A program made the translations under genes and the position numbers. DNA of 63,194 nt, filler included, from Lenisia limosa (lineage: Eukaryota; Protista; Breviatea), in the NCBI GenBank assembly GCA_001655205.1. It is 14 parts of 14 records of this genome, joined end to end, with 100 filler letters (N's around TTAATTAATTAA, not from the genome) between each part and the next. Parts side by side here need not be neighbours in the genome. Positions count along the whole stretch, not along the records: positions 10,852 to 12,342 come from LPNZ01008893.1; positions 12,443 to 18,039 come from LPNZ01005533.1; positions 18,140 to 21,579 come from LPNZ01007795.1; positions 21,680 to 29,185 come from LPNZ01002574.1; positions 29,286 to 31,045 come from LPNZ01005115.1; positions 31,146 to 33,850 come from LPNZ01006101.1; positions 33,951 to 35,459 come from LPNZ01007962.1; positions 35,560 to 52,120 come from LPNZ01010379.1; 6 more parts are not named here. One strand, given 5' to 3'. Below, piece by piece: positions 1 through 63,194 of this stretch. Numbering within the stretch: the first letter of the stretch is position 1; the number at the start of each line of letters is the position of its first letter. The notes under the pieces are model-generated. The model did no database searches. It was not told the DNA's origin and saw only the letters and a list, made by a program, of their open reading frames with translations.

Positions 1-3000
1 CTTTTTCAAGACCATTTTCGGCACTTATGCCAATTTCACAACTGAATCTTCGACGTCCTTCATTGTCATTGCTGACCCAAGGTTCGTTTTAATGATAACT
101 GGTTTTGTTGTAGTTTCAAAGGCAATTTTGCTTTCAAGATGGTCTTGTGCTTAACATAACGATTTGTGGATATCATTCGTTCTCCGTGTCTTTAAATACA
201 ACCGAATTTTTTCTTTCATAATCAATAACTCATTTTCACAGTCACCGCAACCTTTTGACCGAGGAGTTTGACATGGCCCCTATTTTCGTGACTTGCCAGC
301 ACAGCGATTCGTACACCAAGGTCACTGCCCCTCTGGAGGTTGGATATTGCTAGTTGTGTTTAACTATCATTTGCATTCTTATCATACCCAGAAATTGGCT
401 CTTGCTGAAGGCACCGTTCTCCCCACCCTGGCAATCACCCTCCCCGCTGACGATATCGACATTTGCTGGACTAACATGACTGCTGAGTTGACCGCACCCG
501 GCCTTGAGCTTGTGCCCGAATCAAAAAAGGTAGGGCTGGTCATATTGCTGTACTAACCACCTCTAACCTCTATGGGAGCTAGTATTCCAATCAGCCCTTA
601 TATTCTTAGGTAATTGAATGGACTCTTCGATTCGATGAGCAAGAAGCCGTTGTCACTAACGCACACAAAGACCTCTATATTTCTCTCAGGTATGTTTTGT
701 TTTGTTTTGATATTACAGCCTTAATCTATTGAAATGAAACTGTTGATGATCTTGTTTGGTTTTAATGCACTTTTGTTTCAATTGGTTTTTGATTGACCTC
801 CCCTCATAGGAAGTCAGGAGCCCCAGCACTCAATCCTTCACTCTCGGTGAGTTAACTAGTTATTTTATGATATTATGGAGATTTACATATTATCAGTAGC
901 GTATCTGGGTGCCGTCTGCATTCATTGTATTATATTAGTAATTATATGCATATTTAAGCGCAAAAAATATTAATCATTGGTTTTCCCCATTAGTGTCATT
1001 TCACATTGTAGGTCAAGTCCAGCTATTTCTTCGGCCATACCCTGACCGCCTCAACCTCAGCTGCAACATCACCAGGTTTGTTTGCATTTATCATAGTGCA
1101 ACCATTCATTGTTTTTTTTTTGGGGGGTGAATCAGGTGTATATATGATATCGATATATTATATGATATATTTGTTGAAGATTAATTGATGGCTTTTGTCT
1201 TACCCCCTTTGTGAATGTTTCTTCACCATAAAGCTGTCCTTAACGTAACTGTTCCGGCTACGGTCAACCCTGAGGTAAGAACTGGCAGATCTTTTAAATT
1301 CAAACGCGCTCGCTGATCGATATTTTTGGGATTTATTATGGAATGTTGGGTCTGGCCGCGATATATTAATTTTCCAACTTTATACACGTGATTGTGTTTA
1401 AGGCTTTGGCCAGATAATTCTGGAAGGTGACATATCTTCACATATCATATATCATTGAAACTGAACTTTCTCTGTACTGTAGAATTCTTGGCTTTGGAAT
1501 TGGTGGTATCTTCATAGTATTATGAGTTTTTGAAATACATAATTTTAATAAGGGGAAGTACTCGGTTATTCTGGGGAGAAACTTCATGATACCTTTTTAA
1601 TATGCCTGACAAGATTAAATCACCCCCACAGACTCAAGCCAATGCGACTGCCGCTGCATCCATTCGTCAGTGCCTAAATTATGGTTGGATCTGATCCTCC
1701 TTCTTTTCTTCGTTTTCTTTTACTTCTTCTTCATTTTATATCTTACCTGACAACGCCCATAGATCAAATACAATGGAAGTGGACTGCCAATTCCGACCTG
1801 ATATCTCCGAGTGTTACTGACACTGTTGCGTTCCTAACAGGAAACTTCCCCTGGTTAGTCTCTTTTTGTGACAGGAATACAATGAATTATGAACTTCATC
1901 ATTCACCAATCATTTAATTTTTGTGAGTATAATACCTTATTTTAAGTTTACCCCTCCCCCCCAGGTATGAACCCAAAACCATCACAGTTCAAGCCTCCCT
2001 CTATGGAAGCAATGTTACCGCCCAATTCCAGGTATGAAATGGGACATATGCTGGTCTCAACATCTTTTGAACCGCCGCCCGCCGCTTATCAACCCCCCTC
2101 CACAGGCTGAGCGTCAAGACTCGAGTGTGTCTGTTTCGATTAATGATGGAGAGCACCTTATTGATGCTTACGCTGCAGTTGGGAGGGGGACGGGTCACTG
2201 TGGGTGAAATGAGGAGTTTTGTGACTTTCTGGGTTGATAGAAATTAATAATATTAAATGAAATTCAGAATGTTGGCAAAAGTATATTATGTTACTAAGTT
2301 TACAAGATTATTAGGTCGACTTTACTCTGGATGTTCACTCGAGTATCCACAAAATCGGAGACTACTCCTACAAGTGGTCCTGCACCAAGACAGCTGCCTG
2401 CAAGGGGGATACTGGACAGTTGGGGGGGGGGGTGCTATTGCTCGTTGTCTCTACAATTGTCTGTGTTATTTCTCACAATTTCAGCTTAATTATTCCTGGT
2501 GGTACGTACGTCGATAATGAACGCGATACATTCACTGTTCTTGTTACCGAGGTTACTGGGTGCTCTCGGATCTCAAAAAAATAATCGGTCATGCCAATTT
2601 GACATAAATGATACCACGTACAATCCGGAGTCATGATATGATTTTTTCCTCTCTGACCCCCTCCCATCTACTAATTTCATATCCCCTAGGTCTCAACCCA
2701 GTTAACTGGCACGGTCTCAGCCATTGTGCATTTCCGCCCTGGGGTTAAGCCTGAAGTTGGCAGAGGGTGTACATATGACATAATATTGCTATGTAGATAT
2801 GTTTTTTATTATAAAATATTGTTTTTTAGTATTTGTAGAGTGATAGAATAGAGTATTATAATATCCTACTGCTTTTATTTCACATTGTTTGGACATTTTC
2901 ACGTTCCCAGGTTACAATAACATCCGACCCTGAAGTGGTAACTAACTTGGACAAAAATGTGGTCTTTACTGCCACATCCAATATCCCTGTGACTTACGAG

Positions 3001-3415
3001 TGGGCTTGGGGGGGGGGGGANNNNNNNNNNNNNNNNNNNNNNNNNNNNNNNNNNNNNNNNNNNNNNNNNNNNNNNNNNNNNNNNNNNNNNNNNNNNNNNN
3101 NNNNNNNNNNNNNNNNNNNNNNNNNNNNNNNNNNNNNACATTGTACATGTATCAGAATGTTTCTTCTGGAAATTGTCTCATGTCCCAATATATAGACAGG
3201 CTACAAATGCATGCTATCCCAGGATTTTACTGGGGGATTAACCGAAGTATTATCTAATATGTCATGAAACAATATGTCTTCCCTATTTACCCCCCCCCCC
3301 AGCTGGACGTATGATGGAACATCTGAAGCGAAGGATAACGTCCTTGTTGTTTCTCCCCCGTATCTCTCCCGAAAATTCATCAACGTTGCAGTCCGAGCCA
3401 CCGTGGTTGAAACAG
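1..3415 (+). CDS. Partial multi-exon large surface protein with REJ/PKD-like beta-sandwich segments
   Basis: GT-AG-bounded exons give IDQIQWKWTANSDL, DYSYKWSCTKTAAC, VVFTATSNIPVTYEW and WTYDGTSEAKDNVLVVSPPYLS..VAVRATVVET. The repeated Y/F-x-W-S strands resemble REJ/PKD ectodomains. Both ends are missing. Confidence 0.55.
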
Positions 3416-3476
3416 GTGGGTGGACTTTTTATGTAGTATATATCATATATCTACTATAGTATATAGGTCACTTAAC

Positions 3477-3522
3477 ACAACCGCGAACACTCACATAACC
3501 GCGAACACTCACATAACCGCGA
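3477..3522. repeat. 18-bp tandem repeat (aaccgcgaacactcacat, about 2.5 copies)
   Basis: Direct repeats read in the sequence. Confidence 0.85.
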
Positions 3523-3556
3523 ACGCTTTTTTAAATATTTGATTTTTTGGCTGTTT

Positions 3557-3656
3557 NNNNNNNNNNNNNNNNNNNNNNNNNNNNNNNNNNNNNNNNNNNN
3601 TTAATTAATTAANNNNNNNNNNNNNNNNNNNNNNNNNNNNNNNNNNNNNNNNNNNN
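3557..3656. other. Artificial scaffold spacer (first of 13)
   Basis: 44 N + TTAATTAATTAA (stops in all six frames) + 44 N. Cores start at 3601, 10796, 12387, 18084, 21624, 29230, 31090, 33895, 35504, 52165, 57283, 58831 and 61587. Confidence 0.97.
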
Positions 3657-4544
3657 GGTTGAGACGAGGGGAGGGGGTTCGTGTTCTAAAGAGAGGCTTT
3701 TATCTAATAACGAGGGCGTTAAATTTGTGAGGGTTTTGAAAAGACAAGGTTGTAAGTCCACGAAAAAGTTGGTGAAAAGCCTACGTATTAGAAATGACAG
3801 TTACGAATTCGAAAACAAAACCGCCGATCTGATTGGTCCAATCAGCAACACAGTGGCCCCGAGTAATGGCACACCCCTCGTCTGAAAGTTAAAACTGTCC
3901 AAAAGATGAAGCATTTAGAATACAATTTATGATTGAATAGTTTTGTTGGTATCGTAGCGTTTCATATAGTATAGCTATGATATGCAACATGTTTTACGCG
4001 AAGCAGTTGTTTTTTGCATTCTATTTGATACATTAGAATTACAATACGAGCAGTAGGTTATGTAATAAACGTTGTACTTTCGATTCTCTTAATTGCTCAC
4101 TTCTCCACATTATGAAACACCTTGCCCAGTTTAATACAACCATAATTTACAGGAGTTTCCTAGTGCGCCTTACCGAAGAGAGTGATGTTGTTGCTTGCAA
4201 TGCACTGCTCTTTTAGCGCCTCTGATCGTTGGTTCAAAACTGAGCCTATAGCGTGTGATAAATGGGGAAAAGAACCTTGCATTTTTTTGTTCAATACGCT
4301 CATTATATGTATACGAATCTTGAAATCACAGGGAAAGCAATAATGTGTTGCCTAAATCATGTCAAAATCATAAAAGAATTTTTCCAGATTAAATGCACTG
4401 TTTGCAACATGAAAGAATTTCGTTCATTTTTTACCAGCATAGGCTCTCAATGATATGAACTTAGCCTGCTTACTTATCCTCAGAGCTTTGGTGACGTCCT
4501 CACTTTCAGGCTTGTTCTGGGATTGTTAGGTGAAAAAATGTTAA

Positions 4545-4770
4545 CCCATATCCACTAGTGATATGATCATATGACCGACTTTCAAGCTCCAAATGATGAA
4601 CGATGATAATACGAGGGTTCATCATCAGGGTGTTATTGAGACTTGTCGGTCAGTTGTCATACGAGTGGAGATGAGGTATCATATCAATGCGCGGAAAATG
4701 ATAGTTCATACGTGTGAAAATGATCCGAAAAGTGATATGATTACACATGTAATATTTTTCAGTCATTTCC
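4545..4770 (+). repeat. Dispersed repeat R1 (about 220 bp, unclassified)
   Basis: Shares catatccac.agtgata.gat.atatgaccgactttcaag, gagacttgtcggtca and acgtgtgaaaatgatcc with other copies. Confidence 0.8.
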
Positions 4771-5589
4771 GATAGAAATTATACAGTAATATAGCATATA
4801 TTTGGATAATTAAATCATATAATCCACTTAAAAATAGAAATCATGCCCCTTTCGAATCGGAGTTTGTAGTGTACCTCTTTGATTGATGGCAGCTGTGTCT
4901 TTAAATGCGAAGCCATTGCTCCATGGTTTGTGGAGTACCTGTAACGTTAATGCTGTATTTGATTAAAAATAAGGTGGTCTCTTGAAGCTATTCAAAGAGT
5001 TCTATCATTCATTCTTTTCAACTGAAGTTGGTATAAACTATGCTAAAATGGAAAATGATCAATGATTCTGAAACTACAGGTTTTTGGAGTGTTGCATTAT
5101 TTCCTGCGATCACTATAAAGCACTCTTCAATTATACACATTGTGATATCATTAAAAAAATATTGTTCAGGGCATCAAGATACTTACTCCTAACCTTAGTA
5201 AACAAGCTTGGTCCCCAAGACATTCAGCCTCGGCTTGAAGGAAGTTCTCATATGTTAATGATTTTACGAAAGATGGTTCTAATACGCAAATAAAAAAAGT
5301 TGAATTTGACTGAAGTGTTAGGATAACAGAGAGGATATTCAGTGTTTAAATATGCAAAGATAGAGTTGCACTATGCAACAACCAATAGTACAACCTGCTC
5401 TGTGACTTCATGTTAGTCCAAAATAGTGTGGAATTGTTGAAAACTTCAATGAGTATCGATTGCAGCAGCATGGATAAAAAAAAATATTGTAACTATCAAA
5501 TATATATCGATTCACTCAGTTTTGCCCTTTCCACCTGTTGTACTTTTGGGTTGCATATTGAGCCGAGAAGTTCTGATGCGGTGTCTACG

Positions 5590-7332
5590 TAACATTTAGC
5601 GCTTACGCCAAGAGTTTGGCGTGTCAATGCGCCAAGTCCTGCAGCAGTAAATAGGATAACAAGGAAGCTTCGCAATATCTAATACATCTTGAATAGCTAA
5701 ACGTTTCTGTCTGGGTTTGTTCAGAAAAAAAGAGCGCTTGAATAGAAAAAACAAAACAAGCACGCGATCAGGGACAAGCATGAAGAAAAAACAGCGGTTT
5801 AGCTGAAGATTAATATACTATACAATAGTCTTGCAGTATCATCCTATCCAAATCATAGATACACGCGATATATTAATAATAGTATCCACACCAATAAATC
5901 TAATCAATGACTAAAACTAGGGGAACCCAAAACACATCAAAGAAGTGTCAAGCTGCTTCAGTTCCCAAGATACAATAAAAAACAAATCAAAAGTCAATGA
6001 TAAATAATGATGCCCCATTCATATCTTAACACGCACCACATAGATAATTGGGGAGAATAATCAGTTAAGATTGGGTGTTGGCATAGATCGAAAGAATAGT
6101 TCACTTATTTTTTTAAGTAGGTCAATCAAGAGATCAATCCGACGAGGTACAAAAATGCTAGGGTGAGACAACCGATCATTCCCACCAGATACTGCTGTAG
6201 TGGCATAACATCGTGATGATGCGCGGGAGAGAGCGACGAGAGAGGCAGAGAGATTCATGATCTCAGAAAAGTCTCCCAACAGACTAATCTTTCTGAGATG
6301 TTCTATGCTTGATGATTTCGTTTTATATCTCCTCACCACATATTATCTATCGGTATTCAAGTATTCACAAGTCTTTCAGTCTTTCCAATCAAATAGTAAA
6401 TCATAGGGATACACAGACTCAGACTTGAATGACCCTTTTGGGCAACCAGATTTAGGTGATTGGCCTGCCGCTATTCTCCCAGTATATCCATGGTATATCA
6501 CTACTCTTGCATTATTTGCGAGCTTAGATTACCTACTACTATATAAAGTCACATATGCACATTACAATTGAGCATTTCACCATTCCTTTTTATGACCCCC
6601 GCTTCTTGTCATCCTTCACAAGAGCGGAACTCTTCAGGACTTCTTATGCCCAATTCCATGATGAATGAATTAAATCCTGCTCAGGAACTTTGTCCTTTTG
6701 CTGTGGGAGAGGGGATAAGAATTAGGATGTGAGTGAGTGGGATATGAACTTGCATTGATGTACTGGAAATCAATAGTTCCCCCTGTGTTAACATTTTGAT
6801 AAAATCCCAGGTAAGCTTTGAAAGCTTCTCTGATTATCAATTACATTTCAAGTAAAATAAAATTTTGCGAAACAGCGCTTATAATCTCGACTGTTATAAT
6901 AAAAACAAATATTCATATGACAATCATTATCTAATTATAATCCTATTAAATCTAATTATTCCCTTGTAACAAGTTGCAGACTGACATTCCTGACTACCTC
7001 TATCCTGAAAGCCTGCCTTCAACAACCCTCCCGCTACCGCACCTCTTTGGAGGATGGGTGGAAGATTTGCCGTTTTATAAGAATCTCCATCGAGAGAAAG
7101 AAGAACATGTAGGAGATTGGAGACAACATCGTTGTAAGGTTCTGTTGATCTTTACAATTTCTTTGAAAAATGATTGGGAATATCAAATTTATGAATTTGA
7201 CCTTAACCTACATTCACTTTCAAGATTCCTGTGATTGTTGGCCCTGAAGAGACCAAAGAAGGCGCTGTTTGGAGGTTCACAATTCCCTTCTATTTGAGTC
7301 TAATGTTGAGGTTTGCTAACCCACATCATCAA
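5590..7332 (+). pseudogene. Degraded multi-exon gene of unknown family
   Basis: Splice-bounded segments (GYTDSDLNDPFGQPDLGDWPAAILPVYP; TDIPDYLYPESLP..LFGGWVEDLPFY; IPVIVGPEETKEGAVWRFTIPFY) are interrupted by stops near 6.2 kb. Confidence 0.3.
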
Positions 7333-7989
7333 TAAAAATGAGCAGTCTTGTAACTTGCTGTAGTATAGGGAGTATCGTCTTCATCTTCTTGACGGTGACG
7401 TACATATTCGGAATTAATACCTCAAACAAGGCAACCAAAAAAATGGAAGTAATGAGAGATAAAAATGAAAATTATGTTTTGTGCTTTGAAACTTCCTTTC
7501 ATTCTCAATATTTTTACAGTTATTATAGTATCAATTCTAATACCGAGCTGTCTCAAAATATACCTTTCACCAGAGATGAAACTCTTACTGGATATGATCA
7601 TTTGGGTTTGTATTATGACTTCCCAAGAGACAAAAATTATTTTTGGAGTTTAATAACAATGCATTTATGTCAGTTAATTTGTAGGATGCCTGTTGGGAAG
7701 GGGTCAAGCTTGAAGCAACTTATGTAGGCTCACCATACTTCTGCTGATAAATTTTAAATACATAAACCTTGGGATTAATTAAAAACCTTGGATTAATTAT
7801 TTTTTTCCAAATTTGGTCTTTTTATTACTAAACCTCTTTGTTGTCCTTCTGGTGTTTATTTTGCCTTCTTAGGATACTATTAACTGAATTTGTACACATT
7901 TTTTCGAAACATTCATTTATACTCTGAATTTCCTTGCAAGAATATTTCAAAAAATATATATCAACATAAGTACACAATGAAACTTAACT

Positions 7990-10500
7990 CCTTTTCTTTG
8001 GCTTTTTTTTTGGCTTGTGATGCCTTTAAATTGTCCTTCAACACCTCCGCCAGCATGACATGTTTGGGGACAAGTTATAATCCATCTGCAGTGGCAAGCT
8101 TAACATTTCTTGTTACAGACGGTTTCACTTCATCCAAATTGACAATCACCTAAAAACTATGAAACAATTGAATGGTGCAATNNNNNNNNNNNNNNNNNNN
8201 NNNNNNNNNNNNNNNNNNNNNNNNNNNNNNNNNNNNNNNNNAACCATGAGAGGCTTTACCACATTTCTGTAATTGGACCAATATTTATACTTGAGGTAAC
8301 AGTCTTGGTAATGATAGGAGTAAGGTGTTCAATTCTATCATGTACAGATGTAGCTGCAGCGGCTATTAGATTATGTCTGTCCAATACTCTATTTTCAACC
8401 TGAAAAGCTGCTACCAGGCCTGCAGCAACCCCTTGGGTGGGTGTATGCCACCAACTCCAAAGTAACAGTATCTTCACAATTGTCAAATGGGACCGAATTT
8501 TGGGGTAGCTTGGTGTGCGAAATGTTACCTTTCTGGTAAATACCAATGTCAATCAAAGCTTGGTCGTAAACTCTTCCTCTCTCCGATAAATAAACGCAGG
8601 TTTTGAGGGACTTTAAGATGACTTGAAATGAGGGAGCTCTGAGAGCAGCTGCACAAATAGCAACCACCTCATATTCTTCAATATGTCTAAAAAAAGAGGA
8701 TAAGGGGGAAAATGTACTTAAATTGAGCTATTTTTTACATGACGAGAAATACCTTTGCGAATACTTTCATTGACCTTTTTGCATGGTAGAGGGAGTCGGC
8801 AACCTGGACAACTATTAATCATAGTACCGTCACCAACCTGCATGAAATGCGACAAAAATGACGGTTCAGCCACAAAAATAACGCTCGACCTTGGAAAAAG
8901 TGTACCAGAAGCCTGAATAGTTAACACAAACATGAAAATATAAGGTAATTTACCTCTGCTGAGACATGGATTTTTTCTCCGTTCAGTACAATAAGAGAAT
9001 TTCGTGCAGAGCATCCTTCTTTGCAAAACAGCTTCAGTGTTGAAGAACGCACTGGTGCTCCAACCACATTCATATTACATTCCATTGCCGCTTCAATTGA
9101 CTCTTCAGAAGGCGTAACCATTTTCAATGATTCTTCTGGGGAAGTGATCTCAACCCAGAGCAAAATGTCATCCATACTCTTTACTCCAATGCGCGGAAGC
9201 TTGGGTCTCTTTGGTTCCTTTTGAAGTTCTCCTTTTCTGAACGAGCTGCTTTCTTGAAGAGATTTTCACCACCCAGAACAATTCCAGACTCCTCTCCCAT
9301 TTAAATTGAGAATCGAAAGCTTTCACTTTCACTGATTCCCAGTTGGATTTTATCCACGCTATCTTGTCAATAAATACAACATTTCGTGACGGAACAGGTG
9401 AATTGGGCACAATCCCTTCTAGGTGATCAACACATACGTTAATCATTGAGAGGTATTTCTCTTTGTTATCAATGCGGTACCGAATATACTGGAATGTCAA
9501 AAAAACTTACTTTGTCACATCTCTTGGAAATGAGTGTAAAAGCAGGTCCCAGAAGGCTGTAGGCATCAGGCTCAAATGGTTTGTAAAAATCATCCAGTTC
9601 CTCTTTTCCACAAACGTGACACATTAAGCTTTGAAAATTGTTGTGAAATAAAATACACATCACTCAAACCTTTTTCAAATGCTGCATCCTCTCCATATCT
9701 TGTCATGGTAATCACACGTGCGACACATAGCTCCGCAGTACTAGCAACATTGAACATCTTGATAGATGCCCTAGAACTTTGAGAAAAGAATCAAATTTGG
9801 ATTGATTATTATTTGGTGAGTGACTATTTCCTACACATACACCCACTTTGTTTGAATTTCCGGATTTGTTGTTTTTGAAGACTCAGCAGCATTTCGACAG
9901 TGATATGCTGTCATCATCCCCCAGCAATTCAAAGAATCCAACAAAATGTTAAATCATCAGAAAAGAGCATTGTTGATGTGAAGCTGGCTGGAAGGAAGGA
10001 AGGTCGTCCGTCTTCCCAAAGAAGACTCTTGATGCTGGAAGAGAGATAATTCGTCAACACAAACTTGTATATGAGTAGTTTTGCTGATTTCTGTCAGATG
10101 GACATGAAAACTGATGTAGCAACAGTAACTCACGTAATGAAAGAAGTTGTTGAGCAGGGTAGAGGAAGTGAAACTGCGACAAGAAAGCTGATAGCAGAAT
10201 TATCTAAGACAAGTGATCTTGATTACCAGCGACAATAGGCAACAAATGTAGGATTTTATTCAGCTATGACATTTTCATTTTCACCTTTTCAGCCCGAAAA
10301 TGGTGCCAAGAATGAAAAACAAATTCGATCCACATTGAGAATAGCGCAACTTGCGGTTGGAAATACCTGAAACGAGGACATTTTATATGTGGAATCAGGA
10401 AGCTGATTATCCCAGACGTTCTTCTCAACATTAATGTCAGCGACATAGTAGAAATGCGGGGCTGGTTTTTGACTGCATCCATCCTAAATCTGTGAATTCC
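7990..10500 (-). pseudogene. Degraded multi-exon gene of unknown family with Cys motifs (CHVC, CPGC)
   Basis: Introns are recognisable at 9489-9510, about 8915-8955 and about 8690-8750. There are frameshifts near 8.45 and 9.25 kb and an in-frame TAA near 8077. Confidence 0.4.
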
Positions 10501-10933
10501 GAAACAGAATGGAAGAATTGCAAAAGCAAGCAAAATCGAGAAAAGTAGGTTGATTAATTCAAAAAAACCGGATTTCACTCATTTTGAACGTGCTAAATTT
10601 CTATATACATATGGGGGCGGGGGGTTGGAAAATTCAAAAAATGAAGAAATCTTAAAATATCTTTAATTATTGGACCTTTTTTTTCTGCAAAATGGTTAAA
10701 TTTTCTTTTTTGTTCCGATTTCAACGTACTAAATTTTTACATAATCCTGAANNNNNNNNNNNNNNNNNNNNNNNNNNNNNNNNNNNNNNNNNNNNTTAAT
10801 TAATTAANNNNNNNNNNNNNNNNNNNNNNNNNNNNNNNNNNNNNNNNNNNNAACTCTACTTTCTGCGTGCCTCTTGTATACAGAGAAAGAATAATCTTAC
10901 ATCATATGTATGTATAATAGTATTGCATATATA

Positions 10934-11012
10934 CAGTGATCGGGATAAGTATTGACCGATTTGTTATGTGATTTCCCCAAGGAAAATCGGTCAATACTTA
11001 TCCCGGTCACAA
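10934..11012. mobile_element. Tc1/mariner-type MITE family B
   Basis: TA|CAGTGATCGGGATAAGTATTGACCGAT ... ATCGGTCAATACTTATCCCGGTCAC; TIR about 27 bp. Confidence 0.8.
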
Positions 11013-11131
11013 TAGGCCGCAGTATATCACCATAATAGTCTTGCGTATTGCATAAAATATAATATGTCATAGTAGTGCATTTGTAGGCCCACAGTAGAGT
11101 CGCTGTCAAAGTATTGCATGTATCGACCCAC

Positions 11132-11779
11132 AGTATAATCGCCGTCAGCCAGCAGGTCGGAAGCGATTGTGACGGACGGGGCGACTTGGGATGAGAAGAA
11201 CGTCGTCAACGGAGCCGTTGTGGGGGTGATAGACCTGGGGAGGGGAGGTAAAATTCGTAAAAGTATGAAACAAAATAGCTCAAAATCAACTCTTTAAAGG
11301 CTACGAAGGCTTTTGGATTGAGGGTGAACACTAGAGTAACAGAATGCAGCGTCCTCACCATGTGTAGGAAACTTGCCCAATGAAGGCACCATGGTTTAGC
11401 ACGGCAGACTTGGCGGTATAACTTTCACAGGTGGTGATTGTCTGTGTTAGTCAAAAGAAAAAAGTTGTATAGTACATCTATTTAACATGAAGTCCCTGTG
11501 GTCCGGAAAACTCGGTATAATATCGGTAAAATATCAGTGAAATTCGGTAAAATATCTGTAAAATATCGGTGAAATATCAGTAAAATATATATTCTTCGAG
11601 TCAGGAACTGGGAGATACAAGGCCCACTAAACCCCTTCAAACACCCACATCATATTCATCATATTCATCATATTCATCACATTAAAAACCATTGACAACA
11701 CCCACATCCGGAGCAGCAGTCCACTTCATTTGGTTGACGGAAGGAATTACTGGTGAGTCCAGCATGATCGTCTGTATGG
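11132..11779 (-). CDS. Partial REJ/PKD-like surface protein, probable paralog of 1-3415
   Basis: Exons IQTIMLDSPVIPSVNQMKWTAAPD, TITTCESYTAKSAVLNHGAFIGQVSYTW and SITPTTAPLTTFFSSQVAPSVTIASDLLADGDYT; the phase is consistent across W|SIT. Confidence 0.5.
11235..11330 (-). repeat. Intron 3'-end repeat family I
   Basis: Sense strand gagttgattttgagctattttgtttcata..gaattttacctcccctccccAG ends exactly at an acceptor. Confidence 0.75.
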
Positions 11780-11871
11780 CTGCGGGGAGGGAGGGGGAGT
11801 AAAATAGGTAATTTTATGAAACAAAAAAAAACCAAAATCAACTCTGTTGGCTGACAACACACTAAGGTTGA
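11780..11871 (-). repeat. Intron 3'-end repeat family I
   Basis: Sense strand gtgtgttgtcagccaacagagttgattttgg..tgtttcataaaa..ttttactccccctccctccccgcAG. Confidence 0.85.
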
Positions 11872-11994
11872 NNNNNNNNNNNNNNNNNNNNNNNNNNNNN
11901 NNNNNNNNNNNNNNNNNNNNNNNNNNNNGGGGGGGGGGGTAAAACGAAGGAAAAGGCACTAATCACGAACCGAATAATATGAAATTCTTGGAAT

Positions 11995-12150
11995 GGGGAG
12001 TAAAATTAGAAAATTTTTGAAAAAAAAGCCAAAATTAACTCTGTTAGCTGACAACACATGAGGGTTGATAAGTAAAGATGGAAATTTTGTGCCGCAAAGA
12101 CACTCTGTTGGTGGAACACACAGTTGAAAACAGCAAAACAAACAAAGCGC
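11995..12150 (-). repeat. Family I repeat, partly duplicated
   Basis: Sense strand atcaaccctcatgtgttgtcagctaacagagttaattttggc..aattttactcccc. Confidence 0.75.
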
Positions 12151-12491
12151 AGGAAGGCTCTTGCCTGGGGAGCGTGATTGGAGGGCTGACGGGGCTAATA
12201 TGGGGATAGTATGTGGTTTCATGGGGTACCCTCCTCCGCCCATACCCATTATATCGGACCCCTTAATTGCATTTTCTGTATATCAACATATGTATGTATA
12301 GCAATGATAAATAAAAAATAAGGTTATCGGCCGAAGCCGTCCNNNNNNNNNNNNNNNNNNNNNNNNNNNNNNNNNNNNNNNNNNNNTTAATTAATTAANN
12401 NNNNNNNNNNNNNNNNNNNNNNNNNNNNNNNNNNNNNNNNNNATTCGCCAGTCAGAATATATTCCATAATCAAGGTATTTTCACCCCGCAG

Positions 12492-15400
12492 CTGGCTTCA
12501 GTGATGAGACTTCCACAACTTTCTACAGCCTTTTCGAAGATGCCACTGATGAGTGTCTAATTACATGTTGGAGGGGGGGGGGTTCCAACATATTATTATA
12601 ACGCTCTGATGGACTATTATTTGTATTATATGCTAACAACAAAGGCTTTTCCTGTGTCTGTAGTGTCAACAGTATGGTCTCGGGAACCATGTATGTTACA
12701 AATAGCTCTTTTTGCTTCTATGCTACCAAACTTGGTCAAGAAACGAAGGTTGGTGGTACACTTTTTTTCACCATATTCCATATTTTTTTCCAGTGAATGC
12801 ATACAGCCTTTTTTTTATCATTTCTAATTGCAACCAAAGAATCACCGCTGACTGTGTAGCTGCACATCAAATTCAAGGATATCAATCGGATATTCCAGAA
12901 GCAAAGTGCTGGTATGATAGCAGCTATTGGACTCACCACCAAGTCTCACAAGTTGAGGGGGGATTTTATTATTGTTACTTTTCTTCCTGCCTATATATAT
13001 ATATATATATATAGTATATGTATTACATATTATATAGTATATGTACATATATTTTCTTTAACTTTCTCAGATACACGCTGCGTTCGTTCAAAAACCGTGA
13101 CCAAGCCTTCGAGTACCTTCATAATGCTTGGGAACAGGCCAAACCACAAGAGGTTGCCCCCCCCCCCCTCCCCATCCTTCCTCTCTTGANNNNNNNNNNN
13201 NNNNNNNNNNNNNNNNNNNNNNNNNNNNNNNNNNNNNNNNNNNNNNNNNNNNNNNNTCCCCAGCAATCTCGTCGCGAGGAGTTCCGACCCCTCCCTGCCG
13301 AAGACGTTACGTTTGTCTCAGACCAGGTGCTTCACATTTCACCATTTGGCGGAGAAGTGGGAAGGGGGAGGGGGGGGGCTGGCAACACTCATCATTTGTA
13401 GTATACTATATTATATTAGTACGATATGATAGCATAGCATATCATATGTGAGTTTTTGAAGTTTGGTTTTGTTTGATTTTTATTTGTTTGTTTCTATTCA
13501 CTTCTTTAAATTCCATTGAATACTTTTTTGAAAAATGGAATGAAAAATATGTAATATATATACGTTTTTGTATTGTTTGAAAAGTAGTGAAATATCATCA
13601 CAATGGCTTTAGACCCAAGGTACCTTCATTATCACCAACTTCCGCATCATCTTTCTTGGATTTGAAGTGCTTGAGGTTGGCTGGACCTGGTTCGTTCTTT
13701 CCTTTCCAAAACTGAAGAGAACAAATCACACCTTCTCATTTCCAAAACAGGAGGAATTTTTTTTCCTCTTTAGCTTACCACTGTCATAGGATGAAGAGGA
13801 GATCGGAGAGAATGGAGAGCCCATTGACAATGATCGCCATTCTGGGGTTAGCCATTTCCTCAAATTTGTTCTCGTTCAGTATTCTTTTCCGTTCTTTCCT
13901 TTTGTTTTTGATGCTGATGATGTAGATTCTGGACATTGAGATTCCCCTTCAGTCTGTCTGGGGCCTGGCCAAGGACGGAACCCTGGGGTATAGCGTGAGG
14001 GGGGGGGGGATAATATTATTAACAAACCATCCGGTATTATCATCCCTTGATACCTCCCATAATAAGAATAGTAGTAGCTATTATATACATGTAGTATATC
14101 ATATATTACTAGTATTATCACATTTTGGATCATTCTCACGCGTGAACCATCATTTTCCACGCAGCTTATCCAGTTATATATGATAATTTACCGACATAAG
14201 TCTCAATGATACTTTGATATACTCGGGATGAACTCTCATGCTATTTTCTTTCATTATTTCGACTTGAAAGTCGGTCATATGATCGTATCACTTGTGGATA
14301 TGTGATGATATTGATATCCTTAGGTTGGAGGCAAGAAGGGAAAACTCTCCAAGTGGACCAACAACCTCAAATCTAAGGCAGCCCACTCTAAAATGGCTAC
14401 CAAGTTTACCAAGTCTTCTGTGGGTGGTGGTCGGGGTGCGTTAATAGGGGGAAGGTTGTCATGGGGAATATGGATGAAATATATTTATTTATTTTCAAAG
14501 AAAGGGTTCAAATTGAGATATATCTATATATATATTGTACTACATACAGTATGTTCCTTCAGGAACCTGATGAAAGTTTTGATAGTTTTGATTCGTCATC
14601 TAGTTATTTACTACCCAGGAGTCTCCAAGAACATTGTCTATTACATCAAAGGACTTCCAAAGGACCAAGTTCACTTTCCAGCCCTTGACCGGGTGGGTAG
14701 TCATAGACAGTCTGGATATTAGAGACAAATAGGTAGAGAGATAGTGGCAGCCCCCCCCCCCCTNNNNNNNNNNNNNNNNNNNNNNNNNNNNNNNNNNNNN
14801 NNNNNNNNNNNNNNNNNNNNNNNNNNNNNNNNNNNNNNNNNNNNNNNTTCATTTCCATTTCACCTCTATACAGACAACGTGGAGAGGCTTTTGACAAAAT
14901 CTCCGAGTTGGCCTTCCCAAAGTTCCATAGTAACCTGTTTGCGTTTGCGTTGGCTACTAAAAACTCCGTAGGGAGGAGGAAGGAGTAAAACAAAATACTT
15001 TTCTAATGGTGTGAGTATATTCCCTTGGACGTAATCCTATCCGACCGCGAATATCATGTTATACAACATTACGATAACCCTTCTTTGATGACTTAAACGT
15101 CATAGAGACCCAGCAATGTTACACGAATCAATGGTACATCAATTCGACCAGAGTACCTCCCAAGTGGCCCAGGTTTGTGGATGACTATGGGGAAATGGAC
15201 AGTTTATGTTTGTTTATTATCCAATCAGATCAATAGATATTGAGGTGATGTCTTGTTTTGTAATCGTTTTAATAAGCTCAGTATCTCGTTTGCTTTCCTA
15301 ACATATCAGATGCAGGATGGACATTTGACATCGAGAAGGAAATGGAGAGAATGGGTATGTATGACTTGTCTATGAAATATGGCGATACAAAATGTGTTAC

Positions 15401-17963
15401 TTCTGACATTATCACTACAATTCTGTTGTGGGAAGGGCTACACAATCCATTGAATAGTAGTTTAATTAGTTTTTTCTAACCATATAAATGAGATCCTAAG
15501 CTCATGGAACTGGTATTTTTCAGTTTCGTTTTCAACTACTTCCATCTACTTACATCCCCCCTCCCCAGAAATACCTGGTAAACGGCTTCGTCTATCCCCC
15601 TCCAACTTTAACTACGGACTATGCGACACGTACCCTGACCATCTTTTTGTTCCTGTAGACTTTACTGATGAAAAACTTGAACAGGTCGCTTGCTTCAGGT
15701 CTGTGATAAAGAAGGGATAATAGAATAGCGTGTGTTCCCTATTTTCAATCATACAAAACATGCAAGTTATAACTGAAAAGGTACAATCCATTCTTGTATC
15801 CTGTTTATGTTTTTGTTTTTGCCCAATTGAAAAGCCACATCTCGCTGTTGACAGTAGTAGATCGAAAAACAGAATTCCTGTGGTAACGTGGGCTCATCCG
15901 AATCACAAAAATGGAGCACTCATGATCCGCTCTAGCCAACCTCGTAGGCCTGTTTCTCGAAAGTATCTTTCTGAACAAAGTACTGCCTTTGGTATTTTAA
16001 CATCAAAGATGACAATTATCCTACCTCTCTTTTTTTAACACTGTGAATCTTCTTTCCTCACTACTGCACCACCACACTTTTTTCAATCGATGAGGGGTGC
16101 TGTGTTTCTATTTTTGTTTTGTTTTTACTTCGTCATTTCCCATTTTTCATCCTTACCCCTCCTCAGAGTCTGGCTTTGCTCGGCAGAGATGCCCTGAAGA
16201 TGAGGAACTTCTCGCAGAATATGTGAAAATAGCCAACTCACCCAATCTTGCCATATGTGGGGGGGGGGGGGGNNNNNNNNNNNNNNNNNNNNNNNNNNNN
16301 NNNNNNNNNNNNNNNNNNNNNNNNNNNNNNNNNNNNNNNNNNNNNNNNNNNNNNNNNNNNNNNNNNNNNNNNNNNNNNNNNNNNNNNNNNNNNNNNNNNN
16401 NNNNNNNNNNNNNNNNNNNNNNNNNNNNNNTGCATTCTACACTTCGTCAAACGCCTACGTTGTGTACCTTGGAATCGAAAACATTCATGCGGGTAGGATA
16501 CACGAGTAGTTGTAATGCTTAAATTCAAAACTCATTTTTGTTATAATACTGTTTTGGTTGGACTAAGAGATCCAATTTTTGATACAAGGTCTTTGCTTGG
16601 CAATCTGCATCACTTCAGTACTGTAATTTGTCATTTATTTACCTGCCCCCCCCCCTCATTTTCCATTCACAACTTAGCACGCTCCTCCCTTCTTCAGTTG
16701 GCCGACGCATGCTACCTCCCAGACATCAACACAAGCAAATGGTTGGATAAGTAGAAACACAAGTTAATTACAACCAAGGCCAATAAGCTTTGGATATTGT
16801 CTGTTATAAGTTCCATTTTAGGCAAGAAGCAGTTGCTGGCTCTCAGTGGCTTCTTCATGTTCGATCTGTTTTAGCAGCTAGTGTTCAAATTGCTGATACA
16901 ATCAATAAGGTCAGTCTAATATACCTTTTTTATTATCGTAAACAGCACGCTTGTTGTTTCACTTATTGAAGAAAATTGAATCCGAAAATCATAATTATGA
17001 TACCTTCGTATCCTCGTGTTATCGCTTTTTTATCCCCAAGGGCGTAACTTCGCTGATTCACTGCTCTGATGGCTGGGACAGAACAGCCCAGGTGGGTGTA
17101 TCCGGGACAATCTGCCAATGCACACATTGAGTGAGAGCACCCTTCGTGTAATTGATATGAATGTATTGACATATCATATACCATAGTTACATATCATATA
17201 TTACCATTATATAAATGCATGTAGTACATATAATAATCATAATGGTGTACTCTGTACTGTTGAAAAGGTAATAGGTTAGTCACAGTTTAGCTCTCTTCGC
17301 TGTCACAGATTCTTCTGGACCCGCACTTCCGAACAATTGAGGGCTTCTTTGGCCTTATCCAGAAGGACTGGCTTGACTTTGGCCATAAGGTTTGCTATTG
17401 TAATGACAAGAGGTATTATGAATAGCTATTGGAAGGCTGTAAACTGCTTTGTTGTTCAAAATCACGAGAGGTTACCCCCGCAGTTCCAGGACCGTATTGG
17501 TGTTGGTCCTCGAGTGGCTGATGACCAAAAGGAGTGGTCACCCGTGTTTACTATGTTCTTCGATTGGTGGGTGCGGGGGTGGGGGTATTTATTATTTCTC
17601 ATAATATTTGGTTAAGTAATAATATTATTTTACTACATTATAAATTATGGTTTCTCCTTTTCAAAGATGTGGTGACAGCCCACCTAGAGATTCTTTTCTT
17701 ATGCATGCCAATCCCTTTCAGCCTCCACCAAGTTATGAATCAATTCCCGATGGCATTTGAGTTCGACTCTTCACTTCTTATTGGTGAGAGCAGCAGGATT
17801 CTTCACTGGAAATTATTGGAATATGTAGAAACTATTGACCAAATGTCTTAATATTTAGATGGCTCAATAAAACGAAATCACTCACTTTTTAGCCATGCAG
17901 GACTTGGCGTATTCATCATCATTTGGTACATTCCTCACCAACTGCCAGAAGGAGAGGAATGAG
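12492..17963 (+). CDS. Myotubularin-family PI3P phosphatase with an extra N-terminal GRAM domain (partial)
   Basis: Exons give [15 protein letters not shown] and [20 protein letters not shown] (GRAM), then [37 protein letters not shown], catalytic HCSDGWDRT at 17059-17085, [35 protein letters not shown] and FGTFL.N.QKER. Confidence 0.93.
14100..14300 (-). repeat. Dispersed repeat R1, intronic copy
   Basis: Reverse complement of the 4545-4770 motifs. Confidence 0.8.
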
Positions 17964-18699
17964 GTAATTTGCTCTCACGTGTATCACCATTTAAAAAAAT
18001 ATCATTTAAAAATTTACGACAGCTTCCTTTTTACCCGTCNNNNNNNNNNNNNNNNNNNNNNNNNNNNNNNNNNNNNNNNNNNNTTAATTAATTAANNNNN
18101 NNNNNNNNNNNNNNNNNNNNNNNNNNNNNNNNNNNNNNNCGATGAAGAATATTCGCGTAAAGGTACCGAATAATCTGAAACTCCAAACGAACAAGCAGAG
18201 CAAGAAAGCCCAAATCATTTTATTACCAAGGCAATGACAAACGAGGGAGGGGGGGGGGCAAGGCAGTTATATTTACTAAGAAAAGAACCTAAAAAAAGCG
18301 ACATCCACACCCCATACACCAAAATAAAGCAAACAGCAACTGCGAGAGAGCAGCCCCCNNNNNNNNNNNNNNNNNNNNNNNNNNNNNNNNNNNNNNNNNN
18401 NNNNNNNNNNNNNNNNNNNNNNNNNNNNNNNNNNNNNNNNNNNNNNNNNNNNNNNNNNNNNNNNNNNNNNNNNNNNNNNNNNNNNNNNNNNNNNNNNNNN
18501 NNNNNNNNNNNNNNNNNNNNNNNNNNNNNNNNNNNNNNNNNNNNNNNNNNNNNNNNNNNNNNNNNNNNNNNNNNNNNNNNTAAAAGAATGAAGTAATTAT
18601 TTTTCCAATACTAGTTTTTTTGTGTTATTTGAAAATTCGGGAAAATTCTAGGACATTCTATGAATTTTTTTTTTTTTTAACGATTGCCTCGCTCCCTTA

Positions 18700-21190
18700 C
18701 TCATAGCCTTGTATTCTTCCTTGGTGAGTCCAGCACGTTTGCGGTACTGCATCGGCATTGGGCGGTCACTGGTTGGTTAGGGGAGACCTTGGCATAATGG
18801 GGAAAACGAAGAAAATTACCCCTTGTCTGTCCTACCGTCTTGAGCAGAGAAGGACCTTGTGAATTCTCCAAACCATGAGACGCACAGCGTACTCCTCGTC
18901 AAAGAGCACCGTGTCGGCAAAGGCCGAGGACTCAATGATGCGGCAGCGGTGGTGGAACTGCGGTGTAAAAAAGGGGGTGAAGTGAATGATATTTTGATGA
19001 ATATTGGGTCATGGGAGCTGAAAAGATGAATGATGAGGAGGGGAGAGTTAACAAGACGGAGTGCCAACCTCAACAATAAGGGCCACGAGAACGGCAAAGA
19101 CGGCAAGTGCTGAAATTATGAATAAACACAGGACCAGAGTTGTCATAAAGGATGGTGATATATTGATACGTCCCAGTAAGTTGTGAAAAGGAAGCGTAAG
19201 TTGTGTTAGCTCATCGTAATGCACACCTGTGATGGCGAGCATAATGAACCCAAGAATGTCCATTCCAGCCACTTCGAAGAGGTACTCCAGGTAGAACACT
19301 CCGAGGAAGATCATACTGGGGAGGGGGGTAACAAGGAACGTTATAGTCCAAAGAAGCAAAAGACAGATATAGATAACACAATCAGTTATTTTGTTACGAA
19401 GTGGTGCATTATTCGCCCACAGGAAAACGTTAAGGACAAGCTCGTAGACGTTGATTTGGACGGAGCGGTAGGGGAACGTCAGGAGCTGCATGACAAGGCC
19501 GAAGAAAACGATGACAAGCGCACCAGCAACCTGGGGGGTTTATACACGACAGGGGAGGGGGGTTAATGAGCATTATGATGAGGTTTCTTTTGACTATTAC
19601 GAAATTAGTCAAAACGGCAGGATCAAAGTATAACACAGACATCCACGGCAAAACGCTCACTTGGATGGTGACTTGCGAGTGGAAGAAAGTGATGGTGGCA
19701 ATAAGGAGGGCCTTGCGGAACATGTTGATAATCTCCCACAAGAAGAAACTGCAAAACGTCAAAACAGATCCTTATAAATGAATGTGATAACGGGACAATT
19801 GGCATGCTCTTCCGCAATGTTTAAATAGAAGGACGTGCGCACAACCACGATAAATGTCCAGTACAATTCTTAATCAGAGCAAACCTGTCTCTGAAACGAA
19901 GATATGTCAGACCCCAGAGGAAGGCAACGTAGCGCTCACGACGCGACGTGCGGACAATGAGAAGGGACTGGGGTTGATGGGAGGTAGATAATAAAATTAT
20001 AAGGCAAAAAAATCAAATACTACGGTGCGATTGATTTTTATTTTTTATTAAAACAATAATATTCCGCGTCTAATTTTAACTAATATTATACTCCACACCA
20101 AAAATACGCTGAGTAAATATCAGCAGGCAATCGCCGAGTCTCCTTCAGCTTACCACAAAGAAGAAGATCGGGATGCCGGCTGAGAACAGCACCAGGGCAC
20201 CGATGATGAAGGGGAGGAAGTCTGTCCACCTGGGGGGGGGGGGTAAGNNNNNNNNNNNNNNNNNNNNNNNNNNNNNNNNNNNNNNNNNNNNNNNNNNNNN
20301 NNNNNNNNNNNNNNNNNNNNNNNNNNNNNNNNNNNNNNNNNNNNNNNNNNNNNNNNNNNNNNNNNNNNNNNNNNNNNNNNNNNNNNNNNNNNNNNNNNNN
20401 NNNNNNNNNNNNNNNNNNNNNNNNNNNNNNNNNNNNNNNNNNNNNNNNNNNNNNNNNNNNNNNNNNNNNNNNNNNNNNNNNNNNNNNNNNNNNNNNNNNN
20501 NTCGTATTCTGTTTTCAATGTAACATGTCCCCACCAGGTATCGTAGCACTTATGTTCGGAGGGCGCGGCGTTGAACGTCCAGTCGCCATCCTCGTCAGTG
20601 CAGGAGAAGAAGCCCATGGCCGTTTGAGTCAGCATGAAGTACAGGAAGGTCAGGGCGAACATCCACATTGAGAACGTGCGGCGGAAGACCACTCCCACGC
20701 GGGTCAAGACTCGGTACTGCGAGGTCAAAATCGATGCTTTATGAAACAAATAGTTATAACTTTGTTGAGAGTGGAAAATGTTAAGGCATGTTGTCAAGAA
20801 AAGGCACGTTACGTTGCTAATAAAAGTTTTGAAAAACTAAACAAAAAAAAAGGGATAATATATATACTTTGAGGTGTTTACACCAACAACACCACAAACC
20901 TTGTCAGCACTTTCGGCTTGAGACCAAAGAATGGTGTTGGCTCCAAAGCCCTTGGGCTTCTCGTTGTCGTCATCTGATCCTCCATCTTCAACTTCCTAAT
21001 ATGGTGAGTCAGTCCATTGTTAGCAATGTGATGATCTCGACAAGTCAGTTCCATACAGAATCAAAGCGCCGCACCCTTGTCACCCCCCCCCCCCCNNNNN
21101 NNNNNNNNNNNNNNNNNNNNNNNNNNNNNNNNNNNNNNNNNNNNNNNNNNNNNNNNNNNNNNNNNNNNNNNNNNNNNNGGGCTCGTTACC
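18700..21190 (-). CDS. Partial multi-pass membrane protein (protist Cys-rich receptor TM module)
   Basis: Exons AMGFFSCTDEDGDWTFNAAPSEHKCYDTWW, FLPFIIGALVLFSAGIPIFF, FLWGLTYLRF, FLWEIINMFRKALLI, QLLTFPYRSVQINVYEL and MIFLGVFYLEY. Confidence 0.75.
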
Positions 21191-21900
21191 TGGGGTATGA
21201 CCGAAGAAAGTAACGATGATGAATAGTGTTTTTGGCGGAGTTAATGACGAAAGTCTGCGTTCGAAAAGAAGCAGAGCTTCCAGAAAAAACGCAGAATTTT
21301 ATGGTGAATCTAAACCGGTAGTTGCTTCGATTGGCGAGTCCACAAGCAGTTGTGGAGACATACAAATAAAGAGACAAAATACTACCAGCCTACCCTTGCC
21401 ACAACAGCACGTCATAGCAATCCAGTAAGGAATGTAGACAACCAATCCGAGAACACTACGAACAGTGAGTCAACATGTAGCAAGTGTGTAACATGAGAAA
21501 CACTATATATATATATATAATATATGTGATGGGACAAAACATGAATCACGGGACAAAACTGTGAATCAGGGACAAAACTNNNNNNNNNNNNNNNNNNNNN
21601 NNNNNNNNNNNNNNNNNNNNNNNTTAATTAATTAANNNNNNNNNNNNNNNNNNNNNNNNNNNNNNNNNNNNNNNNNNNNCCTCCAATCCCTTCAAAACGC
21701 CTCAGCTCAAACGGCAGTTTTTGTGGCCACTGCTCACGGACCTCTGGATGAGGTTACCAGGTAAGGGGGGTTATACTTTTGTTACTTAATTTGTTTATTT
21801 ATTTCATTGTTAGTTTTTTTTTCCTCTTTCCTTGTTTACCTTTCTTCCTAATTATTTGTTTATTTTTTTCTCGGTGTTACTCCTCTTTATTGATTACTTC

Positions 21901-22000
21901 AAGGGCTTCACTTCGGTTTTTTTAAAAACTGAATTTCTCGATAAATCTTCAATAAATATCGATATTTTATCAGTCTTTTTCGAACCGAAATGAAGCCCTA
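21901..22000. mobile_element. hAT-type MITE family A, with TSD ATTACTTC
   Basis: AAGGGCTTCACTTCGGTT...AACCGAAATGAAGCCCTA flanked by identical 8-mers at 21893-21900 and 22001-22008. Confidence 0.9.
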
Positions 22001-22115
22001 ATTACTTCCCATTATTTGCTGAATATAATTCCCAGGGCCCCGTTTTGACTGTTTTTAGACTTGCATCCCTTCAAAACACCCCCAATTGGAACGCGGATTT
22101 GGTGGGGAGTGTATA

Positions 22116-22212
22116 TAGGCCTTCACTTCGGTTCAGAAAATACTGGTAAAATATCGATAGTTTTCGAGGATTTGTCGAGAAGTTCAGTCTGTTTTTGAAC
22201 CGAAGTGAAGAC
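22116..22212. mobile_element. MITE family A
   Basis: TAGGCCTTCACTTCGGTTC...GAACCGAAGTGAAG. Confidence 0.8.
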
Positions 22213-23384
22213 TGACTTAGGATTCTTGTGAAAATGTTGGAATTCCCATATTTTATAAGGGAATCCCATGTAATTCTTTGGAAATTTGAAGACATTTATA
22301 CCCAAATGATAAGGAAATCCCTACGATCTCCAACTGACCCTCGCTTCCCCCCTTCACTCTCCTTAGGCAAAGGAGCTTATTAGCGCCTCAGACAAGGCCA
22401 GAAACCTGAAGCTTTGGATTGGAAATGGCCGTCATGCCTCCGAATAAGGTAGCGTTGTTTTTTTTATGTGTGTGTTGCAGTTATGGTTTGCTATGATGAA
22501 TTTTTACAATCACAAAGTTTGTAGCTATCACTACACTTCTTCACCATATGCTCTATTATATGATATAGTAATATGATGAAGTCTCAAAATTATCATGCTG
22601 CTGGGGGAAATCAAGCCGAATGAAGGGTTGGTTTGTTGTTTCACTCGAGTATGGGATAAGTCCTAACCAGTAACATGAGCACATGACTGACTCGAGTCTA
22701 AGGAAGAATGGACGAGGGTTCTAATGTTAGAGTTTGAGACATTCGTCTATCATGAGGAATGAGTCCACACGTTTGAAAATGACCCAGAAAGTGATGTGAT
22801 AAAAATAGTAACGATTTCGGGTTTTTTGTTTGGCTGGCAGCTTTTCCCTAAATTCACAGTTAAAAACAAACATCACCATGTATCAATCACTCCACTTAAC
22901 AACATAATAAGAAAAAACCACTCGAATCAAAATTACAGACAAAATAATCAACAAAAAGGGGAAATTGGCTTCTAAGGCAAAACGGGGTCATTGGAGTCCT
23001 TCTATGCGAGTAAAGAATATATGATATCGACTTAGGATTCTGATGAAAACGTTGGAAATCCCATATTTCATGAGAATTTCATGGATAATTTGAAAGTATA
23101 TAATATGATATCGACAGGCTGACGTACTGAAGCTATGTTAAGAAATGTTGGGATGAGGAGTGAAAAACGTAATGGCAAATGCAACAAGATACAGGACAAA
23201 ATCAACGAACAAAGCAAGAAATCGGATTTGCCCATGATAGAATGAAGGTATTACAAATAGAGAGACAAGACAAAGGGAAAACTAATCGCATACCAGCGGC
23301 ACTGATGATGATGTCTCCTGAAATTGGAAAGTGTCCAATTCATCCTATATGGGTGAGCATATAGAAGCAGGGCTAAGAGAAATA

Positions 23385-23520
23385 TCAATATTTATCGAAA
23401 TAATTTATATCTGGCTGAAGCTGTCCACACCATCACTCTGAGAAGAGATGTTGGATTATAGCATATAAATAATTCACCCAAACATATGCCTTGAATATAT
23501 GAATTGACCGAATTGACAAG
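23385..23520 (-). repeat. Dispersed repeat D (unclassified)
   Basis: Sense strand tttgggtgaattat...gtgatggtgtggacagcttcagccagata. Confidence 0.7.
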
Positions 23521-23689
23521 GAATACCCCTGCTTCTCCTCTTCCATTATCTCCAACCCCATTGTGATGATAATACAAAAAAACTGTCTTCTCGAAATATT
23601 TTAATTTGACAAAACACAACCAATCTTCCCCCTTTTATTAAAAGCTATTGCCCCCCCCCCCACCAGTTCAGTTTCCATTGAGGTAATAA

Positions 23690-26600
23690 CCATGTCGCTA
23701 TGACTCTGAGGAAGATCGTCGTTATCCCACGTGATGTCTTTCGGAGGATTCAGGTCACCCATCTATCAAGATGTTAATGAAAATAAAATGAATATGGCTA
23801 TTGAAATGAAAGTCATATCATTACTATGGCTATTGAATTACTATAGCTATATAGCTATTGGAATGAAAGCCATCATTACTATGGCTAAATTAATATGGTA
23901 TTAAATGGAAACAAATTTTGAAAAAAAGGTATTAGAACTAAAGCTTCATTTCGGTTCGAAAAAGACCGGTAAAACATCGATAGTTATCGAGGATTAATCG
24001 AGAAATTCAGTCTTTTTTCCAAACGAAGTGAAGCCCAAATTAGAAATTAAAGTAATGAAAGAGAAACTGAAAATGAAAGGAATGAACATGAAAGTCGATA
24101 TGAAGACTTCCCACCACATAGACAGGCTTCGGGCGATTTCGAGCCTCCATAATCACGGACACCGTGATGACGATAATATTAACGCCAATTAGAGCAATGA
24201 CAAAGATGGAGAGGTAGAGCTGCAGATTCGCATCGCTGTCGTCAAGGAATATCTGCAATGGTAATTGCTTTTTTGGGCCTATTAATAACGGTAATTTACA
24301 TATTTTGAATGCAGGGAATAATAAAGAGGAATAAAAAAAAAAGTTTACTGGAATCGGAAGATCACTAGTCTCAAAAAAATAATAAATATATGTATATATC
24401 AAATAAAAGAATGTCTAACATCACAACAAAAACAATTATAAAAAGTACAAGTGAAAGAGAATCTCCAAAAAATCTATATGGTGTAATGATGATTGTAGAG
24501 TGTCGAAGCTTTGAACCGCTGGCTTCAGGAGTCTTCCAGTTCACTCTCCTTGATGGGACCGGAGAAATCAAACAGGTGGTCTACATCACGGCCAAGGCAA
24601 ACTGCCTTTTGTTTCTTTTTTTTACACCATAGAACTGAAGCAATGGTACTCCTGAGCTGCTAGTTGTATTTATATGTGAGTGACTTATATCTCTTTTTCT
24701 GTATCTACAGGTTTGGGATTGAGCAAACTGGGACAACCTCTCTGAAGTTGAATCAAGCATATTGAGAAGTCTGGTGATCTGTACTCTAATGAAGCTAGCT
24801 AACATTACCACCGCTTCAGTTCAGAAACAAGATATTTTCCTTACGACTGCGGTACCATTGCTGCTTCTCACATCCTCCTGATTAGAGCTTCACTTTCGGT
24901 TCTGAAACCTGTAAAATATCGATATTTATCGAGGATTTATCGATTCAGTCGTTTTTTGAACCGAAGTGAAGCTCTACTCCTGATGTTAGAAAACGTTGTA
25001 AATACTACCAAAGTAGATCCAATGATGAGATCTGCCTTGTGTTTTGCTTATGTGTGTTTAGCAGTGCAGGTTGTTTTGACAGTGTTGTATTTATGAGAAC
25101 TGTTTATCGATTTGATTACACTCTGTTTTATTGAATGTTTTACGTCAAAATGTAATAGGTCCTATACACCGTTATTTCAAATATTTTTTCATGAGCGCAA
25201 AGGACATATGGGTGCTAAGTGCTGTGCCCAGTGCAGATGTGGAGGCGCGAATCCTGAGTGAAATGGCATCATTTAAAAAGAGTGTTTGATTGTTATCTCA
25301 ATTATTATTCAAACAACGAGCAATAACTATGTGTTCTTTGTTAAAAATGAACTTGAAACTACCAAAGTAGAAGGTGCTCACGAGATCCAATCCATCACTG
25401 CATTTATTTGTTTCAACTGCTTCTCACATCCTTAAAATTCAATAATTAGATTATTTTAAGCCCCTTGAGCAGCTAGAATAGCAGATTTGGGGTTTCATAA
25501 ACAATGGCCTCATACAATATTATACGATATTAGGTACTCCCTTATTCATGACTCAGTGACATTTTGAGCGAAATCTATGAAGTGAACTCGTGTCCTTTCC
25601 TTTATTTATTTCGACCCGAATTGTGAATAAGTGAATCACTATTTCTTTTATCACAATATTTGCTTTTGCGCTTTGTAGAACTGTTTTATTCCCTGAAATT
25701 TGACAGGACGACATCCTTTTTCTCCAAGAAAAACCCAAGATTGGAGTGAAGCCAAAAGATGAAAAAAATGAAACGAACAAGGTGAAAAGAACATCTAAAA
25801 ATTAAAAAGAAGAAAGAAAAGGAACATAAAATATATAAAATACTAAATAGCAGAACCAACCATTCCCGAGCTCATTGTTGCAAGACACGAGAAGAGCGTC
25901 CAGGATTCAAGCCGATTGAGCCGTTTAGAGACATAGGGCTTGTTGGAGCTGTGGATGTAGAGGCCTATCAGGAACACCATTGACGATGACATTGTCAGAA
26001 CAATTGGCCGGCTGGGAGCGGTGAAAAAACAAGGGAAGAATGGTGGCAATACTCCTCATTTTTCATGAGTCAAAATACACCTAATCACCTATAAAGGCCT
26101 TACTCCCACTTCAACAAACGTTAAATAGAAAAACTGAAAAGTACAGGATCAATAGTACCTAACGCTTTACTTCGGTTCAAAAAAAAAGACTAAATTTCTC
26201 CATAAATCAGTCTTTTTCGAATCGAAGTGAATCCCAAATAATACCCTAGAACACCCCCCTTTCTCACAAGTCAAAACTCCCTAAACTAACACTCCCATCA
26301 CGTGTTAAAGATAATATACCCCTCTCACGAGTCCACGAAAGTGAGGCACGACACGAAGGCGACCGATCTTCCCATGATAATCAGCTCCCACATGAAGTTC
26401 TTTGGCCGGAATCGCGTGTACAGGAATCCGTATCTGGAAATGATAAAAAAAACAAAAAAATAGTTGAGCAGTTAATATTGCCAAAGAAGAACGATAATTA
26501 GTGCTTCATTTCGGTTCGGTTCGGTTTCGGTTAACCAAAACCGAACCAATAAATATGTCGGTCGGTTATTGCAGAAATTATGTCGGTTTTGGTTCGATAA

Positions 26601-28999
26601 TCGATAACACAATATATAATGAGCATCCATTGTAATACACTATCTAGAAATGAGAAATAAAACAAGGTTAAATTTGACCTAAGCTGCACTTAAAGGAGGT
26701 ATTGAATGATAGTATAATATATTATGTATAAAAAATAGAATATTTCAGTTCATCCATGCTTCACAAAAATATCATAAAATTTATGGTACAGAGTGAGTGA
26801 TCATGAAAAATGACTAAATTTCTCGATATTCCATATTTTACTGGTCTTTTACTAGAGTGAAGCCCCAGTTAAATAAAATCATTTCTCACAAAAAGGCTCC
26901 CCCTATGTATTGTATTTATTTACTGTCAAATGTTATTCTCGCCCCCCNNNNNNNNNNNNNNNNNNNNNNNNNNNNNNNNNNNNNNNNNNNNNNNNNNNNN
27001 NNNNNNNNNNNNNNNNNNNNNNNNNNNNNNNNNNNNNNNNNNNNNNNNNNNNNNNNNNNNNNNNNNNNNNNNNNNNNNCGGAGAAGAATGACAGTTACCA
27101 AAACGGGAACGCCCAGGACCAAACTGAAGATCGCTATGATCGCAGCCCACATGTATGTCACGTGATCGCCTTCGTAACATCGAAGGGATGGAGCTGGTTA
27201 GGAGTGAAAACGAAGGAGGTGTGGGTTAAGGATGGAGAGGAGTGTAAAAAAAGGTGATGATGAGAGGGGTGAAAAGATGGTAAGAGGGGTGAAAACAGGG
27301 TGATGACGCCCAACTAGAAATAGATACTCTCTGTCAGTCAAATTCTAAGGGCAAAGACCCATCAGGGTTTTTTGACGCTAAAATCAACCGTGTATCAACA
27401 CCCTCACCCCCTCTTATTCACTACCTCAACAATCATACCACAACTACCCCTCATCATATAAAGCAGCCCACCCCCTCAAACCCGCATCCAGCGTCCACGA
27501 CCCGTCCGTCTGGTAGGTGCAGTCGAAGTACTCCAGACCAATGGTACTCAGCGGAATGTAGAAGACCACTGCAATGAACAGGTTCGTACGGATGTAGGCA
27601 TGTCTGCGTGGGGGGGGGGGGANNNNNNNNNNNNNNNNNNNNNNNNNNNNNNNNNNNNNNNNNNNNNNNNNNNNNNNNNNNNNNNNNNNNNNNNNNNNNN
27701 NNNNNNNNNNNNNNNNNNNNNNNNNNNNNNNNNNNNNNNNNNNNNNNNNNNNNNNNNNNNNNNNNNNNNNNNTTTGTTGAATCAAAAAAAAAAAAAAGAA
27801 GCCCAGAATCAAGTCTGGTAACACACAAGGGTTAAGAATAACGAAATACACAAAGACATTGGAAATTTATTAATAAAACATAATCTTGGGGAATGGAGAT
27901 TAAGTAGACAGTTTAAGAATCATAAGTGAAGCAATAAAAAGAAGACCTACTTCAAATCCTCCTTGAAGGTATTGACGAAGTTACGGGCTGAGGGGGGCAC
28001 TTCTGTTGAGTGTTAGCTGTACTGTGTTTGAACACACAACAAAAAAACACAATTATGGCCCAAGGGAAAATATCTACAAGGCTTCGCTATGGTACCAAAA
28101 TACCGGAATTTCTCTCTAAATCCTAGACAAGTATTGATACTTTACCAGTCTTCTATCGGACGTAGGGAAGCCCTAAACATACTCATCCACGCCCCTACTC
28201 ACCATCCGCTACATTCTTCTCTACGCGTTGACTCTCTTCCCAGGTCGGTTCTGGTGCGACGCTGCAGAGGACTTGCTTACCACGAACAGTATAGTAGAGG
28301 AGAACGGTCAGGTAAATGAGAGTCACGAAGAAGACGGCAATGAAGGGTACCATCAACTTGTAGACCTGTAGGGTGAACCCATATCCACAGTGATATGATT
28401 ATATAACTGATATCGAGTTGAAATGAAGAAAAGATAACACGAGTATCACTGAGACTTGTCGGTCAATTATCATATGAGGTATCATATCACTGCGTGGAAA
28501 GATAATTGAAACGTGTGAATATAATCCAAATAAGTGAAATAATGATAACACCTACCCTCCCCCTCTCCCCACCATTAGTTGGTAGAATCCAATCTGGCTC
28601 TGAGCTGAACACTCGGGGGCTGCTACATCGGCTGGAAGGGGGGGATTAAGGTCTTTATTATTATTATTATTATTATTCCTATTATTATTATTTTAGTTAA
28701 TCCAGTATCATATCAATTTATAAATTTATGTGTGCGCGATTGATTGCATGTGTGTTTTGCTTGAAGGAGGGTGACCAAGATTTCAGACTACAAAGTTGTC
28801 TCAGATATCTATACTATATTGCATAGTGGTACCATCATCAAAGTACAAAAGAGATGTAATTTGCTTGGACTTAAAAACATATCCTCCTAACTAATCACTC
28901 CCCTCCCCCACCATTTAAAGCCGAAAAGGACAGGTATTGGTAGGTTTCCTTTACTTCGTCAGGCCAATTCAACTGGAACTCCGCAAAGAGCGATGTGAT
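23690..28999 (-). CDS. Partial multi-pass (7 or more TM) membrane protein, paralog of 18700-21190
   Basis: Exons ITSLFAEFQLNWPDEV..LN|ADVAAPEC, VPFIAVFFVTLIYLTVLLYY, FYIPLSTIGLEYFDCTYQTDGSWTLDA|APSLRCYEGDH, YGFLYTRFRPKNFMWELIIMGR, NKPYVSKRLNRLE and YLSIFVIALIGVNIIVI. Confidence 0.8.
23939..24038. mobile_element. MITE family A, TSD 7/8 (ATTAGAAC/ATTAGAAA)
   Basis: TIRs and internal atcgata/atcgagaaattcagtc match the family. Confidence 0.85.
24883..24976. mobile_element. MITE family A, with TSD CTCCTGAT
   Basis: TAGAGCTTCAC...GTGAAGCTCTA flanked by identical 8-mers at 24875-24882 and 24977-24984. Confidence 0.9.
26160..26236. mobile_element. MITE family A, internally deleted
   Basis: Degenerate TIRs; flanks ATAGTACC and ATAATACC. 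Confidence 0.7.
26499..26600. mobile_element. Family A-related end with expanded TTCGG/CCGAA subterminal repeats
   Basis: tagtgcttcatttcggttcggttcggtttcggttaaccaaaaccgaacc. Confidence 0.55.
28376..28550 (+). repeat. Dispersed repeat R1, intronic copy
   Basis: aacccatatccacagtgatatgat...gagacttgtcggtca...acgtgtgaa. Confidence 0.8.
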
Positions 29000-29303
29000 C
29001 TAAAACATGTTATTAAGATGTTATAATATAATGGGAGAAAAAATCAACAAATACTAATGTTATATGTATGAATAGGAAAAAATCTAAAAAAGTTAATAGT
29101 TTACATAGTGCATGCATACTACGAGTACAAAATGAAGGTTATCTTAAAAATATAATGGTAGAATATACTGTTTTCTTGGAATATANNNNNNNNNNNNNNN
29201 NNNNNNNNNNNNNNNNNNNNNNNNNNNNNTTAATTAATTAANNNNNNNNNNNNNNNNNNNNNNNNNNNNNNNNNNNNNNNNNNNNAACCCCCCCCCCCCC
29301 CAG

Positions 29304-31042
29304 GCTATGCTGCCTATCTCAGTAGCTGCAATATGCCCGGGTGGACAGGCACCATCCGTGTTCAACTCCGGATGCGCACCATGCGCGCCAAATACGTACG
29401 ATGCGCGTGAATACGCCTCGGCTGATCCCTACACTGTTACGGCACGGGATCTTCTTCCCAGTATTGTACCATGCCCGTCTTGCCCCCTCCATACTTGTAC
29501 CAGCTGTTTGACGCATAAGGTAACTGCGGCTACTTTTTACCATAAGGAAGGCTAATTGGTTACCATGTAATGAATATTATGGTATTGTGTTCTTTTGTCA
29601 GTTAAGGGAAGTTTTCAGAGATTCTTTTTCGTGAGATACTTCACGTCTATTTCTTGACACTGCGAATAACTAACAAAAATATCGTAACCACATTAAGATT
29701 AGCTACCCTATTAGGATATATGTACTTACCATATTAGGAAAGTCCGGAGGCTTCAACCAGTGAAAACGCTTGTATTTGCTCAGAGGGCTTCTATGGCAAC
29801 CCAGGATTAGGTGGGAGTGGTTTCTTACAATTAGGTCTCTGTGCAATTAATTTGAAAATTAATACGAAATTTGAAGCATTTTGTCATGTAAACTCAATTT
29901 TAGACACGTTTGTTGTAATGTTATCTCATTTTTAGGCTCTTTTTTTTCAAAGTTTGTCACCAAGTCCTACTTAAAATGCATGAAACATATACCTTGAAGC
30001 CAAAATTCTTCATCGTAATTTCCTTCGTTTTACAGTTAATTTGGGCTTTTTTGTTTCATAAATTTCGAATTTTACTCCGCCCCCCCCCCCAGAGAAGTGC
30101 ACGATTTGCCCTGAAGGAGGAGAATGCCCAACCGGTTCGATTGTACCCAGTCCCTCAGCAGGGTTTTGGCCAGTACGCTACATACTTTTCCTACTCGAAT
30201 AATATATTTGAATCTCCCCCTGTTGTTTTAAAAAAACAACAAGAGCAAATCATTGGAAATCTAAGGGGGGGGGAATACATCATTTTCGGCCAGACCCCCA
30301 TTAGTTTACCTCCTGCATAGGAATCTATCTATAAACAAATTACCATGCCTGGGGCTTCACTTCGGTTCGGAAAAAACCTTCAAATATCGGTAGTTTTCGA
30401 GGATTAGTATTTTTTTTCGAACCGAAGTGAAACCCTAACCATTCACCCTAACCTCGGATCATTCACATATCCTTACTATCATAGAGACCCATCTATCTAA
30501 ATTTCACTAGTTTTACTCTCAACAGTATTACTACAGTAACAATTTACGTCACCCCCCCCCNNNNNNNNNNNNNNNNNNNNNNNNNNNNNNNNNNNNNNNN
30601 NNNNNNNNNNNNNNNNNNNNNNNNNNNNNNNNNNNNNNNNNNNNNNNNNNNNNNNNNNNNNNNNNTCCCGCAGACGGGATTTGTGCGGACGGCTACACTG
30701 ACTATGGCTGTACCACTTGCGATGGAGGGTGGGAGGAGGGGGAATTGGTTTCAGTTTCGGGTTTTTATGTTCATAAAAGTCAACCCACTTACACAAATAC
30801 AAACACGTTAACACGCTTCTCAAATGCACACTCATTTACATAATTACTCATCTTCACAATTCATTAACACAATCCTTTACACGCTCATACACAATCAATT
30901 AGGTCTTTCACCCCACCCCACGTACGCTGTAGTAATGAAATGCGGTGCTACATAAGCGACTGTTTTGTTGTGTTATCAGCCAACAGAGTTGATTTGGGTT
31001 TTTTGTTTCATAAATTTTCTTTCCTTCGTTTAACCCCCCCAG
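29304..31042 (+). CDS. Partial Cys-rich (GCC2/GCC3-like) surface protein ectodomain
   Basis: Exons CPGGQ..GCAPCAPNTY, ASTSENACICSEGFYG, CTICPEGGECP..PSAGFW and GICADGYTDYGCTTCDG. Confidence 0.75.
29831..29940. mobile_element. MITE family C, degenerate
   Basis: taggtctctgtgcaattaattt end similar to 53818. Confidence 0.45.
30033..30092 (+). repeat. Intron 3'-end repeat family I
   Basis: cagttaatttgggcttttttgtttcataaatttcgaattttactccgccccccccccAG, followed directly by the exon EKCTICPEGG. Confidence 0.8.
30350..30437. mobile_element. MITE family A
   Basis: TGGGGCTTCACTTCGGTTCG...CGAACCGAAGTGAAACCCTA. Confidence 0.85.
30922..31042 (+). repeat. Intron 3'-end repeat family I, long copy
   Basis: gtacgctgtagt..aatgcggtgctacataagcgactg..tcagccaacagagttgatttggg..tgtttcataaatttt..aacccccccAG. 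Confidence 0.85.
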
Positions 31043-31145
31043 ATTNNNNNNNNNNNNNNNNNNNNNNNNNNNNNNNNNNNNNNNNNNNNTTAATTAATTA
31101 ANNNNNNNNNNNNNNNNNNNNNNNNNNNNNNNNNNNNNNNNNNNN

Positions 31146-32550
31146 CCTGGGTCTTGTGGACATGGAAATTCAGAAGTACCGCCCGACCAAACACACAATC
31201 ATTGAATGCCACCCCGATGTGTACCAGCATATGCTTGACAATGGCTGGGATAAAAAGCCTGGTAGATGGGAGAAAGATGTGGGATAATAACATGTCCTAA
31301 TCCTGCCGCTTTATCACACAGGATTTGTCCGAATCCGGCACTTTTCTAATCCCTAAAGGAGTACGTATCCTCTTTGGACGCTGGCAGGATGTTGTAGGAG
31401 ATTTGGAACTGTGGGAGAGGGGGGGGGGTTATACTCTGATTCTCATTCGAATGAATCACTGATAAATTATGGTATTGATTTAGATCTTTCTCAAAAAGGT
31501 AACAGCGCCTTCAACCCTCTACAGATTTCTAAAGTTGTAGCTAACCCATTTTCAGCTATGACGGCATCTTCTGGGATACTTTTGGTGAAGATTTCGATGG
31601 TAGGGGAGATGTTGATGTTGTTTCACACCGTAGGGGTTCATGTGTTTCACACCCTGTGTCGATTGTTCCACCTATTGTTATTGTTTTTTCTTGTTTCATC
31701 AATTATCTGGGTTTTCGTTTCATACCCCCCCCCCCNNNNNNNNNNNNNNNNNNNNNNNNNNNNNNNNNNNNNNNNNNNNNNNNNNNNNNNNNNNNNNNNN
31801 NNNNNNNNNNNNNNNNNNNNNNNNNNNAGTAAAACAACTTGACCGAGGACGAGAAGTGCTACTAACCTTAATATTATTGAATTAAGGACAACAATTGCCT
31901 ATTGGAAGAAAAGACCAAACACCCAGCAGCTTTCCCAGTTCTTTTACTTACTGTAATTGTTGCTTATTTTATTGTAATAGGATATTACTAAAGACTTCAA
32001 TTATGAAGGATTTTAACTCAATTTTCCAAGAGTTTTGAGGATTTCCTTTGTTTTACCCCCCCTGCAGAACAAAGGAATTGGCATGAGCTGATGTCGAACA
32101 TCCTAGCGGATGACGGAGTGTACTCTTACTTCAACGGTATGGGGTTGTCATCGGGGGTACGAAAGGATTGGTTCTTCTTAACTAACATTCTTTCCCTCTT
32201 TATCTTCGATTAGAATATTTATCATATAGTATAATATGGTGAGCAGTTATGACCTCCAGGCTTGGCTGCCACAAATCAGTTCTTCCATGATGTAGCTGTG
32301 GCCCTTTGTGAAAGCGACTTGAGGGAACTCGGTTTTGCTTCAAGGTTGGGTGGGAGCGTTTTAAAAATGAGTAACAAGGTGCAGCTTTATTAACATTTTC
32401 TTGAGCCTTAGTAACCCAAGTAACATCATCAGGTACGTTGACATTGACATGAGGCTCGACTCACAGGAGTGGAGTGGTGTGAAAATGAGCTACTGGTGCC
32501 TCCCTGTCTATAGGCTTCCGATCTGTACTGTTGATCATTCTCTGATGTAG
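31146..32550 (+). CDS. RMT2: Protein arginine N-methyltransferase RMT2-like (5' truncated)
   Basis: LGLVDMEIQKYRPTKHTIIECHPDV..GW, ILFGRWQD, DGVYSYFNGL and WSGVKMSYW..Y.LP match the fungal/plant Rmt2 SAM domain. Stop TAG at 32548-32550. Confidence 0.8.
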
Positions 32551-32860
32551 TGTTTCTTTGACCCCGTTAGTTTTTGAGAATAAGAAAATAAACTGTTCAG
32601 TTTCAGTTATCTGTTTTTATCCAGTTATCCACAGTATCATATGCATAAATATATGTATATATGTACAATATATGTAAGATCAAAAATTCGATTAGAAATC
32701 AAGTAAATGTAAATCTGTGGCAAATAGAAGCTAATTGGTCAATCAAAGGAACACCAATATTCCGTACCGGAATGCCCCCGGCCATTTTTTAATTTTCAGG
32801 TCATCTCAGCAAATCTCTTGACATATAACCGTATATTATAATCTCTCACTGAGAACTAAG

Positions 32861-33149
32861 ATGGTAAGTATAGGGCAAGTGAACGCCTTAACATCTAGGC
32901 ACATTTCCTTATTGGCGGCGCTGGCATTGCTGCGGCCTGTTACACGGCCCAATTTGCCATAAACATGATGAAGTAAGCCGGTATAACTGAAAACGATTCT
33001 GATTGTGTTTCTTTCAGAAGTTCTGGTACTGTTGTGAAGGCTGCTGGCACCGCTGCTGCTAATGAAACCATCAAAAAGATCAAATACCTTGAGGGAGGAT
33101 TCCTTGATAAGATGACACGGCGAGAGGCTGGACAAATCCTCGGAATCAG
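32861..33149 (+). CDS. PAM18: Mitochondrial import motor J-protein Pam18/Tim14 (3' exon lost in the gap)
   Basis: ATG, a 35-nt intron, AHFLIGGAGIAAACY.., a 45-nt intron, then KYLEGGFLDKMTRREAGQILGI, the typical Pam18/DNAJC19 motif. An acceptor lies at 33849-33850 just before the gap. Confidence 0.88.
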
Positions 33150-33204
33150 GTTTGTGGTTTCTCTATATCATGCTCCTAAGTATGCAGAAGACTGTGCACG
33201 GAGT

Positions 33205-33415
33205 TGTTAAGACAAACGATGGGTGAATTAATATTGTTTATAAATATCATTTATGAACATGGTGGTGTGGATAACTGCCAAACAGCTGTTTTCTCTTTCT
33301 ACATATTGAGAGCTGTCAATTATAATTCAATATATCTTATAAGCTTGATGGTGTGGACGGCTTCAGGCCAGATACTACCTTGTTTTTTATTTCTCATTGC
33401 TATAAATTAGTCAAA
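33205..33415 (+). repeat. Dispersed repeat D
   Basis: gggtgaattaatat...ttgatggtgtggacggcttcaggccagata...tttctcattgcta. Confidence 0.75.
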
Positions 33416-33950
33416 TTTACCTTCGTAAATAGAATGATTTCTATTAAGAGTTGTTCTCTTCATCTTCACCATTACACTCTTCACCTTTTAATGTGATGGT
33501 GCGGAAAGCTTTTTATTTCCCATTTTTCTTCTATGGATCCCCTTGTGCCTTTTTATTTTGTTTGATTTCAAACAAGATGTCACCCCAACTATGACAAATG
33601 TTTGAAGGAACTTGTGTTTACAACCAAAATCTCATATTTCTCATTTCTACACAAAGTGAAGGTCTAATAAAGATGAATTTATTTTGCTTGTCTGTTTTTG
33701 GATCAGAATAATAGAACCTTTTTTTTGTTTATTGGCATCAAAAAAAGACTGTGTTTCTCAAGCAAATCCTTGAAAGAAACACTGTCAGAAAAGTCAAAAT
33801 TGACAATTTGCACATCATTGAAAAAAGAGACACCCCCCCCCCCACCTCAGNNNNNNNNNNNNNNNNNNNNNNNNNNNNNNNNNNNNNNNNNNNNTTAATT
33901 AATTAANNNNNNNNNNNNNNNNNNNNNNNNNNNNNNNNNNNNNNNNNNNN

Positions 33951-35458
33951 CAAAGAGCATTTTGGCCTTTTTGATGGCCTTAGCTCTCCGTTCAGGATCT
34001 AAACGTAAGGGAAAGTCGATATGTTGATGTAAATAATGTAAATACTGTCAGTGAAAACATGCAACTTGAAGTGAAAAACACGTCAGCAAGAAGCCCTGCT
34101 CACCATTCAGAATCGGGCAGTTGCTTTTATCCAGCTTGAAAGACAGGGTATCTTCGAAGTACTCGCCGCGTCCTTGCGGGTTTGTCGGGTCGGAACCCCA
34201 AGGTTCCCCCCGGGCCTCGGCCGCGTCGCGTTCCACCTCCAATGCCACGCGAAACTCGTCGAAGGTGGCCATGGCTATGTCGACTGGGTTGGAGTCTAGG
34301 GAGGGGTAAAATAAAGACAAATTTATGAAACAAAAAAGCCCAAAATCAACTTTGTTGGCTGACAACACACAAGGGTGATAACAACAAAATATACACACAC
34401 ACAAAAAAAAGGGGGCAGTCGCTTCTGCTGCACAGCATCTTATCACTCCAGCGTACGGGGGTTAAGAAGGTACAATTTTATAAATTATATCATATCATAT
34501 AGCTATACACTGACTGGGAAAAGACTTGACCGATTTTACTTGGGAAATCATCTAGCAAATCGGTCAAGACTTTTCCAGCTCACAGTATATCATATGATAC
34601 AACATGGCATTTATATATACTATATATACTATATATACTATATATACTATATATTATGTCCATCACGCTCATAAGAGCTATGGGATAATGGTATTTCACC
34701 CAATTATTTTCCTTACTCTACACACAGCTTTCTGCGTTCCTCTATATATAATAATGCCTCAAATATCTCCCCCCAACCATATATCCCCAGGTCCCTAGCA
34801 GCAACCGTCGCGGGAATTCGCTCATAATCAAGGCGGTGCGGAAGCTCATCGTCACTGTTGCCATCGGAATCGTCGTCCAGGTCAATGTCACTCTCACTGT
34901 CACTGGGGGGGGGGGTAAATTGGAAAATTTATGAGGTTGATAACAANNNNNNNNNNNNNNNNNNNNNNNNNNNNNNNNNNNNNNNNNNNNNNNNNNNNNN
35001 NNNNNNNNNNNNNNNNNNNNNNNNNNNNNNNCCCGTCGCTTGTAAAAAGAAGGATATTTATGAAAAATAAAGCCAAAAATCAATTGCGTTTGACTAAAGA
35101 ATATGACACAAATGGGTTGAAACAACAACAAAGCCCAAGTCAGTTCCTTCGGCAGCACCGCATTACATCACTAAAAATAAACCAGTGGAAGATTGAGACA
35201 GAATATTAGCCTTGCAAACCAATTGAATCAAACCCACACACAATACCCAATCAAGAACAGTGATCATAATATTAATAGTGAAAAAAGGCAAGAGAGGGGA
35301 GTGCGTGATATCATAATTAACTCTCTAGAAAACTGAACATTATAAGGCCCTTTCCCCCCCCTAAATCACCTGGAAAGTTCATCAAGCAGTGAAGGCTTGG
35401 CCCTTCGAGCAGTTGGATTGAGACGGAACTGTTTTCTGCAACCAGTCAAGAGGATATG
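33951..35458 (-). CDS. Partial protein of unknown function with an acidic tract
   Basis: Phase-consistent exons: HILLTGCRKQF..LLDELS|SDSESDIDLDDDSDG..RDLGIY|VDIAMATFDEFRVALE..CPILN|DPERRAKAIKKAKMLF. Confidence 0.65.
34284..34456 (-). repeat. Intron 3'-end repeat family I, long copy
   Basis: Sense strand gtacgctggagtgataagatgctgtgcagcagaagcgactg..gtgtgttgtcagccaacaaagttgattttgggc..ccAG. Confidence 0.85.
34508..34585. mobile_element. MITE family B
   Basis: TA-flanked; gacttgaccgattt...aaatcggtcaagac. Confidence 0.8.
34903..35175 (-). repeat. Family I repeat pieces on both sides of a gap, ending at an acceptor
   Basis: Sense strand aatgcggtgctgccgaaggaactgac..ttgatttttggcttt (35050-35175) and ttgttatcaacc..aattttccaatttacccccccccccAG (34903-34946). 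Confidence 0.7.
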
Positions 35459-35569
35459 GNNNNNNNNNNNNNNNNNNNNNNNNNNNNNNNNNNNNNNNNN
35501 NNNTTAATTAATTAANNNNNNNNNNNNNNNNNNNNNNNNNNNNNNNNNNNNNNNNNNNNGTAGTATATA

Positions 35570-35647
35570 CAGTGACCGTGATAAGTTTTGAACTATTTTC
35601 CTTGGGAAATCACACAGTAAATCGATCAAGACTTATCCCGGTCACTG
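35570..35647. mobile_element. MITE family B, intact
   Basis: TA|CAGTGACCG...CGGTCACTG|TA. Confidence 0.88.
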
Positions 35648-35761
35648 TATATATTCTTCTTCTGCTCACATTTCTTGTTTACCTTGATTTCTGATTGTCA
35701 ACATAGCCCTGTATTGTTTACCTTCGTCAGTGAAGTGTTGTTTCATCTCTTGACATTTCAG

Positions 35762-36641
35762 GAGTATTTTTGGTGTCCACACCAAACAAGGTCGAACTTT
35801 CATTCTTGCTGCTGACACAGACGACTCCATGCATTGTAGGAACGTACTTTCATTTATTCACAATATACTCTTAAGAGATAACAATAATTGATGTTTTTGA
35901 GAACTTTTTTTTTTGTTGTTTTTTTTTTCAACTGAAATGAGTTTTATTTGTGGATTCTTTCAGTAAATACGTATTATTTTATAATGTTTCCTTTTGCTAT
36001 TTTTTTCTTGAATGTATACATATTTTACCATTCTTCTCTCTCTTACTCCTTAGCTTGGATTGGTGTTATCTCAAGCGCGCTGATGGGAAATGTGGGTGAC
36101 CCATGTCTTGTAGTCCACTTGTTTTGCCGCGTCTCCTTGTCTCACTATTTGATAGAAAGACATATCAGATCCGAAGCAGACAAAACGAACAATGGCGGGG
36201 CCGCGGAGTAAGATGGGATTGGTATTATTATGACTTTTCTTGAACTCAGAAAAACCCGGACCTTGCTTTTTTTCGTTCCATGACGATTTAGTATGGGCGG
36301 ACGATGGGTCAATACACACGTGTGGCTACACAGTGTTTGGCTGTACCGAGACAGGCTCAAAACAGATCATTGCCAGGCATCAGCCCTTCTGCCCTTATAG
36401 GGTGGTACAATTGTTGGTGACATTGTGATTCATGACTTATTTTTAATTGTTGGGGTTATTGACATTGTTGGGTCGTGACATGCTTTGTCTCCTTCACTTA
36501 CGAACTTTAAAGTATTAATTTTCTAATGAGGCACCCCCCTCATCTCTTAGTTTTTATGACGAGCATCATCGCCCTCTTTTGGACGAAGTAACAAAATTAA
36601 AAGCGGCAGTTGCAGAGCTTCAAGCGGGGCTTGAAAGATAA
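35762..36641 (+). CDS. 3' part of a PH-domain protein
   Basis: IFGVHTKQGRTFILAADTDDSMH|.WIGVISSAL is the C-terminal end of a PH domain. The last exon ends LQAGLER-TAA. Confidence 0.65.
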
Positions 36642-36734
36642 GGGTCTAATTTATTATTTTCTGAGGTTATGTGTTTTTGTTTCTAATTCATTTATTGTAC
36701 TTTTTATTGAGGTCCTTTGTTGCTTAAAGTACAT

Positions 36735-38807
36735 TTAATATGGGGAGGGAGTGACAGGCAAAAGCTTAGAATACGTTTCAGTTACGTCATCACGCCATGA
36801 AGATAGGCGCTCACGCAAGTCTGAAATCTGCTCCTCTATCATGATTAGTTTCAACACAGAATGCCCCACAGACACAACCAATAACATACTCAGCAGCACT
36901 CTGGGGGTGACCCAGGTAACTTCGATCTTTTTTGCAACCTCATCCATTGTGGCCTTGATGAGGCCCCGTGAGACACAGCGCATCACCTGGGTGGTAAGAA
37001 AATTGTTGGGAAAAGATAGGAATAAAATGAGACTCACCATTCTCTCAACTTCGCTAACAGCAAGACCCGAGGCAGAGGAGGCATCTTCAAACGAAATCAC
37101 CCTGGAATGGGCAGGCAACTGTAGGGTCAATTACCATGTATGGGACTCTTCCATTTATCAAAACATATCAACAATAGGTATTTTGAAAATATTTTCATCG
37201 ATAGAAACCCCGTTTTTTGGGAAGAAAACCCTAAGCGTCACCACAAACTTTGAAAGCCAGAGCAACAAAAGCCATCATAGAGGCTTTGCGGTCAATGACA
37301 GCTATGTTGGCAAGTAAAACCTGGTCGGCAGCTATCGCTGCGTCAGCGGTTGCCCTCACTTCCCTGTAGCGCACAATGTCGCCTTGGTGAAGAGATGTCA
37401 GCTACAGTGTCACGGCCTGTAGGTACTAACTGCTTGTTTTCGAAAACAGACCTTTTCAAATTCAAACCAGATAAAAACCCTCTCACGAAATGCTTGATGA
37501 ACTCGTAAGGACCAGATAAAAGATCCGCTGCATCAGATGCCAACTAACCAGTAAAAGCGAATGAAGAAGTGAAGTAAAAAAACAAGGCAGTTTGTCCTTC
37601 TCACGAATGCGCCAAAAGAAAAGATATTAGGGGAAATGAGGCAGGAAAGCGCTGTTCTGTATGCAAGCTGTGTAGATAGTTGCATCATTTCAGGTGTGAG
37701 GCCTACTGCTGAGGTTTCCTGGTAAAGTAATCATAGAAAGTCCCGGCAAGCCACCAACCTTTGGAAGGAATGAAATCTGAGCAACTGCATTTTTGTAGAA
37801 CTGGGTGGAATCGGATTCTCTCTAGAGTGTTGATACACATTTTTGGAAGATCGTATCAAATAAAAGTAATGCCCCCAAAAAAAACAAAGAGAAAATGCGT
37901 TACCTCAGCAATACAAGCAAGCAGGTGGAAGAAAGCAGCATTTGTGGGGGCTGAAACACCTATCAAGATGAGTAAGCGTGTAACAATGTTAAACAAACGA
38001 TGTCCTGGATAGGGAGACTTACGGTATTTTATGTCATATTTATTGCCGTATTGATTGGAATTCATCTTCAGCCTAATTTCATCAACCATCTTTGTGGTGA
38101 TACCCTTTTCCTCTTGTGATTGTGGGTGACAATACTATGTCGATGTCGAGAAGGAGTGTATCGCATACCAGCAAGCTTCGAGAGCGCTCCTGCGATTATC
38201 CTTGATTCTTTTCTCACGGTTGATAAAGTCTCCATTGTGAGCTTAAGTATAATCAGTGATTGCTTCGTTCAGCAAAATAAATAAGAAATGTTACTGACCA
38301 ACCTGTCTTCTCAGTGACTCACAACTGAGCAAAATCTTGCCTTCGTCAGTGGCCAGGGTATCACCAGGAAGTTCATCACGAACCTTTTCAAGCAGTTCCT
38401 TTGCTTTCACTGTGTCTTGGAGAATAATGGATATAAACATGAAACACAAGATAATTTGACAATAGAAACCAACCATATTCTTGTCGGGTTGCAAGGACAG
38501 CCAGCTTGGCAGTGACGTAGGGATTCAGGAAACCATGAATAGGCAAGACAAATGACTTAAAAAAAGAAAGGAGGGATGTAGAAGACGATGTGATTTCTGG
38601 CAAAGAAAAGATAACTTCTAATGCACTTCCAAGTTGGTGGTACAACCTAAAGAGGGGTGGGAGATGAGTGAATGATACGTGGACGTACTTGTTGTTAAGG
38701 AAGTCATTAGACTTTTCAACAAAGGGGATAACCTGAAAGTGGTAAGAGGTGAATGAAAAAACCGGAAAGTGGCGTACCGATGGGTATGCAAATGCAAGTT
38801 CATTCAT
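36735..38807 (-). CDS. RPN9: 26S proteasome lid subunit Rpn9/PSMD13
   Basis: NKLYHQL, FLNPY, LISPNIFSFG, RVISFEDAS..SEVERMVMRCVSRGLIKATMDEV..IEVTWVTPRVL..QISDLRERLSSW (PCI domain); TAA stop. Confidence 0.92.
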
Positions 38808-39529
38808 AGTTGACTCCTTCGTCTATTTCAACGAAGTAACAGTCAACAATAGCTAGTTTGTAAAAATTAAATTGGTGAAGACACTTTTGGAACCCAATCC
38901 CGAATATTGAGGCTATTACGCCAGTTATAAAAAGTTCTTCTTCCCTTTCGGCTACTTCAACCTCTACTTCTTGAGAAAGACAAATTTTTATCAATTTCAT
39001 AAGTATAAAAGCTATTCTTCTATCAACATTTTAAGAGACTAATTTCTCAGTCCAGTTCAGTTAGTATAAAAAACCTTTTTTTTGAATTTTTTTTTGGACT
39101 TAATGGGGTTTTTCGCTGGTTTTGTGCTCTGTTGTTGTTTTGTTGTTTTTTTTGCTGTTTTGATTGTTACACTGTTACGATTTGGGTTGTTTGTTGCTGT
39201 TTTCCTTTTCTCTGTCTTAAGTTTAACTCTAGGTGCGTTGTTAAATTCACTGTTTTTGCAAATTAACCCAGGTTTTGCTAAATGGATCGTGGCTCAGTCT
39301 TAATACTCCGACTTCTGGTGCTCAAGCTGTCTTTGAATTTCTCATCCGTCCTTGGTTGGTATTAATCACAATTTTGTACAAAGTTCAATAACAGTTAGTC
39401 AGTTGGTTGACTCTATTGTCCCTATAGCTTTATCTTCTTTAATTGTGACTCACTTTTCCCTGATACACATGTGACTTTGATATAATAGTATTAATTCCAC
39501 CGAAAATACTACTTCAACAGAAATTTGGT

Positions 39530-42490
39530 CATGGATCGCTTTGCAGCTCTTTTTGGATTTCACAGCAGCACTTCTTTTGGCGTTTTTAATACTACTTTGG
39601 CAGAAGCCGCATTTGGATAACTTTAAGTTGGTACTTCACAATAGACATGGATCATGGTCATGGATCGCTTCTCGCCTGTTTTTCACCCATTCTCTCAACA
39701 TTACGTTGGCAAGGAATGCTTTGGATAACGTTCAGAATTGTTTTGGGAATAGCTTTATGGACAAATTAAATCGTTTGTAATTCGGAATTTAATTCTCATA
39801 ACTTCACTTTGGCATCAGCCGTATTTTGGATAACTTTCAGTTGGTACTTCACATTAGACATGGATTGCTTCTCGCCTGTTTTTCACCCCGCTCAACACTT
39901 TGGCAAGGAATACTTTGGATAATTTTCAGTATTATTTTCGGCATAGCTTTATCGACATTACACATCGTTTGTAACTCGGATTTTAATACTCATTTCTTCA
40001 CTTTGGCGTAAGCCACATTTGGATAACTTTCAGTTGGTACTTCACATTAGACATGGATCACCCCGTTCTCTCAACACTTCTTTGGCAAGAAATACTTTGG
40101 GCAACTTTCAGAATTATTTTCGGCATAGCTTTATCGACACTTTAAATCGTTTGTAATTCGGATTTTAATTCTCATAACTTCACTTTGGCATCAGCCACAT
40201 TTGGATAACTTTCAGTTGGTACTTCACATTAGACATGGATCACCCCGTTCTCTCAACACTACTTTGACAAGAAAAACTTTGGGTAACTTTCAGAATTATT
40301 GTTGGCATTGCGTTATCGACAGTTTGCATTTTGTAACTCGGATCATAATACTCATAACTTCACTTTGGCATAAGCTGCATTTGGATAACTTTTAGTTGGT
40401 ACTTCACATTACAAACGAAATACATTAGACATGAATATCTTCTCGCCCATTTTTCACCCCATTCTCTCAACATCACTTTGGCAAGGAATACTTTGGATAA
40501 CTTTCAGAATTGTTTTCGGCATAGCTTTATCGACACTTTAAATCGGTTGTAATTCGGATGTTAATACTTCACTTCGGCATCAGCCGTATTTTGGATTACT
40601 TCCAGTTCTTCACATTAGACATGGATCGCATCTGACCCGTTTTTCACCCCGTTCTCTCAACATTTGGCAAGGAATACTTTGGATAACTTTCAGAATTGTT
40701 TTCGTCATTGCTTTATCGACACTTCGTTTGTAACTCGGATTTGGAATACTCTTAACTTCACTTTGGCATAAGCTGCATTTGGATAACTTTCAGTTGGTAC
40801 TTCACATTAGACATGGATCGCTTCTCGCCCGTTTTNNNNNNNNNNNNNNNNNNNNNNNNNNNNNNNNNNNNNNNNNNNNNNNNNNNNNNNNNNNNNNNNN
40901 NNNNNNNNNNNNNNNNNNNNNNNNNNNNNNNNNNNNNNNNNNNNNNNNNNNNNNNNNNNNNAATACTCATACTTCACTTTGGCATAAGCGTTTGGATAAC
41001 TTTCAGTTGGTACTTCACATTTGAGCTCGCCCGTCTTTCACCCCGCTCAACACTTTGGCAAGGAATACTTTGGATAACTTTCAGAATTGTTTTTCGTAAT
41101 AGCTTCGACACTTTACATTGTTTGTAATTCGGATTTAAATTCTCATAGCTTCACTTTGGCATCAGCCACATTTGGATAACTTTCAGTTGGTACTTCACAT
41201 TAGACATGGATCGCTTCTCGCCCGTTTTATTACCCGATTTTCTCACATCACTTTGGCAAGGAATACTTTGGATAACTTTCAGAATTGTTTTCGGCATAGC
41301 TCTATCGACACTTTACATCGTTTGTGTCTAGGATATTTAATTATTATACTTCACTTTGGCATCAGCCACATTTGGATAACTTTCAGTTGGTACTTCACAT
41401 TTGAGCTCGCCCGTCTTTCACCCCCCTCAACACTTTGGCAAGGAATACTTTGGGATAACTTTCAGAATTGTTTTCGACATAGCTCTATCGACACTTTACA
41501 TCGTTTGTGTCAAGGATATTTAATTATTATACTTCACTTTGGCATCAGCCACATTTGGATAACTTTCAGTTGGTCCTTCACATTTGACATGGATCGCTTC
41601 TCGCCCGTTTTTTTACCCGATTTTCTCACATCACTTTGGCAAGGAATACTTTGGATGACTTTCAGAATTGTTTTTGGCGTAGCTTTATCGACACTTGCAT
41701 CGTTTGTATCTTGGATTTTAATACTCTTAACTTTGGCATAAGCTACATTTGGGCAAGAAATACTTTAGATAACTTTCAGAATTGTTTTCGGCATAGCTCT
41801 ATCGACACTTTACATCGTTTGTATCTAGGATTTCAATACTCATAACTTCACCTTGGCATAAGCTGCCCTTGGATAACCTTCAGTGGTATTAGACATGGAT
41901 CATCCCGTTCTCTCAACATTACTGTGGCAAGGATTTCTTTGGATAACTTTCAGAATTGTTTTCGACATAGCTTTATCGACACTTTACATCGGTTGTATCT
42001 AGGATTTCAATACTCATAACTTCACTTTGGCATAAGCTGCCCTTGGATAACTTTCAGTTGGTACTTCACAGTAGACTTGGATTGCTTCTCGCCCGTTTTT
42101 CACCCCGCTCAGCACTTTGGCAAGGAATACTTTGGATAACTTTCAGAATTGTTTTCGGCATAGCGTTATCGACACTTTACATCCTTTGTAACTCGGATAA
42201 TAAAACTCATAACTTCACTTTGGCATAAGCTGCATTTGGATTACTTTCAGTTGGTACTTCACAAAATTACTTCTCGCCCCCGTTTTTCACGTTCTCTCAA
42301 CATCACTGTGGCAAGGGTTTCTTTGGATAACTTTCAGAATTGTTTTTGGCATAGCTCTATAGGATTTCAATACTCATAACTTCACTTTGGCATCAGCCAC
42401 ATTTGGATTACTTTCAGTTGAACTACATTAGACTTGGATCGCTTCTCACCCGTTAAACACGTTTACGTTCGACATTTCTTTGGCAAGGAA
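39530..42490. repeat. Tandem array of about 15-16 units of 180-210 bp
   Basis: ttggataactttcagttggtacttcac recurs at about 39613, 39826, 40019, 40201, 40381, 40591, 40779, 40992, 41172, 41372, 41560, 41870, 42044, 42236 and 42404. Confidence 0.95.
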
Positions 42491-42618
42491 CTAAATGATT
42501 GCTTACATTTGCGAAACAATATGCAACTATAAATTTTCGTGCAACTAAATGGAATATTGAACTTCTACTTCATTTGATAAATGGGAAACCTCTTCTGCTT
42601 CTATTGGTATTGTTACTT

Positions 42619-43965
42619 TCAGAGTGTTTGCGACACGTTGCTTCTGTCAAATGGTTTGAAGGTGACGGGTTGTTGTTGTTGTTGTTGTTGCCTGTTAAGT
42701 CCCTGACCTGCATGGTCGTTGTGCAGTGGAAGCACAGCAACTTTTTTTTTATCATTTCCTAAAAACAAGAGTTCAAGAGTATTCCATTCTGTAGTAAATT
42801 GGGGCAGATAGAAAAGTTGTAAAAATAGTACACGGGAGAGATCAAGATAAGGTCATATCGAGACAAATACAAACACTAGCTTCTGAAGCTTGTTTTGTCA
42901 CTTCTAGAGGTGTTATAAACACAATACCCCCTCATTTCAATCAAGGTCATATCAGATTGCATATCATCTGTCTGTACGACATGATACTTTAATGCTATTA
43001 TTACAGACATACAATTACATACACAATACATATCGATATGATATCGATGGTATAATAGAGAGGGGTACAGGATTCCTCCAATAATTATGCTCTTAACATG
43101 TCTCATAATAAAACAATCGTATTAGACTTCATTCAAGAATATTACACGATCATTTAAATCGACCCCCCCCCCCGCACACCTTGGATTCATCAGAAGCCAT
43201 GTGAAGCGCGACCTCTGCCTGTGCGTGGCCTTCTTTGGTCCGCTCAGGTTGGATGTTCTTTTCAGCTAAGGAATAACAGACAACAAAGGGAAACATCCAA
43301 ATGAAAGTTAAATTTAATAGTGTAGTAGACACCCACCCCCTTCTCAAACAACAGTACAAAACACTCTGTCTCTATAAATATATATATATATTTTCATATA
43401 GTATATCATATCATATTATCGTCTCATATAATAGTTGCACACTTATTCTCCTCCGAAGACCCCAATATCACATTTCTTATTCCTTCTAATTTGCTTTGAG
43501 AATCTAACAGGAAACTGCAACATAGAGAGTGTGTATATGAGCTATAGCACTGAATAAAAATGATCCGCACGGAACAACCTCAACGGCAAAACACCGGCCA
43601 CAAACCAACAATTTACTTTTGCAGCAGCCTTTGCCGCCTCCATTTCTTCCGGAGTGGCNNNNNNNNNNNNNNNNNNNNNNNNNNNNNNNNNNNNNNNNNN
43701 NNNNNNNNNNNNNNNNNNNNNNNNNNNNNNNNNNNNNNNNNNNNNNNNNNNNNNNNNNNNNNNNNNNNNNNNNNNNNNNNNNNNNNNNNNNNNNNNNNNN
43801 NNNNNNNNNNNNNNNNNNNNNNNNNNNNNNNNNNNNNTACGAGTCTGCGTCAATCTGCCAATCTGCAAGGGTGTAAGTCTATCTATTCAATCACCAACAC
43901 CAAAACAATTCACCAAACAACTTCGTGCCCCGCGTTGGGCCCGCTTTAAAAACACTGGTACAAAT
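42619..43965 (-). CDS. Small multi-exon protein of unknown function
   Basis: Exons ATPEEMEAAKAAAK, AEKNIQPERTKEGHAQAEVALHMASDESK and a probable last exon ..NRQQQQQQPVTFKPFDRSNVSQTL-TGA. Part of the gene is in a gap. Confidence 0.45.
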
Positions 43966-44066
43966 GGGAAGGGGAAGGAAGGGAAAGGGAGAGGGAGAGG
44001 GAAGTCTTTCTTTCTTTCTTTATTACTGTGTTGTACACAGGTTGTACATATAATCACATAATCAAG

Positions 44067-46666
44067 ATGGAGGAATCGATGGAGGGCGTAATTGGAAGTC
44101 TTCGAGTTACAGGTCTGCTCCATCTTGCCATTGGATACACTTTAAACATGTTTTTTCTCTTTTTCTCCCTGAAAATAATGATTTATGGCTTTAGCTGTTG
44201 GAGGAAGGAATTTGGCGAAAAAGGATACCATAGGTTGGCGGTTTTGGTGGCCTTTTTATGATGCTTCTTTTCTCCTCTTTGTTTAAGACAACTAGAAATA
44301 ATATTATTGAAAGAAATGGATATTCATTCCACAAGGAACCAGTGACCCCTATCTCTACCTTCGTCTGGGCAAAGGTACTTTCAAGACCTCTGTCAAGAAG
44401 AGAACCCTGAATCCGAAATGGATGGAACAGGCCATTTTGTGAGTGGATTGACATACTCTCGTCCTTGTAATTTCTCTTGACTCACCTCTGTTATCTTGTG
44501 TAGTGTCTGAACTTTTTTGAAAATAAACACCTCTTTTCATTTGCTGTTTTCTCCTGTAATTCCCAGTATATCATATGTGACCCTTCTTTATTCTTCTAAC
44601 AAGTTTAGCCCAGTGATGAACCTTGACGATGATGTAAGCGAGATTACTTCAAAATGACCATTAGTAACCCGTACTCATTTGCTACTTAAAAGCTTCGGTC
44701 AAATTACTGACCATTCAGTTAAAAATCGAGTGTTATGATTACGATGAAGCCTCAAAGAATGATTTCATGGGGCAGGTAAGGCGAACAAAATTTGTCTTAT
44801 GCTCAAATATTAGGTTTCCATTTCGCTTCATGATCTAACCGACTGTCGAACCCAGTTTGTGGGATTGTCTATTTAGTCTCATTCCCCCTCATAAATAGTA
44901 CCACTTTCACGCTGTAGCTATACATGGCATCGTCTTTTAAAGGGAACCACAAAGGAAACTATGAAGGAGGAAGTCTCCGGTGACATTCTTATCGAGGTTG
45001 AGCTCTCTCTTGTATGATGGGGTAGGGCTGTCTTAGTATTTGTATGGGTGTGGGCAAGCCGATTTATTATTTTGCCTTTTGACGAACTAATGCTTCAGAC
45101 TGAAAGCCTTTCAAAGCTGCAGCACTCTGATGTTCCTCTCAAGAACTTCAGTTTAAATGAGGACGCCAAGCAACTTGTGAGGCTACTGAATACATATATT
45201 CTTCAATCATTTAAGCGGTCTTCTAATAGTTTTAGACCAGTAATCTGAAGCCCCTGATTAGCTTTATTCAATGGAGCGTTGCTCTTGTCAGATGGGACTA
45301 TCCTATCTTATCAGCCGTTGCCACTTTGGTTTGAGGGCTAGCTCACAACCACAGCACAAAATAATATTCTTTTCAATTTTGAAAAATGATTAGTTATTGT
45401 AATCCTGAATTAAGCCTTGCATTGTCATTACGTGTAGACACTTCTCAGCCTTGCGTACCACAACCTTCTCCTTGCTGCTATCCCCTTTGCTGGCCTTGTG
45501 GTGCTCGTCAAAACTTTGATCATTTCCATTCAGACTATTCCAGAGAATAGAGCACATCAGATCTTTATCGGTGCAGGGGTGTTTAATGACGTATCATAGT
45601 TACTGTATTTGTGAAGTGACACTGTTCTATATAGTATTGTACAGTATACTACAATACAAAGAGAACGCAGAAGGCCAAACTTACAGTTTCAGAGCCAATC
45701 AAGAAGAACTCACCTTGGGAGCCTCGTAAGCCGCACCTCATCCAGTAAGCATAAGTGGCGAGTTGTGTATTCAACACGTGGACCTATTGTTTGCAATAAT
45801 CTTATTTTGGTTCAGTTCTGAGAATCCAACGTTGCGAGACATTGCCTCAACAGTCCACCATATCCAAGTGCACATCAAAAAAATGAACCGTTTCCTCACC
45901 AGGTTTTGGTAGTATGTGGGGTGTTTTAAACAGCCAAAATATGACGTTGTTTTGATTCTCTTCAGTATGACTACTTGGCGTGAACCCCTTCTTTCTGGGT
46001 GTTTGGTTGTGTTAGTTGTGACCATGATTGCCATTGCTGCGACTCAGCCCGGACATCTTTGCATTACTGCCCTAAGTAAGTGGAGGTTTTGCACTGCACT
46101 CTTAGTGTTTAATAGTTCCAAAGCAGTGAGTTGAGGCAGTCCAGTGATGTGTATCCTTCATAGTTTATATTCTCTACTATAAGATTGTATTTAGATGCAT
46201 TGTATACTTTTCCTCCATCCAGGTATAATCGTTTTTTGACATTTCTAGTTCTAATAGGGATGTCGATTGCTCCATTGTACCGCTATGGTCCGTTCTGCTC
46301 GCGATTCTTTGATGTGAGCAGTGGTGTGTCTTTCGCTGATGTTTGCAACAAGCCATCACAGAGTCATGGACACTATGTTGATTTGCTATCTCTATTACCC
46401 ATACATCCAGAATCTCATAAAGTTTGGTGGTTTTCACGTATTTGACGGTTGACTATTTAGGAACTGTTGAAGCTTTGGGATGAGATGGGAGAGAGAATGG
46501 ATGAGGACGAGCGAAGACTGGTGGAGGTTTGGGGTGGTAAATGTGGTTGCGTCTTTGGTCTTCGTACTAGGCTGAAGTCTTTTCCAATACTCCACAATCT
46601 TCATACAATCAGCTTGTGACTAAGCCTGTGGAATCTGCACCCAAGGTGGAACCAGTGGAGGAGTAG
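44067..46666 (+). CDS. C2-domain membrane protein with an MCTP/PRT_C-like C-terminus
   Basis: LRVT|AVGGRNLAKKDTI|GTSDPY..KTSVKKRTLNPKW..LKIECYDYDEASKNDFMGQV is a C2 domain. It is followed by VRWDYPILS, hydrophobic segments and HIQVHIKKM..TWREPLLS. Confidence 0.78.
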
Positions 46667-46980
46667 AGTGTTTCTTTTTTCTTGATTAGTAGTTTTCTTC
46701 TTTTTGTATATGCATTTGCTTTTGTCATTCAGCCAAACTGCAGCCAAATGCCCGCAAATGCCATTTGGATCGCTCCAACTACGCTATCCTAGGGGGAGGG
46801 GGGAGCGTTATCAAGTAATATCCCAAGGTATTAACAGGAATCAGCGTCGGCGCCGGAGATATTTTTTACCGCCAAAATTGTTTATTTCAGATAAACGCAA
46901 AGAGCAAAGAGAGCCTCCAAAGTAGTAATTCTTGTGTTTATTATATTTTTTTGTTCTATTAGTACTTAACATAACTGAAA

Positions 46981-48808
46981 ATGGGGGAGGAAACAGACTC
47001 TCCTCCTCCTCCTAAAGTGAATATCATAAACGTAGGGCAAGTAGTCAGTATTTATGAACTAATTTACTGTATTTAGGTTTGGGAAGACAATTTAGAAGAG
47101 GAAATGAAAAGAATTAGGGATGTTGTGGAAGACTATCCTTATGTTTCAATGGTATGGGTATTCTGTTTCGGTTTTAGTGTAACTATCGCCCTTATTCAGG
47201 ACACTGAATTCCCTGGAGTGGTTGCCAGACCGTGTAGCTCCATTAGACCACAAAACAAAAACCAGTATCAAACCCTCAGAGTAAATGTTGACATGCTAAG
47301 CATTATTCAGGTGTGTTTTTGGTCTTTTTTGAGATAGGTTGCTTACAGCTTCCCAGATTGGACTTGTTTTTGCTGACAAAGACGGCAACTTCCCTCCTGA
47401 TGCCGCTTGCTGGCAGTTTAACTTCAAATTTTCACTAGAGTTGGCATTTTATCGTTTTGTTTTATATAACCCTGTCTTTAGTTCCAACATGTACTCTGAG
47501 GACTCTATCGATCTCTTGCGAAAAGCGGGTATGTTTGTGCTTTTATCAATGGTTAACAGGAGTTTGTACTGTTATAATATGGACATTTCATTTTGTCTTC
47601 GTGAACACACTAATTCCTATCAATTGATTTCTGCCTGTTGATTTGTTGATTGACGTTTTTTTTTTTTTTTTTTAAAGCCCATTCCGGGGGTAATACCTNN
47701 NNNNNNNNTGTTGCAACTATGTCATTCTCCAGGTATTGATTTCTCGGAACACGAAAAAAATGGAATAGACTCAACCTATTTTGGAGAACTCTTAATTGTA
47801 GGACCTGATATTACTTTCACAGTTTTCTTTTCGTTAGTCAACTTGTTTTATTATTTTTCAGTCACATCCAAATCATTTACCCCCCCCCCCCACANNNNNN
47901 NNNNNNNNNNNNNNNNNNNNNNNNNNNNNNNNNNNNNNNNNNNNNNNNNNNNNNNNNNNNNNCATTCGGGTTACGATTTCGGGTATCTCCTGAAGGCTGT
48001 CACGGGGTATGAAGGGATTAGAGGTGAAGGTGATCAAAGTAATGAAGAACGATTTGGTTTAGCAATCTTTTGGGTTCACCAGTCATTTCTTAGCGACGTG
48101 ATGCCTTCTCAAGAATCAAAATTCTACAGTCTTCTCCACCTCTACTTCCCCAACGTATATGATATCAAAGTAGGGTTAAAAGATGCTCTTCATACTGTTC
48201 ATTCCGAGATTTTAAAAGTTATTGAATGGAAGAGAAATATACACCACAATTTTTCACACTCAGTACATCATGAAATCGCTCCCTCAATTCAAGGGAGGTC
48301 TTCAAGACNNNNNNNNNNNNNNNNNNNNNNNNNNNNNNNNNNNNNNNNNNNNNNNNNNNNNNNNNNNNNNNNNNNNNNNNNNNNNNNNNNNNNNNNNNNN
48401 NNNNNNNNNNNNNNNNNNNNNNNNNNNNNNNNNNNNNNNNNNNNNNNNNNNNNNNNNNNNNNNNNNNGGAGCCATTAACCACACCGCCTCATTTGTTTCC
48501 AGGTGGAGCGTATTGGTATCCAGCATCAGGCCGGCAGTGACAGTATACTCACCCACTCGGTCTTCTTCAAAGTAAGAGGCGTTTACTATGCTGTTTATTC
48601 AATTGTTATTGTGACCGTTTAGTTACGAGATAACCACATGAAGAATCAAGATCAGGAAGGATTTATTGGAACTTTGGTAAGCTCAATCCTCGAACTTGCA
48701 TGTTATTGTGTATTTCCTCGCAGTGCCCGTCATAATCTCATTCCGTAGTATGGTTTAAACCGTCCGGGGACACGACCGCCGCAAATTGGTTCTCCTCCAT
48801 TATTGTAG
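46981..48808 (+). CDS. CAF1: CCR4-NOT deadenylase CAF1/POP2/CNOT7
   Basis: VWEDNLEEE..YPYVSM|DTEFPGVVARP, YQTLRVNVD, WQFNFKF, HSGYDFGYLLK, YDIKY, GGLQD and QHQAGSDS (DEDD nuclease); ATG at 46981, TAG at 48806-48808. Confidence 0.97.
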
Positions 48809-49399
48809 ACTTGTAAATTAATAAAAAAAATAAAAATCTGATTTCATTCAGCAGCCTACAATGTTCACAAAATTGTATCCAAGAAATGTGAAAGAAAGAC
48901 CCCATTCTAAATAACTTATTCTGGGTTTTAAATCGGAGCTCTCTTCATAAAATGACAAAGTGAATGTGGTCAGGCTTCTTTCCATGGTTGCCATGTTTCC
49001 TGGGTATCATTCTATAACATTAGCAAGTGTCGTTACACAGTCAGAAATATGTAGAGATGAGAAATATAAATCATGCTTATTAGAGATATTGGATTGAGAT
49101 AGAGAAATACAAGGTTGCATGTACATCTGGCCTGCCGAAGATACTTTCAATTCACCCAATCATTTGACTTATACCTCACAGCTTTCTGCGTGCCTCCCCA
49201 TCAAACGAAATGTGCTTATGCTAATACTATTTTCTCTTGTTCTTCTCTTCACCAACTGCCTTTTAACTCTCCTCAGTGTAAGGATAATATGATGAACAGA
49301 TTGACCCACAAACTTCAAACCCAGGTGCTGCTCCTTGTTTATAATGCTTACGAAATCTAAAGAAATAACCTTTGTACAATATGCAATTGATAACAGCAG

Positions 49400-51138
49400 G
49401 ATACTCTCATGTCGGGGCATTCAAAGTACCTTGGTTTTTGGCCTTGTTCGCAGTAGGAAGCTGCCAAATCGTTTTCAGAGGGCCGCTTGGAAAAGTACCT
49501 CTTCCGGAAAACTGCCAAAATGTTTCGAATACTAAAGCAATTAAATGGTTTATTCTCTCACTCCTCTCCTACATATGAACCAATTGTGGGGAATGCTTTG
49601 CAGTTGTGACACAGAGCAAAATAATAACGGCCAGAGATCCATAAAGGACAAAGTAGGATATAAGGAACGATGAAGAATCTAACATGGTTCCCGTTATATC
49701 GAACGAAAACGAGATCCTCTATATAGTCAGGAGGAATCATATGTTACAAAGTAACATAAGGGTTATTTGTATTTAAAAGTTGGTATTTGGGTAAAAGAGT
49801 AAACAAGTATTACCATACAATGCCAGCAGAGAAATACAACTGTAGAGTAAGCTATTTTTTTTTAGAATCCGCCCGCTAAACACACTCACAATTGGGTGTT
49901 CTGTTCTATCTCCAAGACCATCAGGAAAATCTGTTCAGCAGTCAGTCGAAATCCAAAATAAAGAGTAATTGTAACACATGGAGGTGAATCGTAGGTGGGG
50001 GTTCCACCAAATAAACGAGCTTATAAAGGGTCTTGCTCAAGTCTTACTGCGTTATTTGTAAGTAAAAGTGAAGCATTTATGCAACTCTGGAATACACAAT
50101 TGCAGAATCAAAGTCAAAAACTGATTGATTTTGCGTTGACTGACTATTGATGTTACAAAATTCAGTAATGTAATGAAATATGCACTTTTGAGAATTGGAA
50201 AAGTGTAAACTTGGATGATGGTCGGACCTCCATCCTTGATCTTATTTTACCTCCAGAGTAACATGATTTATGAAACCAACATTTTGGGGACACAATGACG
50301 TTTGTTATTGTGAAGGTCTTTCCTTCTGTTGATGACAAATAGCCAAGAAACTGCTTGTTTTCAGTCTAATTGCTTGTTAAAATTCAATAGCTCAAGTATT
50401 AAAACCATCCCAAACTTACAATAAAATGAATACTGAACTCCTCTATGTGCCTTCCGTCGCCCTTTAAAATGTACCATGGGCTTGTGAGACAGTTACCAAA
50501 CTGGAATTGCCTGCGTGGTGAGCTCACAATTCAAATTGGCTGAACGAATGGGGGCTTTTGAGAAAACTGTGTGTCAACCTCTCACCAACATTTTGATGGT
50601 TTTATCATAGATGTCTGGGTAAGGAAAGTCGATTTCCATCACATGGTCGGATCCTACAATGGAACTCAATAAGAAACTTATCGAAGAATTGTAAAATGTA
50701 TCTTCAACCCCTAGAAACATCCATTTATCCATATGATTATCAGAAAAAAAAAAAAAAAATGAAATGAAATTTAAATGAAATTTACTTTTGAAAAAAAAAA
50801 AAAACACACCTATTTCGACAACTTGTCCACCAAGCAAGAGACTCCAGTCTGAGCTTGCCTAAATAGGAGTGAAAAAGAATAAGAAGCTGCCAATCAAGTA
50901 GAGAGGCAAATCATTAGAGATACACTGGCGCAAAAGCACACAAACAAACAACTGATTCATTCTTAAATTTAAGTCCACCGACCCTATCCGCACTTCCTCC
51001 TCCAGCAACAAGAAGCTTCTTTTTGATGATCAAGTTTTCACCGTAGTTTGCAGAAATATCACATCCTGCCGCAGATACCGAATTCAATAAACCATATAAG
51101 TATAAAACGGTAAGAAGAGCCGTGAGAAGAGCTTTCAT
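49400..51138 (-). CDS. Predicted secreted or single-pass membrane protein of unknown function
   Basis: Signal-peptide-like start MKALLTALLTVLYLYGLLNSVSA; spliced exons; a hydrophobic segment near 49.65 kb followed by a basic tail (FRKRYFSKRP). Confidence 0.5.
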
Positions 51139-51349
51139 TTTACTGGTTTCTGGAATACGCAGCCCTCAACTACTTATTTTTTTCATTTATTATTTTATAT
51201 ATTATTATTATCATTTGATCATCTATCTCCTATATCCCACTAATCCATCGGTCTCTCACTTGTTTTATAGATAAGAATCTGGGATAACGGAAGTAAAGGT
51301 CTTCATTAAAACCTTTTTTTTTCAAATTTGCCACCCTTTCATGAATAAA

Positions 51350-52120
51350 ATGGCACCTCAGTTTATCCACGACGAAGTTAAGGCGGATTTCGCTACCTGT
51401 GATAAGGTTGGTGGTTTTGAACCTTGTCATGATCTCCCAGGTCAATGACGGCTCTACCGAGGCTGTTCGCAAGCTTATTGACCACACTATTCTCAAGCCC
51501 TTCACCACTCCCCAGAGTTGGCAGGAGCGCTTTGTTTTTTTTTTGTTCTGTGAAATCTTTTCGTCTCCTTTGCCTTTCACCTTGTTTAGTGGTCATTGAC
51601 ATCTGTAACGAAGCTATTGAGAACAAGTTCAGAGCTGTCTGTATCCCCCCTTGTTACGTCAAGACTGCTGCGGAGGCTTTGAAGGACACCCCTGATGTAG
51701 GAAGCTAAAAACAAGCTAGGACTACGATATCATTATTAATATAGCAAAGAATGTGCAGTTTGAGTTGGCCCAAAATATTTATTATTCCTCAAATAATCCC
51801 TCTTAGGTTATGGTCTGTACTGTGATTGGCTTCCCCAATGGCTACAACACCCTTGAGGTAGGTGACTCTGTCAAATGCAAACGACAGGACTTATTTGGAA
51901 AAGGCGAACAGTTTAGCCCGATTAGTACTCCTTTTGTTTACATGTGTTTTTATTATTATTATTCATGCTATTGATTTGATATCCCCAAAAAAGCATAATA
52001 ATACTATACACAACAAAGTCTTGATTGACCCCTTCCCTCCCCCAGTCTAAGGCCTTCGAGACTAAGCAGGCTGTTGAGGATGGTGCTGACGAGGTCGACT
52101 ATGTACAGAACGTCGGACAT
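51350..52120 (+). CDS. deoC: Deoxyribose-phosphate aldolase, bacterial-type DeoC (3' truncated)
   Basis: LIDHTILKP, AVCIPP.YV, VCTVIGFPNG, KAFETKQAVEDGADEVDYV; four GT-AG introns. Confidence 0.95.
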
Positions 52121-52410
52121 NNNNNNNNNNNNNNNNNNNNNNNNNNNNNNNNNNNNNNNNNNNNTTAATTAATTAANNNNNNNNNNNNNNNNNNNNNNNN
52201 NNNNNNNNNNNNNNNNNNNNCAACACCGCATCCAGGTAAACGAAACAGTTCTTCTATAATCCAAAGAAACACGTTCAGGATATAACCCACCAAATAAAAA
52301 AAATCCATCAAAAAAAAAAATCCTCCAAAAATGATCATGCAACAAAAATCAAAATAAAGAGGCCCAAACCATCATCGCAAAATAATAATAGTAAAATAAC
52401 AGTCTCCAAC

Positions 52411-55400
52411 CTTGCAGAGCAGTGTGGCTTTTCCTGATCAAATCCTCAGCCCATTTCGGGGCTTCTCTCTGGCCGACTGAATGCGGTTAGGGGACATACA
52501 GTGACCGGGATAAGTCTTGACCTAATTTCTTTGGGAAATCACAAGCTAATCGGTCAAGACTTATCCCGGTCGCTGTATCAAAAGTTAAACGGGGAAAATA
52601 TATTAATGAATCTTGGGAAACAAATTCACCCTTTTCCTATGCTTCAAAAATTGAATTTTACTCCCCCCCCCCCCNNNNNNNNNNNNNNNNNNNNNNNNNN
52701 NNNNNNNNNNNNNNNNNNNNNNNNNNNNNNNNNNNNNNNNNNNNNNNNNNNNNNNNNNNNNNNNTCAGATTTCCAATTTTAATCCAGCAACAGAGGTGAT
52801 TTTGGATCTCAAATTTTACTTTACCAAACTTACTTTTCCAATTTTATTTTTCCAATTTAACTTTTATCACCCTCCACATCCCGCGAACCATTTCGTTTCC
52901 CAATACAGCACCGGTCTTGAAGAGCAGCGGTAGGCGTATTAGTAAGGTCTACCGCTATGAGTGCATCGTCCGTCACAAATGCTAGGTAACGTAAGGGGGA
53001 ATTGTACTCGAAAAATGTATGGAAAATATGTGGGGGGGGGGGCTGTTTTTAAAAAAAATGCAAGGTAAATTGGGAGGAAATTTTATTCCAAATGCAAGAA
53101 AGCGCTGCTCTTGATACACAACAGGAACTAGGGGTTCCCTCCCGTACGAAATTGACCGATAAAATATCGATAGTTTTCGAGGATATATCGAGAAATATCA
53201 ATACTTCTCGCGGTCATTGCAACATACAACACTACAACAAAAACAGCAACGCCTACCAAGATGATGTCTGAACAGAGCCAAATGAGTGACAACTCCTGAA
53301 ATGTGAAAACAAAACAAGCGTGTCAGGCAAACGATTGGGTGAATTAATAAACTGAGAAGGCACGCAGAAATGTGAAAGCAAAACAAATGAACCTCCTTCC
53401 CTGGTAGTGGGGAGAGTTGTCAGGCAAATAATTGGAGTATTATTATACTATAGTTCAATATATCAAATAAGCGTGATGATGTGGACGGCTTCNNNNNNNN
53501 NNNNTTTTCTCATTGCTAAACAAATAATCCAATATCTCTGATACGTGATGGTGTCAACAGCCTCGGCTTCGATATTTCTCGTATATTAAATTATATGTAT
53601 ATATTTGTTGATATTTATGAGGTACATTTGGTCATTTTCTGAACTGAAGTGGAGCCCTATCCATCATACCTGGGGGTGTGACCATGCTTTCCACAACCAA
53701 ATTTGCTGCGTTGGGACAATACTAAAAAGTCAGTGACTTCAAACTTTCGGTCAATATTTTTGAATTGAAGAAATAAAATGTCAAATAGAACAAAAGTGTT
53801 TGAAATAGCGTTCTCGTTAGGGCTCCGTGCAATTAAAATTTTTTTTTTGCAAAATTTGAAGTGGGATGTAGTGTAACCAGGACCCCTTTTCAGACACTTT
53901 AATTGCTAATTTTGTCAATTAATTTCTTCCTAGTTCTTATGAATATAAGTCCCCCTTCAAAGGCAATAGGTATCGTGGTGAGCCAAATATAATATAGCAT
54001 GTAGTATTGTACATACATTGAATATCAAATACTAAATGACGCCACCACCACCTTTATTCTTTTATTCATTTTTATTTTTCATTATTTTGGTTGTGGTGTC
54101 AACGACCTTTATTATCTCATTTCTCTTTTCTCACCCCCACCCTCCCAACCTTGGACTGAGCGGTGGACGACAGCGGCTGTTCCTTGCCTGGGTGAATTAC
54201 GCTCGCAACGAAGATGGAAGCTCCGCTGGCAAAAGCGACTCTCGAGGTCTGTCTGTAAAGATAAGATATTGGCAAAAGCAACTCTCGATAAGATATTATA
54301 TCATATAGTACTATGATTATAGTAAAACGCTACATAAGATATCAGAAAAAAAACATTGGGGGGGGGGGGGNNNNNNNNNNNNNNNNNNNNNNNNNNNNNN
54401 NNNNNNNNNNNNNNNNNNNNNNNNNNNNNNNNNNNNNNNNNNNNNNNNNNNNNNNNNNNNNNNNNNNNNNNNNNNNNNNNNNNNNNNNNNNNNNNNNNNN
54501 NNNNNNNNNNCATTTGTGCACTGTTTTTCGCGTCTGAATGTGTCAAATATCGATATTTATCAAGGAATGTGTCAGCTAAGTCAAATATCGATATTTATCG
54601 AGGAATGTGTCAGCTAAGTCAAATATCGATATATATCAAGGAAATTCTCACCACACGTTCTGCTGTTTTGCTGAGATGCTCTTTGAATGGCGCTTTGGAA
54701 AAATATCGACACCATGCAATTAATTTTTTAAGGTTAATTGACAAAATTAGAAATTAAAGTGACTAATAGGGTTACAATATGTCCGACTTCCAATATTGAA
54801 AAAAAATAATTTTTGAAAATTAATTGCACGTAGCCCTATAATATCATCTGATAGCCCCCCCCCCCTTATATACCCCCTCACCCTGTTTCCTCCAGTCGCC
54901 ATAGCAGCGAATGCAACTTAAACCATCTGCTACCTCCAAAGTAATCACACTAATCAATGAGTTTTAAAGAATATTCAAACTAATCAATGAGCTTTATAGA
55001 GTAATCACATTAATCAACTAGTGTGTGTGTGTGTGGGCGGGGGGGGGGGNNNNNNNNNNNNNNNNNNNNNNNNNNNNNNNNNNNNNNNNNNNNNNNNNNN
55101 NNNNNNNNNNNNNNNNNNNNNNNNNNNNNNNNNNNNNNNNNNNNNNNNNNNNNNNNNNNNNNNNNNNNNNNNTCTTATTATTACTGTAACTGAATGTTAC
55201 AAACACTATTGATTCAACTGACACTTCTACTGAAACTCACATAATTATTAATATTACTATTATCAATCAATATCACACATTCATCACACTGCAAACCAAT
55301 CAATCACAGGAAGATGAAAGAAAGCCTTGATGTTGGCGTTGACTAGTCGGAACCATCCTCGTGACTCCACCTTGTCTTTTTTGTGCTGACACAACCACAC

Positions 55401-56100
55401 GCGACCTGCGAAAGAGGGTAAATAAGAAAATGGAAAATGGAAAATATTATGGCGGNNNNNNNNNNNNNNNNNNNNNNNNNNNNNNNNNNNNNNNNNNNNN
55501 NNNNNNNNNNNNNNNNNNNNNNNNNNNNNNNNNNNNNNNNNNNNNNNNNNNNNNNNNNNNNNNNNNNNNNNNNNNNNGAAGGAGAATACGAGAGTTGGAA
55601 ATAAAACACACAAAACCCAGCCAGTCGTTTTAGTAGCATTTAGATAAAGCAATCTGGACACAATAACCAAAGTAGTTAATCTTTAATTTGTTGTTCCACT
55701 TGCACCCCTCCATCCTTAAAGACAATAACACCACATCATCCTTAAAGACAATAACACCACATCATCCTTAAAGACAATAACACCACATCATCCTTTTAAA
55801 GACAATAACACCACATCATCCTAAAAGACAATAACACCACATCATCCTGAAAGACAATAACACCACATCATCCTAAAAAAAAATAACACCACACCTTAAA
55901 GACAATAACACCACNNNNNNNNNNCCTCCATCCTTAAAAACAATAACACGCCACCTCATCTATAAACGACATCCCCCACCATCTTTGCACGCGACAATGG
56001 CAGACGAAGGCTCGTTAATTAAGGGCTCTATGAAGTGTGGAAGCGTGTTCGGCGCAAACACTTCCTGGGAGTCGAAGAGATCGACACTTAGAAACTTCAT
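52411..56100 (-). CDS. HPS3: HPS3-like (BLOC-2 subunit) N-terminal region, 3' truncated
   Basis: MKFLSVDLFDSQEV, CIRCYGDWRKQDLESRFCQR and YCPNAANLVV parallel, in order, human HPS3 as recalled ([40 protein letters not shown]). Exon phases are consistent where checked. Confidence 0.62.
52499..52575. mobile_element. MITE family B
   Basis: TA|CAGTGACCGGGATAAGTCTTGACC...GGTCAAGACTTATCCCGGTCGCTG|TA. Confidence 0.88.
53315..53560 (+). repeat. Dispersed repeat D, partly duplicated
   Basis: gtcaggcaaa..ttgggtgaatta..aagcgtgatgatgtggacggcttc..ttctcattgcta. Confidence 0.75.
53818..53935 (+). mobile_element. MITE family C
   Basis: TAGGGCTCCGTGCAATTAA..gtaacc..ctaattttgtcaattaa. Confidence 0.65.
54543..54645. 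repeat. 38-bp tandem repeat (about 2.7 copies) containing the internal motif of MITE A
   Basis: Unit gtcaaatatcgatatttatc(a/g)aggaatgtgtcagctaa. Confidence 0.85.
54715..54838 (-). mobile_element. MITE family C, inverted relative to 53818
   Basis: Reverse strand TAGGGCTACGTGCAATTAATTTT..gtaacc..ctaattttgtcaattaa..aattaattgca. Confidence 0.7.
55711..55950. repeat. 26-bp minisatellite, about 8 copies, in the first HPS3-like intron
   Basis: Unit cttaaagacaataacaccacatcatc. Confidence 0.92.
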
Positions 56101-56604
56101 TTTGGTCAAGCCTCGACGGCAAGACCGCTATTCTGGCTCTTTCCAATTCACTGCTAGAACTCAAGGAACTGCAGATAAGCTATCATAGGCTTGGGTTTGA
56201 TTCAGATGACTGTTTGTGCTCTGCTTTCCCTCTTTATATCGTTTTTCTGCCCATATGTTGTTAAAAGTGTGAAAGTGTGCAATTAAAAGGTAGAGAGGCA
56301 AAGAGGGAAAGAATATTTTGAAAATATTTTGTCTTAAATATCCAGTCAATTATCGAATATAAACCCTTTATAATCCCAGAATTTTGTTGAAGATGCCTTT
56401 TTCCTTCGCCTTCAGTCAAAATGCCCAAGATTCAAGTACAATGGAAAATGCAAATGGAAAAGTAGGTTTCCCTCTTTGGATGTTATGGCTTCTTTGAACA
56501 TCGATCTTTTCCTCTCTCCTCACCCCTCTCTTCTTATTATTATTCTGATTAATATTGATAAAACTCTGAACTCAGTGGACACTATTTATCTCTTTTATTA
56601 CTGG

Positions 56605-56730
56605 CTATGGGTACAGAGTTGTATGGCAAATCATGGGTGAGTTAATATTTTATAGTTCATTGTCTTTTAAATGCGTGATGGTGTGGACATCTTCTCGTTT
56701 CTACATTTAATGTGATGATGTGGACTGTTT
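56605..56730 (+). repeat. Dispersed repeat D
   Basis: ggcaaatcatgggtgagttaat..gcgtgatggtgtggac..gtgatgatgtggac. Confidence 0.7.
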
Positions 56731-57097
56731 TCACAAGTTCTTTGTTTTTTTTCTGATTTTCTTCCAATATCAATAAATGATATCTTTCAACAGGATTACG
56801 CGGAACGCTTTGGCCAAATACTTCCTTGCTCCTTGCTTCTATAAATGATCGATACTGCCTTTTTTTTTTCTCATTTTATAGCTAGTATGAGTAAAGTGTT
56901 GGTTGTTTTTATTTTCTATTATCCAATATCAATATAATGATGGTATGTGACAGCTCTGGCCAGAAAACGTCTTATTCCCCGTCATTTTCATGTGTAGCTG
57001 AGTAGCAATACCGATTTCTCGTATAAGGGTGATGGTGTTGATAGTTCCTTGTTTGTTTGTTTGTTTGTTTTTTGTTTTTTCTCATCATTCCACACAG

Positions 57098-57197
57098 CTT
57101 GGAGCGAGTAGCCCCGGTTGAGAATCATCAGTGGTTTTTCGACGTCAAATGCACCAACTGTGGAGAGGAACGACACATGGTGTACTTTTATGAGGAT
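57098..57197 (+). CDS. CZIB: Exon of CXXC-motif zinc-binding protein (CZIB/C1orf123/DUF866)
   Basis: LERVAPVENHQWFFDVKCTNCGE matches the family motif LEN..L.P...F.W...KC..CGE. Confidence 0.75.
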
Positions 57198-57427
57198 GTG
57201 AGTGAGGGGTTGTATTTTAAAAGGATGGGGGGGGGGGGNNNNNNNNNNNNNNNNNNNNNNNNNNNNNNNNNNNNNNNNNNNNTTAATTAATTAANNNNNN
57301 NNNNNNNNNNNNNNNNNNNNNNNNNNNNNNNNNNNNNNCAAAACAGCACTTCACCTCAGATTATTCATCACTATCTGAACGCATGGATCCAATACATTAT
57401 ATCCATATAATGATCTTTTTCCCACCT

Positions 57428-58785
57428 CGTCGGCAGTCCAGAACAAATGGGAGCAAAGTGACACGCAGGTTGAGGCGTCATACTTCTTCATCATCTTGTT
57501 GGAGTAGAGAACAAGCTTAGTGACAACGATATCGTAGTTATCCTGCTGTGTGAAAAGAAACGTAGAAAAAAAAGAAAAAAAAAAAAAAAAAANNNNNNNN
57601 NNNNNNNNNNNNNNNNNNNNNNNNNNNNNNNNNNNNNNNNNNNNNNNNNNNNNNNNNNNNNNNNNNNNNNNNNNNNNNNNNNNNNNNNNNNNNNNNNNNN
57701 NNNNNNNNNNNNNNNNNNNNNNNNNNNATCATTCCTTGTTCAAAAACAATAACAACATCAAGCTGCAATGTAACCCACCTCTTCGAAAGAGGTGAAAGTT
57801 TGGAGGGTGGTAGCGAGTGCGGAAACGTACTTCACCTGGGCGCGAGAGTCGGAAATCTGATGGGTTAGGTGAGCAGAAATGCCACTGGATGTGTTTTAAA
57901 ATATCCATCCCTTTCTTCTCTCTATTTAATTGTTGTTGTGCAGCAAAACAAGCAGTATAAATATACATTTCACCCCCGTTCATTGTTCAAGCCCCCCCCC
58001 CCTCCCCCACCTGGTCCTCATAGAGGGTGAAGGCTTGGGAAATGAACTCAAAAGCGATTTCCTCGAGGTCACATTGGTCAGNNNNNNNNNNNNNNNNNNN
58101 NNNNNNNNNNNNNNNNNNNNNNNNNNNNNNCAATGGAGGCGGCCTGGGGGGGGGGGGGAGGTAAATGGGATAACTACAAAATACAAAACACAACAATTGG
58201 ATATAAGTAGCCAATGACACTTGTAGCAATCTGAAAAAACTGCAAATGGGAGTAGAGAATGGCTTCAAGGAAAGAGCATGCGATGCAACGCAACCGGGAG
58301 TACCCACGTGCATGAAGAGGTTCAGTCCGAGCTCGGCCTTTTCCTCAGCCAGGGCACTGATGGTTTCGTGGACAAACTTCATGGCCTTGCGGCACTTCTT
58401 CAGGTTCTCTTCATCTTCATCTTCCTCCTCCTGAAACGTGAGGAACATTCATAATAGAGAAGGTTCTTAAAAAAAAAAAGAGTATTAGGATAAGAGTTAG
58501 AAGTGGTATTACTACGTGGTAATATTTGGGCCTGTGTGCATGTTGGTGGGCGCCAAGTATTTATTTGTTCCTATTGAATCCACAAAAAGAAAAACCTTTG
58601 TCCTGTGGTGTTCATATCAATACGAAGAATTTTCTAAAGACAGGCTTATGTTCTCACCCCACCTCTTCCTCATCTGAGTTGGCAGAAAGGTCATGATATG
58701 CCACGGCGACGCGCAGGGTGTCGAAGATGACTGGAACGAGGGTGGTGTTGAGGCGGCGCACCCCACATGTGCCGAATGCGGTCCT
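57428..58785 (-). CDS. VPS35: Retromer subunit VPS35, C-terminal fragment
   Basis: CRKAMKFVHETISAL..AELGLNLF, EEIAFEFISQAFTLYEDQ|ISDSRAQ, KMMKKYD..CSHLFW. Confidence 0.9.
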
Positions 58786-59080
58786 GNNNNNNNNNNNNNN
58801 NNNNNNNNNNNNNNNNNNNNNNNNNNNNNNTTAATTAATTAANNNNNNNNNNNNNNNNNNNNNNNNNNNNNNNNNNNNNNNNNNNNAGGTAAAAATCAAT
58901 ATCATGTATTAGGTTAAAAAAAAAATGAAATTCTACACACAGTGTCGTAAGATTGCATAATTATGATATGTGTATGTATACTGAAGCTATTTTTTCGAAA
59001 CTTAAGTGTCTGAAATGACGTTCAAGTTACAATATGTTCCAATTTGAATTTCAGAATGAATGTCCATAAAATGACCAATT

Positions 59081-61457
59081 CAGGTACCAGGTACCATTTC
59101 AAAGCTCGTCGTGTCAAACATCACTGTCGAAGGTAAGAACATTATTAGGCAAATTATTGGGTGAATTAGTATTTTTAGTCAAATATCTCTTTTAACCGTG
59201 ATAGTTTGATGGCTCAGATACAGCCACTTTTGATTTCGTTTCTACCTACAAAACAAAATTCAAAATTCAACCTCTTAGGCCTCTTCCTACATGACCAGCT
59301 CATATTCCCGACTATTCTGCTCCGAGCCAAAAGCGCTCAAAACTTGGTTTGCGCTGTGTCCTAGCAAAAAGGAATATATATGTTGCGTGTTGATATTCGA
59401 ATCAAAATTCCCGCTAAACATCTTCTTTGACTCGAAAAAAAGCGAGTGCGGTGAAACTTTGTGCAAAACTACACCCCCCCCCCCTTCCTCTTATTTTTCA
59501 TCTTCTAGACTGAAGATNNNNNNNNNNNNNNNNNNNNNNNNNNNNNNNNNNNNNNNNNNNNNNNNNNNNNNNNNNNNNNNNTTTCTTCGGACCATTTTAA
59601 CACTGCACCAGTTTTGATCAGGGTCGTTTCAACGTCCCCGTCCTTTCCCAAGTCAATGTGAGGAAAGATGGCGTCAATACATGAACTTCACTTTCAAAAT
59701 ACGTGAAATAATTTCGACTCAAAAGTCGGTCATATGCTCACTTGTGGTAATGGATTAACGTGTGATATGATTTACCCACTCATAGTTATTACTAGTGCTC
59801 CGTGCAATTCATTTTTTGAATAAATTAATTGACACATTTTGAAATTAAAGTGGCTTAACAGATTACATTACAATATATCGGTCTTTTACAACTGCAATTT
59901 TTTTATCATATGATATGTGAATACTATTATTATTGAGTATTATATGTGGTCTCTTTATGCGTGATGGTGTTGACGGCTTCGGCCAGATATAGGCTATTTT
60001 GATTTCTTTCTCTACATACTACACACTATATTTTAATAGATTATATCATGATATGTTAATCATGTAATATACGTTAACAGAAACAAGTTCATAAGTGCAC
60101 ACAAGTTGGCTTCTTATGTAACTAATGTTTATTATTTTTCAGAAACCGTGGAACTGGCTTCTCCTTATTCGAAGTGGAGTGCGCCTCCCCGACAGACTTC
60201 CATAAGTTGATCACAGCGGCTTCATTAGGGTTCACTGGGCTTATTCGATCTGCGTTTATCCCAGAACTGATCTCCGTGACCTCAAACTTGAAGTAGGTGA
60301 AGAATGTTTCATCGGGTTTTCATACCATATAGTAGTATATATGTAGGGCTTCACTTCGGTTCCCAAAAACGGAAAAAATATCGATAGCTTTCGAGGATTT
60401 ATCGAGAAATTCAGTCTTTTTTTTTGAACCAAAGTGAAGACCTAAGTATTATATGATATCTTATTTCACTCTTCATTATTGAAAATTTGATTATTAACAG
60501 AGGTTAGTGAATTGTCAAATTTCATTGTTGAAAATTGGGTAATGTAATTATATTACTCAGTTCTTCTTGGTTAATACGTGACGTGTGATATTACTTCCCT
60601 GTTGTTGAACAGAAATATCTCCCATAAGGACCTAAACCGTCGTTTTATTCTTTTTTTATTTCGTATTTATTTAATGTTTTCACAAACCATAATCATTGTC
60701 TAAAGTCACCTTTATATGACGTATATTATGGGTCTGACTTTTTTTAGGAAAGCTGCTCAACGTGACACTCTTCTGTTCAAAGTTTGTGGTACAGTATATT
60801 CATTTGATAGTATAATTGACACAATATTTGTTGAATTAATAATACGATGTATTGCATTGGAACAATATATATAAGGATAATTACTAGGATTTTAAGCATT
60901 TAGAAATTTGGCAAATTATTAATTGGTCAGATGATGATTTTTGTCTGATATGTAAGGCATATGACGAACACAAATATTTAATGCTAATTTAACATGACAT
61001 TTAGGACGTACTTGTGGACAAGAAAGTTCAATCTTCAAAAAAGAAGCCGTTATCCCAGCACCTTGTACTTTCGGTAAGTTGTTTTTTTAACAAGAGAAAT
61101 AATTATACATTAGAAATCTAGGAAAACAAATAAATCCATAGGGATACCGTAAATAATACCCTGCCTCCGCGCTCACCCTCCTTGGCGCCCTCCGCCCCGG
61201 TATGGTAGTTCCCCTGTCCAGGTGATTTGTATTTTAAGGCAAATGCCTAGGTTAATATTATTAGCTGCCTATGAGTTAGGGCTTCCCTTTTCTCCACAAA
61301 TAACCGACACAATATTGATATTTATCGAGGATTTAAGAATTTAAGAAAAATTCATTCTATTTTGGAACCGAAGGTGAAGCTCATCCTACCCCTCATACAA
61401 GCCCAATGAAGGTCGCTTTGTTTGGTGACGTCATGAACTGTGTTGACTTGGCCTCCC
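59081..61457 (+). CDS. Partial multi-exon protein of unknown function
   Basis: Splice-bounded open exons, e.g. RGTGFSLFEVECASPTDFHKLITAASLGFTGLIRSAFIPEL and PMKVALFGDVMNCVDL. Confidence 0.45.
59700..59790 (-). repeat. Dispersed repeat R1, partial
   Basis: aaagtcggtcatatgctcacttgtgg. Confidence 0.6.
59788..59905. mobile_element. MITE family C
   Basis: tagtgctccgtgcaatt..aattaattgaca..aaattaaagtg. Confidence 0.6.
60344..60444. mobile_element. MITE family A
   Basis: TAGGGCTTCACTTCGGTTC...GAACCAAAGTGAAGACCTA. Confidence 0.88.
61276..61382. mobile_element. MITE family A, degenerate
   Basis: TAGGGCTTC..tatttatcgaggattt..gaaccgaaggtgaagc. Confidence 0.7.
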
Positions 61458-61493
61458 TGTAACAATCATTTTGAGATCAAGATTGGGGAAAAC

Positions 61494-61542
61494 TAGGGCT
61501 TCACTTCGGTTCAAATAATACCAGTAAAATATCGATAATTTG
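61494..61542. mobile_element. MITE family A, cut by the scaffold end
   Basis: TAGGGCTTCACTTCGGTTC..aaatatcgata. Confidence 0.8.
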
Positions 61543-61787
61543 NNNNNNNNNNNNNNNNNNNNNNNNNNNNNNNNNNNNNNNNNNNNTTAATTAATTAANN
61601 NNNNNNNNNNNNNNNNNNNNNNNNNNNNNNNNNNNNNNNNNNTCACGCTTATAAGAGATATTGGAATGAGTTAATTGACCCGATCATAAGGAAGAAGTCT
61701 GTTAGAAAACCCTTCCAAAATAGGCAAGTATTTGTTTTAATCAAAAGTGCCAAGCGGCTCTCACAGCCAAAGCCCATCTATCGTAAT

Positions 61788-61888
61788 TAGGGCTTCACTT
61801 CGGTTCGAAAAAAGACTGAATTTCTCGATAAATCTTTTGAAAATTATCGATATTTTACCGGTCTTTTTTGAACCGAATTGATGCCCAA
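61788..61888. mobile_element. MITE family A, with TSD ATCGTAAT
   Basis: Identical 8-mers at 61780-61787 and 61889-61896. Confidence 0.92.
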
Positions 61889-61911
61889 ATCGTAATAACA
61901 CCCCCCACCTT

Positions 61912-62889
61912 GGCATGCCAGTGGTCAATCAGTTCATAAGCGTCCTCGCTGCCGATTTCCCACTGGAAGGATTTCTGGGGGGGGGGGGTGAAATGGAGGA
62001 ATATCTATGGAGAAGAGCGAACTATATCATTGAAAACTCCAAACAAATAGAAGCACAATAAGCAAACAGAGGGGAAGCAATTATAGATTGATTAAGCATC
62101 TTTTTCGGAATCAAAAATATCACATACACTTACAAATACAAAATAATATTCCATTAGGGCTTCACTTCGGTTTGAAAAAGACTGAATTTCTCGATAAATC
62201 CTCGAAACCTATCGATATTTTCCTGGGTTTTTTCGAACCGAAGTAAAGCCCTCATACAGCCCCCCCCCACTTGGTCCAAGAACTGTTCCCTCATTGTGGT
62301 GACCTTTGCTTCAAACGCGTCTCTAGCGACCTGAGGGGTGAGGCGTGGAGGGGGGAGTAAAATTGGAAATTTATGAAACAAAATAAAGCCCAAAACCACT
62401 CTATTGGCAACACACGAGGATTGATAACAACAAAACAAATAAAGCCCGGGCCAGGAGCTTCTGTAGCTCCGCATCCCAGACATGGAATAGTTGAGTAAGA
62501 AAAGCACCTCCCCCCCCCCCCNNNNNNNNNNNNNNNNNNNNNNNNNNNNNNNNNNNNNNNNNNNNNNATAATAAATAAAAATAATAATAAAAAAAATAAT
62601 ATCAAAAAAGGTTCATAAAATAATAAAAAAAAAAGGGGGGGGGGTATTCAAATCCCTCATACCTTGATTTTGACAGCTTCCTCTTGTTGGAGAGGCGAGA
62701 GTTTGTCCTTGACATGGTAGGATAGCTTTTTAGTCGATTGCCATCTGTATACGTTATTAGGGTGTAAAATTGGAAAATTAATGAAACAACAACTCTGCTG
62801 ATTAGCAGCACAAGAGTGACGTTGTTGGGATGAGGGTATGACAGAGTTCTGAACAACTTTTGTCCAAAACAGGACTCTGAGGAACAAAT
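61912..62889 (-). CDS. Probable axonemal dynein heavy-chain fragment (stem region)
   Basis: Spliced DKLSPLQQEEAVKIK|VARDAFEAKVTTMREQFLDQ|KSFQWEIGSEDAYELIDHWHAK resembles the PLQ..E...F...FR..F..F...Y..LD stretch of axonemal heavy chains, as recalled. Confidence 0.55.
62155..62252. mobile_element. MITE family A
   Basis: TAGGGCTTCACTTCGGTT...AACCGAAGTAAAGCCCT. Confidence 0.88.
62331..62480 (-). repeat. Intron 3'-end repeat family I
   Basis: Sense strand gatgcggagctacagaagc..ttgttgttatcaatcctcgtgtgttgccaatagagtggttttgggc..tttccaattttactcccccctccacgcctcacccctcAG. Confidence 0.85.
62760..62825 (-). repeat. Family I repeat, short copy inside an intron
   Basis: Sense strand tcagcagagttgttgtttcattaattttccaattttacacc. 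Confidence 0.6.
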
Positions 62890-62904
62890 GTAATCGTATT
62901 TATA

Positions 62905-62979
62905 CAGTGACTGGAATAAGTCTTGACCGTTTTGCTCGATTTCCCAAGGAAAACAGGTCAAGACTTATCCCTATCAGTG
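62905..62979. mobile_element. MITE family B
   Basis: TA|CAGTGACTGGAATAAGTCTTGACC...GGTCAAGACTTATCCCTATCAGTG|TA. Confidence 0.85.
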
Positions 62980-63194
62980 TATATACATGTATGTACATGT
63001 ATACAAGAGGAGGAGGAGGAGGGGTCAATATACCTGCTAACAGAACTAGCAGTTTAAAAGTTTATAGGAAATACTGAGGACGGCTCACCTCTGAGGTAAC
63101 AAGTCGAGCAATTCATAGGCAGAATCAGGTACAGACACCTTGTAGCTAAAACTGTTAACAAACGTAAAGATATATATATATATATATATATATA

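What the first reader, a model, noticed from the sequence alone, without database searches (positions are those of the whole stretch)
11235..62825. One repeat family forms the 3' end of introns in unrelated genes, always in sense orientation (introner-like)
Seen: a ~100-190-nt element, approximate consensus GTACGCTGTAGT..ATGCGGTGCTRCAGAAGCGACTG..TTGTTGTTATCAACCC.GTGTGTTGTCAGCCAACAGAGTTGATTTTGGGCTTTTTTGTTTCATAAATTTTCCAATTTTACTCCCCC. Copies lie at 11235, 11780, 11995, 30033, 30922, 34284, 34903, 35050, 62331 and 62760, in four unrelated genes on four scaffolds. All ten are on the transcribed strand, seven run into the acceptor AG, and copies occupy consecutive introns of one gene. The long copies begin with a donor-like GTACGC. 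The palindromic MITEs here show no such tie to splice sites. Known: Introners are transposons that create introns by carrying splice signals. Inference: this is an undescribed introner or an acceptor-donating element, possibly spreading locally.
Basis: partly seen in the sequence, partly recalled or inferred. Interest (0 to 1): 0.82.

Follow-up and report, generated by a model that had tools for sequence, protein, structure and literature searches.

The report
Repeat that homes into intron ends
A short, high-copy repeat sits in the gene's own direction just before the end of many predicted long introns of this eukaryote; it does not make up whole introns as an introner does, but likely inserts into the C-rich tail of introns that already exist, where it would supply a fresh branch point.

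Summary
The repeat is real. All ten listed copies are present, with three more in the window and ten in stray contigs that carry the same repeats. In 12 of 13 measured host introns the last copy ends within 35 nt of the acceptor AG, against 1 of 9 MITEs. Every copy above background with an assignable host is on the sense strand; one weak antisense fragment exists. The DNA run shows at least hundreds of loci. It is not an introner. It fills only the 3' part of its introns, the 5' ends of host introns are unrelated, the GTA(C/T)GC head lies 193-321 nt inside, and copies are about 80% alike. Copies share their 3' end, are variably cut at the 5' end, stack head to tail, and 9 of 21 directly follow an older branch-point-like motif or C-run (background 6.6%). 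Best reading (0.5): a non-autonomous element that is copied into the C-rich tract between branch point and AG of existing introns, probably by reverse transcription primed there, and renews the acceptor. A second repeat family uses the same niche. Introns are inferred from reading frames. RNA junctions, empty sites and an autonomous partner were not seen.

The parts
11248..11319 (-). decayed 5'-cut copy in predicted 124-nt intron 11358-11235; ends 13 nt before AG
11799..11871 (-). copy (5' end hidden by N gap), last of a tandem stack; ends 19 nt before AG at 11780
11941..11998 (-). second 3'-end repeat family ('beta') stacked between main copies
12000..12071 (-). 5'-cut tandem copy joined directly behind the TTTAC end of the copy upstream
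   Evidence: (28.6 bits)
18142..18214 (-). beta-family copy at a scaffold end
27795..27857 (-). copy in a fifth gene (predicted intron 27950-27604); 3' end runs into an N gap followed by C-run and AG
29985..30031 (+). decayed beta-family end directly upstream of the 30032 copy
30032..30075 (+). short 5'-cut copy; ends 17 nt before AG at 30092
30922..31021 (+). full-length-head copy (GTACGC), 193 nt behind the donor, preceded by an older C-run
34308..34456 (-). longest copy, GTACGC head 321 nt behind the donor, preceded by TTAAC plus C-run; two in-frame AGs follow (34296, 34284)
34903..34946 (-). internally deleted copy running into C-run and AG
35045..35173 (-). upstream tandem copy in predicted intron 35369-34903
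52640..52810 (+). weak element-like fragments antisense to a minus-strand gene, towards its donor side (possible counter-example)
55589..55638 (-). head half of a copy; the rest would lie in the N gap before the acceptor
   Evidence: 12.8 bits
62358..62478 (-). long 5'-cut copy; ends about 27 nt before AG at 62331
62764..62822 (-). decayed copy; ends 19 nt before AG at 62745

Best explanation
The repeat is a roughly 140-170-nt high-copy element that sits in sense at the 3' end of predicted long introns and is likely a non-autonomous mobile element inserted into the C-rich tract between branch point and AG of introns that already existed. Shown: position, strand, shared 3' end, variable 5' ends, tandem stacks, older acceptor-like ends directly upstream, high copy number. 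Inferred: an RNA copy ending in TTTTAC plus C-run anneals to a nicked target C-run and is reverse-transcribed there by an enzyme borrowed from an autonomous retroelement, often stopping early. The old branch point and part of the C-run are pushed upstream, and the new copy supplies a fresh branch-point-like motif and an AG-free pyrimidine tract, so splicing would survive. Each insertion recreates the target, which would explain the stacks and would lengthen introns from the 3' end.
For: Position: 12 of 13 measured host introns within 35 nt of AG. Held-out test: a model built from window copies found 10 copies in stray contigs; 8 lie in sense in predicted introns and 2 have no assignable host. 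Polarity: of 22 hits of 10 bits or more, 19 reach model column 129 or beyond of 141, while 5' starts range from 1 to 100 and only 3 have the full head. In the DNA run, summed depth is 406,584 over the 3' core against 4,100-7,841 over the head. Target: 9 of 21 copies have a yT(A/C/T)AC motif or CCCC in the 12 nt upstream, against 6.6% of intron-interior 12-mers (p=3.5e-6), including all three full-head copies. In the DNA run, 219+64+68+94 contigs leave the element on its 3' side through long C-runs or C/T-rich tracts. Stacks: 12162/12071, 35173/34946, L023 27/100, L023 5305/5347. A second family uses the same niche. Precedent: non-autonomous Chlamys Penelope-like elements target (C)n repeats, are often 5'-truncated and form head-to-tail insertions (PMC8557442). 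Nearly absent from poly(A) RNA: 9 of 180,449 contigs laid, depth at most 22.5.
Against: No reverse transcriptase was found in 34 + 79 reading frames scanned (about 140 kb seen). No empty site was seen, so neither a target duplication nor prior existence of the introns is shown. G-runs lie near donors almost as often as C-runs lie near acceptors (20 and 22 of 45 long introns), so pure C-run targeting predicts many antisense copies, yet only one weak locus was found; extra target specificity or selection must be added. The flank pattern was chosen after seeing the copies, and 12 of 21 copies lack it. 5' loss could come from later decay rather than from early stopping. The model was built from these copies, which favours the 3' part. 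Introns rest on reading frames only.
Confidence: 0.5

Rival explanations
1. DNA-level copying between intron ends: breaks or stalled forks at G/C runs are repaired by template switching or gene conversion onto another intron's C-run, copying the 60-170 nt upstream of it. One lineage of intron ends has drifted to high frequency without any transposon enzyme.
For: G/C runs mark intron ends. One sharp and one ragged boundary fits. Internal tandem duplications and deletions are seen in DNA contigs ('goes back' joints) and at 34903. Two families share the niche. No reverse transcriptase was found.
Against: Three unlinked copies start at the same GTA(C/T)GC with unrelated sequence upstream, which points to a discrete unit and not to random-length copying.
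Confidence: 0.2
2. An old introner: the full unit (GT...AG) once created these introns, and later MITE insertions and decay erased or displaced the 5' parts; nested copies are a by-product, as in Micromonas.
For: The full unit begins with GT (donor score above 8-16 of 82 real donors) and ends at an AG. It is sense-only. Micromonas has 463 introner remnants outside or inside older introns, and nested copies (PMC3879977). At 34456-34296 the unit could be a complete intron nested in an older C-tract. The stretch 12164-11780 is element from end to end if its GC donor is real.
Against: 0 of 15 host introns carry the head at the donor, and their 5' ends are unrelated. Heads lie deep inside introns, directly behind old acceptor-like ends. 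In Micromonas whole-intron copies dominate.
Confidence: 0.15
3. An ordinary short transposon or SINE that inserts anywhere, with selection keeping only sense copies next to acceptors.
For: One weak antisense locus and two copies with no host intron end (L034 1449, L036 3154). AATAAA occurs on the antisense strand of 4 of 16 copies and on the sense strand of none, which could make antisense copies harmful.
Against: MITEs survive throughout the same introns, so intron interiors tolerate insertions; selection alone should leave mid-intron sense copies, and all those seen are parts of 3' stacks. No TIR, tRNA-like head or poly(A) tail.
Confidence: 0.1
4. A conserved functional RNA module (splicing enhancer or intron-encoded small RNA) rather than a selfish element.
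For: Fixed distance to the AG; enriched in long introns (8 of 23 against 1 of 59); one copy folds better than shuffles (z -2.4).
Against: No Rfam match at any copy. 10 of 11 folds are no better than shuffles. 15 of 23 long introns do without it. Copies are truncated, deleted, or split by a transposon (L023).
Confidence: 0.05

Closest known systems
Introners / introner elements (PMC9860276, PMC12130899, PMC3879977)
   Same: Repeated sequence tied to introns, sense orientation, carries a 3' splice signal, donor-like GT at the full 5' end; remnants inside older introns are known from Micromonas.
   Different: Does not span the intron; host 5' ends unrelated; no TIRs; copies about 80% alike; stacked at existing acceptors. 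The introner pipelines filter such cases out as secondary insertions.
Non-autonomous Chlamys Penelope-like retroelements, e.g. MRC1 (PMC8557442)
   Same: Chlamys elements target (C)n repeats and are often 5'-truncated; the non-autonomous ones form head-to-tail insertions; the group occurs in green algae and slime molds.
   Different: No autonomous partner or sequence link was found here, the unit is very short, and the passages read report no tie to branch point and acceptor.
MITEs (Tourist-like and Stowaway-like; labels recalled, not from a call)
   Same: Short, non-coding, high copy, in introns of the same genes.
   Different: MITEs have long inverted ends and no fixed place; this element has only GTA/TAC, a fixed strand and a fixed place.
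Stwintrons (PMC8469720, PMC9024468; search listings only)
   Same: An intron-like unit inserted into a splice element of another intron.
   Different: Most copies here lack a donor and cannot be spliced alone; fungal cases mostly split the donor.

Membership tests
Introner | Similarity reaches both intron ends (within about 10 intronic bases) | tested here: not met
   first 60 nt of 15 host introns median score 13, same as 54 controls; criterion from PMC9860276
Introner | Whole-intron copies with the element head at the donor | tested here: not met
   0 of 15; heads 193 and 321 nt inside; 12164-11780 is element end to end but starts mid-element at a doubtful GC donor
Introner | In genes, in sense orientation | tested here: met
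   9 window introns plus 8 held-out copies in sense; one weak antisense locus
Introner | Host introns at new positions absent from orthologs | not testable with these tools
   no genome held; no eukaryotic ortholog loci reachable
Introner | Near-identical young copies | tested here: not met
   16 copies, 63 aligned pairs, median 80%, maximum 90% for alignments of 60 nt or more; small sample of a large family
MITE / TIR transposon | Terminal inverted repeats | tested here: not met
   only GTA/TAC; self-BLAST shows palindromes for the MITEs, not for this element
MITE / TIR transposon | Fixed-length target-site duplication | tested here: inconclusive
   C-runs on both sides of some copies; no empty site to compare
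Non-autonomous Penelope-like (Chlamys-type) | Insertion at (C)n repeats | tested here: inconclusive
   9 of 21 5' flanks (pattern chosen after seeing the data); C-runs on the 3' side in hundreds of contigs
Non-autonomous Penelope-like (Chlamys-type) | Common 3' end with variable 5' truncation | tested here: met
   19 of 22 reach the 3' end, starts span columns 1-100
Non-autonomous Penelope-like (Chlamys-type) | Head-to-tail tandem copies | tested here: met
   four stacks
Non-autonomous Penelope-like (Chlamys-type) | 3' end shared with an autonomous RT-encoding element | not testable with these tools
   no RT in 113 frames; genome not held
SINE | tRNA/7SL/5S-derived head and A-rich tail | tested here: not met
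   no Rfam hit on any copy at E<=1; the tail is C-rich
Intron-encoded structured RNA (snoRNA-like) | Family match or conserved stable fold | tested here: not met

The most novel reading that the evidence does not exclude
A class of acceptor-homing mobile elements: intron-derived RNAs whose own 3' end (branch point plus C-run) finds and rewrites the 3' splice signals of thousands of existing introns. They use the acceptor as a safe haven, replace its branch point, lengthen introns from the 3' end, and may be the source of this genome's C-run acceptors. At least two families share the niche.
Probability: 0.35. Interest if true: 0.82.

Novelty: new variant of a known kind. Interest (0 to 1): 0.62.

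Why it matters
Introner surveys keep only elements that span whole introns and discard one-ended similarity as secondary insertion, so an element that homes into acceptors would be invisible to them. If the reading holds, a selfish element continually replaces branch points and pyrimidine tracts in about a third of the long introns of a genome. That is a direct route for intron lengthening and for turnover of splice signals, and it is testable with an existing assembly and RNA data.

Tried and rejected
No whole genome is held. Reads could be laid on one 650-nt stretch only; the RNA run did not cover that gene, so no junction was confirmed. The exact 22-nt core was absent from metagenome and viral contigs. 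A 19-nt core gave 7 metagenome matches with no extended similarity, taken as chance. Rfam gave only weak hairpin matches on MITEs and one weak snoRNA match elsewhere. Folding showed no conserved structure. A self-trained gene finder overfitted and was replaced by hand-curated exons. Lineage was not established: the VPS35 exon found only the window's own protein. My reading of scaffold 14 as an axonemal dynein heavy chain is recalled and got no support. The L024 host gene looks like a galactokinase on one weak hit (E 1.2). Recursive splice sites were rejected because no AG precedes the GTA(C/T)GC heads. The start/end summary line used unpaired lists and was redone. Earlier scan notes held nothing on this genome or sequence; two notes on other genomes do not bear on it. 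Paper searches returned nothing; others listed no acceptor-targeted element by title or abstract start.

Full report
Setting. The window is 14 small scaffolds joined by spacers, 59,052 called bases, from an intron-rich eukaryote: Pfam confirms myotubularin and VPS35 exons. No genome is held. I curated 82 introns by hand from exon chains that read without internal stops (one chain ends in a terminal stop); the median length is 158 nt and 23 are 250 nt or longer. This is not every intron in the window, and none is confirmed by RNA.

Observation. A refined model finds 12 window hits of 10 bits or more, against a reversed-sequence maximum of 5.8, including three new ones; the deleted copy at 34903 is a thirteenth. 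They occupy 9 curated introns in 5 genes, all in sense; the 55589 copy lies outside the curated set. The element is in 8 of 23 long introns and 1 of 59 shorter ones (p=1e-4). Scaffold 3 does not show consecutive host introns; scaffolds 9 and 14 do. Weak fragments at 52640-52810 lie antisense in a minus-strand gene.

Independent copies. An exact 22-nt search hit two contigs of a bacterial bin, G001. They carry the same two MITE families and C-run acceptors, so I take them as stray contigs of this organism or a very close relative. I fetched contigs C34-C96. The model built from window copies alone found 10 copies at E<0.01 in 5 of the 63 loci scanned. Eight lie in sense in predicted introns (L023 four, L024 two in consecutive introns, L028, L036 5521), and two have no assignable host (L034 1449, L036 3154). 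In 12 of 13 measured introns the last copy ends within 35 nt of the AG (p about 3e-9 under uniform placement), against 1 of 9 MITEs (p=0.0002). Left out of that count: the 27604 intron (end in an N gap), the 3.5-kb L023 intron and L036 5521 (donor not placed), and 13 of 22 MITE hits that lie outside curated introns.

Copy number. On 33951-34600, 3,639 of 195,906 DNA contigs were laid at 80% likeness. Summed depth is 19 on the exon, 406,584 on the element core, 4,100-7,841 on its head and 47,930 on the neighbouring MITE. The tool warns that this is no copy number. Still, 445 listed contigs leave the element on its 3' side into unrelated sequence, through long C-runs or C/T-rich tracts, so there are at least hundreds of loci. 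Window density (13 in 59 kb) would mean thousands in a genome of tens of Mb (inference). Only 9 of 180,449 RNA contigs were laid, five listed on the element; one shows element end, C-rich tract and AG.

Not an introner. PMC9860276 (parts 1-2 of 7 and passages) requires similarity near both intron boundaries. Here the first 60 nt of 15 host introns score like controls, and none matches the head, while the 3' parts are alike (three held-out donors were placed a few bases off, which does not affect a local alignment). The GTA(C/T)GC head, seen in three copies, is a weak donor and lies 193 and 321 nt inside the two window introns. Copies are a median 80% alike, at most 90%. There are no terminal inverted repeats beyond three bases, no Rfam family and no special fold.

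What the anatomy shows. First, polarity: 19 of 22 hits reach the 3' end, two of the three exceptions run towards N gaps, and 5' starts spread over columns 1-100. Second, the 3' end is a TTTTAC like the yTnAy motif in the last 40 nt of 62 of 73 element-free introns (median 11 nt from the end), followed by a C-rich tract. Third, 9 of 21 copies start right behind such a motif or a C-run, against 6.6% background (pattern chosen after seeing the data). Fourth, copies stack head to tail, and one is split by a 2.3-kb element with inverted ends, so the family predates that insertion. Fifth, a second family with a different body sits in the same niche: five copies, of which L027 was not in the model and runs into C-run and AG. 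Element-free long introns also tend to start G-rich and end C-rich, so the C-run is a host feature that offers a target.

Mechanism. The simplest account is insertion between the old branch point and the AG. Priming of reverse transcription at a C-run by an RNA that ends the same way would give fixed strand, fixed place, 5' truncation, stacks, and an old acceptor end upstream. Chlamys Penelope-like elements are a precedent for (C)n targeting, 5' truncation and non-autonomous head-to-tail copies (PMC8557442, passages and section 10). The enzyme is not found: only DDE transposases appeared among mobile-element families in 113 frames. The scarcity of antisense copies at donor G-runs is not explained by C-run targeting alone; a target that includes the branch motif, or selection against antisense AATAAA (4 of 16 copies), must be added. 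I give this 0.5, DNA-level copying between C-runs 0.2, an old introner 0.15, selection on a random inserter 0.1 and a functional RNA module 0.05.

Novelty. Introner remnants inside older introns are known from Micromonas, as a minority beside whole-intron copies (PMC3879977, passages). PMC12130899 (part 2 of 7) and PMC11282704 (part 2 of 5) describe intron-creating elements only in the parts read. Searches showed no element targeted to existing acceptors; the library is incomplete and I opened no supplements, whose species lists may bear on this. Verdict: a real, non-random feature, a new variant of a site-targeted non-autonomous element rather than an introner. Interest 0.62.

Noticed in passing
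window 11941-11998(-), 18142-18214(-), 29985-30031(+); L024 3014-3075(+); L027 348-406(-): A second repeat family ('beta') at intron 3' ends, in sense where the host is known, stacked with the main element; its end variant also closes some main copies.
   Followed up: partly
window-wide: Long introns often have a G-run behind the donor (20 of 45) and a C-run before the acceptor (22 of 45; both in 9), short introns less (5, 12 and 0 of 37). The ends could pair. 15 of 29 inner assembly gaps border such runs and may hide copies.
   Followed up: partly
window 21901, 22116, 26164, 28080, 60344, 62154: The palindromic MITE with GGGCTTCAC ends lies 14-51 nt behind the donor in 4 of 6 curated introns: a possible donor-side bias.
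   Followed up: no
L023 1418-3753: A 2.3-kb element with inverted ends and broken reading frames splits a copy of the repeat in two.
   Followed up: partly
G001 contigs C39, C43, C46, C67, C69 and others: A bacterial genome bin holds stray intron-rich eukaryotic contigs, some with DDE_1 or Tc1-type transposase remains.
   Followed up: partly
window 39586-42490: A satellite array with a unit of roughly 185 nt between two genes.
   Followed up: no
L023 8100-8175(-): An acceptor preceded by four tandem 14-nt units that resemble a sub-motif of the element.
   Followed up: no
window 3657-10751: A 7-kb scaffold without clear exons, with broken long frames on the minus strand and no Pfam match; possibly a decayed transposon.
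   Followed up: partly
window 4540-4741, 14116-14302, 28373-28543; 12294, 23394, 33321, 53449, 59952: Two more dispersed repeat families, mostly intronic.
   Followed up: no
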